Origin: Candidatus Eiseniibacteriota bacterium | Lineage (GTDB): Bacteria > Arandabacterota > Arandabacteria > Arandabacterales > Arandabacteraceae | Direction: 5' to 3' | Length of the DNA: 49,920 bases | NCBI GenBank assembly: GCA_043810925.1 | Contig: JBDRNT010000055.1 | Coordinates: 1 to 49,920 of the forward strand | In this document: positions 1 through 49,920 of the stretch, one piece after another | Position numbering within the stretch: position 1 is the stretch's first letter | How the letters are laid out: the number at the start of each line of letters is the position of its first letter | Position numbers and translations under genes: made by a program | Notes under the pieces: generated by a model | Database searches by the model: none | Told to the model about the DNA's origin: nothing | Seen by the model: the letters and a program-made list of their open reading frames with translations, nothing else

Positions 1-320
1 GGCGCCCTACGCATATAGGGCGGAAGAATACGGCTCGTAAAGCGCTCGCCAGGACGACGATCATGCACTCGGGGCCGCTTCACGGGGATCACCCCGGCGC
101 CTGTAACTACATCGCGCTCCTTCATCCAGCCGTTGCGAACCACCTGCCTACGCCCTCGATCATCCAACTCACCGACATGACCAGCCACGTAGTCGGAAAC
201 CTCCGCCTCTATCGCATGTTGAAGTAGGCGCCTCGCTCCCTCCCGAACGATCTCATCCAACACGCTCCTGGCTGCCTTTCCTCCTTGACCCGTTATCTCT
301 ACCGGTGTATCCTTCCTCAT
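1..320 (-). CDS. IS256-family (Mutator-like DDE) transposase, N-terminal part; not in ORF track
   Basis: Manual translation MRKDTPVEITGQGGKAARSVLDEIVREGARRLLQHAIEAEVSDYV...VVRNGWMKERDVVTGAGVIPVKRPRVHDRRPGERFTSRILPPYMRRA, with typical IS256 EAEV/RNG/PR-DR/LPPY motifs. AAAGGA RBS upstream. Confidence 0.9.
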   Translation of the reverse strand, partial: MRKDTPVEITGQGGKAARSVLDEIVREGARRLLQHAIEAEVSDYVAGHVGELDDRGRRQVVRNGWMKERDVVTGAGVIPVKRPRVHDRRPGERFTSRILPPYMRRA

Positions 321-416
321 ACGGCGTATCCTTTCTACCTGCTCTGAGCAGGGTTTCTTGGTTTAGAAAAGGATACGCCTCTTCTTTAGCCCGTCCACAA
401 CTTTCGGTTATACCCC
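1..416 (-). mobile_element. IS256-family insertion sequence, left end (truncated by window edge)
   Basis: Transposase N-terminus at 320->1. Terminal IR GGGGTATAACCGAAAGTTGTGGA (minus strand, 416-394) matches the IR at 49782-49804 at 16/23 positions. Confidence 0.88.
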
Positions 417-620
417 GTCTACCTTGGTGACCGAGCGCGGGTGCGGATCCTTGCGTATCACGCGCTGAGGGCGGCACGCCGTCTCTTCGGGATACCCGAC
501 TTCCGATATTACGCTCTTGCCGATGGGATAAAGAGGCTCTTAGAAGCCCTCAGAAGGCCATTCGTTGCTCGATTGGTGTCAGGACATGCACAAGTGCAAC
601 CTAACCTCTTTGACCCATGA
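417..620 (+). pseudogene. C-terminal remnant of a second (IS4-like DDE) transposase interrupted by the IS256
   Basis: Open frame starts exactly at the IS256 boundary: VYLGDRARVRILAYHALRAARRLFGIPDFRYYALADGIKRLL...QVQPNLFDP*. It ends in a clamp-binding-like QxxLF motif and is followed by a probable IS end TTTTTGGGGAAACTCCA (623-639). Family recalled from memory. Confidence 0.6.
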
Positions 621-653
621 GATTTTTGGGGAAACTCCACATCTTTGACCACC

Positions 654-682
654 TTGACACACGCGTGCGGACGGTGTAATAT
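654..682 (+). promoter_or_regulatory. sigma70-like promoter
   Basis: TTGACA-17 nt-TAATAT upstream of ATG 729. Confidence 0.5.
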
Positions 683-728
683 CCAAGACTCGAAGAGCAA
701 AGAGCGGACACACCCGGAGGAGGAAGCC

Positions 729-1928
729 ATGGACAAACAAGCTGTCGAGAAAGCGAAAACACACTTCGAGAAACTCGTCACCGAACAGCTGGCGCGAGTC
801 GAGAGGATGAAGAAAGGTGAGGAGTGGACCGATTTCGCCAGCCTCAAACCGATCATCGTTGGAATCATCGGAGGCGACGGAATCGGGCCGTATATAGCTG
901 CGAATGCCCAACGCGTACTTGAGACCATGCTTGCTGATGAGCTTAAGACGGGTAAGGTTGAGTTCAGGGTGATCGAAGGCCTGACGATCGAGAACAGAGC
1001 CAAGGTCAACAAAGCTATCCCCGACGATGTCTTAGAGGAGATAAAGAAGTGTCACGTTACCCTCAAAGGTCCTACGACCACTCCCCGCAAGGGCGATCCC
1101 TGGCCCAACATAGAGAGCGCAAATGTGGCGATGCGCAGATATCTGGATCTCTTCGCCAATGTCCGGCCGGTAAAGGTTCCCAGGGAAGGCCTTGACTGGA
1201 TGTTTTTCAGGGAGAACACCGAGGGTGCCTACGTTCTCGGCAGTTGCGGCATCGATGTCACTGAAGACCTGGCATTTGATTTCAAGGTGATCACGAGCCA
1301 GGGTGCGGAGCGGATCATCAGACTGGCCTTTGAATACGCCAAGAAGAATGGCATCAACAGGGTGACGATCGTCACCAAGGCGAATGTGGTGAAGACGACC
1401 GATGGGAAGTTCCTGAAGATCGGCCAGAAGATAGCCGAGGAGTATCCGGGGATCGAGTGCGATGACTGGTATATAGATATCATGACGGCGAAACTGGTCG
1501 ACCCCAAGAGGCGAACCGCGTTTAAGGTCATGGTCCTTCCCAACCTTTACGGAGATATCCTCACGGACGAGGCAGCCGAGTTCCAGGGTGGGGTCGGGAC
1601 AGCCGGGAGCGCCAACATAGGCAAGAGGTATTCGATGTTTGAGGCCATACATGGTTCCGCTCCCAGGATGGTCAAGGAAGGACGAGCCCAGCATGCCGAC
1701 CCGTCCAGTATGATCCGGGCGGGGGCGATGCTTCTTAACCACATCGGATTTCCCGAGAAGGGCAAGAGACTCGAGATGGCGCTTGATATCTGTGGGCAGT
1801 ACGAGAAGAAACTGGTGATGACGGGCAGGTCTGATGGCGCCACGGGTAACGATTTCTGCGATTACATACTTGCGACCATGAAGGACCCGGAACTCGAGAA
1901 GCGCTGGAAGACTTATACGAGCTTGTAG
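729..1928 (+). CDS. Isocitrate/isopropylmalate dehydrogenase family (probably NAD-dependent IDH-like)
   Basis: GDGIGP, LKGPTTTP, SANVAMRR, RENTEG, KANV, PNLYGDILTD and FEAIHGSAP motifs. GGAGGAGG RBS before ATG 729. Confidence 0.9.
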   Translation: MDKQAVEKAKTHFEKLVTEQLARVERMKKGEEWTDFASLKPIIVGIIGGDGIGPYIAANAQRVLETMLADELKTGKVEFRVIEGLTIENRAKVNKAIPDDVLEEIKKCHVTLKGPTTTPRKGDPWPNIESANVAMRRYLDLFANVRPVKVPREGLDWMFFRENTEGAYVLGSCGIDVTEDLAFDFKVITSQGAERIIRLAFEYAKKNGINRVTIVTKANVVKTTDGKFLKIGQKIAEEYPGIECDDWYIDIMTAKLVDPKRRTAFKVMVLPNLYGDILTDEAAEFQGGVGTAGSANIGKRYSMFEAIHGSAPRMVKEGRAQHADPSSMIRAGAMLLNHIGFPEKGKRLEMALDICGQYEKKLVMTGRSDGATGNDFCDYILATMKDPELEKRWKTYTSL

Positions 1929-1949
1929 GTAGACCGGCTCAACTGATTT

Positions 1950-1976
1950 CAAGGCCTGACCCCAGGTGACCCCAGG
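1950..1976. repeat. Short REP-like / tandem TGACCCCAGG motif between convergent genes
   Basis: CAAGGCCTGACCCCAGGTGACCCCAGG: two tandem TGACCCCAGG copies. Confidence 0.35.
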
Positions 1977-1987
1977 GGCCCCGGAGT

Positions 1988-3982
1988 CTATTCGTATCTG
2001 AGGGCTTCTACGGGATCGAGTTTTGATGCCTTGTTAGCCGGATACATACCGAAGAAAATGCCCACGCCTACGGCGAAGAAGAAGGCCATGAGGACCGAGC
2101 TCAGCGTGATTATCGATTCGCCGCCGCTGCCGAAGAGACGTCTGGGCCCGAACATGCCTGCGCCCACCATGAGATTCCCCAGGGTATTGGCGAACGTGAT
2201 CCCCAGTATTATGCCGATCACTCCACCGACAAAGGCAAGCACCATGGATTCTATAAGGAATTGCACAAGCACATCACGTCGCTTCGCCCCAACCGCTTTA
2301 CGAAGTCCAATCTCCCTTGTCCTCTCGGTTACCGAGACCAGCATGATGTTCATGATGCCGATGCCGCCTACGATGAGGGATATCGCGGCAATGCCTGAGA
2401 GCATCAGCTTGAAAGTGCTTGCGGTCTGCTCGATTGTCTGACGGAATTCCTCCTGGCTTCGAACCCTGAAGTCCACGACCTTATTGTGCCTTTCAGTCAG
2501 CAGTGCCTCCACCTCACGCGACGCAACATCTGCAAGTTCAGAACTCCTCGCCTGGACGTAGATCGTCTGGACCTGATCCTCTCCGGTGAACCTCTTCTCA
2601 GCGGTCGTCAGCGGTATGAGGATCTGGTCATCGAAGTTCTCCCAGCCTACGCGTCCCTTTTCCGTGAGGACCCCGATTACGATGAAGCGCTCTTCCCTCA
2701 CCTTTATGTCCCTACCGACGGCGGACCGGTCGCCAAAGAGCTCGTCCTTGACGGTCTTGCCGATCACGGCTACCTTGGCCCATGAGTCAATCTCGGCCTG
2801 ACCGAAGAACCTGCCGTCTTCCATCTCGAGGTTCCTTATCGCCTGGTACGACGGAGTCGTCCCCAGAACCCTTGTGTCCCAATACTCATCGAGATACCTC
2901 ACTCTCTCCTGGGTTCTAATCTGCGGTGCCACCTCTTTGACGGTGGGGATGTTCTCCTTGATAGCCGCCGCATCGTCACTGGTCAATCCCGGCGATCTCC
3001 CTCTCCACTCCAGCGCTTCTTCCTTGCTTTCGGGCCGTTCAGGGGATACGGCCAGGATGTTCGCTCCAAGCTTTTCTATCTGTGATGTGATCTGATTCTT
3101 GGCACCCTCACCCACACCGAGCATCCCGATTACGGCCGCAACACCGATTACGATACCGAGCATCGTGAGGAATGCCCGCATCTTGTTTGAGAGAATTCCC
3201 TTGTAGCCGGATCTGAAGCCGGCAGTCAGGCTTCCGACCAGGCTGGTTTTTCTTCTGTATGCGTCCGGCTTGCCTGCCGCGCGCTCGATTGCCTGTCTCA
3301 GAACTTCATCTCGCTCAATCTGTCCGTCCCGCATGTGTACGATTCGCTCGGCATGCCTTGCCACTTCGATATCATGCGTCACCAGTATGATGGTTTTGCC
3401 CTGTTCATGGAGTTTGTCGAAAACAGCCATTATCTCCGCACCCGATCGTGAATCGAGGTTACCTGTCGGTTCGTCCGCGAGTATTATGGCAGGGTCGTTG
3501 ACAAGCGCCCTGGCGATCGCCACCCGCTGTTGCTCACCGCCTGAGAGTTCGTTGGGATAATGCTGTGCGCGGTCCTTGAGCCCCACGACCTCCAGGGCTT
3601 CCATGGCTCTTCGCCGGCGTTCCCGCTCTCCGACTCCCGAGTACAGCAGAGGCAGCTCGACGTTGGCGAGCGCGCTCGTTCTTGCGAGCAGATTGAACAT
3701 CTGAAAGACGAACCCGATCTGCTCGTTTCGGATCTCAGACAACTGATTCTCATCGAGATTGTCGGTGGCCTGTTCGTTGAGGAAATAGCTTCCCGAAGTC
3801 GGTCTTGAGAGGCATCCGAGGATATCCATCAGCGTGGTCTTCCCGGATCCTGACGAACCCATGAAGGAGACGAATGCGCCTCTCTGGATTTCGAGGGAGA
3901 GCCCCCTTAAGGCCCTCACCTCCATCTTGCCCATCCGGTAAGTCTTGGTCAGTTGCTGTGCTCTGATCAACATTGCTCGCAT
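1988..3982 (-). CDS. macB: MacB-type ABC transporter (fused ATPase + FtsX-like permease)
   Basis: Walker [10 protein letters not shown], signature [26 protein letters not shown]; permease [29 protein letters not shown]-terminal [10 protein letters not shown]. Confidence 0.93.
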
Positions 3983-3996
3983 CCCTCGTATGGCAA

Positions 3997-5412
3997 CTAC
4001 ATCGGCGGGCCCCTGAATTGGGACCGCTCCGATCCTTGAGAAGAACCCGATTGGAACCCCGACAGGATCACCTGATCCCCTTCCTCCAGCCCCTCCCTTA
4101 TTTCCACGTTGACGTCGTCTTCGAGTCCCGTGACCACGGGCTGCGTCACGGTCTCCTCATCACTGTGGAGCATTACGGCCGGACGGCCGTCGTACTGTAC
4201 GATCGCCTCTTTAGGCACATAGATCACGTTCTCCGCCCGGGCGATGATGATATCCAGGTCCGCGGTCATGCCGGGCCTTATGAGCTCGATACCGGCCTGT
4301 TCCTCCTCGCCCTCGAGGCTTGATGGAAAAGCCGGGCGCGGACTATCCTCCGGAGGTGTGAGGCCGAACTTCTTGAGCGCGCTCTCCACATAACGCTGCA
4401 TTTCCTCAGGCCCTGCACCCTGCTCCCGCAGAGCCTGCATTTCAGCTCGGACGCTGTTTCGCTGTTCCTCGCTCAGCTGCGAGAAGATCTCCCCCCTCTG
4501 CCGCGGAGGTTGCCCGGAATCGGACCTCTGGAACTGGCCGGAGACCGAGCCGGTGATTTCCACTTCCACAGGAAACACGACTATATTGCCCTCTATGACC
4601 CCGGCCGGGGCTATCTTCTTGACGACTCCCCTGAAAGATATGTCCCGTATGGCATCGAATCCGATCTGTGCGGGCTGGCCCACCCTCACCCTGCTCACAT
4701 CCACCTCGTTTATGTCAGTGTTTACGATCATCTTGCTCAAGTCGGCGATGGTCATGATTGTTGTTCCACCGCCGCCATAAGCCTGGGTCCCGGAGGTGAT
4801 CATCTCACCTTCTTCGACGTTCAGGTTGAGCACCACGCCGGAGATCGGTGACGCGACGATGATGTTGTCGAAGGACTTCGCCCCGATGCTCTGTGACTTG
4901 ACCGACTCAGACCCGCCAAGCACCAGCCAGAGCTTCTTCTCTGAAAGCTCTACCTGGATCTGGACGCGTTTGTATGCCTGCTCCGCGTCCTCAACCTCTT
5001 TCTTGGAGATGAAACCCTTACTGAAGAGCTCCTGTTGACGCTTGAGATGCCGCTCGGCATCCACCAGGTCAAGTTGGGCCTGCTCTATGGACGCCCGCGC
5101 CTGCGCTACCTGCTGGGCCTGCGACGACTCCTGCTGTACCAGCGCCAGATGGTCACCGGCTTTGACACTGTCACCTTCTTCCACGTAGAGCTTCTGAACC
5201 TCACCGGCCAATTCCGACTTTATGTTGACGGTGGTCAGAGGCTGTACTTCGCCACTTTCGGTCACCTTGATGACTATGTCGCCTCTTGCGACCGTCACAG
5301 TCCTCACCTTCTGGTCCTGTTCGGTCCGGTTCCCTGTGGCCGAGATCAATATGACAGCTATCACTGCTACCACGATCACGGCGCCGATAATGACTAACCG
5401 CCTCTTTTTCAT
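3997..5412 (-). CDS. MacA-like periplasmic adaptor (membrane fusion protein)
   Basis: N-terminal anchor, lipoyl/coiled-coil hairpin, ASPISGVV, INEVDVSRVRVGQ, RPGMTA and GLEEGDQV motifs; adjacent to macB. Confidence 0.9.
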   Translation of the reverse strand: MKKRRLVIIGAVIVVAVIAVILISATGNRTEQDQKVRTVTVARGDIVIKVTESGEVQPLTTVNIKSELAGEVQKLYVEEGDSVKAGDHLALVQQESSQAQQVAQARASIEQAQLDLVDAERHLKRQQELFSKGFISKKEVEDAEQAYKRVQIQVELSEKKLWLVLGGSESVKSQSIGAKSFDNIIVASPISGVVLNLNVEEGEMITSGTQAYGGGGTTIMTIADLSKMIVNTDINEVDVSRVRVGQPAQIGFDAIRDISFRGVVKKIAPAGVIEGNIVVFPVEVEITGSVSGQFQRSDSGQPPRQRGEIFSQLSEEQRNSVRAEMQALREQGAGPEEMQRYVESALKKFGLTPPEDSPRPAFPSSLEGEEEQAGIELIRPGMTADLDIIIARAENVIYVPKEAIVQYDGRPAVMLHSDEETVTQPVVTGLEDDVNVEIREGLEEGDQVILSGFQSGSSQGSERSQFRGPPM

Positions 5413-6767
5413 TCAGCCCTCCCTGCCAACTCGTACGGCAACCGGCCCATCGCTTGTCTCAATACAGCTTTGTTCAGATGATAATCGTAGATCGCCATGG
5501 TGTGGCCCACCTTGCTGTTCGACAGTGCCACCCCCGCATCGATGACCTCCGTTATCGGAGCAATTCCGGCCGCGTATCTTCCAAGTGCCGTGTTGTAACT
5601 CTCCTCTGCGCTTTCGACCTCTTTGCGGGTGAGATCGGTCTTCTTAAAAGAGGTCACAAGGTTGAGATGCGCCAGTTTGACTTCGAGGTCCACTTCCTTC
5701 CGCCATTGCGTGTAACCGAGCTCGGCCTCATGCAGGTCTATCCTCGCAGCCCGGACGGCCCTGCCGGCCACCCCGCCGTCGAACAGGGGAAATCTCAATC
5801 CAACTCCTACACGCCAATCGCTATTGTCCTCCCAGTTGGTCCGGTTAAGGGGAAGATCGTCGAATACGAACGCATCGATATATGCGTCATATGTGCCGGA
5901 GAGCGTAAGAGTCGGCCATCTGTCAATCTGCGCGAGTCTCACGTTGGATTGCTTGATCGAGACATTGGCCCTCTGCTGCAAGAGCTCGGGACGGTTCAGG
6001 GACGCCTCATTCACACAGTCTTTGACATCGGGAGGAGGCTCCCTTTCGAACACGGTGGACGCAACTTGAGTGGGATGATCCAGATCGATACCCATCGCGT
6101 CATTGAGCTCTGCATGTGCGAGCCCGAGATTTCCCAGCGCCTCGAGCGAGTCGATCTCCGCCGCTATGACGTCCGCTTCGGCCTTGAGGATGTCGGCCCT
6201 GGGTACAAGTCCGAGGTCAAACCGGGCACGGGCAAAGTCAAAATGTGTTCTGCGCTGCACCAGGCTCTCCTCTCTGAGTTTGAGAATCTCCGTTGTCTCC
6301 AGCAGGCTGTAGTATTTCCTCATGACGTCAAGAATCAGTCCGATCTCCGTAAGGCGGTAGCTCTGCTTGGCAGAGGCCAGCGACTCCCTGGACTTGGCGG
6401 TGTTTATCCAGGTCCGGCCACCGTTAAAGGGAGTCATTGATGCGTTCAGCGACAGGCTGTAGTGATTCTCGTTCCATTCCAGCCTGTCATAGGTGTCGGT
6501 AACGTTATAACCGCCTGAAAGGTCGATGTCGGGCATGAATCCCGCCCGGGCATCCTTGAGGTTGATTTCAGATTTGGTCACGTCGCCCTTGCTTATGGCA
6601 ATATCCCGCGAGTTCTTGAGAGCGATCTCAAGACACTGCTGAAGATCCAACGAATCCCCGGGGGATGTTGAGATGCCGGTCTCACCGGGCGCCGTGTGAG
6701 CACAGACCGGCACCAGCAATACCACCATCAGCCACATCCCGGTGGCGCAGATTCGATTCATTCTCAT
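5409..6767 (-). CDS. TolC-family outer membrane efflux protein
   Basis: Signal peptide, LDLQQCLEIALKNS, NRPEL, FPLFDGG, duplicated OEP-like halves; operon with macA/macB; AGGAG RBS near 6770. Confidence 0.9.
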   Translation of the reverse strand: MRMNRICATGMWLMVVLLVPVCAHTAPGETGISTSPGDSLDLQQCLEIALKNSRDIAISKGDVTKSEINLKDARAGFMPDIDLSGGYNVTDTYDRLEWNENHYSLSLNASMTPFNGGRTWINTAKSRESLASAKQSYRLTEIGLILDVMRKYYSLLETTEILKLREESLVQRRTHFDFARARFDLGLVPRADILKAEADVIAAEIDSLEALGNLGLAHAELNDAMGIDLDHPTQVASTVFEREPPPDVKDCVNEASLNRPELLQQRANVSIKQSNVRLAQIDRWPTLTLSGTYDAYIDAFVFDDLPLNRTNWEDNSDWRVGVGLRFPLFDGGVAGRAVRAARIDLHEAELGYTQWRKEVDLEVKLAHLNLVTSFKKTDLTRKEVESAEESYNTALGRYAAGIAPITEVIDAGVALSNSKVGHTMAIYDYHLNKAVLRQAMGRLPYELAGRAE

Positions 6768-7027
6768 TCTCCTTCTTCCGGGTGTTTCGATTGTCGAGCC
6801 CGGGTATATTAACACATCTCCATCGTCTGACGTTCCTGATATATCTGACAACTGCGGACCCAGGCTTATTCCCACGCGGCCCGGTTTAGAACCGCAGGGC
6901 TATCCCGGTCCGGGCGCGGCGGCCGGCCGGCGAAAAAGATTTCGCCAAGGCCGGTCCAATCCGATATATTATCTGTTGGACGCCCTTGGGTGGGCGGCCA
7001 TCACCAGCAGGAGGTATCGAGCCCGGT

Positions 7028-8845
7028 ATGAGGACTTGCGTCAGATTGACACTGCTCTTATGCGTTTGCCTGGCGCTTTCATGTGGTCAGACGAGCGAGC
7101 GTAAACTCAATCTCTTGATAATAGCGGTCGATACGCTACGGCCCGACCACCTCGGGTGCTATGGGTACGAGCGCAACACGAGTCCGAATATCGACGGGCT
7201 TGCGGCCGGAGGCGTGCTCTTCGAAAGTGCCGTCAGTCAGTCGCCCTGGACGCTTCCGTCTTTTGCCACGACCCTGACATCGCTCTATCCGACTCAGCAC
7301 GGAGCCGGGTTTATCGAACCCGGGGTCGGTTCCTATGGGAGACGGATGCGAACGGTTTTCCCGCCGCTGGCAATGGTGCTGCTCAAGCATGGCTACGCGA
7401 CCGGCGCAATAATAAATGCCCCGGCTCTCGCAGTGGAGTTTGGTGTGGACAGGGGCTTCGAATTTTATGACACCACCCCGCGGTGGGTTGCGCGCATCGC
7501 CGACGGCACAACTGCCGATGCCTTGAAGTGGCTTGATGAGAATAAGGATGTGCCGTTCTTTGCATTCGTCCATTACTTCGATCCGCATCTGGACTACGAA
7601 CCACCGGCTCCCTATGACACACTTTTCGATCCCGGGTATCGGGGCAGGATAGGCAAGATATTCGACCGTGAGACATACGAGAGTCTCAAGGTTGGACTGT
7701 CCCGGGAAGGCGATCCAGCGGCAGACGCAGACTGGAACCATGTCCGTGCCCTCTATGACGGCGAGATTGCCTTTACGGATGTGGCGGTCGGAGATCTCCT
7801 GAAAGGAATTGAAGAGAGAGGCCTGAAAGATAATACCCTGATAGTCTTGTTAGGCGATCACGGTGAGGAGTTCTTTGAACACAGGGGATTCGAGCACGGG
7901 CACACCCTCTTTGACGAGCTTATCAAGGTACCGCTGATCTTCTCGCTCCCGGGCGTGGTTCCGGAGAATACGAAGGTCGGCGAGCAGGTACGGCTTCTGG
8001 ACGTCATGCCGACCATCCTCGACATCCTTGGCATCACGGCCACGACTCATCTTGAGGGCGTGAGCCTCGAACCGCTTATCACGGGCCGGGGGGAAGCCGA
8101 GCCTTCCAAGGTCGGCCTGCTGCCGCCCAAGTTCGCCTATTCCGAGTCTATGTTGTACGGCGCGGAGAAGAAGAGTCTGACGGCCTATCCCTGGAAACTG
8201 ATCTACAATACCGTGACCGGCGAGGAGATGCTGCTCAACCTGGCAGCCGATCCCGGCGAACACCACGATGTCCTCGCCGGAGAGATTGATACCCGCAAAC
8301 TGATGGAGAATGTACTCTTTGGTACTCTCTTCACCATATCGGAGTCATGGTTCGTCGAGATCTCCGGTGGTGGGGAAAGCCATACCTTTGATTTCAGTGT
8401 GAAAGCTCAGCAGAAGCCGTTTGTCGGCAGCATCCAGATGGCGAAGATCCTCGATCTGGACGGGAACCCGGTGGACAGCGAGCGTGCGAAGCTGAAGAAA
8501 GTCTCCTCGTACGCCCTCAAGATCGAAGGACTCGAGCTCAAGGGCACTGTCCGTCTGGCTTTCAAGGCCAATCCCAAGCGGGCCAGCCTGACATTTGATT
8601 GCAGGATCGATGGTGAGCCTGCGACCGGTATGACGTTTACCGGACCCACGCTATCGCCTGCTTCGGAGATGCCGTTTACAGAGAAGCCGACAAAGCAGGC
8701 CGTGCCGCCTGGCCCCCCCCAGTCGAAGCCCCAGGCGCCCTACATCCTCATATGGCGCTCCGGAGATGATCTTCAACCCGATACGCCTGTTAAGCTCAGC
8801 GAGGACACCAAGCAGCGGCTCCGCGCCCTGGGCTACATTCAGTAA
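7028..8845 (+). CDS. Sulfatase-like hydrolase/transferase (alkaline phosphatase superfamily), probable lipoprotein with extra C-terminal domain
   Basis: IAVDTLRPDHLGCYGY, PWTLPSF, HYFDPHLDY, LYDGEI, GDHGEEF, EHGHTL, C-terminal LRALGY; lipobox LALSC. Confidence 0.88.
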   Translation: MRTCVRLTLLLCVCLALSCGQTSERKLNLLIIAVDTLRPDHLGCYGYERNTSPNIDGLAAGGVLFESAVSQSPWTLPSFATTLTSLYPTQHGAGFIEPGVGSYGRRMRTVFPPLAMVLLKHGYATGAIINAPALAVEFGVDRGFEFYDTTPRWVARIADGTTADALKWLDENKDVPFFAFVHYFDPHLDYEPPAPYDTLFDPGYRGRIGKIFDRETYESLKVGLSREGDPAADADWNHVRALYDGEIAFTDVAVGDLLKGIEERGLKDNTLIVLLGDHGEEFFEHRGFEHGHTLFDELIKVPLIFSLPGVVPENTKVGEQVRLLDVMPTILDILGITATTHLEGVSLEPLITGRGEAEPSKVGLLPPKFAYSESMLYGAEKKSLTAYPWKLIYNTVTGEEMLLNLAADPGEHHDVLAGEIDTRKLMENVLFGTLFTISESWFVEISGGGESHTFDFSVKAQQKPFVGSIQMAKILDLDGNPVDSERAKLKKVSSYALKIEGLELKGTVRLAFKANPKRASLTFDCRIDGEPATGMTFTGPTLSPASEMPFTEKPTKQAVPPGPPQSKPQAPYILIWRSGDDLQPDTPVKLSEDTKQRLRALGYIQ

Positions 8846-8869
8846 CACCAGACAATCCGTCAGGGTTTC

Positions 8870-11287
8870 TCACCGCCCGGTCCGGAGATGCTCGATGGCT
8901 TCGCGGGCTTTTTCCTTGAGCGCTCCGGGGGGAGCGAGTTCTATGTACTTTCGGTACGCCTCTATTGCCTTCAGAGGCTGACCGCTACGTTCGTAAGCGA
9001 CAGCGAGATTCCCGCGTGCCGGAATGAGAGCCGGATCCAGCACGAGAGCTCGCTCAAGAGTGGCAATAGCCCGGTCCAGATCGTCAAGCCTCAGGTGGCA
9101 GAGTCCCATGTCCGAGTGAAGGACCGCGTTGTTGGGTTCCACTGCAAGCCCCTTCTTAAGAACCTCGATGGCCTCTTCGGGTCTACCGGTCTTAAGAAGC
9201 AGGGTCGCCTCGGCACGAGTGGCCAGGGTCGAGTTGGGATCGATCGATCGGGCGTGCCTCAGGTATTTCAGGGCTTCGCCTGTTCTTCCAAGGGCTTCAA
9301 GCGTGCGTCCCAGACCGACATACGTGTTCGTGAGCGTCGAATCAATCTCGATAGCCCGGTAGAAGTTATCGAGAGCGTTTGCGTGATCCCCCATTGTGGC
9401 ATAAGCGTTTGCCAGGTTGGAGTAGACCACGGCGGGCCTTGGACTTCCCTTGAGGGCCCTCCTGTACTCGACAACGGCTTCCTCAGCCCGCCCTGCGCTC
9501 GTGAGCATGTTGGCGAGCAGGTCATGAGCCTCGAAGAAGTCGGGATCGACCTTGACTGCGTCGCCGGCCACACCGAACGCCTGACGCACCATGCCGGCCT
9601 CGAGATAGAGTGTCGCTGAGTTTACATATGTTCCCACATCATCACCGGCGGCAGCCAATGCTCGCTCGACCTTGTCTCTCACGGCGGCTGTGTCGCCCTG
9701 TTGTGCATGCCATCGGGCGACGTGGAGATAGTAAGTTGCACTGAGGAGTCTCGAAGAGTACTCCCGTAGGTCCTCTCCAATCCCGCGGATCTCGTAATCA
9801 AGGGGGGAGCAGCGGTCTGTCAGCGGTCGATCGAGGACGTATACCATCCCGCAGATGCGGGGTTCGCTGCCGAGAAGATTTCCCGGTACCGGCCCAAGGA
9901 GCGCGATCTTGGCTCGGCCAAAAATCTCAGCGGCCCGGGCGACGCATTCCTCCAGATTCGCCGGTCTATCGTTTTCACCTATGATAGATGGGTTTGAAGC
10001 TGCGAGGTCGTACACCGGCACTCCACCGGATTCCGTCAAGGACGTGTAGAGCAATGGGAAAGTCGAGAGGGCCCCGCTCGTCACCACGACACAATTCTCA
10101 CCGCACGCGGCCCGCGCGCTCTCCTTGATTGCTTCAGCATAGTCAATCGCGAACCATTCATCCCGTCGCGGGTGAACCGCACGCAAATTGGGTATGAGGA
10201 CAAGAAACGTGCACACCGCGACGATAGAGCCTGCGGACCTCCTGTACCTGGCTGCAAGGTCGGCAAGCGCCTGGAGTCCCAACCCCGCCAGCACACCTAT
10301 ACCGATCAATGCCGGAAACACGTGGCTCTCTATGTCGGGGATGCTGTACATGGCGAAGTGTCCTGCAAACAGCAGTACCAGGATGACAAAGCCTCCTACG
10401 AGAGTCAACCGCTTGACATTGGCTGCTACACCTGCAAGTGCGGCAAGCATCAGAATGAGTCCTGATTCGTTTGTCTCGACCCGGAAGAAACCTAAAAAAT
10501 CGGTGATCCGTGCTGCGCCGGCGAGCTCTCTCAACCGCCACCTGTAACTCTGCGCAGTGATGTGTGACAAGAATCCTGACAGAGTATCAGTACTGCCCCA
10601 TGTGAGCGGTGGCCCCAGACTCGCCCTCACGGGGATATAAAGCCATGCGGTCAGGCCTATGATCAGGAGAAGCGCCGAGAGGACCAGCGTCTTAACACGG
10701 GGTATGACTTTCACGCCGGCAGTGAGAATCACAACAGCGGCGATCACGGGATAGGCAAGACTGAGGTGATGTGAGAGCGATAGCCCGGCGACAAATGCGA
10801 TCAGGAGAAAGCTCCTCTCACCATATCTTCTTCCCAGGAGGGCCGAGTGAAGCAGTATTGCTGTGAAGAGGGCATTAAACGCATAGACCTCCGCCGTCGT
10901 AGCCTGAAGCCAGAAGGACTGGAGCGTGGCCAGACCGAGCGTCACGGCGAGAGCTATTAACTTGCCGACACGCAGTTCAGTGAGGATCAGATAGACGATT
11001 GCCAGCGTCGCAGACACCGCAACCGCCGAGAGGAGATTGTACCTGTAAGCCACCGAGCCCCATACGAAGAGAGATGAGAACAACTTGCCGATCATCACAT
11101 ACATGGGGTAACCGGGAGGGTGCGCGATGCTCAGTGTACGTGACGCCGCTATGAGCTCGCCGCTGTCGCCTGGAAGTACGCTCCTGGGAAGCGTGGCCAG
11201 GTAGAATGCCAGTGAAACAACGGAAATCAGCGCAGCGAGCAAACGCCGGTAGACCCTATCGCGCCCGGTTTCCAGATGTGCCATCAT
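8870..11287 (-). CDS. DUF2723 (TMEM260-like GT-C glycosyltransferase) membrane protein with C-terminal TPR repeats
   Basis: GDSGEL...AHPPGYP, AEVYA, GLSLSHH, many TM segments, followed by multiple TPR units. Confidence 0.85.
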   Translation of the reverse strand: MMAHLETGRDRVYRRLLAALISVVSLAFYLATLPRSVLPGDSGELIAASRTLSIAHPPGYPMYVMIGKLFSSLFVWGSVAYRYNLLSAVAVSATLAIVYLILTELRVGKLIALAVTLGLATLQSFWLQATTAEVYAFNALFTAILLHSALLGRRYGERSFLLIAFVAGLSLSHHLSLAYPVIAAVVILTAGVKVIPRVKTLVLSALLLIIGLTAWLYIPVRASLGPPLTWGSTDTLSGFLSHITAQSYRWRLRELAGAARITDFLGFFRVETNESGLILMLAALAGVAANVKRLTLVGGFVILVLLFAGHFAMYSIPDIESHVFPALIGIGVLAGLGLQALADLAARYRRSAGSIVAVCTFLVLIPNLRAVHPRRDEWFAIDYAEAIKESARAACGENCVVVTSGALSTFPLLYTSLTESGGVPVYDLAASNPSIIGENDRPANLEECVARAAEIFGRAKIALLGPVPGNLLGSEPRICGMVYVLDRPLTDRCSPLDYEIRGIGEDLREYSSRLLSATYYLHVARWHAQQGDTAAVRDKVERALAAAGDDVGTYVNSATLYLEAGMVRQAFGVAGDAVKVDPDFFEAHDLLANMLTSAGRAEEAVVEYRRALKGSPRPAVVYSNLANAYATMGDHANALDNFYRAIEIDSTLTNTYVGLGRTLEALGRTGEALKYLRHARSIDPNSTLATRAEATLLLKTGRPEEAIEVLKKGLAVEPNNAVLHSDMGLCHLRLDDLDRAIATLERALVLDPALIPARGNLAVAYERSGQPLKAIEAYRKYIELAPPGALKEKAREAIEHLRTGR

Positions 11288-11342
11288 ATGGTGAATAATG
11301 CCAGACACGCGCGGCCCTGACAAGCTCTCTCATCTGGGAGGT

Positions 11343-11430
11343 GTCACCGCGAGCTCCCAAAGGGAGCGTGGCATCCTCCTGTGAGGTGCGGCCCAAGGGA
11401 TTGCCACGTCACTACGCTCTTCGCAATGAC
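11343..11430. repeat. REP-like palindromic element (GTCATTGCGAG...CTCGCAATGAC type)
   Basis: Outer arms GTCACCGCGA (11343) / TCGCAATGAC (11421); inner arms CGTGGCA (11367) / TGCCACG (11402); lies in a divergent intergenic region. Confidence 0.65.
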
Positions 11431-11522
11431 GCCTCAGTACTGCGAGCTCCCCGCGTCATCTTCTTGTCTTCTCTCTTAAGAATAGCTTATGTTTCTATTG
11501 TCCGCGGAAGTGAGAGGTTATA

Positions 11523-12803
11523 TTGAGAGCACGGATCGGAAGACGCTGTCTGGTTACATCTGCAGTTTTCATCTCGGCAGCAATCATATCGATCGGGGTC
11601 CGGGCCGACAGTGACGATCTTGAAGATGACCTGAAAGCCCTTCGGTCTCTGCCCTATACGACGGTTACCAAGGATGAGAGCGATCCCGCTAAGGCCGGGG
11701 TCGTGAGGTTCAAACCATCAAAATCGTATAGAGGTTACAATCTCTACTGCAGCGGGCTGACCTCCGAAGTTGTCCTCATGGACATGACCGGAACAGTCGT
11801 GAACACGTGGGCATACGATGACGGGCCGCAGCGAGTATGGGATTTCGCCCGGATGCTTGATAACGGGGATGTGCTGGTGATTCGCAAGTTCCATGATGTC
11901 ATCAGACTCGACTGGAATTCGAACCTCGTATGGAGGAGTGAGACCGACGCACACCATGAGATAACGGCTCTTCCTGATAGTACAATCTATGTGATAGGCC
12001 GCGAGATTCACGCTCACAGAAGGTTGCATATTCGGTTCCCGGCGATAGTCCGCCTTTCAGAGGATGGTGAGGAGATCGAAAGATGGTCTACTTTCGCACA
12101 TCTTGACGAGATCAAACAGAAGTTCGACCAGCGCTCGTTTATTGACACCATCCTGGACAGCCTGATAGCCGATCGGGTCGATCCCAAGACCTGGGAGCCG
12201 TTGACGGCCTATGCCGAATCCGTAAAGGCGGAGATAGACGCGTGGCCGCGGAGATATGACCAGTTTCACATGAATACGATCAGCATCATTCCCGACACGC
12301 AGGTAGGCAGGTCTGACCTGAGGTTCCGTGAAGGGAATCTCCTGATATGTTTCAGGAACGTGAATCAGATAGCCGCGCTCGATCAGGATACGAAAGAAAT
12401 CCTCTGGGTGTGGGGTGAAGGTCATCTGGATTGGCCCCATCATCCGACCATGGTCGAGAGCGGAAACATCCTGATATTCGACAACGGGACCAGAACGCGG
12501 CAGTTCACGCGGTTGATCGAGCTCAACCCGCTGACAGAGGAGATCGAGTGGGAATATGTCGGCGATCCTCCGGAAAGTTTCTACACGCCTGAGCGCGGGT
12601 CATCTCAACGGCTGCCGAACTGTAACACTCTTGTATGTGAGGGTGACCGTGGGCGTTGCTTCGAAATTACAAGCGGCGGTGAGATCGTCTGGGAGTGGTA
12701 CAATCCCGCTATGAGAGGCAACCATCGGGAGCAGGTTTACAGGATGGAGCGCATTGCACCGGAGATCGTTGAGCCTCTGCTCGAGGCGCACAAGCATCCC
12801 TAG
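11523..12803 (+). CDS. Arylsulfotransferase (ASST) family beta-propeller protein
   Basis: Signal peptide; GYNLY, AHHEI, FHMNTI, PHHP, LIFDNG, SSQRLPNCNTLVCEG and GEIVWEWYNP motifs. Confidence 0.8.
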   Translation: MRARIGRRCLVTSAVFISAAIISIGVRADSDDLEDDLKALRSLPYTTVTKDESDPAKAGVVRFKPSKSYRGYNLYCSGLTSEVVLMDMTGTVVNTWAYDDGPQRVWDFARMLDNGDVLVIRKFHDVIRLDWNSNLVWRSETDAHHEITALPDSTIYVIGREIHAHRRLHIRFPAIVRLSEDGEEIERWSTFAHLDEIKQKFDQRSFIDTILDSLIADRVDPKTWEPLTAYAESVKAEIDAWPRRYDQFHMNTISIIPDTQVGRSDLRFREGNLLICFRNVNQIAALDQDTKEILWVWGEGHLDWPHHPTMVESGNILIFDNGTRTRQFTRLIELNPLTEEIEWEYVGDPPESFYTPERGSSQRLPNCNTLVCEGDRGRCFEITSGGEIVWEWYNPAMRGNHREQVYRMERIAPEIVEPLLEAHKHP

Positions 12804-12809
12804 CCTGTG

Positions 12810-15785
12810 CTAACGCAGCAGTATGATCTTGTGTTCGAAGGTTTCTCTGCCGGCCTTGATCCGCGCATAATACACACCCTGCGGCAGCGGGTTGCCCCAC
12901 ACGTCGGTAGCACTCCACGAGCCGGCGAGGCCGTTATCGGATGCCACAAGCGGTATGGCCGCAACAAACCTGCCCGCAACATCATAGACGGCGCAGTGGC
13001 TCCCGGCCGGGTTCGTGCCGGCCAGTCTCAGTGACACGCTCTGCGATGCAGGATTGGGAAATATGGTGAGTGCTATATGCGCCAGGGCCGGTCCGGTCGG
13101 ACCTCCCGGGCCGTCCGCCAGATCCAGAGTGTAGACAGGGCTGAAGGCACTTCGCTTGCCGTGTGGGTAGTCGACCGCCGCCACCCTCCAGCAGGTCACG
13201 CCGTCGTCGATGTCGCCCGGGGTCAGCGTGTAGACCGGTGACTGGATGCTGCTGATTCTCGTCAGGTCACCGGAGAAATCCGGATCGGCTGACAGTTCAA
13301 TGTCGTACCAGCCTTCGCTCCCGCACGTCGGGGTCCATGCCAGCCGGTCGCCGCCCATCTGATCGTCGTCAGGGGGGGCTATCGGCACCGGCGTCTCCGG
13401 CGGTGAGGTGAGACACGTGAACTCATAACAGGCGATGTCGCTCATCCTCACGAGTGAGGATATGGATGACGAAGAGAGCGAGCCGGCCGTGCTGTCAAGG
13501 GCGGCGACGAAGACCAGGTGCTCCCCAAGCAGTTGCGGAGGCGTCGTGATCTCCCATGTGACGGCCGTCCCGTGGCCGATGACGGTGGCTTCGCTCCACG
13601 CTCCTCTGAGGTTGTCTACCTTGTAGAGCACCTTCATTATGCCGTAGTCCCGGGGTGCTCTGAGCGATGTCGCTGTTCCCGTTATGGTCGGTGTCGGTGT
13701 GTAGGCTACATCACCGGGAAGCGAGTCAATCGTGACTTCGAGTCGCGGGGATATCTTCTCTCTGACCTTGATGATGTCCATGGAGTTGCCGGCATGATTG
13801 GCAACGTAGAGCTTCTCCAGAACGGGATCGTAGGCAATGCCGTGTGGCTCAGCACCTGTCGGTATTCTCAACCTTGAGAAGAAATTGCCGTCTATCAGGT
13901 AGATCGCATCATACGACCAGCCTGCCGTGAAGGCCCTATCGAGCCATTTGTCCATTTTCACTGCGAAGATGCCGACCTCACACGGAACGGGAGTCCTGCT
14001 GTACGTGTCGCCGTCGAGAACCGTCACCTCTCCATCGACGCCGCTGGCCACATAAATCGTGTTGGTGTTCGTGTTGATTGCCATACCCCGCGGCGTGGTT
14101 CCGACCGGAATCTCTTCCCGCTCGAGTGTGGTCCCATCCACAACAGTGATGGTTCGTCCGCCGCTATCGGCAGACAGTATCTTGTTGGTCACGGGTTGGA
14201 CACAGACCAGTGTTGGTGCGCGACCGATTGGGACAAAGGTCGTCGTGAGCAGGGCTCCGTCTACGACCGTGAGCGACCAGCTCGTTCGATTAGGCACATA
14301 GATCTTGTTATGATCGAGATTGATGTCGACATAGCATGGATAGGCTCCTGTTCTCACCATTGTGGTATCCAGTGTCTCCATGTCTATGACGCTGAGGTCG
14401 CGCGTGTATCTATTGCTGACGTATGCCTTTCCGGTATTGGGATTGAGGCCCAAACCGTGAGCATAGCCGCCAATAGGAACAAGCAGCGTATCCGGGCTGT
14501 CGCTCCTCTTCACAGTCAGCATGCCCGCCCAGGCACAGACGACATAGATATCGTCGCTCACGGGGTCTACGCGAAGGCCGTTCGGCCCGTCTGCGGTGGG
14601 GATGGAGGATACCTGATCCGTGTACCCATCTATGACCACAAGCCCCCCTGAGAACCACTTCGGGGAATAGACCTTATGGTTTCCAAGATTGATAAGCACC
14701 TGGCCGGGGCCGCCCATGGCTGATATACGCTCGCCGCTGTAGTTGCCCGCTTCGAAAACGCTGAGTGCCTGCGACTCGGTATCGGCGACATAGCACTTGT
14801 AGGTAACGGGGTTAAGAGCAAGCATGGCCGGGTTTCCCGGTACAGGGATCATCAGAGTGTCACCGTCAGAGTCTATCTCAACAAGAAGGTCCGCACCGGG
14901 CAGGCTTGCGAAGGCCCTGTCGGCCAGGCCGTCGATCGAGATGAACGCGGGTTCGGCCGGGAGCCCGACGTTTTGCGTTGCATACGTGTCCGTGTCCACA
15001 ATAGTGACACCGGCGGGCACAGTACCGGCGAAGAGGTGTCCGGTCTCGGGATTGAGGGCAAGCGCCGTGACCGGCCCATCGACAGAGACGCTGTAGACCG
15101 AGTCCGATTCGATTACGAAGACCGTTATTGCGGCCTCCCCGGAGTTCGCGATATAGAGTTCCCCTTTCTCGGGATCAATCTCAATGCCGGCGGGTGCAAG
15201 CCCGGTTGTGAAGTATGCTGTATCACCGGTTGAGGTATCGAAGTCGAAAAGCAGGTCAGAGTCGGTAAGCGTCGCAAAACCCCTTCCCGTCCATGGATCT
15301 ACAGCCACGGCGGTGGGACTGCCATCGCACAAGATAGTGTCTATTACGGCCGAGTTCTCCAGGACCCATATTGCGCTGTCACCTGCGGCGGCTACATACA
15401 CCAGGCCCCGGATCGGATCCAGGGCCACACCCGATGGGGACTCTCCGACCTCGACCAGGACCGTGTCACCTGTCTCGATGCTCATTATTGTCACCATGCC
15501 CGCATCGGCATGGCAGATGTAGAGCAACCTTGAAGCCGGGTCCAATCCTATCGCGTCCGGGGTATCCACAAGGTCGAACAGGGTCACGTCATATGAGGCC
15601 TCATCGATTCTCATGAGGTGGGCCGTAGCGGCACCGACAAAGAAATCTCCCGTCACGGGGTCGATTAGAACCGAACGGGGCTCGGCAGGCAGCTCAATGT
15701 CTCCGCAGTGCCATATCGAGAAGCACGCGGAAGGAATGAAAACGAGTACAAGCACCCCCAGCAACAACGATAACCTGTTCAGCAT
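12810..15785 (-). CDS. Secreted YVTN/YncE-like beta-propeller repeat protein with C-terminal FlgD-Ig/T9SS-like sorting domain
   Basis: Many repeats such as VGESPSGVALDP, VGTTPRGMAINTNTNTIYVA and LYVANH; C-terminus IFPNPAS...VYDVAGRFV...GVYYARI...KIILLR. Confidence 0.85.
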   Translation of the reverse strand: MLNRLSLLLGVLVLVFIPSACFSIWHCGDIELPAEPRSVLIDPVTGDFFVGAATAHLMRIDEASYDVTLFDLVDTPDAIGLDPASRLLYICHADAGMVTIMSIETGDTVLVEVGESPSGVALDPIRGLVYVAAAGDSAIWVLENSAVIDTILCDGSPTAVAVDPWTGRGFATLTDSDLLFDFDTSTGDTAYFTTGLAPAGIEIDPEKGELYIANSGEAAITVFVIESDSVYSVSVDGPVTALALNPETGHLFAGTVPAGVTIVDTDTYATQNVGLPAEPAFISIDGLADRAFASLPGADLLVEIDSDGDTLMIPVPGNPAMLALNPVTYKCYVADTESQALSVFEAGNYSGERISAMGGPGQVLINLGNHKVYSPKWFSGGLVVIDGYTDQVSSIPTADGPNGLRVDPVSDDIYVVCAWAGMLTVKRSDSPDTLLVPIGGYAHGLGLNPNTGKAYVSNRYTRDLSVIDMETLDTTMVRTGAYPCYVDINLDHNKIYVPNRTSWSLTVVDGALLTTTFVPIGRAPTLVCVQPVTNKILSADSGGRTITVVDGTTLEREEIPVGTTPRGMAINTNTNTIYVASGVDGEVTVLDGDTYSRTPVPCEVGIFAVKMDKWLDRAFTAGWSYDAIYLIDGNFFSRLRIPTGAEPHGIAYDPVLEKLYVANHAGNSMDIIKVREKISPRLEVTIDSLPGDVAYTPTPTITGTATSLRAPRDYGIMKVLYKVDNLRGAWSEATVIGHGTAVTWEITTPPQLLGEHLVFVAALDSTAGSLSSSSISSLVRMSDIACYEFTCLTSPPETPVPIAPPDDDQMGGDRLAWTPTCGSEGWYDIELSADPDFSGDLTRISSIQSPVYTLTPGDIDDGVTCWRVAAVDYPHGKRSAFSPVYTLDLADGPGGPTGPALAHIALTIFPNPASQSVSLRLAGTNPAGSHCAVYDVAGRFVAAIPLVASDNGLAGSWSATDVWGNPLPQGVYYARIKAGRETFEHKIILLR

Positions 15786-15859
15786 CAATGTATTCCTCTC
15801 ATATAAAAACACCGGCGAGTCGGCACACTCCCGGCGTCCCATTACCTAAGATCGAGACT

Positions 15860-15888
15860 ATTGTACCACGGAATCCCGTAGAAGTCAA
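15860..15888 (-). promoter_or_regulatory. sigma70-like promoter for the YVTN gene
   Basis: Minus strand TTGACT-17 nt-TACAAT with TG extension. Confidence 0.6.
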
Positions 15889-15994
15889 GCCTTACCGTCA
15901 CCGCGGGACGGAGGTGGATTCCGGTGGCACGAGAGGTTCCAAGATGTTATAAAGAATTCGAAGGCTTCGATTCGCCGGAAAGGGGATACATAAC

Positions 15995-17218
15995 ATGGTT
16001 AATCCAGTACGATCGGCAATCTTACTGGCTCTCGCTGTGGGTCTGTTCCTGGCCTGGAGCGGTCCCGGCTACCCGGAAGACGTCTCGCAGATCATGAGCC
16101 CCAAGATCAAGAGATTGCAGGAGAAACTCGGCCGAACATATAGCGATACAGTCTCATGGCCTGTGACGACCTTCCTTGAGGAAAACGCCGGCAGGTTCCC
16201 GCTCATCGAGGATAGTCTTGTCACCTTTGTCTACAACGGCACAGTGGGTTTGAGGGCAACCGTCCCCTCCGACATAAACCGCTGGGATCCAAAGACCCAT
16301 GAGATGACAAGGCTGGCCGGGACCAATCTCTACTACCTGACACTCGCAATGCCGATGGATGCGCGCATAGACTACAAGTTCTACGTCGACCGGCTCTGGA
16401 TGCTTGACCCGCTCAACGCGAGGACGATATCAGGCGGTTTCGGAGATAATTCCGAATTCAGCATGCCCGCCTACACTGCGCCATCTGAAATCACCGAGAC
16501 CATGTTCCCTGAGCGGGGTACGGTCGATGTTCATGAGTTCACGAGTGACATACTGCCCAGTACGAGGAAGATCCAGGTGTATATGCCATTCGGGTCACGG
16601 CCTGACTCGACGGGTGAGATCCCCAACCCCGGTCCCTATCCTGTCGTCTTTGTACAGGATGGGGGAGAGTACATCACCCTCGCTTCGATGGTCAACGTGC
16701 TCGATAACACTATCCGCCGGGGCCGTATTCCCCCCATCATCGCCGTCTTCGTCGATCCGTTCGACAGGAATTACGAGTACTGGCTGAATGCCGACTATGA
16801 GAGGTTGCTTATCGAAGAGATTGTACCATTCATCCGCGTGCGCTATGACGTCAGCACCCGGCCGGACGATACTGCGATCATGGGGGCATCGCTCGGAGGC
16901 GCCATATCCTTTATGATCGCCATGAACCACCCCGAGGTTTTCGGCATGTGTGGTTCCCAGTCGGGGGCATTCGAAGTGGATGACGGGAGACTCCTCGTGC
17001 AGGTGAAGGAAAGCCCGAAACAGCTTGTCGACTTCTACATCGACTGTGGCAGATTCGGTGATCTCCTGAGCGAGAACAGGAAGATGCAGGCGATCCTCAC
17101 CGAAAAAGGTTATCGCATGAGGTACCAGGAGTTCAACGAAGGGCACAGTTGGGGCAACTGGCGTGCCCATATCGACGATATGCTTGTCTTCTTCTGGGGA
17201 AGGAGGGGAGAGCAATGA
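15995..17218 (+). CDS. Secreted alpha/beta-hydrolase esterase (enterochelin esterase/Fes-like) with N-terminal early-set domain
   Basis: YKFYVD...LDPLN domain, YPVVFVQDG, nucleophile GASLGG, EGHSWGNW. Confidence 0.85.
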   Translation: MVNPVRSAILLALAVGLFLAWSGPGYPEDVSQIMSPKIKRLQEKLGRTYSDTVSWPVTTFLEENAGRFPLIEDSLVTFVYNGTVGLRATVPSDINRWDPKTHEMTRLAGTNLYYLTLAMPMDARIDYKFYVDRLWMLDPLNARTISGGFGDNSEFSMPAYTAPSEITETMFPERGTVDVHEFTSDILPSTRKIQVYMPFGSRPDSTGEIPNPGPYPVVFVQDGGEYITLASMVNVLDNTIRRGRIPPIIAVFVDPFDRNYEYWLNADYERLLIEEIVPFIRVRYDVSTRPDDTAIMGASLGGAISFMIAMNHPEVFGMCGSQSGAFEVDDGRLLVQVKESPKQLVDFYIDCGRFGDLLSENRKMQAILTEKGYRMRYQEFNEGHSWGNWRAHIDDMLVFFWGRRGEQ

Positions 17219-18195
17219 GAAACCTGCTGATCGGCGTGGTCCTTGTCCTGGGATGTGCGGCAACATGTTTTGCCACGGCGCCAAACAGGCTTTCAAACGT
17301 TTCCACTTTCTCGATTGTAGGATTCGATCCGGAGACGGGTGAACTGGGTATCGCGGTGGCTTCGAAATTCCTCGCGGTCGGTGCAGTCGTGCCGTGGGCA
17401 AGTGCGGGGGTCGGAGCTGTTGCGACCCAGTCATATGCCAATACGATGTACGGCCCTGAAGGGCTTGCGCTCCTTGCCTCCGGTCTTGATCCACATGAAG
17501 TCCTCGACCAGTTGACCGGAGCCGACGAGGGCAGGGAACGACGGCAGGCGGGGATAGTGGACGCAGTGGGGCGGTCGGCCACCTTCACCGGCAAGGAATG
17601 CATCGCCTGGGCCGGAGGCAAGGCCGGCAAGTACTATGCCTGCCAGGGCAACATACTTGTCGACGAGACGACCGTCACGGCGATGGCGGAGACATTCGGG
17701 GCGACCGTGGGTCCGCTGGGCCTCCGTCTGGTCAAAGCGCTCAAGGCCGGTGAGGAAGCCGGGGGCGATTCCAGGGGCAAGCAGTCGGCTTCACTGCTTG
17801 TGGTCAAAGAGGCCGGCGGATATCTGGGTCTGAATGACAGGTATATCGACCTGAGAGTCGATGACCATAACGAACCGGTTGAGGAATTGTCGCGTCTGCT
17901 GGCGATACAGCTTTCCTACAGCGCTCTCTTTGAAGCCAGTGCTCTAAAAGAGGATGGCGATCTTAAGGGCGCTCGGGGCGCGGCCCTGAAGGCGGTCAAG
18001 TTGAACCCCACCTTGCCGGATGCCCTGTACGATCTTGCATGCTATTACTCGCTTTCCGGCATGAAGGATGAGGCGCTGGCGACCCTTGGAGAGGCCCTTG
18101 CGCTGTCACCCGGTTTTAAGAAGATGGCGCGTGAGGACTCCGATCTCGAAGCACTCAGGCAAGACAAAGCCTTCAAGGCGATGGTTGAAGAGTGA
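17215..18195 (+). CDS. DUF1028 (Ntn-hydrolase-like) protein with C-terminal TPR
   Basis: TFSIV...LGIAVASKFLAVGAVVPW, GAVATQS, QGNIL, GGDSRGKQSA, DLRVDDH; TPR YDLACYYSL. Confidence 0.88.
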   Translation: MRNLLIGVVLVLGCAATCFATAPNRLSNVSTFSIVGFDPETGELGIAVASKFLAVGAVVPWASAGVGAVATQSYANTMYGPEGLALLASGLDPHEVLDQLTGADEGRERRQAGIVDAVGRSATFTGKECIAWAGGKAGKYYACQGNILVDETTVTAMAETFGATVGPLGLRLVKALKAGEEAGGDSRGKQSASLLVVKEAGGYLGLNDRYIDLRVDDHNEPVEELSRLLAIQLSYSALFEASALKEDGDLKGARGAALKAVKLNPTLPDALYDLACYYSLSGMKDEALATLGEALALSPGFKKMAREDSDLEALRQDKAFKAMVEE

Positions 18196-18221
18196 GCAGC
18201 TGACCCGACCAGGATTGGATA

Positions 18222-18983
18222 ATGGCGGAAGGTCCGTTAGTACACCACAATGCCAGGCAGCTCAGACGCGTGCTCAAGGGTAAGAAGGTCCGGATCGAGT
18301 TCGGTGTGCGTAAGCTCAAGGGGCTCGAGGCCTCACTCCGGGACCTGCGGTTGGATGACGTTGAGGCCTTTGGCAAGCAATTCCGCATCAGACTCTCTGA
18401 TAAGAGGATCATTCTTGTACACCTCATGATGTGGGGTTACTGGCGCGTTTATCGCAAAGGCGAGACCTGGGATAGACCGCGTGAGCGGGCGCGCCTGATC
18501 TTGAGTACCGGGTCCCACGATGCGGTCGCGTTCTCGGCGCCGGTCGTAAGGCTTCTCACACAGGAGGACATAGACCGGCACCCGACGTGGGGCAATCTTG
18601 GTCCGGATCCTCTAAGAGACGACTTCTCAAGGAAAGAATTCCTGCGGCGTCTTGATGCCGGGCCGTCCCTCACGATAGGTGAGGCATTCCTGGATCAGAC
18701 GATCATATCCGGTGTGGGGAACATCCTCAGGATCGAAATCATGTTTCGCGCGAAGATCCACCCCCGGAGAAAGGTTGGACGGCTTTCCCCGAATGACAAG
18801 CGGCGCCTCACTGACTGGACACTCAGACTGATGAAGAGGTGGCTTGATGAACGGGGCAGAGAGGATGAGTGGATCCGGATCTATCGCGGCAAGAGTAAAC
18901 CGTGTCCGAGATGTGCAGGCCGCGTGGAGTCGTTTCGGCAGGCCGGGCGGATCACCTATGCCTGTCGTGACTGCCAGATTTGA
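18222..18983 (+). CDS. Fpg/Nei-family DNA glycosylase (endonuclease VIII-like)
   Basis: GKQF, HLMMWG, LGPDPL, H2TH LDQTIISGVGNI, zinc finger CPRC...CRDCQ; N-terminus is MAEG. Confidence 0.85.
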   Translation: MAEGPLVHHNARQLRRVLKGKKVRIEFGVRKLKGLEASLRDLRLDDVEAFGKQFRIRLSDKRIILVHLMMWGYWRVYRKGETWDRPRERARLILSTGSHDAVAFSAPVVRLLTQEDIDRHPTWGNLGPDPLRDDFSRKEFLRRLDAGPSLTIGEAFLDQTIISGVGNILRIEIMFRAKIHPRRKVGRLSPNDKRRLTDWTLRLMKRWLDERGREDEWIRIYRGKSKPCPRCAGRVESFRQAGRITYACRDCQI

Positions 18984-19071
18984 CGAATCGCTCAAGCAAC
19001 CATGTTTCACCGGCGGGAATCAAACGGAGAGTGATATGAGAGGTCATCTGCGTTCGCATGAAGAGGAGTGA

Positions 19072-19818
19072 TTGAATATGAAGTTACATCGCTGGCAGGT
19101 CTTCCTGGGTATTTCGCTGGTCGTGTTGTCCGCGGCACTGTACTGCTTTCACTATGTCGTCTTCCACGATGCGCATCACATATTCTTATACATGGTGGGT
19201 GACGTAGCATTTGTTCCGATCGAAGTGCTGCTGGTTTCTCTGATAATCCACAGCCTGCTCAGCCGGCGGGAGAAGCGTATAGTGCTTGAGAAACTCAATA
19301 TGGTCATAGGGGCCTTCTTCAGTGAAGCCGGGACCATGCTTCTGGCGACGTTCTCGGATTCCGATCCCGGACTCGGTAGCATCAGAAAAGAGATGATCGT
19401 CTCGAATGACTGGTCGGACAAAGAATTCGAGATCGTTAGCCAGCATCTCAGATCGTACAACTATGGCATTGATATCGCCAAGGTTGACTTCGAGAACCTG
19501 CGGACCTTCCTGCTTACAAAGAGGGACTTCATGGTTCGGCTTCTTGAGAATCCCGCCCTGCTTGAGCATGAGACCTTCACGGATCTCCTTCGGGCGGTCT
19601 TTCATCTCACGGAGGAAATCCAGTCTCGCGGGGATCTTGCCGTCCTGCCGGACAGCGACTGCCAACACCTCGCGGGCGACATAAGGAGAGCCTATGTCCT
19701 GCTGGTGGGAGAGTGGCTGGACTACATGAGACACCTCAAGAACAACTACCCGTATCTTTTTTCGCTGGCAATGAGAACCAACCCGTTTGACCAGGAGGCG
19801 TCACCCGTAGTAAAGTAA
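19072..19818 (+). CDS. Conserved hypothetical membrane protein (2 N-terminal TM helices)
   Basis: Clean ORF with GAGGAG RBS; KLNMVIGAFFSE, LLENP, YPYLFSLAMRTNPF resemble a family common in anaerobes and methanogens (from memory). Confidence 0.75.
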   Translation: MNMKLHRWQVFLGISLVVLSAALYCFHYVVFHDAHHIFLYMVGDVAFVPIEVLLVSLIIHSLLSRREKRIVLEKLNMVIGAFFSEAGTMLLATFSDSDPGLGSIRKEMIVSNDWSDKEFEIVSQHLRSYNYGIDIAKVDFENLRTFLLTKRDFMVRLLENPALLEHETFTDLLRAVFHLTEEIQSRGDLAVLPDSDCQHLAGDIRRAYVLLVGEWLDYMRHLKNNYPYLFSLAMRTNPFDQEASPVVK

Positions 19819-19870
19819 GGGCGTCGAGGCCCCCGCCGGGTCTCGGACGCGATTGCAGCCGTGTTTGGGC

Positions 19871-19899
19871 TTGACTTGAAGCGGGATTCGTGGTACCAT
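19871..19899 (+). promoter_or_regulatory. sigma70-like promoter for the Omp28-like gene
   Basis: TTGACT-17 nt-TACCAT with TG extension. Confidence 0.6.
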
Positions 19900-19964
19900 T
19901 GTTTTGTTGGAGCGGGACGCAGGCGCGTTCCGCTTTATTGTTTATTCCGACTCACAGGAGCCGA

Positions 19965-21974
19965 ATGCAAAAACTCTTAGTCTGGTGTCTGGTAGTGATT
20001 GGAGCTCTGAGTGCTATTGCTGCAGGCACCTCAGATGCGGCAAGACGGACGGTATTGATCGAGCAGGCGATAAACGCCGGATGCGGTTGAGGCCGCTGTC
20101 TGAATCCAAGTTTGGATTCGATGCTTGTCGATTACAGCCCGGTTGATGTCGTCATGATCAGGTACCACGGAGACCATCCGTGGGAGTTTGATCCGTTCTA
20201 CCTTGCCAACCCGGTGGATATCGTAGAACGCTTCGACTACTACTCCATAACCACCATACCGGCGCTTCTGATTGATGGTGTCAGGAGACCCAAGACCTGC
20301 TTCGTCGGACCGATCAAGGATGTGATCGACGAGAATCTGGGGATCACGAGTCCGATAAAGCTGGTGGCAAGCGACTCAATAGCCGGTGATTCCTGCTTCG
20401 TTGACATAAGCGTGATAGCGGAGCAGGAGCCTTCGGCGGACAGCCTTGTCCTCAGGGCGGCCGTGATCGAGGACAGTATATATTATGAAGCTCCCAACAC
20501 CCAGGACACCTTCAACTTCGTGTTCAGAGATTTTGTTCCCGATCCCGGTGGCATCGTGTTCGCGATAGATGCAGGGGAGACGCTGGACTTCGAACTGGCG
20601 TTTGAGGTTGACCCGTCGTGGGACCCGGCCAACATCAGCACCATTGTCTTTATCCAGGATGAAACGGATACAAGCATCGTCCAGGCAGTGTCTTCCGCAG
20701 CGCCACCGGCGGCCTGGGCGAGGTATTCCGCGCCCAGACGCGGGGATGTAGTGGGTGAAGGAAGGGAGACCGTTTTCCCAGGGACGCTGATAAGTCGTGG
20801 GACGGCTGTAGACACGTTCGACGTGGACTTCACGCAGCAGCTACCCCCGGACTGGGTTGCTGACTACGAAATCGCAGGTGGCATCCCGCTGGGCGGTTCG
20901 GTCGTGCTTGAACGCGACAGCTCGTGCGCAATCGACGTTACGATCGGCTGCGGCTACGATCCCGGGACCGGTGTCGCCACTTTGAACCTGACATCGCGCC
21001 GCGACCCTGCTTTCACCAGAAGCGTCAGATTTCTTGCCGTCTCAGGTGTGTGTGCTCTCATCGTCGATGACGACGTGGGCTATGATCTGGAGCATTACTA
21101 CGAAGACGCACTTGACTCATTGGGTATCTCGTGGGGAACGTGGGACCGGACCATCGATGTGCCTGAGGTTGATGACCTTGACGCGACGGAGTTCGTGATC
21201 TGGTTCACAGGTCATGCCGCACCGAGTCTCGATGTACACGATCAATCGCTGCTGGCTTCCTACCTAGCAGGCGACGGCCGCCTCTTCTTGACCGGGCAGG
21301 ACATAGGATGGGGCCTTGATGACATCAATAGCCACGAATGGACCGAGGAGTCCGAGACGTTCTACAGGACGTACCTTCATGCACGGCACATCATGTCGAA
21401 TTCCAGCCTCTGGACCCTGTCCGGGAGGGCGGGTGATCCCATAACTGATGGCCTGTCGATTACGATCGAGGGTGGAGATGGGGCCGATAACCAGAACTAC
21501 CCCGATGTGATAGACTCGATCGCACCCGCGCAGGTGATCTTCGACTACAGTGATCCGGCCAAACATGGCGGGATCCGCTTCGATTCCGACTCCTCGAAAG
21601 TCGTCTATCTCTCGTTTGGATTCGAAGCGATCTCGACACCGGAAGACCGTGTACTCCTGCTTTCGAGGATTGTAAACTGGTTCGGCGGTCTGGGTGGGAT
21701 CGATATCGCGTATCCTGCGCTGGTCGTGACATGCTACCCCAACCCGGCGACATCGTATGCCGCGATCTCGCTGTCCAGGCCGGGTGCGAAGGAAGCGGTC
21801 GAGATCTATGATGTTCTGGGGCGGGTCGTAAGGAAAGGTACAATCGGAGATGCCGGGTCGTTTAACTGGAATCTCAGGGATTCCTACGGTGGTGAAGTGG
21901 CCCCCGGGGTCTACTTCGTCTCGGTAGCGACAAATCCCGGCATAGTGAGCAGAAAGATCATCATCTCGCGGTAG
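19965..21974 (+). CDS. Secreted Omp28-related thioredoxin-fold protein with C-terminal sorting domain; putative selenoprotein (TGA 20088-20090 = codon 42)
   Basis: AGGAG RBS, ATG 19965, signal peptide, RTVLIEQAINAGCG-TGA-GRCLNPSLDSML in frame with the 20112..21974 ORF. Omp28-like IRYH...DPFY...YYSITTIPALLIDG, VFRDF, VFIQD; C-terminus YPNP...IYDVLGR...PGVYFV. Confidence 0.75.
20088..20120 (+). promoter_or_regulatory. UGA codon plus putative bacterial SECIS hairpin
   Basis: Stem GAATCCA (20102-20108), loop AGTT, TGGATTC (20113-20119); starts 11 nt after the UGA. Confidence 0.7.
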
Positions 21975-22024
21975 CGCCTGAAAGCGCTTTCTCCATGGCT
22001 GTGAGTACACTATAGTTGTATGTT

Positions 22025-23377
22025 ATGAATATGAGACGAGTCTCCCTCGCGATCCTTGTTACCGCCATTGCCATGTGCGCGTGTACCCGGGCGCATGATT
22101 CGCCGAAAGCAGAGCGCGGGCACAATGTCATACTGATCTTGATCGATACCACGAGAGCTGATCATGTCGGCTGCTACGGGTACGAACGGAACACGACCCC
22201 CAATCTTGACAAGTTCGCCTCTGACGCCATCTTGTTCACGAATGCCATTTCTCCTGCGCCGTGGACCACACCAACGGTGGCGAGCATGTTCACGGCCCAG
22301 TATCCACACGTTCTGGGGTATCAAGACCAGGCGGTTGTACTCGACGAGAAGTTTCCGTGTCTGGCCGAAATACTCAGAAACAGTGGGTATGCGACCGGGG
22401 GAATAATCTCGCATGCCTATATCTCGGACACCTTCGGCATAGGTCAGGGGTTTGACTCGTATGACGAGGAAAACGCTCAGGGGCACGGCCATGTGTCGTC
22501 CCCGTCGGTCACCGAAAAGGCCATTGCCTTTGTCGAAGAGAACATGGATCGCAAGTTCTTCTTATTTGTGCATTACTTCGATCCGCATTGCGACTACATT
22601 CTGCATGAAGAGTACGACTACTATCCTGACTATGAAGGGCCGCTCGTAAGCGGCCAGACGATCAGTGACCTGAGAGAGCTGGCCCCGGGAATGACCGAAG
22701 AGGACGTAAGATTCCTGAACGCTCTCTACGATTCGGAAATCAGGTTTACCGATGAGCATGTCGGGAGGTTCCTGGACGTGCTCAAGGAGCTGGGGCTCTA
22801 CGACACCTCCATCATCGTCATCGGCGCAGATCATGGTGAAGAGTTCCTGGAGCGGGGGGACCACTGGATCGGCCACACCAGGACCGTCTATCAGGAGCTG
22901 ATTCACGTGCCCCTGATGATCAGGCTTCCGGGAGAAGCCGGGGCGAGGGTCATAGATCAGTATGTAGGGCTCGTGGATTTCACGCCCACAATTCTCATGC
23001 TGAACGGCCTCGAGATGCCGGACGGGTACACGCACGATGGGGTAGCTCTTGAAATTGCCGGCGGCAAAACGCCTCAGGCCCGGGCGGTATTCAGTGAGAC
23101 CATGAGGTGGGGTACTTACCAGGCGATGATCCGTGACGGGTTGAAACTGATCTACGACCCGACGAACGACTCTACTCAGTTGATCGACCTGGCTGAAGAT
23201 CCTGGAGAGACGCGTGACCTGGGTGCGGAAGACCTGAAGACTCTGAGGATGATGCAGACGGATCTGCACGAGTGGGACTACCAAATGCGCCTGAGACGCG
23301 CCGAGCTTAAGACGCGAAGCCCCAAGCTCAGTCAAGACCAGGTCGATCAGCTGAAATCCCTGGGCTATATACGTTGA
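22025..23377 (+). CDS. Sulfatase-like hydrolase/transferase, probable lipoprotein
   Basis: LIDTTRADHVGCYGY, PWTTPT, HYFDPHCDY, LYDSEI, ADHGEEF, GHTRTVYQELIHVPL, C-terminal LKSLGY. Confidence 0.88.
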   Translation: MNMRRVSLAILVTAIAMCACTRAHDSPKAERGHNVILILIDTTRADHVGCYGYERNTTPNLDKFASDAILFTNAISPAPWTTPTVASMFTAQYPHVLGYQDQAVVLDEKFPCLAEILRNSGYATGGIISHAYISDTFGIGQGFDSYDEENAQGHGHVSSPSVTEKAIAFVEENMDRKFFLFVHYFDPHCDYILHEEYDYYPDYEGPLVSGQTISDLRELAPGMTEEDVRFLNALYDSEIRFTDEHVGRFLDVLKELGLYDTSIIVIGADHGEEFLERGDHWIGHTRTVYQELIHVPLMIRLPGEAGARVIDQYVGLVDFTPTILMLNGLEMPDGYTHDGVALEIAGGKTPQARAVFSETMRWGTYQAMIRDGLKLIYDPTNDSTQLIDLAEDPGETRDLGAEDLKTLRMMQTDLHEWDYQMRLRRAELKTRSPKLSQDQVDQLKSLGYIR

Positions 23378-23470
23378 GTTCACCCCGGAGCACCCTTTAG
23401 AGCGGAACCCGGCAGCCGCGGCTGCACACTTGACTGACAAATCTCCGATGTGACCGGACCCCTCCCCACC

Positions 23471-23499
23471 TTGACATCTATTCTCCCTTCCTGTAGCCT
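23471..23499 (+). promoter_or_regulatory. sigma70-like promoter
   Basis: TTGACA-17 nt-TAGCCT upstream of the radical SAM gene. Confidence 0.45.
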
Positions 23500-23536
23500 C
23501 CTCCTGAGGCAGAACACACCACGTGCATCGGAGACC

Positions 23537-24823
23537 GTGTTGAAGATTCTCCTGGCTGCCCCGGGGACGGGGAAGAAAGAGAAACGTAGCATCTCAGGAC
23601 GGGCCTTTCAGGTCCCGCCGCTGGCTCTGGGGATCCTGGCATCACTCACACCCGATGATTTCGAGATTGAGATGGTTGATGAAAGCATGCGCGACCTGGA
23701 TTTCTCGAGCGCGCCGGACCTCGTTGCCATAACCAGTCTGACTGCGAATGCCCCAAGGGCGTACGAGATCTCACATCACTACAGAGAACGCGGAGTGAAG
23801 ACCGTTCTGGGCGGGATACACCCATCCGCCTTACCATTTGAAGCGATCAAGCACGCGGACTGTGTTGCTATCGGCGAGGCGGAGGGGATATGGCCGAGGC
23901 TGCTCGGTGACTTCAGGGCCGGACGGCTCAAGAAGTTCTACAGGGGCAAGAAGCCTGATCCTTCGCAGATATCAATTCCCCGAAGGGACATTTTCGAGCG
24001 CAAGGGCTATTTCCTCAAGGCAACGGTCCAGACATCCCGGGGCTGTCCCCTGGGCTGTGATTTCTGCAGCGTCCAGCGCTTCTTCGGCGACAAGTTCAGG
24101 TTCCGGTCGGTCGGCTCGGTGGTAGACGAGGTACGTGCTCTGGCCTCCAAGTTCGTGGTCTTTGTCGATGATAACCTGGCGGGCAGCCGCTCGTATGCAA
24201 GAGATCTTTTCGCAGGGATTGCTCCCTTGAAGATCAGGTGGATCTGCCAGGCACCCATCACGATAGGGAAGGACCTCGGGTTCCTGAAGCTGATGCACCG
24301 GGCCGGGTGCAGGGGGGTCTTTGTCGGCTTTGAGTCGATCATGCCCGATAGTCTTAAGGAAGTGGGGAAGAGCTTCAATGTGGTTGCCCGTTTTAACGAT
24401 CACATCAAGAGGATACATGACAGCGGTATCAGCATTGAGGGCGCTTTTGTTTTTGGTTTCGACCATGACGACAAGAATGTCTTCAGGCGTACACTGGACT
24501 TCATCAACAAGACCAGGATAGACTTCGCCCAGTTCGGGATCCTGACTCCTTTTCCGGGGACCAAGCTCCAGGAGCGGCTTAAGCGTGAGAACCGCATAAT
24601 CAGCGAGGACTGGACGAAGTACGATATCGCCCACACGGTCTTCAAACCCGCCAGGATGACTGTTGAGGAGCTCGACCGGGGCCGCAGATGGATCGAGGAT
24701 GAGTTCTATTCGTTTAAGGGTACGATGCGAAGAATGTTCAGTCTGGGCAAACGCACCCAGTATCTGATTCCCATGCTCATCCTCAACGCCAGCTACCGCC
24801 AGTACATAAAGGCCTTCCGCTAA
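23537..24823 (+). CDS. B12-binding domain radical SAM protein
   Basis: PPLALGILA, VLGGIHPS, GEAE, RGCPLGCDFC, FVDDN, GFES, TPFPGT. Confidence 0.9.
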   Translation: MLKILLAAPGTGKKEKRSISGRAFQVPPLALGILASLTPDDFEIEMVDESMRDLDFSSAPDLVAITSLTANAPRAYEISHHYRERGVKTVLGGIHPSALPFEAIKHADCVAIGEAEGIWPRLLGDFRAGRLKKFYRGKKPDPSQISIPRRDIFERKGYFLKATVQTSRGCPLGCDFCSVQRFFGDKFRFRSVGSVVDEVRALASKFVVFVDDNLAGSRSYARDLFAGIAPLKIRWICQAPITIGKDLGFLKLMHRAGCRGVFVGFESIMPDSLKEVGKSFNVVARFNDHIKRIHDSGISIEGAFVFGFDHDDKNVFRRTLDFINKTRIDFAQFGILTPFPGTKLQERLKRENRIISEDWTKYDIAHTVFKPARMTVEELDRGRRWIEDEFYSFKGTMRRMFSLGKRTQYLIPMLILNASYRQYIKAFR

Positions 24824-25005
24824 TAATTCGGTACCAGCTTACAAATTAGGGTGAATTTCGGTGACACCAAAGCTGGTTACTGAAGAATTCTTCCTAACGG
24901 AAGTACTGGTACCGTGACTAGCTGGGTTGCATCTATAGGAAGGCTGCTTCCGGAAATTAAGTTTGGTGTCACCGAAATTCTAGTAAGCAGGCAGGCACCG
25001 AATTA
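24824..25005. repeat. Nested inverted-repeat element (REPIN/MITE-like)
   Basis: Perfect 19 bp IR GAATTTCGGTGACACCAAA (24853-24871) / TTTGGTGTCACCGAAATTC (24962-24980); outer IRs TAATTCGGT (24824) / ACCGAATTA (24997) and GCTTAC (24837) / GTAAGC (24983). Confidence 0.8.
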
Positions 25006-25009
25006 CTGA

Positions 25010-25038
25010 TTGACATTGCCGCTTTTTGCCCGTATCCT
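25010..25038 (+). promoter_or_regulatory. sigma70-like promoter of the Hdr/Nuo operon
   Basis: TTGACA-17 nt-TATCCT. Confidence 0.6.
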
Positions 25039-25102
25039 GTGCTCTATGGACTCGGGTGGGCCTCGGGTCGGGATCTTATTGAATCCGCGCAGGGAGAGCA
25101 AT

Positions 25103-25636
25103 ATGGTTGGTGACAAGTGCGACCACACTTGGAGGATGACAAATCTCAGAGACGGCTTCATAGTAACCGAAAGATGCTATCACTGTAACAAGGATCGCGT
25201 GTACTTCTCATATGAAGATGTTCCTCCCAAAGACGAATACAAAGAGGACAATCACTACTGGAATTACGCCGGGAGCGCCCAGTCGGTCAAGTTCGATATG
25301 GTGTGCACTCAATGCGAGAAGACAGTGCCTTTTGAGGACCTGATGGGTCTGATGCATTGCGTGAGCTGCGACCAAGGGTGTCACCTCAACATACTGTCCC
25401 GGATCTGCGAGGGGCAGAATATCTGGCTCTATGCGGCCCTTTCTTATCAAATGGGAAAAGAGGTCGATCTACCGGTGGAAAAGCTGGTGGTGCTGACCGA
25501 CTACTTCACGTCACGGCTCCGCACACCCGGCAAGAAAATACTGGTTGTACCCGGTTCGCTTACACGGAAACCCGATACATGTCGTGGCGAGATGCTCAAG
25601 GACGTGGGTATGCTCAGCCTGACCCCGGAGGGTTAG
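25103..25636 (+). CDS. Cys-rich hypothetical protein (three CxxC), first gene of the redox operon
   Basis: GGGAG RBS + ATG 25103; CYHC, CTQC, CVSCDQGC. Confidence 0.75.
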   Translation: MVGDKCDHTWRMTNLRDGFIVTERCYHCNKDRVYFSYEDVPPKDEYKEDNHYWNYAGSAQSVKFDMVCTQCEKTVPFEDLMGLMHCVSCDQGCHLNILSRICEGQNIWLYAALSYQMGKEVDLPVEKLVVLTDYFTSRLRTPGKKILVVPGSLTRKPDTCRGEMLKDVGMLSLTPEG

Positions 25637-25661
25637 ATCGCCAATTGAAGGAGGCCAAACC

Positions 25662-26000
25662 GTGACAGTCAAAGACCTGGAAGCCAAACTGAATCTCAAG
25701 CCTTTGAACAAGGTCAATGAGACCGAGATCGACGGCGCCTTCATCTCCGACATGCTCAGCGACGTCATGGCGGGCGCACAGCCGGGCAGTGTGTGGATTA
25801 CGGTCCAGACCCACAAGAACATCATTGCCGCTGCAAATCTGGTTGATGTTCCTGCAATCATAGTCGTGAGAAGCAAGAAGGTTCCGGAAGACACGATCCA
25901 GATGGCCGACAAGGTCGGAGTGACCGTCTTCGGGACAGATCTCGATTCGTTCAAGATCGCCGTTCAGCTCTACGAAGCCGGCCTGAAGCCTGCCGGATAG
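25662..26000 (+). CDS. DRTGG-domain protein
   Basis: SDMLSDVMAGA, VWITVQTHKNIIAAA; GGAGG RBS + GTG. Confidence 0.85.
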   Translation: MTVKDLEAKLNLKPLNKVNETEIDGAFISDMLSDVMAGAQPGSVWITVQTHKNIIAAANLVDVPAIIVVRSKKVPEDTIQMADKVGVTVFGTDLDSFKIAVQLYEAGLKPAG

Positions 26001-26068
26001 GCGATCAGGACCGATCCATCCTGTGCGGACCGGCCCTTGAGCGCCATGCCGCACAGACAGGGAACGAT

Positions 26069-26434
26069 ATGCAGAAACTCAGTGTTGAGAAGCTGCAGTC
26101 CCACTATCGTGACCTGAAGAACCGCAAACACTCCAAGCGGGTAATCGTTCATATGGGTACGTGCGGTATAGCATCCGGCTCCGAGGGAGTACTTGAGGCT
26201 GTTCTCTCAGCTTCAGAGGAACTCGGACGGTCGGGTGTCACCATTAAGACCACAGGGTGTGCCGGGCTTTGTTCGCGCGAGCCGATGATGACGGTGGAAC
26301 TCCCCGGTGCGCCTCCTGTGAAGTACTGCGATCTCGATGGAGCCAAGGCCAGACATATCTACTCGGAACATGTGCTTGGGGGCAAACCCGTCAGCAAGTA
26401 TGTTCTCGGTGCCGGTGCCGAAAGCCTCCACTAG
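26069..26434 (+). CDS. Thioredoxin-like [2Fe-2S] ferredoxin (HydD/HndB-like)
   Basis: VHMGTCGIASG, TGCAGLCSREP, EHVLGG. Confidence 0.85.
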   Translation: MQKLSVEKLQSHYRDLKNRKHSKRVIVHMGTCGIASGSEGVLEAVLSASEELGRSGVTIKTTGCAGLCSREPMMTVELPGAPPVKYCDLDGAKARHIYSEHVLGGKPVSKYVLGAGAESLH

Positions 26435-26463
26435 GTTGTACCCGGATGTAGAAAGGACATCGC

Positions 26464-27345
26464 TTGATCGAGCTTGTTCTTCTCGTACTGGAGCAAGAAC
26501 CCGGAAGACGGAGTGAGTTAGAGAGCGCACTGACCGGCGAGGGGTATGCCGTACGACTGGTCTCCGATGGGGCCGCGCTTCTTTCCGAGATAGGTGCAAG
26601 ACCTCCCCATCTCGTTATCCTTGATCTCGATATTCCGCATGACGACGGTTTGATGCTCTTAAAGACCGTGCACGATATCATGCCTATGGTTCCGATCATC
26701 GGCGAGACCGTATTCCCGACTGTTGAGGGGGCCGTGGAAGCGATGCGGAGAGGAGCTTACAACTATATTTCCAAGTTCAGCCCCGTGTCGACTCTCTCAG
26801 GTATGATATCCCATGCACTGGGTAAGGAACGCATGGAGGTCGAAACCAAGGAGCGAGCCAGGGAGCGGAGGATCAAGAGTTTCGATGATCCCGCCAGTCT
26901 CGCCGCGATCGACGGAATTCTTGCCAAGCATCGCTTTTCCGAATCGATGCTGATTTCCTACTTACAGGATATACAGAAGGAGCTCAACTACCTGCCCCAG
27001 GAGGCGCTGAGATTCGTGGCGGGAAGAGTCAACATAGACCTGTCGCGGGTATACGGCATAGCGACCTTTTACAAGACATTCAGCCTGCTTCCGAGAGGAA
27101 GACACATGATCCACGTGTGCCTGGGGACCGCGTGCCATGTGAGGGGTGGCGCGAATCTTCTCGACAGTTTCGAGCGGGAGCTGGGGATTCACACGGGAGA
27201 GACCACCTACGATGACAAGTTCTCACTCGAGTCCGTGAGATGCGTCGGCTGCTGCGGATTGGCGCCGGTATTCATTATTGACGGGAAATTCTACGGGAAG
27301 ATGACCCAGGAGAAGATCCCGCAGGTTCTGGGTGGATATGACTGA
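26464..27345 (+). CDS. Response-regulator receiver domain fused to NuoE/HydC-like [2Fe-2S] subunit
   Basis: N-terminal receiver (LVILDL, AVEAMRRGAYNYISK); C-terminal LQDIQKELNYLP, ATFYKTF, VCLGTACHVRG, VRCVGCCGLAP. Confidence 0.88.
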   Translation: MIELVLLVLEQEPGRRSELESALTGEGYAVRLVSDGAALLSEIGARPPHLVILDLDIPHDDGLMLLKTVHDIMPMVPIIGETVFPTVEGAVEAMRRGAYNYISKFSPVSTLSGMISHALGKERMEVETKERARERRIKSFDDPASLAAIDGILAKHRFSESMLISYLQDIQKELNYLPQEALRFVAGRVNIDLSRVYGIATFYKTFSLLPRGRHMIHVCLGTACHVRGGANLLDSFERELGIHTGETTYDDKFSLESVRCVGCCGLAPVFIIDGKFYGKMTQEKIPQVLGGYD

Positions 27346-29161
27346 GAAATCCGGCCGCAAGAAGATGACCGTGAGTGTGTGCTATGGCACATGCTGCGTC
27401 TTAAACGGGGCGCGGGGGGTGAAGCGGGCCCTGGAAGCTTCGCTCGAACGTCATAAGGTGTCCGCAAGGGTCAATGTTTCCGCCGGCAGGTGCAATGCAT
27501 ACTGCCATCTGGGCCCCGTCCTGACCGTCGAACCCGGTGGGACAATGTACGGGAACGTGACTGCCGCCGATGTGGAAGAGATAGTCAAGAAACATCTGGT
27601 CGGTGGGAAGACGGTGAAACGGCTCGCGGTCGGCGAGAAGCGCGGATTGGATGGGTTGCCATCGCTTACGGATGTCGGCTTTTTCAAGGATCAGGTCCTC
27701 ATTGCGATGCGAAACCGCGGACGGATCGATCCTGACAGCATCGATGATTACATCACCAATGAAGGCTATCTTGCGCTGCCAAAAGCTCTCACGCAGATGA
27801 AGCCGGATGACATCATAGAAGAGGTCAAGAAAGCGGGATTGAGGGGACGTGGAGGTGCAGGCTTCCCGACAGGGATCAAGTGGGGGATATGCAGGAAATC
27901 TCACGGCCCGGACGGCAAGTACGTGATCTGCAATGCCGACGAGGGAGATCCCGGCGCTTTCATGGACAGGAGCCTGCTTGAGTCCGATCCGCATTCGGTG
28001 ATTGAGGGGATGACGATCGGGGCACGCGCGATCGGGGCCGACGTCGGATACATATATGTGAGAGAAGAGTACCCGCTGGCACTCGAACGCGTGACGAAGG
28101 CGATTGATGTTGCTCATGAGTACGGTCTTCTGGGTGAGGACATCCTCGGGACCGGTTTTGACTTCGAGATAAATGTGGTAAGAGGTGCCGGGGCTTTCGT
28201 GTGCGGTGAGGAAACCGCATTGATGGCGTCGATAGAAGGCGAACAGGGACGGCCCAGACCGCGGCCACCATTCCCCGCAGAGAGCGGACTCTGGGGCAAG
28301 CCTACCAACATAAACAACGTTGAAACCTGGGCAAACGTGGCACCCATCATTTTGCGCGGGGCAGACTGGTACGCGTCACTGGGAACCGAGAAGAGCAAGG
28401 GGACAAAGGTGTTCTCGCTTGTGGGGAAGATAAAAAACACCGGTCTTATCGAGGTTCCGATGGGGACCACGCTCAGGCAGATCATATACGATATCGGCGG
28501 TGGGGTCCTTAAGGACCGGGAGCTCAAGGCCGTGCAGACCGGAGGACCCTCCGGCGGCTGTATCCCAACGTCCTTGATCGATCTTCCCGTGGATTATGAG
28601 GAACTCTCGAGGGCGGGTTCGATCATGGGGTCGGGGGGCCTGATCGTCATGGATGAGGATACCTGCATGGTCGATGTCGCCCACTACTTCCTGGCGTTCC
28701 TTGAGGAGGAATCATGCGGAAAATGCACACCCTGCCGGGAGGGAGTCAGGAGGATGAGAGAGATCCTCGGACGGATCGTCACAGGTGAGGGCAGGCGGGG
28801 TGATATTGAACTGCTTGAGAGTCTCGCAATAACGATCAAGGAGGCGTCACTCTGCGGTCTGGGATCGACGGCTCCCAACCCGGTACTCACGACGCTCAAG
28901 TACTTCCGTGACGAATATGAGGCACACATATACAAGAAGCGTTGTCCCGCCAAGGTCTGCAAGGCTCTTATCGTTTACAAGGTCGTTGCTGAGAAGTGCA
29001 CCGGCTGCCAGAGGTGTGTGAGGGCTTGTCCGGTGGGCGCATTGGCCGGGGCCCGGGCACAGCCACACAATCTGGATCAAGCCAAATGCATCAAGTGCGG
29101 CGCATGTTATGAAGTGTGCAAGTTTGACGCAATTGCCGGTGATGCGATCTTTGTGGAGTAG
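27338..29161 (+). CDS. NuoF/HydB-like NADH:flavin oxidoreductase subunit (FMN, long form with N-terminal 2Fe-2S and C-terminal 2x[4Fe-4S])
   Basis: LRGRGGAGFPTG, CNADEGDPGA, GAGAFVCGEET, SCGKCTPCREG, SLCGLG, two C-terminal CxxCxxCxxxC. Confidence 0.93.
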   Translation: MTEKSGRKKMTVSVCYGTCCVLNGARGVKRALEASLERHKVSARVNVSAGRCNAYCHLGPVLTVEPGGTMYGNVTAADVEEIVKKHLVGGKTVKRLAVGEKRGLDGLPSLTDVGFFKDQVLIAMRNRGRIDPDSIDDYITNEGYLALPKALTQMKPDDIIEEVKKAGLRGRGGAGFPTGIKWGICRKSHGPDGKYVICNADEGDPGAFMDRSLLESDPHSVIEGMTIGARAIGADVGYIYVREEYPLALERVTKAIDVAHEYGLLGEDILGTGFDFEINVVRGAGAFVCGEETALMASIEGEQGRPRPRPPFPAESGLWGKPTNINNVETWANVAPIILRGADWYASLGTEKSKGTKVFSLVGKIKNTGLIEVPMGTTLRQIIYDIGGGVLKDRELKAVQTGGPSGGCIPTSLIDLPVDYEELSRAGSIMGSGGLIVMDEDTCMVDVAHYFLAFLEEESCGKCTPCREGVRRMREILGRIVTGEGRRGDIELLESLAITIKEASLCGLGSTAPNPVLTTLKYFRDEYEAHIYKKRCPAKVCKALIVYKVVAEKCTGCQRCVRACPVGALAGARAQPHNLDQAKCIKCGACYEVCKFDAIAGDAIFVE

Positions 29162-29167
29162 ATCTGA

Positions 29168-29815
29168 ATGAGTGAAACTGTAAGCATCAGGATCGACGGA
29201 AGGAACCGGAAGGCCGAAAGGGGCCGCACCGTTCTCGAGGTGGCAAGGGAGATGGGAATAGAGATTCCGACGCTTTGCTACCACGAAGCCCTGACACCGA
29301 TCGGGTCGTGCCGGCTCTGCGTTGTCGAGGTCAACCAGGCGGGACGGACAAGAACGATGGCCTCGTGCGTGACACCCGTGGCGGACGGAATGGTTGTGAA
29401 GACGAAGACCAAGCTCATAACAGAAATACGCAGGATGATCATGACCCTGCTCCTGGCCCGGTGCCCCGATATCGAGATCATCAGGCAAAAGGCAAAAGAG
29501 CTCGGTGTCAGACGCAACCCGTTTCCGAAGGGTTCCGAAGACTGTTATCTCTGTGGCATGTGCGTCAGGGCCTGCAAGGAGATTGTCGGAGTCGGCGCGA
29601 TCGGATTTGCGCACCGGGGCCCCGAGAGTGAGGTGGTACCTCCCTTCGGCCAGGAATCAAATGTATGCGTGGGGTGCGGTACCTGCACCACGATCTGTCC
29701 TGCAAGAACGTTTGACCTTAAGAAGGTATTTGCGCGAAGGAGCCTTCACAGCGTCGGAGGCTCGAAAGATACTTTCAGATGCATTGTGTGTGAGACGCAT
29801 TACGGAAGTCCTTGA
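29168..29815 (+). CDS. NuoG/HydA N-terminal-like Fe-S protein (no catalytic domain)
   Basis: IPTLC...GSCRLCVVE...SC [2Fe-2S]; CYLCGMCVRAC and CVGCGTCTTICP; ends at 215 aa. Confidence 0.88.
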   Translation: MSETVSIRIDGRNRKAERGRTVLEVAREMGIEIPTLCYHEALTPIGSCRLCVVEVNQAGRTRTMASCVTPVADGMVVKTKTKLITEIRRMIMTLLLARCPDIEIIRQKAKELGVRRNPFPKGSEDCYLCGMCVRACKEIVGVGAIGFAHRGPESEVVPPFGQESNVCVGCGTCTTICPARTFDLKKVFARRSLHSVGGSKDTFRCIVCETHYGSP

Positions 29816-29832
29816 GCCTGGTTGAGGAGCCT

Positions 29833-31575
29833 ATGCCTGGAAAGGCGCGGACAAAGAAGAAATCGAAGAAGACGACGCGGGCCCCAAAGCGTCCTGTGAA
29901 GAAACCGCGGACAAAGCCGGTCCGGGCAAAGGGCGCAGGTGTCGCCGTCATGATATCACAGTGTGAGAGCGATCTCTCACGTCTGCTTGATATCGCCTCG
30001 CTTGAAGAACAGGTGACGGCGAATCCCGATGTGGCCCTGGTCAAGGTCCAGGATTATCCGTGTACGATCGCAAAGATAGACGGGATCGGCGCAGCGGTCG
30101 TCAAGGGCGGTCTGTCACATGTAGTCGTCGCCGGCAGCAGCGAGCGCCTGTACGGTAAGTTCTTCAGGGACATTCTGGCGCAGTCGGGCATCGATTCCTC
30201 CCTGGTTGAGTTTGCAGACATAAGCGGGCTTTTCACGGCGGCTCGACCCGGTTCGAAGAAGACAACGCTGTCAACCGCGCTGGGGCTGATAAACACGGCT
30301 GTTGCCCGGGTGGCCGGTGCGAGTCCCATGGAGAAGGTGGAGGCCGACATCAAACCGGTGTGCGTCGTGCTTGGTGGTGGTATAGCAGGGATGTCGGCTG
30401 CTGCGGCCATGGCCTCGAGGGGCGTTAAGACAATCATAGTGGAGAAGGACGACAGTATAGGGGGGCTGCTTAGGCGGCTTAACATAGTCTTCCCGTCCTA
30501 TATCGAGGCGTCCGAGTTCCTTGACAACCAGTCACGCAATATCGGTGCCGCCACGATCGAGGTGAGAACCGCAGTGGAGCCGGTCTCGGTCCGGGGTCAT
30601 GTCGGAAGTTTCGAGATAGAGCTCACAGGCGGTGAGAAGATCGAAGCGGGTGTGATAATTGTTGCCACCGGCGCGGACCTGTTGACACCTCAGGGTCTGT
30701 TCGGCTACGGCGAACGCAACCAGGTGGTCACCCAGGTGGAGTTCGAAGCCATACTCAAGCGCGGCGATGATCCCGGTTCAAACGTCGTGATGATCCAGTG
30801 TGTGGGGTCGCGAAATGATGAAAGACCTTACTGCTCGCGTATATGTTGTACGGCCTCAATCAAGAACGCGATTCTTATAAAGCAGAAGTTCCCGGTATCA
30901 CAGGTGACCATACTGTCGCGGGGCTTCGCAGGCTATGCCGGTGATCTTGACCGGGCCCGGGAAATGGGTGTGGACATTATCCGGTACTCACCGGAGAGGC
31001 CGCCCGTCCTCGGAGACACCACAGTCGAGGTCTTCGACCAGATATCCGAAATGGAAGCGCACATACCGTTCGACCGCGTAGTGCTTGCAGTGCCCATGCT
31101 GCCCCCGGCGACAAACAGTTCGCTCGCCGGGATGCTCAAGATTCCTACGGACAGCTACGGCTTCCTGGTCGAACCGCGGCTTAAGGTGAGACCCGAGGAG
31201 TATGCGCCGAGGGGGGTATTCGTTGCGGGGAGCGCCCACTGGCCGTCGACGATCACCGAGTCCATCGTACAGGGTTACGGTGCTGCTTCGCGGGCCTTCG
31301 ATCTCATCAGCCTCGGCAAGGTCGAGCGTTTCGCGCACACGACCAAGGTCGATCCGGACCTTTGCCGTGGTTGTGGCCGTTGCGAGGAGGTATGCCGGCA
31401 CGGCGCCGTCGACCTGATACTTGACGAGGACGGCATGAAGCGGGCAGAGGTGATTCCGATTCAGTGTGTCGGGTGCGGGGTGTGCGTCTCTGTCTGTCCG
31501 TCGGGCGCGCTTTCGCATGCCGACATGACGGCCCGGCGGATCGATCTGACGATTGAAGCGGCAGGGGGGATATAG
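29833..31575 (+). CDS. HdrA-like flavoprotein (degenerate N-terminal cluster domain)
   Basis: GGGIAGM, IIVATGA, MIQCVGSR...YCSRICC, GVFVAG, C-terminal 2x[4Fe-4S]. Confidence 0.88.
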   Translation: MPGKARTKKKSKKTTRAPKRPVKKPRTKPVRAKGAGVAVMISQCESDLSRLLDIASLEEQVTANPDVALVKVQDYPCTIAKIDGIGAAVVKGGLSHVVVAGSSERLYGKFFRDILAQSGIDSSLVEFADISGLFTAARPGSKKTTLSTALGLINTAVARVAGASPMEKVEADIKPVCVVLGGGIAGMSAAAAMASRGVKTIIVEKDDSIGGLLRRLNIVFPSYIEASEFLDNQSRNIGAATIEVRTAVEPVSVRGHVGSFEIELTGGEKIEAGVIIVATGADLLTPQGLFGYGERNQVVTQVEFEAILKRGDDPGSNVVMIQCVGSRNDERPYCSRICCTASIKNAILIKQKFPVSQVTILSRGFAGYAGDLDRAREMGVDIIRYSPERPPVLGDTTVEVFDQISEMEAHIPFDRVVLAVPMLPPATNSSLAGMLKIPTDSYGFLVEPRLKVRPEEYAPRGVFVAGSAHWPSTITESIVQGYGAASRAFDLISLGKVERFAHTTKVDPDLCRGCGRCEEVCRHGAVDLILDEDGMKRAEVIPIQCVGCGVCVSVCPSGALSHADMTARRIDLTIEAAGGI

Positions 31576-31996
31576 CATCAAAACAAAGGTGGCAATCGTG
31601 CCCTGCAAGTGGCATCCGCTTACAGCGATGGAGAACGCCGCGAAGGATGGCTTCACCTGTGAGGCAAATCCAACAGTCATACCGGTCAAATGCACCGGCC
31701 TAGTGAAGGTGTCTTTCCTTCTTAAGCTGTTCGCAAAGGGTCTCGAGGGAGTGCTGGTGCTGGGTTGTGAGGAGGGGGACTGCCACTACCACAACGGAAG
31801 CCAGAGATGCGGCCAGATAGTCAAGGAAACGCAGGAGATCCTGGAGATCGCCGGAATACCCGGACAACGCCTCGGTTTTCAAATGATATCGGAGAGCGGA
31901 GGAAAGGAATACAAGCGGGTGCTTGGAGACTTCCTCAAGCAGTTCAAGAAGCCAACCAGGGGGAGGAAACGTGTCGCTGCGGGCAGCCATAGATAA
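31553..31996 (+). CDS. MvhD/FlpD-like [2Fe-2S] subunit (start codon uncertain)
   Basis: PCKWH, VKCTG, GVLVLGCEEGDCHYHNG. Confidence 0.82.
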   Translation: MKRQGGYSIKTKVAIVPCKWHPLTAMENAAKDGFTCEANPTVIPVKCTGLVKVSFLLKLFAKGLEGVLVLGCEEGDCHYHNGSQRCGQIVKETQEILEIAGIPGQRLGFQMISESGGKEYKRVLGDFLKQFKKPTRGRKRVAAGSHR

Positions 31997-33113
31997 GACA
32001 AGAGCATATCTCTGCCTCGAGTGCGGCATCTGTACGGGCAGCTGTCCCGTTTCCAGGCATCACGACGCCTATTCACCGAGGCTGACGGTGGAGAAGGCGC
32101 TCCTCTTCAGTGAGGACGAGAGTGTGCATGACAGGGAGATTTGGAGCTGTCTAACATGCGGTACCTGTGACCTGCGGTGTCCGTCCACGGTTGATTTCAC
32201 GGGTTTCATGAGATCAATGAGGGGGCGCGCAAGACAGGTTGGTGAGAGCGGTGTCTGCACTCATGCGGACACACTCGCGGCCTTGATCGATCTTCAACGC
32301 ATGCCCGGCTTCAGAAGGCAGGCTTCCTGGCTCGGGCGAGGGGCTAAGACGCGGTCAAGGTCAAGCACGTATTACTTCGGAGGCTGCCTGCCGTTTCTCG
32401 ACGTGGTGTTTAAGGAAATAGGTTTCGATGGCAAGGGGATCGGGAACGCAAGTGTGCGCCTGCTCAATGAGCTCGGCATCGTACCTGCGGTAAGCGAAGG
32501 TGAGGTGTGCTGCGGTCATGATGAGTACTGGACCGGAGGAGACGATCTCGTTAAGGAACTTGCGAAACGTAACGTCGCGGCGATAAAGCGGACAGGGGCC
32601 AAGCGTGTCGTGTTCTCCTGTGCGGAATGCTATTACATGTTCAAACACGTCTATCCGGAGTTCGTAAGGGGTATGGGACTTGAGGTCGTCTTCCTCCTCG
32701 ATCTCTTAAGCGAGAAGATAGGTGACCTGCGTTTGAACCCGCACAAAGCCAGGGTGACCTACCACGATCCTTGCAGGATCGCAAAGTCCGACGACATAAT
32801 CGAGGAGCCTCGCCGGGTGCTTACGAGCATACCCGGTCTCGAGCTGGCGGAGATGAAGCGGACGGGCAAAGATGCCCTCTGTTGTGGTTCCAGCAGTTGG
32901 GTGAGTTGTTCGAGAGTAAATAAGAAAATCCAGGTTGAGAGACTTGATGAGGCCATATCGACAGGCGCTGAGGTGCTTGTCACCGCGTGTCCGAAGTGCA
33001 ACATACACCTGAGGTGTGCCCTCCGTGATGAGGATTGCTCAGGTAAAATAGAGATAACCGATGCGGTCACGCTTGTGGCCGGATCACTGGGAGGTAAGAA
33101 GCGTGGAAGGTAA
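31971..33113 (+). CDS. HdrD-like Fe-S oxidoreductase (HdrC ferredoxin + CCG domains)
   Basis: [51 protein letters not shown] + GTG 31971. Confidence 0.88.
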
Positions 33114-34398
33114 GGTTGCAGTGATCGGTGGTGGGATTGCCGGTATTCAGGCTGCGCTCGATCTCGGTGAGATGGGTGTTCAAGTCTATCTGATCGAGAA
33201 GAAACCCAGCATTGGCGGGGTGATGGCGCAGCTTGACAAGACCTTTCCCACCAACGACTGCTCCATATGAATTCTGGCGCCTAAAATGCTGGATGCCGGT
33301 CGGCATCCCAGGGTCGAACTGCTGGCGTACAGCGAGATAGAGGGGCTCAAGCGCAAGGGTGGCAAGTTCTCGCTTAAGGTCAGAAAGCGCACCCGGTACG
33401 TCGATGAAGACATATGCAACGCCTGCGGCATGTGTGTGAGCAAGTGTCCGGGGAAGGCGCCCGATGCCTTCGACATGGGTTTGCGCACCCGGAAGGCCAT
33501 ATACCTTTACTTCTCTCAGGGTATTCCGGCGGTCATGACCATTGACAGCGACCATTGCATATACTTCACCAAGGGCAAGTGCGGCGTGTGCAAGAAGATA
33601 TGCGACAAGGGCGCGATAGACTACGAGATGAAAGACAAGATCCTGAATCTCGATGTCGATGCGATAATAGTCGCCACCGGGCTTGATATCTTCGATCCGA
33701 CACATCTTACCCACTACGGCTTCGGAAAAATCCAGAACGTCATAACCGGGCTGCAGTATGAGAGGCTTATAAACGCAACCGGCCCCACCGGAGGGCATCT
33801 TCACAGACCCTCCGACGGTAAGCTGGCCAAGAAGGTGGCTTACATACAGTGTGTAGGCTCGAGAGATCTCAACAACTGCGCGTATTGCTCGAGTGTGTGC
33901 TGCATGTATTCGATCAAAGACGCCATGCTGGCACGGGAACACGATCCTGAATCGGTTTCCTATGTCTTTCACACGGACCTCAGGAACGTGGGCAAGTGGT
34001 TCCAGAAGTACGAGAAGCGGGCTGCGGAAGAGTACGGAGTCCAGTACATACGGGGACGTGTTGCGGAGATCGAGGAGGGTCCCAACGGGAATCCTATCGT
34101 ATGGTATGAGGATACGAGGAAGCGAAAGGTCGAATCGCTCGAGACCGAAATGGCCGTGCTCGCAACCGCCGCGATGCCGTCAAGGGGCGCGCTCGATCTC
34201 GCGAAGCTTCTCCGGATCAAGGCCGATAAGTACGGTTTCATCCTGAGTCCGCCCGAGCAACCGGTAGACACCAGTGTCGCGGGCATCTTCGCGTGCGGGT
34301 TCTGCAAGGGACCGTGTGATATACCCGAGGCGGTGAGCCAGGCGAGCGCCGCCGCGGAACGGGCGGCAGCCAGGATATATAAGGAAGTCGGCGTATGA
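33103..34398 (+). CDS. hdrA: Selenocysteine-containing HdrA-family flavoprotein (TGA 33268-33270 = Sec56)
   Basis: [10 protein letters not shown]...[26 protein letters not shown] at the known HdrA CxxC/U position, in frame with the 33286 ORF; inserted ferredoxin; YIQCVGSR...YCSSVCC. Confidence 0.92.
33268..33311 (+). promoter_or_regulatory. UGA codon plus putative SECIS hairpin (hdrA)
   Basis: Stem GGATGCC (33291-33297), loop GGTC, GGCATCC (33302-33308). Confidence 0.75.
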
Positions 34399-36083
34399 AA
34401 AAGCCGGACAAGAAGGACACGGGAAAAGGCCCGCGCATAGGGGTGTTCGTCTGTAACTGCGGGACGAATATCGCGGGGTTCCTGGAGGCGAAGGCTGTAG
34501 CCGACTATGCGTCGGGTTTGCCCAACGTGGTATTTGTAAGAGAGAACCTCTACTCCTGTTCGGAGGCCGGTATCAATGACATCCGCCAGGGTATTATCGA
34601 CAACAAACTTGAAGGGGTCGTGGTTGCCGCCTGTACCCCGAGGACGCATGAGCCGACGTTTCGCGCTGCATGCGAAGACGCCGGGCTCAATCCCTATTTT
34701 TTCGAATTCGTCAACATCAGGGAGCACTGCTCGTGGGTACATAAAGAGGAGCGGGAGGCGGCTACGCAGAAGGCGAAGGACCTTATCAGAATGGGTGTTG
34801 CACGGGCGGCGTATCTTGAGCCGATGGAACCCATCATCGGGGATGTGACGAGACGCGCACTCGTGATCGGCGGGGGCATCTCGGGCATGACCGCCTCGCT
34901 CGAGCTGGCCGGGCGAGGGTTTGAGGTGGTCCTGGTTGAGAAACAGAAGCAACTCGGCGGGCTCTTGAAGGCCGTGAACTGGATCTACCCGCACGAGAGG
35001 CCGGCCCGGGAGTATGTGAAGGGTCTGGTCGACCGTGTAGGGAAGGCGCGCCGCATGAAGGTCCTCAAGTCCTCAGAAGTGACCGAGGTCAAGGGCTACA
35101 TAGGCAAGTATATCGTATCAATCACATCACTTAAAAAACCCGTGACAACGGGTATCATAATCGTGGCGACAGGGGCGGAAGTACTTGTACCCGAAGGGCA
35201 ATACGGCTTTGATTCGAAACGGGTGGTGACCCAGCTTCAACTCGAAGATCTGCTCGCACGCTCGAAGTCCCGTCCAGGAAACGTCGTTATGATCGGCTGC
35301 GTCGGGGCGAGAACCAGGGAGCGGTTCTACTGCTCGCGGATTTGCTGCATGACGGCCATCAAGAACGCGGTCCTTATCCGCAAGAAGTGGAAGTCGGATG
35401 TGACCATGCTCTACAGGGATCTCATGTGTTACGGGATAAAGTATGAGGCGCTTCTGATGGAGGCGAAGGAAGCCGGTGTCAGGTTCGTCAACTACCCGGA
35501 CGACGGACCGCCGGTCGCCGGGAAGGGCGAGGTCAGGGTAACAAGCGCCATACTGGGAAGAGAGATGGTGCTCCCCTATGATCTCCTTGTGCTTGAGACC
35601 CCGCTTGTTCCGGCCGGTACGAATGAAGCTCTTTCCAGGATGCTGAAGGTCCCACTTGACGAGTACGGCTTCTTCCTCGAGGCCCATGTGAAGCTAAGAC
35701 CGCTTGACTTCGCAACGGACGGGATCTTTGTCTGCGGGACCGCACGGTGGCCCGCCAGCATCCGGGAGTGCGTCGAGCAGGCGCTCGGTGCCGCATCGCG
35801 GGCATCCACGTTCCTGGAGAGCGGCCGGGTCAAGGTTGAACCGATTGTCTCATTCGTGACCGAGGATGACTGCAGGGGCTGTGGGCTCTGTGTTGCGCTC
35901 TGTCCCTACGGAGCGATTGAGCTGGTCAAGACAGAGGCCGGAGAGAAGGCACGGACAATCGATGTCGCCTGCAAGGGTTGTGGTACGTGCGGGGCGACCT
36001 GCTACCGGGGCGCGATTACGATGAAGCATTATAGCGACGAGCAATTGACTGCCCAGATACGGGCAGCTTTTAAGAAGGAGTGA
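34395..36083 (+). CDS. hdrA: HdrA-family flavoprotein with intact N-terminal cluster domain and C-terminal ferredoxin
   Basis: GVFVCNCGTNI, VAACTPRTHE, NIREHCSWVH, GGGISG, YCSRICC, EAHVKLRP, CRGCGLCVALCP, CKGCGTCGATC. Confidence 0.9.
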   Translation: MKKPDKKDTGKGPRIGVFVCNCGTNIAGFLEAKAVADYASGLPNVVFVRENLYSCSEAGINDIRQGIIDNKLEGVVVAACTPRTHEPTFRAACEDAGLNPYFFEFVNIREHCSWVHKEEREAATQKAKDLIRMGVARAAYLEPMEPIIGDVTRRALVIGGGISGMTASLELAGRGFEVVLVEKQKQLGGLLKAVNWIYPHERPAREYVKGLVDRVGKARRMKVLKSSEVTEVKGYIGKYIVSITSLKKPVTTGIIIVATGAEVLVPEGQYGFDSKRVVTQLQLEDLLARSKSRPGNVVMIGCVGARTRERFYCSRICCMTAIKNAVLIRKKWKSDVTMLYRDLMCYGIKYEALLMEAKEAGVRFVNYPDDGPPVAGKGEVRVTSAILGREMVLPYDLLVLETPLVPAGTNEALSRMLKVPLDEYGFFLEAHVKLRPLDFATDGIFVCGTARWPASIRECVEQALGAASRASTFLESGRVKVEPIVSFVTEDDCRGCGLCVALCPYGAIELVKTEAGEKARTIDVACKGCGTCGATCYRGAITMKHYSDEQLTAQIRAAFKKE

Positions 36084-36085
36084 GT

Positions 36086-36874
36086 ATGAGTTTTAAACCG
36101 CACATCATAGCTTTCTGCTGTAACTGGTGAGCATACAGTGCGGCTGACCTCGCCGGGGTAGCGAGGTTTCAATATGCGCCCGACATCAGGGTTGTGAGGG
36201 TGATGTGTTCGGGCAGGGTGGATCCTGTGATGGTCATCGAGTCATTCATCGCGGGAGCGGACGGAGTATTCGTGGGCGCGTGCAAACGCGGAGAATGCCA
36301 TTATACGTCCGGTAACCTCCATGCCGAGGGCAAGATGGAAATGACCAGGCGAGTGCTCCGGATGGGCGGAATAGACCCTGCCAGAGTGCGGATGCGTATG
36401 ATGTCGAGTGCCGAGGGCAACAAGTTCGTCGAGTTCGCAGGTGAGTTTCAGAAGGACATCACCGAGCTGGGACCTCTGGGTAAGCCCGAGGGCATCGATA
36501 AGAAAGACCTTGAGATAAAGCTGCAGGCTGCCGGTAAGGCGCTCGGCGGCCGCAAGATCAGGTGGGTCACAGGCAAGATAGTCGAATTCACCGAAAAGGG
36601 AAACCTCTACGGGGAGAAGTTCACAGCCCATGAGATAGGAAGGCTCTTCGACGAGATAGCTATGGATGAATTCGGACTGAGAGAGATACTGGAGCGGCTC
36701 AAGGCCAGGCCCCATTCGGTAAAGGAGCTGGCCGCCAGGATGGAAACGGCACCGAAGATTCTAGTAAGACAGATGGCGGATCTTAAGAAGATGGGTTTTG
36801 CGGAGATACACTCGGTTGAGGGAAACACCCCTGTGTGGAGACTTTCGGGTAACGGTGAGACGGAATATGAGTGA
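36086..36874 (+). CDS. mvhD: Selenocysteine-containing MvhD-family subunit (TGA 36128-36130 = Sec15) with C-terminal winged-helix-like extension
   Basis: AAGGAG RBS, MSFKPHIIAFCCNW-TGA-AYSAADLAG...RVMCSGRVD...GACKRGECHY; in frame with the 36194 ORF. Confidence 0.92.
36128..36168 (+). promoter_or_regulatory. UGA codon plus putative SECIS hairpin (mvhD)
   Basis: Stem ACCTCGC (36147-36153), loop CGGGGTA, GCGAGGT (36161-36167). Confidence 0.72.
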
Positions 36875-38555
36875 TAAGTCTTCCCCGAGGGAAGTAGTCG
36901 TTGTCGGTGGTGGAATAACCGGGCTTAAGGCGGCGCTCGAGGCCGCGGGATCGGGCGCAAGGGTTGCGCTCGTAGAGGAGTCCCCGTTCCTCGGCGGGCT
37001 CCTGCTCAAGCAGGAACGGGTGGTTCCGGAGGGCTTCCCATCGGTCTGTCTTTCATCCAGGTTGGTGAATGAGGTTCTTGCGCACCCGGGGATCAGGGTA
37101 CTTACGAACTCGACCCTGGGGAGTGTGCGCAAGAAGGACGACAAGATCAAAGTCAGCCTTACTCACCAGCCCAGCAGGGTGACCGGGGCCTGTAACGCAT
37201 GTGCCGAGTGCCTGCTTGTTTGCCCGATAAAGCCTTATGACGGTTACAACGAAGGCTTGATGCTGAGGACGGCCATAGACTTTGCGGGGCCGCGCGCCTT
37301 CGGCGGCGAGTACAACATCGAGAAGGAAACACCCGCGTGCCAGGAACGATGCCCGGTCCACATAGACATAAGAAGGTATGTGGGGCTGATCGCCGGTGGG
37401 CGGTACGAGGAAGCGATAAGAGTCGTACGTGAAAAGAACCCGTTACCCGCGGTCTGCGGCCGGATCTGTCCTCATCCATGTGAGACCGTCTGTAACAGGG
37501 GCCGTCAGGACGAGGCGATTGCGATTGATGCTCTCAAGCGTTTCGTAAGCGACTACGAAATCGCACAGCGAAAAGCCGGCAAGTTCGTGGCGCCGAAGCC
37601 CAGGAAGGATCTTAAGACCAGGGTGGCCGTCGTCGGGGCGGGCCCTGCCGGTCTTACGTTTGCGCACGATCTCGCGCTCGAAGGCTATCGGGTGACGGTC
37701 TTTGAAGCCGCCCCCGTACCCGGCGGAATGATGCACCTCGGAATTCCCGAATACAGGCTGCCACGGGACATCCTCTTGAGTGATGTTGCTTACATTGAGG
37801 ACCTTGGTGTGGAGATAAAACTCAACACGCCTCTTACGAAAGAGTTCACGGTAGACGACCTCTTCAAGCAGGGCTTCAAGGGGGTCTTCCTGGGCGTGGG
37901 TGCCTACGAAGGCCTCAAACTCAGGGTGCCCGGGGAAGACGACTACGAAGGTTTTCTTGACTGCCTCAAGTTCCTCAGGGGTGTGAATCTCGGGGACAAG
38001 ACCAGGCCGGGTAACAAGGTGATAGTCATAGGCGGTGGGAACTCGGCGATCGACTCGGCAAGAACGGCGCTCAGGCTGGGTTGCGAGGAGGTCACCATAC
38101 TTTACAGGAGATCGCGAAGGGAGATGCCGGCAAACGACTGGGAGATCGAGGGAGCGGAGGAGGAAGGCGTCAAGATTCACTATCTCGCCGCACCGGTCAA
38201 GATCCTGGGTAAGGGTGGCAAGGTGGCAGGCATGGAGTGCACCAGGATGAGGCTCGGCAAACTCGATGCAAGCGGGCGAAGACGGCCGATTCCTCTTGAG
38301 GGTTCGGAATTCACGGTTGAGGCCGATCTCATCATCCCGGCCATCAGCCAGCAGCCGGATATCACGTTCCTACCGGACGAACATGGCTTCGAGATCTCGC
38401 GCTGGAACTCATTTGTGGTTGATGAACGGACGATGGCCACAAATCGTCCCGGCATCTATGCCGGGGGGGATGGTGTTACCGGGCCCGCCACGGTGATCGA
38501 GGCCATACGTGCGGGCCACATTGCAGCCGATTCAATGAAGGAGTACTTGCGTTAG
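36867..38555 (+). CDS. HdrA N-terminus/ferredoxin fused to GltD/NfnL-like NAD(P)H oxidoreductase (HdrL-like, first half)
   Basis: GGGITG, CNACAECLLVCP, PACQERCP, CGRICPHPCE, GAGPAG, GIPEYRLP, GGGNSAID, YRRS, AGGD. Confidence 0.88.
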   Translation: MSDKSSPREVVVVGGGITGLKAALEAAGSGARVALVEESPFLGGLLLKQERVVPEGFPSVCLSSRLVNEVLAHPGIRVLTNSTLGSVRKKDDKIKVSLTHQPSRVTGACNACAECLLVCPIKPYDGYNEGLMLRTAIDFAGPRAFGGEYNIEKETPACQERCPVHIDIRRYVGLIAGGRYEEAIRVVREKNPLPAVCGRICPHPCETVCNRGRQDEAIAIDALKRFVSDYEIAQRKAGKFVAPKPRKDLKTRVAVVGAGPAGLTFAHDLALEGYRVTVFEAAPVPGGMMHLGIPEYRLPRDILLSDVAYIEDLGVEIKLNTPLTKEFTVDDLFKQGFKGVFLGVGAYEGLKLRVPGEDDYEGFLDCLKFLRGVNLGDKTRPGNKVIVIGGGNSAIDSARTALRLGCEEVTILYRRSRREMPANDWEIEGAEEEGVKIHYLAAPVKILGKGGKVAGMECTRMRLGKLDASGRRRPIPLEGSEFTVEADLIIPAISQQPDITFLPDEHGFEISRWNSFVVDERTMATNRPGIYAGGDGVTGPATVIEAIRAGHIAADSMKEYLR

Positions 38556-38557
38556 AT

Positions 38558-40879
38558 ATGAAGAAACCGAAGTTCATATCCGAGTTCAAGGACATTCCTT
38601 CAAAGCGGCAGAAGATGCCCGAATTGCCGCTTGAAGAGAGGAGTCTCAACTTCGATGAGGTCGAACTCGGGCTTTCGGAGGAGATGGTTCTCAAGGAAGC
38701 GGCCAGGTGTCTGAGCTGCCGGCGCTGTATAGGTTGCGGGCTGTGTCTTGCAGAGTGTGATCCCAAGGCGATTGTCTACGATGAAGCGGCAAGCAGGGTC
38801 GATCTCGAAGCCGACGCCGTGATATTCACCTCCGACGGTCAGGCCTATAACCCCGCCGGGAAGAAGGAGCTCGGCTATGCGGATGCTGCAAACGTGATAA
38901 CCAGCTTCGAATTCGAGCGGCTCGTGAGTCCGACGGGTCCGTTCGGCGGGCTCCTTGTAAGACCTTTCGACGGGGACGTACCGAAACGAATCGCTTTCAT
39001 TCAGTGTGTCGGTTCGAGGGAAGAGGGGATAGGTGCGAACTTCTGCTCATCCGACTGTTGCTCGCGTACGTTTTCACAGGCCAACCACGCCAGGAAACTC
39101 ACCGGCGATGCAGAGGTCCATGTATTCCACAGAGGCCTGAGACCTGTGGGTAAAAGGAGTGAGCTCATTCTTTCCGAGCTTCAGGGCGAGAAGTGGATAG
39201 AGTTTACCGAGGCGGAGGTGGTCTCGGTCAGGGAGGATCCCCGGGACGGGACCGTGAGCGTTGAATACTCGGTGGCGGGCAAGACCGCCGAAGCGCAGTT
39301 CGATCTCGTGGTGCTTGCCGTTGGTATTCATGCGCTTGACGGTTTTAAGCGTTACGCCAGGACGGCGGGGATCAGGGTCAACAAGTTCGGGTTCATTGAA
39401 CGGAGCATAGGAAGCCTCATCGCCGGGACCGATGCTGTATCGTTCGGCGGGGCCGTATGCGGACCTGCTCCGGTTTACCGGAGTGTGATAGACGCTCTGG
39501 CAGCCTCAACAAGATCACTCAACTCCTCGGGGACGAAGCCTCCCAGACAGGCATCCCGTTCGAAGGGCAAGACGTCTGTACATGCCTGTGAGTACGGTCT
39601 TGAGCTTGCAGGTGTGAACCGGTCGGATGTCGAAGGGCTTTGCAGTGTTCACCCGTTCCTGTGTTACAGGGACGGCAGAGCTGCGATGAGCGCGAATCTG
39701 AATGAGACATCATCAATAGTCGTGGTTGGATGTCACAAAGGCAGTCATGAAGAGCTTTTCGAACAGGTCTGCGGTCTTCCCGGGGGAAGCGTCACGATCA
39801 TGGCCGGTGAAGATCTCACCGGCGATCTGAAGGCGAATCTGGCATCGATTATGGAGGGCTCCCCTGCCGCGCAGCCGCGACCGGAGGCCGGGAGTGACAA
39901 GAAACCCGCCAGTGTGGTCGTTGTCGGCGGGGGCACTTCGGGTCTGGCCGCCGCGAGTGAGCTTGTGCGACGCGGCGTAGAGGTGACAGTGGTTGAGAAG
40001 TCGGCAGAGATAGGTAGACCCCTGATTTTCGCCGCCATGGTGGAAGGCACCGAGGTCGATGCTGTTGACGGTTTTGTCAAGGCACTCGAGACGAATCCGG
40101 GTGCAACGGTACTCAAGGAAGGCACCGTGGCATCGGTGAAAAAATCGGCCGGCAAGATCACAGTCATGGTATCCACTCCAAAGGGCGAGAAGACGCTCGA
40201 AGCCGGGGCGATGCTCATTGCAACCGGAGCCGGCGCCTATGTGCCTGTGGGATGTCACCATGGAGAAGACGAGGCAATCCTGACCCAGAGTGAGTTCCGG
40301 CAGAGGATCAACGAAGGCCGGGCTTCCTGGAAGCGGGTGGCGATGATACAGTGTGTCGGGGCACGTACTGGCGAACACCCCTATTGCAGCAGATACTGTT
40401 GCAAGCAGGCCCTGGCCAACGTGCTCAGATTCAAGCAAGACAATCCTGATGCGGAGGTGACCGTCTTCCATAGAGGGATCAGGGTTTTCGGCTTCGAGGA
40501 GGATCTGTACACGGATGCCGGCGACCTCGGAGTAGACTTCGTCGAGATCACAGGTGAGCCGCGGATTACTACGGACGGGGCCCTTAAGGTAGCTGCCGAC
40601 TCGACGGATGGGAAGAGTTCTTCCCGTGAGTTTGACGCCGTGGTACTCTCAGTCGGGCATCTCCACGGACCGGACCATGAAGAACTGGCGCGTGTCAGCG
40701 GAGTCACGCTGGACGATCTCAGGTTTCTGGCGACAGGCGATCCGCTTGCCGCTCCGTTCGCGACGACGGCTTCCGGCATTTTCGCCTGCGGTTTTGCCCG
40801 GTCTCCGGTCATAGCCGAAGAGGCATTCGTTGACGGGGTGGGCGCTGCAGGCGCGATATGCAAGTATTTGGGTGTATGA
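38558..40879 (+). CDS. HdrA-like flavoprotein with two degenerate HdrA modules (HdrL-like, second half)
   Basis: Starts with NFDEVELG...EAARCLSC; FIQCVGSR...FCSSDCC; GGGTSG; MIQCVGAR...YCSRYCC. Confidence 0.85.
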   Translation: MKKPKFISEFKDIPSKRQKMPELPLEERSLNFDEVELGLSEEMVLKEAARCLSCRRCIGCGLCLAECDPKAIVYDEAASRVDLEADAVIFTSDGQAYNPAGKKELGYADAANVITSFEFERLVSPTGPFGGLLVRPFDGDVPKRIAFIQCVGSREEGIGANFCSSDCCSRTFSQANHARKLTGDAEVHVFHRGLRPVGKRSELILSELQGEKWIEFTEAEVVSVREDPRDGTVSVEYSVAGKTAEAQFDLVVLAVGIHALDGFKRYARTAGIRVNKFGFIERSIGSLIAGTDAVSFGGAVCGPAPVYRSVIDALAASTRSLNSSGTKPPRQASRSKGKTSVHACEYGLELAGVNRSDVEGLCSVHPFLCYRDGRAAMSANLNETSSIVVVGCHKGSHEELFEQVCGLPGGSVTIMAGEDLTGDLKANLASIMEGSPAAQPRPEAGSDKKPASVVVVGGGTSGLAAASELVRRGVEVTVVEKSAEIGRPLIFAAMVEGTEVDAVDGFVKALETNPGATVLKEGTVASVKKSAGKITVMVSTPKGEKTLEAGAMLIATGAGAYVPVGCHHGEDEAILTQSEFRQRINEGRASWKRVAMIQCVGARTGEHPYCSRYCCKQALANVLRFKQDNPDAEVTVFHRGIRVFGFEEDLYTDAGDLGVDFVEITGEPRITTDGALKVAADSTDGKSSSREFDAVVLSVGHLHGPDHEELARVSGVTLDDLRFLATGDPLAAPFATTASGIFACGFARSPVIAEEAFVDGVGAAGAICKYLGV

Positions 40880-40895
40880 ACCGCAGGAGGCTTCA

Positions 40896-41255
40896 TTGAC
40901 ACTAAGGGAGATTTGCCGGGCCATAGAGTGCGAGGTGATTACGGGCGAGGATATGCTCGATCACGATTTCAAGGAAGTGTGCGGCGCCGACCTCATGAGT
41001 GATGTGCTCGCATTCGCCGCACCGGGAGGGATTCTCCTCACGGGCTTAAGGAATGTCCAATCCGTCATAACCTCTCATGTAGCAGAGGTGCAGGCGATAG
41101 TCTACGTGCGCGGGAAGAAGCCCGATGAGGATGCGGTGAAGCTGGCCGTACAGAAGGGAATTCCGCTCCTGTCCTGCCCGCTTTCGATGTTCGAAGCGTG
41201 TGGCCGCCTTTATGAGAAGGGCATGAAATCCGGAAACCAGATTGGTGGAAAATGA
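40896..41255 (+). CDS. DRTGG-domain protein
   Basis: AGGAGG RBS + TTG; GADLMSDVLAF, LLTGL, VRGKKP, MFEACGRLY. Confidence 0.85.
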   Translation: MTLREICRAIECEVITGEDMLDHDFKEVCGADLMSDVLAFAAPGGILLTGLRNVQSVITSHVAEVQAIVYVRGKKPDEDAVKLAVQKGIPLLSCPLSMFEACGRLYEKGMKSGNQIGGK

Positions 41256-41683
41256 GCGATGAAGTTCTGTTTTTCCAGGAGTTCTCGGTGCTGGGCAAGG
41301 ACTTCACCAAGGCGGGTTCGGTCTCTACGGAGATAAAGTCGATTCTTAAGGAAATCGGTTTCGATCCCGCGAAGGTCAGACGGGCTGCCATTGCATCGTA
41401 TGAAGCGGAGATGAACATAGTCATGTATGCCGACAGAGCGGTGGTGCGACTGTCTGCTACCCCCACGAGCATACGAATCGAGCTCGAGGATGAGGGCCCG
41501 GGTATCGAGTGTATCGAACGCGCGATGGAGGAGGGCTATTCGACCGCGACTCCCGAAATGAGAGAGATGGGTTTCGGAGCAGGTATGGGACTCCCGAACA
41601 TAAAGCGTAACGCAGATGACTTCGAGATTGCATCCGAGGTGGGGAAGGGCACCAGACTGGCCATAACCATACACACGAGCTAG
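41252..41683 (+). CDS. RsbT/anti-sigma-factor-like Ser/Thr kinase (HATPase_c)
   Basis: YEAEMNIV, EDEGPGI, GYSTA, GFGAGMGLPNI, GKGT. Confidence 0.88.
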   Translation: MSDEVLFFQEFSVLGKDFTKAGSVSTEIKSILKEIGFDPAKVRRAAIASYEAEMNIVMYADRAVVRLSATPTSIRIELEDEGPGIECIERAMEEGYSTATPEMREMGFGAGMGLPNIKRNADDFEIASEVGKGTRLAITIHTS

Positions 41684-41685
41684 CG

Positions 41686-42978
41686 ATGGGAAAATACTAC
41701 CACCCCATACAGTTTGTCGGCGAGAGATGCGGCGGCAGAATGAAGTGCATGCGCAGCTGCCCCACCGCGGCCATCAGGATGCGTGACGGCAAGGCAAGGA
41801 TGATTGAAGAGCTTTGCGTGGATTGCGGCGAATGCATAAATGTCTGCCCCTCCGGAGCGATCGTACCACTTACCGATCCCTTCACCCGGTCTCTGGATTT
41901 CAAATACAAGGTAGCCCTACCCTCACCGGTGCTCTATTCGCAGTTCAGGCCCGAGGTCGATCCGAGAAGGATCATCACGGGTCTCAAGCGGATCGGATTC
42001 GACTATGTTTGTGATGTCTCGCGCGCCTGTCGAGAGGTGAGCATAGCGATCGATGAGTCCATTGCCCAGCACAGGGGCAGGCTCCCCGTTGTCTCCTCGT
42101 TCTGCCCTGCGGTTGTGCGGTTGATTCAGGTCAAGTACCCGGACCTGACGGGCAGGGTTGTGCCTGTGGATGTTCCCCGGGAGATAGCTGCGAGGGATTT
42201 TAAGCAGAATCTCTCACATGAGCTCGGTGTGGATATCGGGGAGCTCGGGGTGGTCTATATCACGACCTGTCCTGCGAAAATCGTTTCAATCAAGCAGCCC
42301 GCCGAGAAGGAAAAGTCATGGATAGACGGCGCCGTGTCGATTGTCGATGTCTTTGCCCCTCTCTTCTCAGCGGTCGCCGACCTTGAGGATGATGAAATAG
42401 ACGAGGATGTGGCCCGGGACTTCACGTTCGGTGCCGGCTGGTCCATGTTGGGGGAGATGACCAGACTGATCGGCGCGGAGCACTCGATCGCCGCCTCCGG
42501 TATGAGCGATGTTACGAAGATCCTTGATGATATCGAGAACTCCAAGCTCAGAGATGTGGAATTCGTGGAGCTTTCCTCCTGCCTGGGAGGATGCATCGGG
42601 GGATCGCTTGTCGTTGAGAACATGTATGTCGCACGGAGCAGCACCTTGAACCTGCTCAGAAAGTATGGGGGAAAGGTTGAGGTTGACAGAGACGAGGTTA
42701 TAGAGAAGTATAATAGGGGTCATTATTCACTTGAAAAGAAGCTCGCCCCCAGACCGCTTCGGCCGCTTGACGGCAATCTGGCCAGGGCGATTGAGAAAAA
42801 GAAACGGAAGGATACAATATACAATGCCCTGCCCAAGATTGACTGCGGATGCTGCGGCGCTCCTACTTGTATTGCTTTCGCCGATGACATCGTCCGCGGG
42901 GATGGCCACATAGAGGACTGTATCTACATGGGAGGTATCAAAGATGGGAAGAGGAGATCGAAAGACGAGGAAGGGTAA
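41686..42978 (+). CDS. Non-canonical (group C/D-like, putatively sensory) [FeFe]-hydrogenase-like protein with N-terminal 2x[4Fe-4S] and C-terminal FeS domain
   Basis: Variant H-cluster motifs SSFCPAVV, TTCPAK, ELSSCLGGCIGG; C-terminal LPKIDCGCCGAPTC. Confidence 0.82.
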   Translation: MGKYYHPIQFVGERCGGRMKCMRSCPTAAIRMRDGKARMIEELCVDCGECINVCPSGAIVPLTDPFTRSLDFKYKVALPSPVLYSQFRPEVDPRRIITGLKRIGFDYVCDVSRACREVSIAIDESIAQHRGRLPVVSSFCPAVVRLIQVKYPDLTGRVVPVDVPREIAARDFKQNLSHELGVDIGELGVVYITTCPAKIVSIKQPAEKEKSWIDGAVSIVDVFAPLFSAVADLEDDEIDEDVARDFTFGAGWSMLGEMTRLIGAEHSIAASGMSDVTKILDDIENSKLRDVEFVELSSCLGGCIGGSLVVENMYVARSSTLNLLRKYGGKVEVDRDEVIEKYNRGHYSLEKKLAPRPLRPLDGNLARAIEKKKRKDTIYNALPKIDCGCCGAPTCIAFADDIVRGDGHIEDCIYMGGIKDGKRRSKDEEG

Positions 42979-43075
42979 GATCTGGAAGAAAAGCTCGGGT
43001 AACGCCCGCCCTCGTAAGAAGAAGAAGATCAAGACAAAGGCCGCAGCCGCGAAGACATCCGAGCCAACCGCGTAG
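42944..43075 (+). CDS. thx: 30S ribosomal protein THX (bTHX/bS31 family), 43 aa; not in ORF track
   Basis: GGAGGT RBS (42931-42936); MGRGDRKTRKGKIWKKSSGNARPRKKKK... matches the THX signature GKGDxxTxRGKI...G..RP. Confidence 0.85.
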   Translation: MGRGDRKTRKGKIWKKSSGNARPRKKKKIKTKAAAAKTSEPTA

Positions 43076-43185
43076 TCGCTCCATCTTTTTTCCTGCGGAG
43101 TACCCTGGGGTTTCTGCTTTCCCTGCCATTCCGCGCGCCCGCATGATGGGGTGAAACTCAAGGAGCACGCCGGCATCTGGGGGAA

Positions 43186-43214
43186 TTGCCGATCGCGCCA
43201 TCTGTGAGTATAGT
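43186..43214 (+). promoter_or_regulatory. sigma70-like promoter
   Basis: TTGCCG-17 nt-TATAGT upstream of the protease gene. Confidence 0.45.
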
Positions 43215-43259
43215 GGTACTGGCGCAAACCTGCCGGAACCAGGATCGAAAGAACAGAGC

Positions 43260-46200
43260 ATGATCGGTATACGTACAACCAGGATGCAATATCTGCCTGT
43301 GGCAATCTTCTTTCTACTTGTAATCGGAAGTACGATCCAGGTCCCCTCTGCCGGCGGCGCCGAGCATCCCCGGGCAAGGGCGCTGGTCCATGCACCGAGC
43401 GACCGCCTGCCCGCAGTTCCCGACGCAGGCTTCATCCCTCCGGCACGTGACATGCTGCATATCATGCCGGGGCGCTCACTTCGGAGCCCGGCAACTCTGC
43501 CGTCCCGATTCGATTGGCGCGAGCATGGAAAGGTGACATCGGTCAAGAACCAGGGGGCCTGCGGTTCGTGCTATGCGTTTGCTGCACTCGCCAATGTGGA
43601 GGCCAAGTTGCTGGTCGATGGGGAGCCGCGCTATGACTTTTCGGAGAACAACATCAAGGAATGCGAGTGGTACCAGAGCAGCTGCTCGGGAGGGAATTAC
43701 CACCGGATGGCAAACTTCCTGTCGCAGAAGGGCGCGGTGCTTGAAACCTGCGACCCGTATGTGCCGGCCAACGTAGCGTGTAAGAGTACCTGCAACTACG
43801 TGACCACACTTCTGGACTGGAGCATGGTCTCGGCGGAGAGCATCCCGGAACCCGATCTCCTCAAGTCCTACATCATGGCGTATGGGCCGCTTTACACAAC
43901 GCTCTCTGCCGGAGGGAGCTCCTGGTACGCCGAGTTGAAAGCCTATGACGGTTCGTACACGCTGTATAACCCGGTGAGGCAAGAAGTCAACCATGCCGTT
44001 CTGCTCATAGGCTGGGATGATTCGCTGGAGCATGCCGGCGGTCAGGGCGGCTGGATAGCAAAGAACAGCTGGGGTAGCGCCTGGGGGGGACCCTGCGGCC
44101 ATGGCAGTGAGCGTGGCTTCTTCACCATGGCTTACGGCTCGGCGATGATGGGCTGCTGGTCCTCGTCAATGACCGGATGGCAGGACTATGATCCGGACGG
44201 ACGGCTGCTCTACTGCGACGAGGGCGGGTACCAGGCGGAGGCCCAGGTGGGTTTCGATGGGGTCACCGCATGGGGGATGTGCAAGCTTGCTGCTGACGAG
44301 GACATGCGCATCGAGCGTGTCGAGTTCTGGGCAACCGACATCACGACCGATATCGATGTCTACATTTACAATGACTTCGACGGGACTATGCTTTCGACAC
44401 TGCTCACGAGCGAGCTCGATCAGTCATTCTCCGAATACGGCTATCACTCGGTCGAACTCGCTTCTCCCATCGTTGTGGAGCCGGGGGACGATGTTTACGC
44501 CGTGGTCAGGTTCACCAATTCATCTTTTCCCTATCCGGTCGCACTCGATGGAAACGGTATCGTTGCCCCGGGGAAGTGCTATGTGAGCGCCGACGGCAAC
44601 GCCTGGCAGGATGTACGGACCATCGAAGGCTGCGAAAACTCCGACGTCTGCATCCGGCTCAGGGGGACGGAGCTTGCGACAACCCATACCTGGCATGTGC
44701 CGTCTGATGCAGCAACCATAGGGGAAGCCGTCGGTCTTGCTGATGCGGGAGATACGGTGATCGTGGCTCCGGGGACCTACTCCGATGGCTCGATCCTGAT
44801 CGATCGGGCGATCGTAGTCATGAGCGTAGCCGGTCCTGAAAGCACCGTAATCGATGCGGGTCCCACCGGTCCACACGAGCACGTGATCTTGTTCAGCTCG
44901 GTCGGAAGCGGGGCGAGACTCAGAGGCTTTACCTTTACCGGTCTCATAAATCCTTACGCTTCAGGCGTGGTCAGGATAGCGAATTCAACTCCATGCATCG
45001 AGGCTTGCGTTATTGCCGGGAACAACCTGATGGGTGTGGGGATAAACATCGATGATTCGTCACCACACATATCAGAGTGCACGATTGAAGGCAACACTGC
45101 GATTGCCGGAGTGTACTACACGGGTGGGAGCGGTGGTGAGCTTACCCGCACCATAGTGTCAAACACCCACGGTGGGGATGCCATCACGTGTCTGCAGGGA
45201 TCGGATCCCCTCATATCGTGCTGTGACCTCTACTTGAACACCCGGAGCGATACCGTTTGCGGTACCGACGGCGGCGGCAACTTCTCGGAAGATCCGGTGT
45301 TCTGCAACGGTGAAGGCGGTGACTATTCTCTATCTGATACCTCGCCCTGCCTCGCCGGCTACGGGTGCGGACGTATCGGTGCCGTCGGCCAGGGCTGTCC
45401 AACCGAGATACCAGGGGCGCTGCCGGCCTTCTCGGTCAGCCCGGGGGATACATCCAATGTGCTCGAGTGGTCACTGCCACAGGCACCGGTTCAGGGCGCC
45501 CTCATAGTCTATTCGACATCGGCCTACCCGGAAAGTGCCGGGGCGGGGCTACCCATTGAAAACGGCAACGCGGGCTTCGTAATGGGCTCACCTTCCAGTC
45601 AGGGGGGTTTTGCTCATACGGGGCTTTCAAACGATACGACGTACTACTACACAGCGTATGCATACAACGGGACACTGCTGAGCGAGACCGGACTGACCGC
45701 AAGCGGCAGTCCGTCTGATACGGTGCCACCAGGGGCACCAGTCACTTTCTCGCCCGCGCCCGCACCCGGCGAGATCACGCTCTCATGGGTCTATCCCGCC
45801 GACGGCGATCTTGAAGGAGTGGTCATTCGCTATTCGACATCATCATACCCTGCATCTCATTCTGACGGGTCACCTGTAGAAAATGGGGCGGGAGGCGTCT
45901 TTCTGGGTCTGTCCGGCAGTGATGACTCTTTCACTCACGGTGGGCTTACGGATGACACCGTGTACTACTACTCGGCTTTCGCGTTCGATGAGGTCCCGAA
46001 CCATTCGACTGCAGCCCAGGGAAGTGCCTCACCCGGTGACTACACACCGCCCGATGAGGTTGTGAATTTCACTGCGGAGGCAGGGGACACCCTGGTCCAC
46101 GTTCGCTGGACCAATCCGCCGGACGGCGATTTTGAAGGCACCCTTATCAGGTATTCAACAGCGACCTTCCCGGTGGTGCCGACCGACGGGAACCCGGTGG

Positions 46201-47933
46201 AGAATGGCTTATCGGGGATGTTCGGGAATGCTCCGGCATCCCAGGATTCGTTCGTGCACATGGGCCTCACGAATGGGGAACCCCACTACTATACCGCCTT
46301 CGCCTTTGATGACCGTCCCAACTACTCGGCCGGTGTAAATGCAAGTGCGGTACCTGTAGATGTTGTCGCACCGGCGAGCCCCCAGGCCTTCACGGCGGAG
46401 CCCGGTGACGCCGTCGCGATGCTCAGGTGGACCACCGCGCCCGATGCTGACTTCAAATCAACTGTGATAAGGTACTCGACCACGAGTTACCCTGCCTCAC
46501 CGGCGGACGGGATCGCAGTTGAGAACGGCTCTGGCGGCGTGTTCATCGACTGGCCGGCTACCACCTCCACCTTCCTTCACGAAGGTCTCACAAACAACGT
46601 GACCTACTACTACGCGGCATTCTCAGCTGATGAGGTGCCGAATTACTCAAGCCAGGCCATAACAAGTGCCGCCCCGACCGACACCACTCCGCCTGTCCCC
46701 GTTGGTGGATTCAGGGTGGTGGCAGGGGACTCAGCCGTGACGCTCACGTGGACAAACCCTTATGAGACGGATTTTGCGGGAGCGCTCCTGCGGTACTCCG
46801 CGACAGCCTACCCCTCGTCGCCCGACGACGGGACTCCGGTGGAAAACGGAAACTCCGGAAGATTTCAGGGTATGCCGGGAGCTGCGGAGTCCTTCACACA
46901 CGCCGGGCTTGTCAATGAGACAACCTACTACTACTCGATATTCGCGTATGATGAAATGCCCAACTACTCCGCACCGGATACGGCTTCCGCCGCACCCTAT
47001 GACCAGGTTCCACCTGAGTTCTCGATCTCCGTTCTCCAAAACCCTTACATAACCAATCACCTCGACGTTTTCGTGGTGATGAGCGAGGTAGTGACCGAAG
47101 CAAGCCTCAGGTGCAGTGTTGATACCGTTCCTGTCGAGCTTGAAGTGACCGGGCCATCTCTGAACGTGTACCGGGGGGACTATGACCTGTGCACGAGCGG
47201 TGTGATGTCGATCTCTATCGAGGGTACGGATCTACGGGGCAACTGGTCCCGTTCCTCAAGGGATTTCTCATCCTTGCTTGTCCTTGCCGGTTCCGGTGGA
47301 ACTGCCGTGAGCCCCGATGGCAGGTGCAGGGTGCGGCTCGAGCCGGCCTCGATCGGGCATGACGCCTATGTGGTCATATTCGAATCCGGGTGTCGGGGCG
47401 GGTCTGAGCCCGTCGCCTACGAAATATCACCGGGTGCCCTCGACGTCGACGACTGGATCGAGATCTCAATTGAATACGATACGGACTGTTTTAAGCCTGA
47501 GCATCTCTGCATAGCCAGGGTCGAAGACGCCCGGACAACACCGCTCAACTCCTATCGACATAGCATACTGCACAGGATAAGTGCCTACACGCGGAACCTC
47601 GGGACCTACATGCTGGTGCGCAGGCTCCACGAGATTACACCGGAGTATGGATCGGGTAAGCTCAGCCTCATTCAAAATGCCCCCAATCCCTTTGACGGCA
47701 ATACCGAAATCGACTTCCATCTGCCGCGGCCAGGCATGATCCATATAGATGTGATCGCTGTTGACGGCAGGATCGTCCGGAACCTGCTCAATCGTAGCAT
47801 GCTGCCGGGAAGGTATACCGTCGAATGGGACGGATGTGACTCCTCGGGCCGCGAGGTCGCAAGCGGTCTTTACTTCTACCGGATCTGCACGGCCCGCGAG
47901 GCTGTGACCCGCAAGATGATCCTCTTGAAATAA
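43260..47933 (+). CDS. Large secreted papain-family (C1A) cysteine peptidase with lectin-like, beta-helix, five FN3-like repeats and FlgD-Ig/T9SS-like C-terminus
   Basis: FDWR, QGACGSCYAF (Cys), NHAVLLIGW (His), KNSWG (Asn); five repeats with YSTxxYP...G.PVENG; QNAPNPF...WDG.D..G..VASGLYFYR...KMILLK. Confidence 0.88.
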   Translation: MIGIRTTRMQYLPVAIFFLLVIGSTIQVPSAGGAEHPRARALVHAPSDRLPAVPDAGFIPPARDMLHIMPGRSLRSPATLPSRFDWREHGKVTSVKNQGACGSCYAFAALANVEAKLLVDGEPRYDFSENNIKECEWYQSSCSGGNYHRMANFLSQKGAVLETCDPYVPANVACKSTCNYVTTLLDWSMVSAESIPEPDLLKSYIMAYGPLYTTLSAGGSSWYAELKAYDGSYTLYNPVRQEVNHAVLLIGWDDSLEHAGGQGGWIAKNSWGSAWGGPCGHGSERGFFTMAYGSAMMGCWSSSMTGWQDYDPDGRLLYCDEGGYQAEAQVGFDGVTAWGMCKLAADEDMRIERVEFWATDITTDIDVYIYNDFDGTMLSTLLTSELDQSFSEYGYHSVELASPIVVEPGDDVYAVVRFTNSSFPYPVALDGNGIVAPGKCYVSADGNAWQDVRTIEGCENSDVCIRLRGTELATTHTWHVPSDAATIGEAVGLADAGDTVIVAPGTYSDGSILIDRAIVVMSVAGPESTVIDAGPTGPHEHVILFSSVGSGARLRGFTFTGLINPYASGVVRIANSTPCIEACVIAGNNLMGVGINIDDSSPHISECTIEGNTAIAGVYYTGGSGGELTRTIVSNTHGGDAITCLQGSDPLISCCDLYLNTRSDTVCGTDGGGNFSEDPVFCNGEGGDYSLSDTSPCLAGYGCGRIGAVGQGCPTEIPGALPAFSVSPGDTSNVLEWSLPQAPVQGALIVYSTSAYPESAGAGLPIENGNAGFVMGSPSSQGGFAHTGLSNDTTYYYTAYAYNGTLLSETGLTASGSPSDTVPPGAPVTFSPAPAPGEITLSWVYPADGDLEGVVIRYSTSSYPASHSDGSPVENGAGGVFLGLSGSDDSFTHGGLTDDTVYYYSAFAFDEVPNHSTAAQGSASPGDYTPPDEVVNFTAEAGDTLVHVRWTNPPDGDFEGTLIRYSTATFPVVPTDGNPVENGLSGMFGNAPASQDSFVHMGLTNGEPHYYTAFAFDDRPNYSAGVNASAVPVDVVAPASPQAFTAEPGDAVAMLRWTTAPDADFKSTVIRYSTTSYPASPADGIAVENGSGGVFIDWPATTSTFLHEGLTNNVTYYYAAFSADEVPNYSSQAITSAAPTDTTPPVPVGGFRVVAGDSAVTLTWTNPYETDFAGALLRYSATAYPSSPDDGTPVENGNSGRFQGMPGAAESFTHAGLVNETTYYYSIFAYDEMPNYSAPDTASAAPYDQVPPEFSISVLQNPYITNHLDVFVVMSEVVTEASLRCSVDTVPVELEVTGPSLNVYRGDYDLCTSGVMSISIEGTDLRGNWSRSSRDFSSLLVLAGSGGTAVSPDGRCRVRLEPASIGHDAYVVIFESGCRGGSEPVAYEISPGALDVDDWIEISIEYDTDCFKPEHLCIARVEDARTTPLNSYRHSILHRISAYTRNLGTYMLVRRLHEITPEYGSGKLSLIQNAPNPFDGNTEIDFHLPRPGMIHIDVIAVDGRIVRNLLNRSMLPGRYTVEWDGCDSSGREVASGLYFYRICTAREAVTRKMILLK

Positions 47934-48055
47934 GGCCATATGTCCTCCCACTTTCTGTTGAGAGTGGTTTGTTTGTGGCATAGAGTACAGCCAAGAACCT
48001 ATTGAGCCACTACTCCGCATGGAGCTCTAAATAACGTAGTTCTAGTCTATTATTG

Positions 48056-48085
48056 TTGATATTCTATAGGATTATATGCTATAAT
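48056..48085 (+). promoter_or_regulatory. sigma70 promoter with extended -10 in AT-rich spacer
   Basis: TTGATA-18 nt-TATAAT, preceded by TG. Confidence 0.6.
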
Positions 48086-48142
48086 TCACACCTGAAACGC
48101 AATCACGCGTTTTGAGCGTATTGTTCGTATCGAGCTGCGACT

Positions 48143-49765
48143 ATGAGGGATCAAGGCAAGCTGCCAAGAGTGTTGCTGGTCCGTCCTCCGATATACTCAA
48201 AGACGCTTGATTATCCAGCCGGCCCCCGTTTCGGTTTGCCTGTAGGACTGTTGTACCTGGCGGCATATCTTCAGCAACAGGGCATCGACGTCCACATCTA
48301 TGACGCCCTGGTGGACTTCCGCTGGGATGAACTGCATAGGAATGAGCGGGGACATTATCACATCGGGGCCACGTGGCCCCGGATGGTACAGAGAGTCCTG
48401 GAGCATAGGCCGGATATCATCGGCATAGCCAATCCGTTCTCGGATATGACAGACTACACGCTCAGGACGGCCACTGAGATAAAGGCCGCCCGGGCGGATG
48501 TCCTGATCGTCGTTGGCGGACCACATGCAACTGCCTGCCCGGAACACTTCCTGAGCGACGGGGGCCCCGTGGACTTCGTTGTCCGTGGGGAGGGGGAGAA
48601 GATCTTCCATGATCTCATCCTGGCGCATGCCACCGGTGTTTCAACGCAGAGTCTACCCGGCGTTTCCTATTGCACGGGTGCGGATGTTCGAAGCAATCCC
48701 CCGGCTCCATTCATAGCGGACCTGGATAACCTTCCCCTGCCTGCGTATAGCCTGGTTCCGATGAGCCGCTACTTCGAACTGGCCCGTGTCTATCCCTCCC
48801 GGTTCACCTTCGAATACCCGGGTAGCGAGCGCGAAGTCTCAATCATCACTTCGCGAGGATGTCCTTTCAAATGTGTTTTCTGCGGGAACCACCTTCATAT
48901 GGGGCGGCGGTGGCGCTACCACAGTGTTGCTTATGTCCTGAGCCATATGGAGCTGCTTGTGGATCGCTATGATGTCCGGCACTTCCATATTTAAGATGAC
49001 AACCTCGCGTTGAGCACCGAGCGGTTCGACCGGCTCCTCGGGGGTATCCGGGACAAGGGGTGGAATATAACCTGGGACACCTCGAATGGGATCAGGTTGG
49101 ATGGGCTGAACCGGGATCTTATACAAAAGGCCAAGCATACAGGCTGCAGTTACCTCGAGTTTGGCATCGACTCAGGAAAGCAGGACACGCTGGACAGGAT
49201 CATAAAAAAGGGCCTGAAACTTGAAGATGCAGAGAGAATCGTCATGCTTTGTAAGGAGGCGCGTATCGATGTCCACACGCTTTTCGTCGTGGGGTTCCCG
49301 GGTGAAACCCCGGAGGGTATAAGTGAAACCCTGCGGTTTGCGAAGCACCTGCTCTGGAAATACGGCGCCATCCCCCATGTATGCATGGCCAGACCGCTCC
49401 CTGGCACAGAGCTCTATGAAACATGTGAGCGGAAAGGGTATCTGACCGAGCCTGTCCTCCCCGAGATGGGCAATCAACTGAGGGGCGAGGTCTATCCGCG
49501 TGTAATGATCCGGACAGAGCTTTTCGGGCCGGATGATCTCGAAACATGGATAGGCCGATTCAACCGGGAAGTGATCGCAATCGTTTCGATAAGAACGCTG
49601 GTGTGGCTGTTTGGCCACCCCCGGGTCCTTGTCGCGATAATCCGGAAGCTCTGGTATCACAGGGACCGGGGTCATAAAGAGGCTCTCAAGAGAGTCTTCT
49701 ATGGGGGGCTCTTCTTTAAGTTCAACTACCTGGAGAGGTGTCCGGAAAGGGAATCTGCAGAGTGA
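48143..49765 (+). pseudogene. B12-binding radical SAM protein interrupted by in-frame TAA (48992-48994)
   Basis: PVGLLYLAA, VVGGPHAT, RGEGE, RGCPFKCVFC, then FHI-TAA-DDNL continuing in frame to VGFPGET and PLPGT. Confidence 0.8.
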
Positions 49766-49781
49766 GAATAGCATTGGTAAG

Positions 49782-49920
49782 GAGATATTGTCAAATGTTG
49801 TGGATGACCTTCTTCAGAACGCATCCTTCCCGCCTCCTCACGCTGCCTGCTGCATGATCCCGTCGACGAACCTGACCCCTTCGATCACCTTGAAGATCAG
49901 TTGATGACTGTTAAGTCGAC
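49782..49920 (-). mobile_element. IS256-family insertion sequence, right end (truncated by window edge)
   Basis: IR GAGATATTGTCAAATGTTGTGGA at 49782-49804; minus-strand transposase C-terminus RLNSHQLIFKVIEGVRFVDGIMQQAA* ending at 49838. Confidence 0.85.

What the first reader, a model, noticed from the sequence alone, without database searches (positions are those of the whole stretch)
19965..21974. Candidate secreted selenoprotein: Omp28/thioredoxin-fold protein with C-G-U-G-R-C site and a sorting domain
Seen: RBS, ATG 19965 and a signal peptide lead to RTVLIEQAINAGCG-TGA-GRCLNP, and the frame continues without shift into the 620-aa ORF, which has no signal peptide of its own. The TGA lies in the segment where Omp28-type proteins have their CxxC. 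A perfect 7 bp hairpin with an AGTT loop starts 11 nt after it. Known: this spacing and a GU-containing loop fit bacterial SECIS elements, and HdrA and MvhD in this window indicate the organism decodes UGA as Sec. Inference: a 669-aa exported redox selenoprotein with overlapping CxU/UxxC, outside the classical selenoprotein lists and likely split by annotation pipelines.
Basis: partly seen in the sequence, partly recalled or inferred. Interest (0 to 1): 0.88.

Follow-up and report, generated by a model that had tools for sequence, protein, structure and literature searches.

The report
Exported thioredoxin-fold selenoprotein with shifted selenocysteine
This is very probably one gene for a 669-residue surface-exported redox protein whose in-frame TGA is read as selenocysteine; its relatives are already listed as selenoproteins, but here the selenocysteine sits two residues later in a rebuilt active site.

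Summary
The frame runs on to 21974.

The phylum holds 18 species genomes, and 11 carry the ortholog. Seven have TGA at this column and four have TGC. Metagenome contigs add three TGA and two TGC forms. The hairpin is the most conserved stretch at synonymous sites in the TGA forms and is missing from the distant Cys forms. selA, selB, two selD and tRNA-Sec are present. HdrA and MvhD in the window also carry TGA.

The N-terminal part models confidently as a thioredoxin fold plus beta-sandwich. Its best structural match is HBP35 of Porphyromonas gingivalis, a type IX-secreted thioredoxin. A second sandwich, a non-catalytic amidotransferase-like domain and a T9SS sorting domain follow.

The kind is known: GOS_C, which is NCBIfam NF045500 "Omp28-related selenoprotein", motif UxxC. 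This clade fails that model's cut-off. It has C-G-U, lacks the second CxxC cysteine and has gained an invariant Cys112. Verdict: a real selenoprotein gene and a new variant of a known kind. Its function is inferred.

The parts
19956..19960 (+). Shine-Dalgarno-like AGGAG, 4 nt before the start codon
   Evidence: Read directly.
19965..21974 (+). Whole coding sequence: 669 residues with TGA 20088 read as Sec; stop TAG 21972-21974
   Evidence: translation with TGA=U. Orthologs are colinear on both sides of the TGA.
19965..20039 (+). Signal peptide region, residues 1 to about 25 (MQK, hydrophobic core, AIAA/G). There is no lipobox Cys in a fitting context.
   Evidence: Read. The model gives an N-terminal helix 2-19 with low pLDDT. 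No signal-peptide predictor was run.
20037..20339 (+). Thioredoxin-like subdomain, residues 25-125. The active site lies at the N-terminus of helix 1, and Pro99 (20259-20261) is invariant, as a thioredoxin cis-Pro would be.
   Evidence: Model pLDDT 94.8. The family profile aligns its CxxC with thioredoxin WCGPC. P99 is kept in 35 of 35 clade rows and 5 of 5 outgroup rows.
20082..20084 (+). Cys40 codon. This column holds the first Cys or Sec of the CxxC/UxxC motif in all relatives.
   Evidence: Invariant in 35 of 35 rows of A3.
20088..20090 (+). TGA, read as selenocysteine 42 (motif C40-G41-U42)
   Evidence: TGA in 7 and TGC in 4 of 11 orthologs from the phylum's genomes. Metagenome contigs add 3 TGA and 2 TGC forms.
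20097..20099 (+). Cys45 codon. Present in all 9 TGA forms seen and variable (C/V/I/A/S) in Cys forms.
20101..20120 (+). Candidate SECIS hairpin: 8-bp stem (7 Watson-Crick pairs plus a closing U.G), loop AGUU. The loop starts 18 nt after the UGA.
   Evidence: The hairpin alone has -8.6 kcal/mol. It is 100% paired in 9 TGA orthologs. It is the top window for third-codon-position conservation.
20298..20300 (+). Cys112 codon. Invariant in the C-G-U/C clade and absent from all other relatives.
   Evidence: 35 of 35 clade rows, 0 of 5 outgroup rows and 0 of 26 non-clade rows of A3.
20355..20693 (+). First beta-sandwich, residues 131-243. This is the part that Pfam Omp28 mostly covers.
   Evidence: PF11551 matches 91-244 at 45.7 bits against a cut-off of 34.9. 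Models. PDB 2r2c, the Omp28 domain, matches.
20718..21044 (+). Second beta-sandwich, residues 252-360
   Evidence: Secondary structure of the full-length model, pLDDT about 90.
21045..21698 (+). Alpha/beta domain, residues 361-578, with a class I glutamine-amidotransferase-like fold. It has invariant D368-D369-D370, W393, W413 and E554, but no conserved Cys or His.
   Evidence: VIA-align matches: GH42 middle domain 5xb7 Z 18.8, 2gk3 Z 16.2, ThuA-like 1t0b Z 14.1, IFT52 5fms Z 13.9. Invariant columns.
21735..21965 (+). Type IX secretion C-terminal sorting domain, residues 591-667
   Evidence: PF18962 scores 36 bits against a cut-off of 27. TIGR04183 scores 42.3 bits against 23.

Best explanation
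Window 19965-21974 is a single gene, and UGA 20088-20090 is decoded as selenocysteine with the help of the hairpin at 20101-20120.

The product has a cleavable signal peptide and a type IX secretion sorting domain. It is therefore exported across both membranes and probably displayed on, or released from, the cell surface.

Its working part is an HBP35/Omp28-type thioredoxin-fold module. The usual CxxC/UxxC site has been rebuilt into C40-G-U42, with C45 in the Sec forms and a clade-specific C112.

I infer that it carries out thiol/selenol-disulfide exchange on extracellular substrates, either reducing or isomerising disulfides. A selenenylsulfide would form between U42 and C40 or C45. A second beta-sandwich and a non-catalytic amidotransferase-like domain probably serve binding or assembly.

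Shown by comparison: the gene is one frame, Sec and Cys alternate, the hairpin is conserved, the machinery is present, and the fold and domain order are as described. Inferred: selenium insertion itself, surface location, the redox chemistry and the substrate.
For: (1) The ortholog occurs in 11 of the 18 species genomes of the phylum at E <= 1e-40. Seven carry one in-frame TGA and four carry none. In the alignment the TGA is at one column in all seven, and the other four have TGC there.

(2) Of 8 related metagenome loci, 3 have TGA plus the hairpin and 2 have TGC without it. One lacks the N-terminus and two are distant UxxC forms.

(3) The protein sequence is conserved on both sides of the TGA, signal peptide included.

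(4) In 9 TGA forms, the 7-codon window with the most conserved third positions among about 250 codons is +3 to +9 after the TGA (0.92 against a median of 0.60). That window is the hairpin. Distant Cys forms use other synonymous codons there and cannot form it. One Cys form nested among Sec forms (L025) still has the hairpin, as expected after a recent TGA-to-TGC change.

(5) The Sec machinery is present: selB 375.8 bits, selA 587.2 bits, two selD (one itself with a TGA), and tRNA-Sec beside that selD. TGA is also the commonest ordinary stop, ending 496 of 1200 long open frames, so there is no genome-wide reassignment.

(6) HdrA-like (TGA 33268) and MvhD (TGA 36128) in the window have Sec-type TGAs followed by hairpins.

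(7) The structure models are confident: pLDDT 94.8 for the N-terminal part and 86.9 for the whole. The best match is HBP35, PDB 5y1a, with Foldseek E 1.2e-12 and TMq 0.79, and VIA Z 22.2 with rmsd 2.8 over 217 residues.

(8) HBP35 is a T9SS cargo whose two Cys are needed for insulin reduction (PMC2907840, passages read).

(9) The PorU sortase (526.6 bits) and the SprA translocon (541.8 bits) are in the genome.

(10) 18 rows (16 distinct genes) of UxxC paralogs in related genomes have TGA at the first Cys column followed by longer hairpins. These show compensatory G-C to A-U changes by eye.
Against: - There is no direct evidence of selenium insertion. No RNA run was listed, and the one DNA run laid does not cover the TGA.
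- The hairpin is short (8 bp, -8.6 kcal/mol) and almost invariant. Covariation therefore neither supports nor refutes it: 6 of 8 pairs never vary, none changes on both sides, and the covariation score is reached by 56 of 500 shuffles.
- One homolog (P0021) has Phe at the Sec column, so the residue is dispensable in at least one lineage.
- No electron donor or acceptor for a redox enzyme outside the outer membrane is evident, and the neighbouring genes give no hint.
- Three or four clustered chalcogens (C40, U42, C45, C112) would also suit metal binding.
- I could not measure distances in the model, so which residues can bond is not tested.
Confidence: 0.8

Rival explanations
1. The cluster C40/U42/C45/C112 is a binding site rather than a disulfide-exchange site. 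The protein would then be a surface receptor or scavenger, for example for a soft metal or metalloid, or part of a heme-handling protein like HBP35, with Sec as a ligand.
For: - The clade has lost the canonical second Cys (0 of 23 rows against 26 of 26 non-clade rows) and gained C112 (35 of 35 rows). That gives three to four closely spaced chalcogens.
- HBP35, the best structural match, binds hemin through its C-terminal part (PMC2907840, passages).
- No redox partner is encoded nearby.
Against: - The fold, the invariant Pro99 and the position at the N-terminus of helix 1 are those of redox-active thioredoxins.
- Relatives keep plain CxxC/UxxC.
- In HBP35 the two Cys are needed for reductase activity and not for hemin binding.
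- C45 is dispensable in 8 of 13 Cys forms.
Confidence: 0.13
2. The TGA is a true stop. The locus would then hold a 41-residue leader peptide gene and a separate 617-620-aa gene, or a pseudogene.
For: - Table 11 gives two ORFs.
- Public gene calls start after the TGA.
- The hairpin alone occurs by chance at about 1% of TGAs.
Against: - The same single TGA sits at the same column in 7 genomes of 4 genera and in 3 metagenome contigs. No other stop is present, and the sequence is conserved on both sides.
- Cys forms are one uninterrupted frame.
- The downstream ORF has no signal peptide and no Shine-Dalgarno sequence, yet it ends in a T9SS sorting domain, which needs prior export.
Confidence: 0.04
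3. The TGA is read through as something other than Sec (Trp, Cys or Gly by near-cognate tRNA or an altered code), or it is an assembly error.
For: Nothing specific. It is considered only because the insertion has not been shown chemically.
Against: - TGA ends 496 of 1200 long open frames in this genome.
- Independent assemblies agree on TGA.
- The alternative residue in orthologs is Cys (TGC), which is the signature of Sec sites.
- A full Sec system is present.
Confidence: 0.03

Closest known systems
Hypothetical protein GOS_C = NCBIfam NF045500 'Omp28-related selenoprotein' (Zhang and Gladyshev 2008, PMC2398784, passages read; table of the 2026 review PMC13188914, passages read)
   Same: It is a thioredoxin-like fold selenoprotein of the Omp28 kind with many Cys homologs. 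Residues 26-242 here match model positions 37-264. The roughly 370-aa paralogs in this phylum share its UxxC motif.
   Different: - This protein scores 31.4 bits against a cut-off of 200. None of 41 genomes searched has a match over the cut-off.
- Sec here is at the third position (C-G-U), not the first (UxxC).
- The second Cys is lost and C112 is gained.
- Three further domains and a T9SS tail are fused on.
- The GOS_C sequences are in a supplement I could not open, so I cannot say whether any of them has C-x-U.
HBP35 of Porphyromonas gingivalis (PDB 5y1a; PMC2907840)
   Same: It is the best structural match over residues 23-246 (Z 22.2, rmsd 2.8, 217 aligned; Foldseek E 1.2e-12). It also has a thioredoxin module followed by a beta-sandwich and a T9SS C-terminal domain. 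Its thioredoxin activity depends on its two Cys, and it complements an E. coli dsbA mutant.
   Different: - Sequence identity is only 14-15%.
- HBP35 has a plain CxxC (C48, C51) and no Sec.
- It has no second sandwich and no amidotransferase-like domain.
- Hemin binding was not tested here.
Omp28 outer membrane lipoprotein family (Pfam PF11551; NCBIfam NF033782; PDB 2r2c)
   Same: It passes the Pfam gathering score (45.7 against 34.9). The 2r2c domain matches the first beta-sandwich.
   Different: It scores 14.1 bits against 150 for NF033782. No lipobox is seen. It leaves by T9SS rather than by lipid anchoring.
[quoted passage not shown]
   Same: It is a thioredoxin-like selenoprotein whose listed motif is also CxU.
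   Different: It belongs to a different Pfam family. PF13192 did not match here at E <= 1. I saw only the table row, so nothing more can be compared.

Membership tests
Bacterial selenoprotein gene (Sec-decoded UGA) | In-frame TGA conserved at one column among orthologs, with conserved protein sequence on both sides | tested here: met
   7 of 11 orthologs in 18 phylum genomes, plus 3 metagenome loci.
Bacterial selenoprotein gene (Sec-decoded UGA) | Cys at the same column in homologs | tested here: met
   TGC in 4 of 11 genome orthologs and 2 metagenome loci. 8 full-length database homologs read GCGC, and one reads Phe.
Bacterial selenoprotein gene (Sec-decoded UGA) | Stem-loop shortly downstream of the UGA with G (GU) in the apical loop. 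The bSECIS criteria are recalled, and bSECISearch was not run. | tested here: met
   An 8-bp stem. The loops AGUU, AGGU and GGUC start 18 nt after the UGA. The stem is 100% paired in 9 sequences and shows the top synonymous-site conservation. No compensatory changes occur, so covariation says nothing either way.
Bacterial selenoprotein gene (Sec-decoded UGA) | selA, selB, selC (tRNA-Sec) and selD in the genome | tested here: met
   all over the curated cut-offs; tRNA-Sec at C89:57331-57427.
Bacterial selenoprotein gene (Sec-decoded UGA) | Selenium shown in the protein | not testable with these tools
   Needs 75Se labelling or mass spectrometry.
NCBIfam NF045500 Omp28_seleno (GOS_C) | Score at or above the curated cut-off of 200 bits | tested here: not met
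   31.4 bits and 29.1 bits on the DNA.
NCBIfam NF045500 Omp28_seleno (GOS_C) | UxxC motif with Sec at the first position | tested here: not met
   Cys40 occupies that column and Sec is at +2. The motif is as listed in the PMC13188914 table.
Pfam Omp28 (PF11551) | Gathering score | tested here: met
   45.7 bits against 34.9 for residues 91-244.
NCBIfam NF033782 Omp28 family outer membrane lipoprotein | Curated cut-off of 150 bits, and a lipoprotein signal | tested here: not met
   14.1 bits. No lipobox is seen in residues 1-25 (read; no predictor was run).
Thioredoxin-fold thiol-disulfide oxidoreductase | Beta-alpha-beta core with the redox motif at the N-terminus of helix 1, and a conserved cis-Pro loop | tested here: met
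   Model pLDDT 94.8, with helix 1 starting at residue 41. The profile aligns with thioredoxin WCGPC. Pro99 is invariant. The cis conformation itself was not checked.
Thioredoxin-fold thiol-disulfide oxidoreductase | CxxC (or UxxC/CxxU) pair at the canonical columns | tested here: not met
   The second canonical column is G/A/V in 23 of 23 clade rows, and C/U sits one residue earlier.
Type IX secretion cargo | C-terminal sorting domain | tested here: met
   PF18962 scores 36 against 27, and TIGR04183 scores 42.3 against 23.
Type IX secretion cargo | T9SS machinery in the genome | tested here: met
   PorU sortase 526.6 bits against 420, and SprA 541.8 bits against 200. Other components were not searched.
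Type IX secretion cargo | N-terminal Sec-type signal peptide | tested here: inconclusive
   A typical n-h-c pattern is read and is conserved in orthologs. No signal-peptide predictor was available.
Class I glutamine amidotransferase | Fold | tested here: met
   Residues 361-578 match GATase subunits and ThuA-like proteins at Z 13.5-16.2.
Class I glutamine amidotransferase | Conserved Cys-His-Glu catalytic triad | tested here: not met
   No Cys or His is among the invariant or nearly invariant columns 361-578 of 33 homologs.

The most novel reading that the evidence does not exclude
Within one thioredoxin-fold family the selenocysteine has moved two residues along the active-site helix, from U-x-x-C to C-G-U. 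At the same time the canonical resolving Cys was lost and a new invariant Cys112 was gained. The result is a distinct three- or four-chalcogen centre on a multidomain protein that an anaerobe displays on its surface through type IX secretion. If so, this would be a cell-surface selenoenzyme with a CxU selenenylsulfide chemistry not described for the Omp28/HBP35/GOS_C kind. It could work on extracellular protein disulfides, for instance to open substrates for the many T9SS proteases of this genome, or on metal(loid)s.
Probability: 0.3. Interest if true: 0.72.

Novelty: new variant of a known kind. Interest (0 to 1): 0.55.

Why it matters
- Annotation. In the public protein collection this gene and 19 other of its 29 close homologs (20 in all) begin downstream of the Sec column. 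That is consistent with gene calls cut at the TGA, and it loses the signal peptide and the active site. The same holds for dozens of UxxC paralogs in this small, uncultured phylum, some records of which are titled Candidatus Eisenbacteria.
- Biology. Nearly all known bacterial selenoproteins work inside the cell or in the periplasm. A selenoprotein carrying a type IX sorting domain would place selenium chemistry at or beyond the outer membrane.
- Evolution. The clade is a natural experiment on active-site plasticity. Sec and Cys have been exchanged at least 5 times among 22 sequences of known state. The reactive residue sits at a non-canonical position, with a co-evolved extra Cys.
- Limit. 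Related Omp28-type selenoproteins have been listed since 2008, so this extends a known kind rather than founding a new one.

Tried and rejected
- Fold energy of the 71-nt stretch is not better than shuffles (z -0.95), so it was not used as evidence.
- Covariation on 9 TGA orthologs is not informative. The hairpin hardly varies, and the score is reached by 56 of 500 shuffles. A small helix that would put the UGA in its loop (columns 20-25 with 31-36) has one pair with compensatory changes and 92.6% of cells paired. That is too weak to claim.
- Sequencing runs: no RNA holder was listed. The single DNA holder covers only 20388-20500, not the TGA.
- No protein in the 41 genomes searched passes the NF045500 cut-off, so I could not see a true member of that family or its Sec column directly.
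- Full-text searches:
  - "Omp28" with "selenoprotein": 0 papers.
  - "selenoprotein" with "type IX secretion": 1 unrelated paper.
  - "NF045500": only the 2026 review.
  - deep-Sep paper: no mention of Omp28, T9SS or signal peptides.
- Neighbouring genes give no functional link. They are Fpg glycosylase, an unknown membrane protein, a sulfatase and a B12-radical SAM protein.
- Foldseek with the whole 669-residue model gave mostly meaningless long alignments (collected). The VIA second look resolved the domains.
- The 9 genome-contig loci L059-L067 were used only for their record titles. Their codons were not examined.
- The supplements of the GOS paper (sequences of GOS_C) were not opened.
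Full report
**Observation**

- AGGAG lies at 19956-19960 and ATG at 19965.
- An in-frame TGA lies at 20088-20090.
- A perfect 7-bp inverted repeat (20102-20108 with 20113-20119) has a four-base loop and starts 11 nt after the TGA. An eighth U.G pair closes it.

Table 11 splits the frame into a 66-aa and a 620-aa ORF. With TGA read as U it is one frame of 669 residues ending at 21974.

The hairpin alone is weak evidence. About 1.0% of TGA trinucleotides in this genome (595 of 59,818 sampled) have a hairpin as good at that distance. The local fold energy is no better than shuffles (z -0.95).

**Is the TGA read as selenocysteine?**

The genome has selB, selA, two selD (one itself with an in-frame TGA) and a tRNA-Sec beside that selD. 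TGA is also the commonest ordinary stop, ending 496 of 1200 open frames of 400 codons or more. This rules out a genome-wide change of code. In the window, an HdrA-like gene (TGA 33268) and an MvhD/FlpD gene (TGA 36128) have TGAs at cysteine-rich sites followed by hairpins.

I searched residues 1-250 against 41 related genomes, reading stops through, and then against the whole phylum, which holds only 18 species genomes.
- Eleven of the 18 have an ortholog at E <= 1e-40.
- Seven of these carry exactly one TGA and four carry none.
- In the alignment all seven TGAs fall on the same column, and the four others have TGC there.
- The protein sequence is conserved on both sides, signal peptide included.

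A scan of metagenome contigs gave 8 relatives.
- Three have TGA.
- Two have TGC.
- One lacks the N-terminus.
- Two are distant UxxC forms.
- By their N-terminal peptides, one TGA locus and one TGC locus look like the same organisms as two of the genomes, so they are not independent.

**The hairpin**

All 9 distinct TGA forms keep the same stem, with loops AGUU, AGGU or GGUC.
- Among about 250 codons, the 7-codon window with the most conserved third positions is +3 to +9 after the TGA (0.92 against a median of 0.60). That window is the hairpin.
- The TGC forms of the sister family use other synonymous codons there and cannot form it.
- The one TGC form that nests among TGA forms (L025, same genus as two TGA forms) still has the hairpin. 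This fits a recent TGA-to-TGC change.

Formal covariation is uninformative. Six of 8 pairs never vary and two vary on one side only. The covariation score is reached by 56 of 500 shuffles.

On a tree of 40 N-terminal domains, the Sec and Cys states need at least 5 changes among the 22 rows of known state.

**Gene calls**

The public protein collection holds this gene as a 617-aa product. Of 29 close homologs:
- 20 begin downstream of the Sec column, 17 of them within 13 residues of it.
- 8 are full-length or nearly so and read G-C-G-C.
- 1 (P0021) reads Phe at the column.

The truncated calls are consistent with a TGA but do not prove one. I saw the DNA for only some of them.

**What the protein is**

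Pfam finds Omp28 (residues 91-244, over its cut-off) and the T9SS sorting domain (591-667).

NCBIfam's best redox-related match is NF045500, "Omp28-related selenoprotein". It scores only 31.4 bits against a cut-off of 200.

The model of residues 25-250 is confident (pLDDT 94.8). It shows a thioredoxin-like beta-alpha-beta core followed by a beta-sandwich, with C40-G-U42 at the N-terminus of helix 1.

Its best solved match is HBP35 of Porphyromonas gingivalis:
- Foldseek E 1.2e-12 and TMq 0.79.
- VIA Z 22.2, rmsd 2.8 over 217 residues.

HBP35 is a T9SS cargo with a thioredoxin motif. Its C48 and C51 are required for insulin reduction, and it complements an E. coli dsbA mutant (PMC2907840, passages read).

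The full-length model (pLDDT 86.9) adds two domains:
- A second beta-sandwich (252-360).
- An alpha/beta domain (361-578) with the class I glutamine-amidotransferase-like fold: GH42 middle domain Z 18.8, 2gk3 Z 16.2, ThuA-like Z 14.1. It has no conserved Cys or His. Its invariant residues are D368-D370, W393, W413 and E554. I therefore take it as non-catalytic in the amidotransferase sense.

The genome encodes the PorU sortase and the SprA translocon.

**The active site differs from that of the relatives**

In 26 of 26 non-clade relatives the motif is C/U-x-x-C. Eighteen rows (16 distinct genes) have TGA at the first position, followed by longer hairpins whose stems differ by compensatory G-C to A-U changes, judged by eye. 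One of these paralogs is in this genome (C77:589-1275). Another, with CRFC, lies at C38 with the amidotransferase-like/T9SS part as a separate next gene.

In the clade of the window's gene (35 rows, SH-aLRT 98 against the outgroups):
- The first Cys is kept (C40).
- The second canonical column is never Cys (0 of 23 rows with that part).
- The residue before it is U or C in 22 of 23 rows.
- Cys112 is invariant (35 of 35) although no other relative has it.
- C45 is present in all 9 TGA forms but in only 5 of 13 Cys forms.

The family profile aligns its CxxC with thioredoxin's WCGPC. Sec therefore sits where thioredoxin has the proline.

**How it most likely works (inferred)**

The protein is exported by the Sec pathway, passed through the T9SS and attached or released at the surface. 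There the thioredoxin module exchanges disulfides through a selenenylsulfide between U42 and C40 or C45. C112 is a possible third partner.

The main rival is a metal, metalloid or cofactor site built from the same residues. I could not decide between them. No coordinates were available to measure distances, no partner is encoded nearby, and there is no expression or protein evidence.

**Comparison with what is known**

The 2026 review of prokaryotic selenoproteomes lists NF045500 as "Hypothetical protein GOS_C", motif UxxC (PMC13188914, table passages).

The 2008 GOS paper describes GOS_C as a Trx-like fold protein with UxxC, 74 Sec sequences and 312 Cys homologs, and no known function (PMC2398784, passages).

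The review also lists a thioredoxin-like selenoprotein with CxU in another Pfam family.

So an Omp28-type thioredoxin-fold selenoprotein is known. What is new here is the clade with the shifted Sec, the lost second Cys, the gained C112, and the fusion to two more domains and a T9SS tail.

Searches for Omp28 with selenoprotein (0 papers) and for selenoprotein with type IX secretion (1 unrelated paper) found no description of it. The GOS supplement, which I could not open, might hold such forms.

**Verdict**

This is a real selenoprotein gene (about 0.9), a new variant of a known kind. Its function is inferred as a surface thiol/selenol oxidoreductase (about 0.55-0.6 given that the gene is real).

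Noticed in passing
window 33061-36110 (+), TGA at 33268-33270: An HdrA-like flavoprotein/ferredoxin gene has an in-frame TGA in the motif NDCSI-U-ILAPK. A strong hairpin with loop GGUC follows. It is a probable selenoprotein that table 11 would split.
   Followed up: partly
window 36080-36877 (+), TGA at 36128-36130: An MvhD/FlpD-type gene (PF02662, 158.6 bits) has TGA in FCCNW-U followed by an 8-bp hairpin. It is a probable selenoprotein.
   Followed up: partly
G000:C77:589-1275 (-) = L021: This genome holds a roughly 365-aa paralog (Omp28-like thioredoxin module plus T9SS tail) with TGA at the first position of UxxC and a longer downstream hairpin. Related genomes carry tandem arrays of such genes, for example four matches on G008:C48.
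   Followed up: partly
G000:C38:38777-39466 and the next gene (L017 1150-2205 and 2292-3668): A Cys paralog (WCRFC) of the thioredoxin module is followed by a separate gene for the amidotransferase-like domain plus T9SS tail. This is the split counterpart of the fusion in the window. It lies about 6 kb from the TGA-free selD copy (C38:32076-32999).
   Followed up: no
G000:C89:56288-57427: A selD copy with an in-frame TGA (itself a selenoprotein) lies directly upstream of tRNA-Sec.
   Followed up: no
L025 (G009:C254), ortholog: A TGC (Cys) ortholog still carries the full hairpin of its TGA sisters, an apparent fossil SECIS after a recent Sec-to-Cys change.
   Followed up: partly
P0021 (database homolog, 659 aa): This is the only clade member with Phe at the Sec/Cys column (G-C-M-F-V-T-C). 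It keeps C40, C45 and C112.
   Followed up: no
window about 43400-47933 (+): A very large T9SS cargo has a papain-family C1 peptidase domain, a lectin-like domain, a beta-helix, fibronectin-III repeats and a sorting domain. The genome has about 45 further frames with a matching sorting tail.
   Followed up: no
window 20084-20100 (columns 20-36 of alignment A4): A small helix could place the UGA in its loop. It is 92.6% paired in 9 orthologs, and one pair shows G-C/C-G/U.G exchanges. That is too weak to claim.
   Followed up: partly

Follow-up and report, generated by a model that had tools for sequence, protein, structure and literature searches.

Organization and conservation of the operon

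The window analyzed here, a stretch of 49,920 nt from a Candidatus Eiseniibacteriota genome (contig JBDRNT010000055.1), carries 17 closely spaced genes at 25103-42978, all on the plus strand. The first part of the block consists of a Cys-rich ORF and genes for a DRTGG-domain protein, a [2Fe-2S] ferredoxin, a receiver domain-NuoE fusion (REC-NuoE), a HydB-type NuoF, a NuoG stub, HdrA1 and MvhD1, and the second part encodes HdrD, HdrA2, HdrA3, MvhD2, HdrLa plus HdrLb, another DRTGG-domain protein, a SpoIIAB-like ATPase and an [FeFe]-hydrogenase-like protein. Between 25662 and 42978 some neighboring genes overlap, and no gap exceeds 68 nt. Every gene type listed in an earlier sequence-only reading of this DNA was recovered on the plus strand where that reading had placed it, with strong family matches; the opening Cys-rich ORF is an addition to its list.

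Conservation was examined in 63 mapped related loci, with full-length loci having at least 7.5 kb (n = 20) or 10 kb (n = 18) of upstream sequence as subsets. The synteny search across MAGs proposed earlier recovered an identical 16-gene order in seven relatives. In relatives labeled Candidatus Eisenbacteria the order was kept gene for gene, and the flanking genes of the relatives were unrelated. The HdrD-to-HdrL core was also recurrent across many uncultivated phyla. The 17-gene operon is real and widely conserved. HdrLa, a long MvhD and HdrA3 were present in all 20 loci of the 7.5 kb subset, HdrA2 and HdrD in 18 of them. The NuoEF module adjoined the core in 11 of the 18 loci with 10 kb upstream and was missing there in the other seven. 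The combination of NuoEF and Hdr genes described in the sequence-only reading therefore holds for this operon, but the NuoEF module is accessory.

Front genes and the NuoEF module

The Cys-rich ORF (25103-25636, ∼177 aa) contains several CxxC pairs and had no match in Pfam or NCBIfam. It opens the conserved block and lies directly upstream of the first DRTGG gene in all four relatives whose flank covers the site, with 62-78% identity. The small thioredoxin-like [2Fe-2S] ferredoxin (26069-26434), an accessory of the NuoEF module, gave a weak match (2Fe-2S_thioredx, 5e-04) and is 54-92% identical in relatives. A second NuoEF set, with a paralogue of this ferredoxin beside it, is located on contig C99.

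The fusion of a receiver domain with NuoE/HydC (BfuC, BamG-like; 26464-27345) matched Response_reg (2e-16), 2Fe-2S_thioredx (6e-48) and the HoxE/NuoE models (7e-46 and 1e-38). The HydB-type NuoF (BfuB, BamH-like; 27332-29161; Complex1_51K 2e-47, NADH_4Fe-4S 3e-34, nuoF_fam 4e-154) has an N-terminal Trx-like 2Fe-2S domain (2Fe-2S_thioredx at residues 8-87), an FMN/NADH core and a C-terminal 2x[4Fe-4S] domain (Fer4 at 550-600). The 215 aa N-terminal stub of NuoG/HydA (BfuA, BamI-like; 29168-29815; Fer2_4 3e-22 and Fer4 families) carries motifs for one [2Fe-2S] and two [4Fe-4S] clusters in a Cys pattern that is invariant in 14 orthologues, and its sequence contains no His-ligated cluster motif, H-cluster domain or Mo-pterin domain.

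HdrA, MvhD and HdrD proteins

HdrA1 (29812-31575) matched the HdrA2 profile model in two stretches (4e-92) and is 36% identical to HdrA3. It lacks the inserted ferredoxin domain and the CxxC/U motif and has a Cys-poor N-terminal domain, while its C-terminal 2x[4Fe-4S] domain is kept; its start codon may lie later than the annotated 29812. The short MvhD1 (31553-31996; FlpD 1e-27) has the four cluster Cys and, in the alignment, a His at the Sec position of MvhD2, and this ‘CKWH’ motif is kept in orthologues. The HdrD-like protein (31923-33113; CCG 6e-31 in two stretches, Fer4_8 3e-10) is a BamD-like fusion of HdrC and HdrB, in which CxxCxxCxxxCP occurs twice, as does a complete CCG motif (10 Cys).

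HdrA2 (33103-34398), read through an in-frame TGA, aligned with residues 142-567 of the 5odc HdrA (3e-131). It comprises the FAD domain with ‘DCSIU’ and an inserted ferredoxin domain, and lacks both the N-terminal domain and the C-terminal ferredoxin domain. HdrA3 (34395-36083; HdrA2 profile model 3e-149, positions 1-232 and about 327-651; PDB HdrA 3e-121) has the N-terminal Cys-cluster domain, an FAD domain without inserted ferredoxin or CxxC, and the C-terminal 2x[4Fe-4S] domain, so that the domain losses of the two proteins complement each other. The conserved Lys of ‘CCMYxxK’, by count Lys409 of the 5odc HdrA, which we take to contact the flavin, is common to HdrA1, HdrA2 and HdrA3 and therefore does not mark out the bifurcating flavin.

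MvhD2 (36086-36874, 262 aa), likewise read through a TGA, is a long BamF-like adaptor composed of an MvhD core, a conserved helical segment and a C-terminal winged helix-turn-helix (wHTH). Besides FlpD (2e-29), it matched the PDB MvhD (2e-41), the latter match being confined to residues 1-133. In the structure model (pLDDT 86.8) the wHTH was predicted at residues 197-238 (post-Sec numbering), and the tail gave fold matches of the ArsR/MarR type.

Selenocysteine in HdrA2 and MvhD2

HdrA2 and MvhD2 are predicted selenoproteins, two in one operon. The Sec codon of HdrA2 is the TGA at 33268-33270, within a Cys53-x-x-Sec56 pair (‘DCSIUILAPK’), and that of MvhD2 is the TGA at 36128-36130, giving Sec15 in ‘CCNWU’; both codons occupy Cys-homologous sites. 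The ORF boundaries assumed in the sequence-only reading had to be moved at these genes, which are present but extend upstream across the TGA. Under translation table 11 both ORFs begin late, that of HdrA2 at 33286 instead of the true GTG at 33103, which has an SD sequence (GGAGG) 8 nt upstream; MvhD2 starts at ATG 36086. Across the 63 loci the TGA was present in 27/27 HdrA2 orthologues and in 41/44 long MvhD orthologues, the other three having Cys codons. Among weaker HdrA-like matches a Cys codon was found in 44 of 85. The genome encodes tRNA-Sec and SelB. Selenocysteine in these two proteins, the long BamF-like MvhD2, the complete BamDEFGHI-like set and the lack of HydG/HydF maturases described below are points beyond the sequence-only reading.

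The two-gene HdrL unit

HdrLa (36867-38555, starting at ATG 36867 and not at 36798 as in the table 11 ORF) begins with the N-terminal part of an HdrA FAD domain (HdrA2 profile model 138-301, 4e-30) and continues as a GltD/NfnB-type module with 2x[4Fe-4S], FAD and an NAD(P)H site (PRK12771 45-446, 2e-138; Fer4_20 2e-23; Pyr_redox_2 3e-42). HdrLb (38558-40879) opens with the tail of the GltD-type module, including a 4-Cys motif (PRK12771 471-545), followed by the remainder of the first HdrA FAD domain (HdrA2 profile model 285-556) and a second HdrA-like FAD domain without C-terminal ferredoxin. Because the PRK12771 match runs from one protein into the other, they are assigned as halves of one HdrL-type unit. 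The five HdrA-like ORFs counted earlier are thus five by table 11, the fourth and fifth being parts of a single unit. A stop codon separates the halves in every related locus checked, and full-length HdrLb orthologues were found in 37 of the 63 loci.

Regulators and the hydrogenase-like sensor

The core is flanked by putative regulatory genes that travel with it. The first DRTGG-domain protein (25662-26000; DRTGG 3e-05, just under the Pfam cut-off) is conserved in relatives and 31% identical to the second (40830-41255; 3e-06). The latter is followed by a small SpoIIAB-like ATPase/kinase (41252-41683; HATPase_c_2 4e-08; anti-sigma F factor model 2e-11, below the cut-off of that model) and the [FeFe]-hydrogenase-like sensor protein (HydS-like; 41686-42978), and these three genes come after HdrLb in relatives as well. 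The last gene of the operon thus encodes not an Hdr subunit but this hydrogenase-like protein (Fe_hyd_lg_C 1e-25; FeS, PF04060, 1e-11), the sole Fe_hyd_lg_C match in the genome. It consists of 2x[4Fe-4S], an H-domain and a C-terminal PF04060 Fe-S domain. Compared with a solved hydrogenase, the H-domain (motifs SSFCP, TTCPAK and SSCLGGCIGG) keeps the four cluster-ligand Cys, but the proton-relay Cys is replaced by Phe. Neither HydG nor a HydF above its cut-off was detected in this genome. HydG was found in 0/18 genomes of the class, and six of the 41 genomes searched score above the cut-off. The hydrogenase-type regulators noted earlier are a conserved part of the operon, but H2 sensing by the hydrogenase-like protein is therefore doubtful.

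Search for a catalytic partner

As the sequence-only reading had observed, the locus contains no [NiFe] large subunit, FDH or AOR, and hydrogenase, FDH and AOR genes were also absent from the 10 kb upstream flank in 18/18 full-length related loci. The partner search it called for returned a DsrC, an AOR and a [NiFe] hydrogenase, none of them at the operon. The hydrogenase is encoded on contig C8, where genes for its small and large subunits occur with HypF, HypB and an MvhD of its own, and without HdrA. The single AOR-family gene of this 91.7% complete genome matched FOR/AOR at 7e-134 versus BamB at 4e-49, the BamB match covering the N-terminal domain only, and it is classed by sequence as FOR-like, not BamB. 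With regard to the HdrD-side acceptor, the DsrC has both redox Cys and is not accompanied by DsrA. DsrC was not found in three cluster-bearing genomes (G005, G016 and G017, each ∼96% complete) and was present in G006, where the HdrLb search gave no match.

Comparison with BCRII and proposed function

The operon combines flavoprotein modules of three known electron-splitting types without a substrate-converting enzyme. In the accessible part of a preprint on class II benzoyl-CoA reductase (BCRII; 10.64898/2026.04.10.717634), NuoEF-type and Hdr-type modules form one complex, in which BamD is HdrD-like, BamE is a double HdrA carrying the pair Cys59-Cys62, and BamF is a long MvhD that contains Sec19 and docks BamI through a wHTH. 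Measured against that description, HdrD, HdrA2/HdrA3, MvhD2, NuoE, NuoF and the NuoG stub make up a full BamDEFGHI-like set, with BamE represented by two genes. Cys53/Sec56 of HdrA2 stands against Cys59-Cys62 of BamE, and Sec15 and the predicted wHTH of MvhD2 against Sec19 and the wHTH of BamF. Unlike Bam, the operon has no BamBC (the tungsten enzyme) and has an extra HdrL and HdrA1-MvhD1. The BamD-I parallel drawn in the sequence-only reading is thereby supported; its observations in general are confirmed, and its interpretation is partly supported.

We consider the chances about even that the operon encodes a soluble confurcating/bifurcating hub linking NADH, NADPH, ferredoxin and an HdrD-side, disulfide-type acceptor. 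This would be a single selenium-dependent assembly, built like the electron-supply part of BCRII; its wiring is modeled by homology to BCRII and Hdr structures onto the observed genes, motifs and Sec codons. The possibility that two or three separate enzymes share only their regulation is less probable. The operon would then encode an NADPH-dependent HdrL/MvhD2/HdrA2-HdrA3/HdrD bifurcating reductase and an independent NuoEF-stub/HdrA1/MvhD1 module. Since NuoEF is not beside the core in 7/18 loci with 10 kb upstream, nor near the Hdr block in the class-level relatives G016 and G017, the blocks may be separate complexes. HdrA1 and MvhD1 also have none of the Cys/Sec redox sites characteristic of the core, and sulfate reducers repeatedly have HdrL and a following MvhD as a pair that stands alone, according to the accessible parts of two reports (PMC2702500, PMC5947623). 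On the other hand, NuoEF-stub and Hdr genes overlap or abut in 7/7 close relatives, linkage of the blocks extends to KSB1-, Coatesbacteria- and Eiseniibacteriota-labeled MAGs (L060, L077, L080), NuoE/F/G come after the core in the Desulfobacterota loci L094 and L095, and BCRII unites both module types.

In Desulfobacterota MAGs the Hdr-HdrL core lies within a complex I operon, with nuoD directly 5′ of the homologous block in 4/5 genomes searched and NuoH, NuoG or NuoL/M/N directly 3′. The next gene is NuoH in L092 (from size and position) and L097 (by Pfam test), and no NuoE/F/G was seen between it and the core. Contrary to what had been proposed from the sequence, the core is therefore not always stand-alone, and the tie to complex I suggests a quinone-linked role in Desulfobacterota. 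It is improbable, however, that the present operon is a peripheral input module of a complex I-like membrane enzyme, replacing NuoEFG and passing the high-potential electron to quinone: here and in relatives the flanks hold sulfatase, secreted-protein and radical-SAM genes and no nuo genes, and the HdrLb of Desulfobacterota is truncated to about 254-300 residues, so that the two versions of the core differ.

We assign a similarly small chance to a partner encoded elsewhere, with the Mvh-like [NiFe] hydrogenase on C8 or another enzyme feeding the Hdr core as in methanogen Mvh-Hdr and the operon supplying the accepting half of a system that depends on H2. The C8 hydrogenase could dock to some HdrA, [NiFe] subunits directly follow a NuoEF-HdrA-MvhD cluster in an unrelated genome (L043), and Mvh-to-Hdr electron flow has been proposed for a neighboring lineage in the accessible part of PMC13271369. 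Yet MvhD adaptors and pyridine-nucleotide sites are already present in the operon, two of each, the hydrogenase could serve four further HdrA loci (C45, C72, C115 and C161), and none of the 63 mapped loci has a hydrogenase gene beside the operon. Despite the complete BamDEFGHI-like set with its Sec-containing long MvhD, an electron module of a class II aryl-CoA reductase whose BamBC-type tungsten subunit is missing or elsewhere is very improbable, given the FOR/AOR-like nature of the only AOR-family gene, the presence of HdrL and HdrA1-MvhD1, which are not part of Bam, and the lack of a BamB-like gene in the flanks of the related loci examined.

In the proposed hub, REC-NuoE, NuoF and the NuoG stub would exchange electrons with NADH and ferredoxin at the FMN, and mid-potential electrons would leave via the three clusters of the stub. 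The long MvhD2, through its [2Fe-2S] cluster and Sec15, would pass them to the FAD of an HdrA2/HdrA3 heterodimer, beside Cys53-x-x-Sec56, where the electron pair would be split. The high-potential electron would travel to HdrD, with its two intact noncubane-cluster motifs, and on to an acceptor of the disulfide or ETF type. Its low-potential counterpart would exit via the inserted ferredoxin domain of HdrA2 to ferredoxin or the two-gene HdrL, whose NfnB-type module is predicted to bind NADP(H). As pyridine nucleotides would themselves be the substrates, this mechanism would need no further catalytic subunit. The HydS-like protein, the DRTGG proteins, the small ATPase and the NuoE receiver domain may tune the assembly to redox state and not to H2, and its net role would be the reversible balancing of the NADH, NADPH, ferredoxin and thiol/disulfide pools.

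Gene content and surroundings of the operon

The contig that carries the operon (C55) belongs to a genome of 3.85 Mb in 185 contigs that is 91.7% complete. Gene order and domains were assigned by Pfam and NCBIfam scans. Every long open reading frame (ORF) between positions 25103 and 42978 of the window lies on the + strand, and from 25662 onward the operon genes overlap or sit at most 68 nt apart. The first gene (25103-25636, + strand) encodes a Cys-rich protein of ∼177 aa with several CxxC pairs, for which neither Pfam nor NCBIfam gave a family. Its counterparts, with 62-78% identity, lie directly 5' of the first DRTGG gene in all four relatives that have this flank, and it is probably part of the control or assembly of the operon. 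It is followed, again on the + strand, by genes for a DRTGG protein, a small thioredoxin-like 2Fe-2S protein, a receiver domain fused to NuoE, and a NuoF whose domains follow the HydB/BfuB pattern, with an additional 2Fe-2S domain at the N-terminus and 2x[4Fe-4S] at the C-terminus. The sixth gene encodes a 215-aa N-terminal stub of NuoG/HydA (29168-29815, +). Genes 7 to 12 encode, in this order and on the same strand, HdrA1 (29812-31575), MvhD1 (31553-31996), an HdrD-like CCG protein (HdrD, 31923-33113), HdrA2 (33103-34398), HdrA3 (34395-36083) and MvhD2 (36086-36874). A two-gene HdrL comes next on the + strand: HdrLa (36867-38555) is an HdrA fragment fused to a GltD/NfnB-type module, and HdrLb (38558-40879, 773 aa) holds the tail of this module and further HdrA-like domains. 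The operon closes with + strand genes for a second DRTGG protein, a SpoIIAB-like ATPase and an [FeFe]-hydrogenase-like protein of 430 aa that ends in a PF04060 Fe-S domain (41686-42978), here called the HydS-like protein. The domain scans confirmed the gene types that had been listed for the operon from sequence alone.

The operon is flanked in the window by unrelated genes, which encode sulfatases, T9SS-tailed secreted proteins, B12-radical SAM proteins and a 1557-aa papain-like protein. The latter (43260-47933), located directly 3' of the operon, combines domains of the papain-like protease, lectin-like, beta-helix and fibronectin III types and is probably a secreted protein without relation to the operon. 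At 48143-49765, a B12-binding radical SAM gene is present as two successive ORFs (283 and 251 aa) with the Radical_SAM model divided between both, which suggests a frameshift or a genuine split.

Distribution across genomes

The operon is real and not a chance arrangement. Synteny across MAGs had been named as a check on the sequence-only reading, and seven relatives within the family and order have the full gene order from the first DRTGG gene to the HydS-like gene, with proteins that are 47-96% identical. Two class-level relatives kept only the part from an HdrA1-like gene through HdrLb, located between unrelated genes. Scanning species-representative genomes with an alignment of HdrLb yielded 63 related loci, a set that, being seeded with HdrLb, cannot show how often a BamDEF-like core lacks HdrL. 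The closest named loci were in MAGs labelled Candidatus Eisenbacteria or Eiseniibacteriota; other labels were Zixibacteria, KSB1, Gemmatimonadota, Methylomirabilota, Aminicenantes, B38, TA06, Zhuqueibacterota, Coatesbacteria and Desulfobacterota. HdrLb was full-length in 37 of the 63 loci. Where at least 7.5 kb of upstream sequence was available for such full-length loci (n = 20), HdrLa, the long MvhD and HdrA3 were present in all 20, and HdrA2 and HdrD in 18. NuoF or the stub was located at most 10 kb upstream in 11 of 18 loci, and the ATPase and HydS-like genes were found downstream in 20 of the 31 loci with enough downstream sequence.

One locus in an unrelated genome (L043, G018:C33:1-14144) consists of HdrA-N/NuoE, 2Fe-2S and NuoF genes and a 1066-aa NuoG stub-HdrA-HdrA fusion, followed by MvhD and then by the small and large subunits of a [NiFe] hydrogenase; it is a hydrogenase-linked cousin of the operon. 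In two distant lineages a malic enzyme gene accompanies the block, adjoining it in one (L037:7871-9211) and lying inside it, between the long MvhD and HdrLa, in the other (L074:4970-6523). This neighborhood gives a weak hint of a link to NADPH.

HdrA2 and MvhD2 are selenoproteins

With translation table 11, the ORF of HdrA2 starts only at position 199 of the HdrA model and that of MvhD2 only at position 32 of FlpD. When TGA was read as selenocysteine (Sec), both ORFs extended into their absent conserved parts, and good ribosome-binding sites were present 5' of GTG 33103 (HdrA2) and ATG 36086 (MvhD2). The N-terminus of MvhD2 after read-through is MSFKPHIIAFCCNWUAYSAAD. Codon counts were drawn from the 63 related loci, with HdrA2 orthologues defined by at least 55% identity. 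TGA occupied the Sec codon in all 27 HdrA2 orthologues, and the weaker HdrA-like matches at the same codon (n = 85) had a Cys codon in 44 cases and TGA in one. The long MvhD orthologues (n = 44) had TGA in 41 cases and a Cys codon in three. Short MvhD paralogues carried Cys, His or other residues at this position; in MvhD1, where all four cluster Cys are present, the residue is His. The host genome encodes SelB (375.8 bits, cut-off 242) and a tRNA-Sec (contig C89). Hairpins with GGUC and CGGGGUA loops begin 18-24 nt 3' of the two UGA codons, with folding energies that are not unusual (z-scores -0.50 and -0.34). HdrA2 and MvhD2 therefore combine a UGA at a Cys-homologous site, conservation among orthologues and Sec machinery in the genome, as expected for bacterial selenoproteins.

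Architecture of the Hdr subunits

HdrA2 contains the FAD domain, a Cys-x-x-Sec pair (Cys53/Sec56) and an inserted ferredoxin domain, and is without the N-terminal domain and the C-terminal ferredoxin. HdrA3 holds exactly what HdrA2 is short of and has neither the inserted ferredoxin nor the Cys pair. HdrA1 resembles HdrA3 (36% identity) and its N-terminal domain is Cys-poor. HdrA2 and HdrA3 were separate genes in all 30 loci examined. Split HdrA pairs of asymmetric build have been published before, in agreement with PMC9012536. A fusion of the two, hinted at by shared open frames in relatives, was rejected since a stop or frame change lay between them in each of these loci; a true double-HdrA fusion (1033 aa) occurred only in a paralogous cluster on contig C45 of the host genome. 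The Lys of the 'CCMYxxK' motif was also considered as a marker of the bifurcating flavin and proved uninformative, since HdrA1, HdrA2 and HdrA3 all have it.

In HdrLa and HdrLb the GltD/NfnB-type module occupies the place of the inserted ferredoxin domain of HdrA: the HdrA model matched at 138-301 ahead of the module and at 285-556 behind it. The NfnB-type module of the ANME-1 HdrA-NfnB is placed in the same way, according to the available text of PMC9012536. HdrLb carries a second HdrA-like FAD domain after the remainder of the first. A stop divided HdrLa from HdrLb in all 54 loci in which both halves are adjacent, and an assembly error is thereby excluded as the cause of the split; fused forms exist in other loci (G035, with an open frame of 1487 aa, L042 and L105). 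HdrD has both C..CC..CxxC (CCG) motifs complete, as in HdrB-type active sites with noncubane [4Fe-4S] clusters. In the NuoG stub, one 2Fe-2S motif and two 4Fe-4S motifs remain and the His-ligated cluster is gone.

Comparison with class II benzoyl-CoA reductase

The class II benzoyl-CoA reductase (BCRII) of Geobacter metallireducens, Bam[(BC)2DEFGHI]2, consists of a tungsten enzyme part (BamBC) and an electron-supply part (BamDEFGHI). According to the 2026 preprint on this enzyme (10.64898/2026.04.10.717634), BamGH forms a confurcating unit of the HydBC type, and BamI serves as a connector with three clusters. BamF is an MvhD that exceeds the usual length by more than 100 residues; it has Sec19, and its winged helix touches BamI. 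In BamE two HdrA units are fused, and a Cys59-Cys62 pair lies beside the bifurcating FAD; BamD is HdrD-like and passes the high-potential electron to ETF. The likeness of the operon was judged against these described features; of Bam, the PDB copy searched holds only BamBC.

On this description, the operon shares with Bam a HydBC-type NuoE/NuoF, a NuoG stub with three clusters, a long MvhD adaptor that has a winged helix as well as Sec close to the [2Fe-2S] site, a complementary HdrA pair with Cys-x-x-Cys/Sec near residue 55-60, and an HdrD-like CCG subunit. The order HdrD-HdrA2-HdrA3-MvhD2 is that of bamD-E-F. MvhD2 is 262 aa long with Sec15 in 'CCNWU', and only its first 133 residues match solved MvhD chains, while the extension is well conserved in 33 orthologues. 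The predicted model of MvhD2 (pLDDT 86.8, pTM 0.85) showed a C-terminal winged helix (wHTH pLDDT >90) that matches ArsR/MarR-type folds; the fold search gave only methanogen MvhD and generic wHTH proteins. MvhD2 thus has the length, the Sec and, by prediction, the winged helix of BamF, whereas its middle segment is predicted to be helical where the preprint describes a second Rossmann domain. HdrA2 and HdrA3 are the complementary halves of a BamE-like double HdrA with a redox pair, in two genes, and HdrD with its two CCG domains corresponds to BamD. With these features of MvhD2, the Cys53/Sec56 pair and the bamD-E-F order, the locus holds a full BamDEFGHI-like set.

The operon also differs from the described Bam. 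BamBC is absent, and a Pfam scan detected no AOR-family gene in the locus. Two genes stand in for BamE, Sec takes the second place in the redox pair, HdrD retains both complete CCG motifs and NuoE carries a receiver domain. In addition, the operon has a second, Sec-free HdrA1-MvhD1 pair and the two-gene HdrL with its NfnB-type module. It is best described as a Bam-like Bfu-Hdr assembly without the substrate enzyme and with a gained HdrL NADPH module.

Comparison with HdrL, Bfu and methanogen Hdr complexes

HdrL ('heterodisulfide reductase/glutamate synthase fusion') has been reported from Desulfobacterium autotrophicum and Syntrophobacter fumaroxidans, and HdrA-NfnB fusions from ANME-1 (PMC2702500, PMC5947623, PMC9012536); the accessible parts of these articles contain no biochemical characterization of HdrL. 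As in the HdrL described there, the HdrA FAD domain in the operon is broken by a GltD/NfnB-type NAD(P)H module, an MvhD gene is adjacent and Sec is used nearby. The domain order matches, but the single fused protein is replaced by a unit that is always two genes, located 3' rather than 5' of its MvhD and tied to a BamDEF-like core and NuoEF.

The Bfu family comprises HydABC-type bifurcating enzymes, BfuABC (Schut et al., 2022, PMC9304861), and in the sections available BfuA is reduced to a 2Fe-2S and two 4Fe-4S clusters in a clade with Bam-, Wor- and F420-linked members. The operon agrees with this pattern. By Pfam, NuoF shows the BfuB hallmarks, with a 2Fe-2S domain at the N-terminus, an FMN core and 2x[4Fe-4S] at the C-terminus, NuoE is the BfuC 2Fe-2S subunit, and the NuoG stub is a BfuA cut down to the same three clusters. 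With regard to a third substrate site, this BfuA is a bare stub, and the added subunits are Hdr/HdrL proteins.

Against the methanogen HdrABC-MvhAGD complex (PDB 5odc and relatives), HdrA2 and HdrA3 matched HdrA (3e-131 and 2e-120) and MvhD2 matched MvhD (4e-40). Conserved features are the 'CCMYxxK' motif and the CCG motifs of HdrB type. The operon differs in having no hydrogenase, in an HdrA encoded as an asymmetric pair of genes and in the fusion of HdrB and HdrC as HdrD. CoM-S-S-CoB cannot be the substrate in the host bacterium. No characterized complex matched the operon gene for gene, an outcome on which the sequence-only reading had depended. In the literature covered, nothing was found on the operon or on an Hdr block within nuo operons; the review of HdrA modules by Appel et al. 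(2021, cited in PMC9304861), which may list such clusters, lay outside this coverage.

The Hdr-HdrL core in Desulfobacterota

In loci L090-L097, HdrLb is shortened to ∼254-300 residues. Four of these, in Desulfobacterota-labelled MAGs (L092, L094, L095 and L097), have an HdrD-HdrA-HdrA-long MvhD-HdrL block between nuoD and nuoE/F/G/H...N. The nuoD gene was just upstream of the block in four of the five Desulfobacterota genomes searched, and downstream of it were NuoH (L097), the molybdopterin part of NuoG (L094), NuoL/M/N (L092) and NuoE/NuoF (L095). With nuoD on one side and nuo genes on the other, the core in Desulfobacterota is thus embedded in complex I operons. In L092 and L097 no NuoE/F/G was seen between the core and the next gene, NuoH, which was assigned by Pfam in L097 alone.

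Candidate partners and acceptors

The claim that the locus has no catalytic input subunit stood: it contains no AOR, and none of the AOR, [NiFe] hydrogenase, molybdopterin protein, second NuoEF or other HdrA genes of the host genome lies beside the operon. The only AOR-family gene (contig C94) aligned to FOR (1b25) at 7e-134 and to BamB (4z3w) only at 4e-49, through the N-terminal domain alone; judged by these alignments, it resembles FOR/AOR and not BamB. Contig C8 carries a [NiFe] hydrogenase of two subunits together with Hyp genes and an MvhD, molybdopterin proteins are encoded on C8 and C99, and four further HdrA loci are present.

Contig C99 (L012:1104-10381) carries the second NuoE/2Fe-2S (Fdx)/NuoF set together with a 1233-aa fusion that joins a NuoG N-terminus, a GltD module, an Nqo3 ferredoxin domain and a molybdopterin domain. 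Genes for a histidine kinase and a sigma-54 response regulator come after them. In the paralogous cluster on contig C45 (L011:2384-12096), the alpha, beta and gamma subunits of a 2-oxoacid:ferredoxin oxidoreductase (OFOR) run straight into the fused double HdrA, after which come MvhD, HdrD, another HdrA with an in-frame TGA, and MvhD. This cluster looks like an OFOR-linked Hdr system.

A DsrC with both redox Cys (C-x10-C-V end) is encoded in the host genome on contig C91 (47292-47594, - strand), and DsrA was not found in that genome. Of the 18 class genomes, 11 have DsrC. Three genomes that carry the cluster, each ∼96% complete, were without a DsrC match, and one genome (G006) has DsrC and gave no match in the HdrLb search. 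Its presence and absence do not track the cluster, which rules out DsrC as an obligate partner; it is a candidate, non-obligate substrate of HdrD. By analogy with BamD, ETF may be another candidate acceptor.

The hydrogenase-like protein and associated regulators

HydS-type putative sensory [FeFe] hydrogenases have an H-domain in which the cluster-ligand Cys are kept and the proton-relay Cys is replaced, and they are encoded near NuoEF-type genes and kinase-like regulators. The HydS-like protein is only a distant match to solved [FeFe] hydrogenases (9e-17 at best); all four H-cluster ligand Cys are conserved in it, and Phe stands in the place of the proton-relay Cys. It shares with the HydS type this replacement, the NuoEF-type neighbors and the kinase-like regulators. 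It differs by the C-terminal PF04060 Fe-S domain, by having no PAS domain (Pfam) and by the maturases: HydG was found in none of the 18 genomes of the class, the host included, with six unrelated genomes over the cut-off in the same search, and HydF gave no match over the cut-off in the host genome. The ligand Cys are thus not accompanied by a HydG or by a HydF over the cut-off. From this result, the distant alignment and the Phe at the relay position, the HydS-like protein is more likely to be an Fe-S redox sensor than an H2 sensor. The sequence-only reading had surrounded the operon with hydrogenase-type regulators, of which the hydrogenase-like protein is indeed present; sensing of H2 by it has become less likely. 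The HydS-like protein travels with the DRTGG protein and the SpoIIAB-like ATPase, and a receiver domain is present on NuoE.

Implications

To our knowledge, BCRII is the sole solved assembly that unites HydBC-type and HdrA-type bifurcation modules, and their purpose there is one very hard reduction. In the operon, the electron-supply machine of BCRII is retained, the catalytic enzyme is gone and an NADPH module has been added. All of its types of part have been described before; the reaction that it would carry out is one that we infer from the gene sequences. A more far-reaching reading, which we regard as unlikely, would have two parts hold together. The HydBC-type flavin/Fe-S site, the selenium-assisted HdrA flavin and the NfnB-type flavin would form a three-tier cascade in one particle, acting as a four-way NADH/NADPH/ferredoxin/thiol-or-protein-acceptor hub, and the Hdr-HdrL core would replace or add to the NuoEFG input of the Desulfobacterota complex I. 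If this were true, the latter would be a bifurcating, NADPH-fed respiratory complex I. The link to the Desulfobacterota complex I would be relevant to the electron input of 11-subunit complex I enzymes. If the operon encodes one complex, it would mean that many uncultivated anaerobes balance their redox pools in general through stacked bifurcation modules, and it would provide a defined target for asking what a bacterial HdrD-type site reduces.
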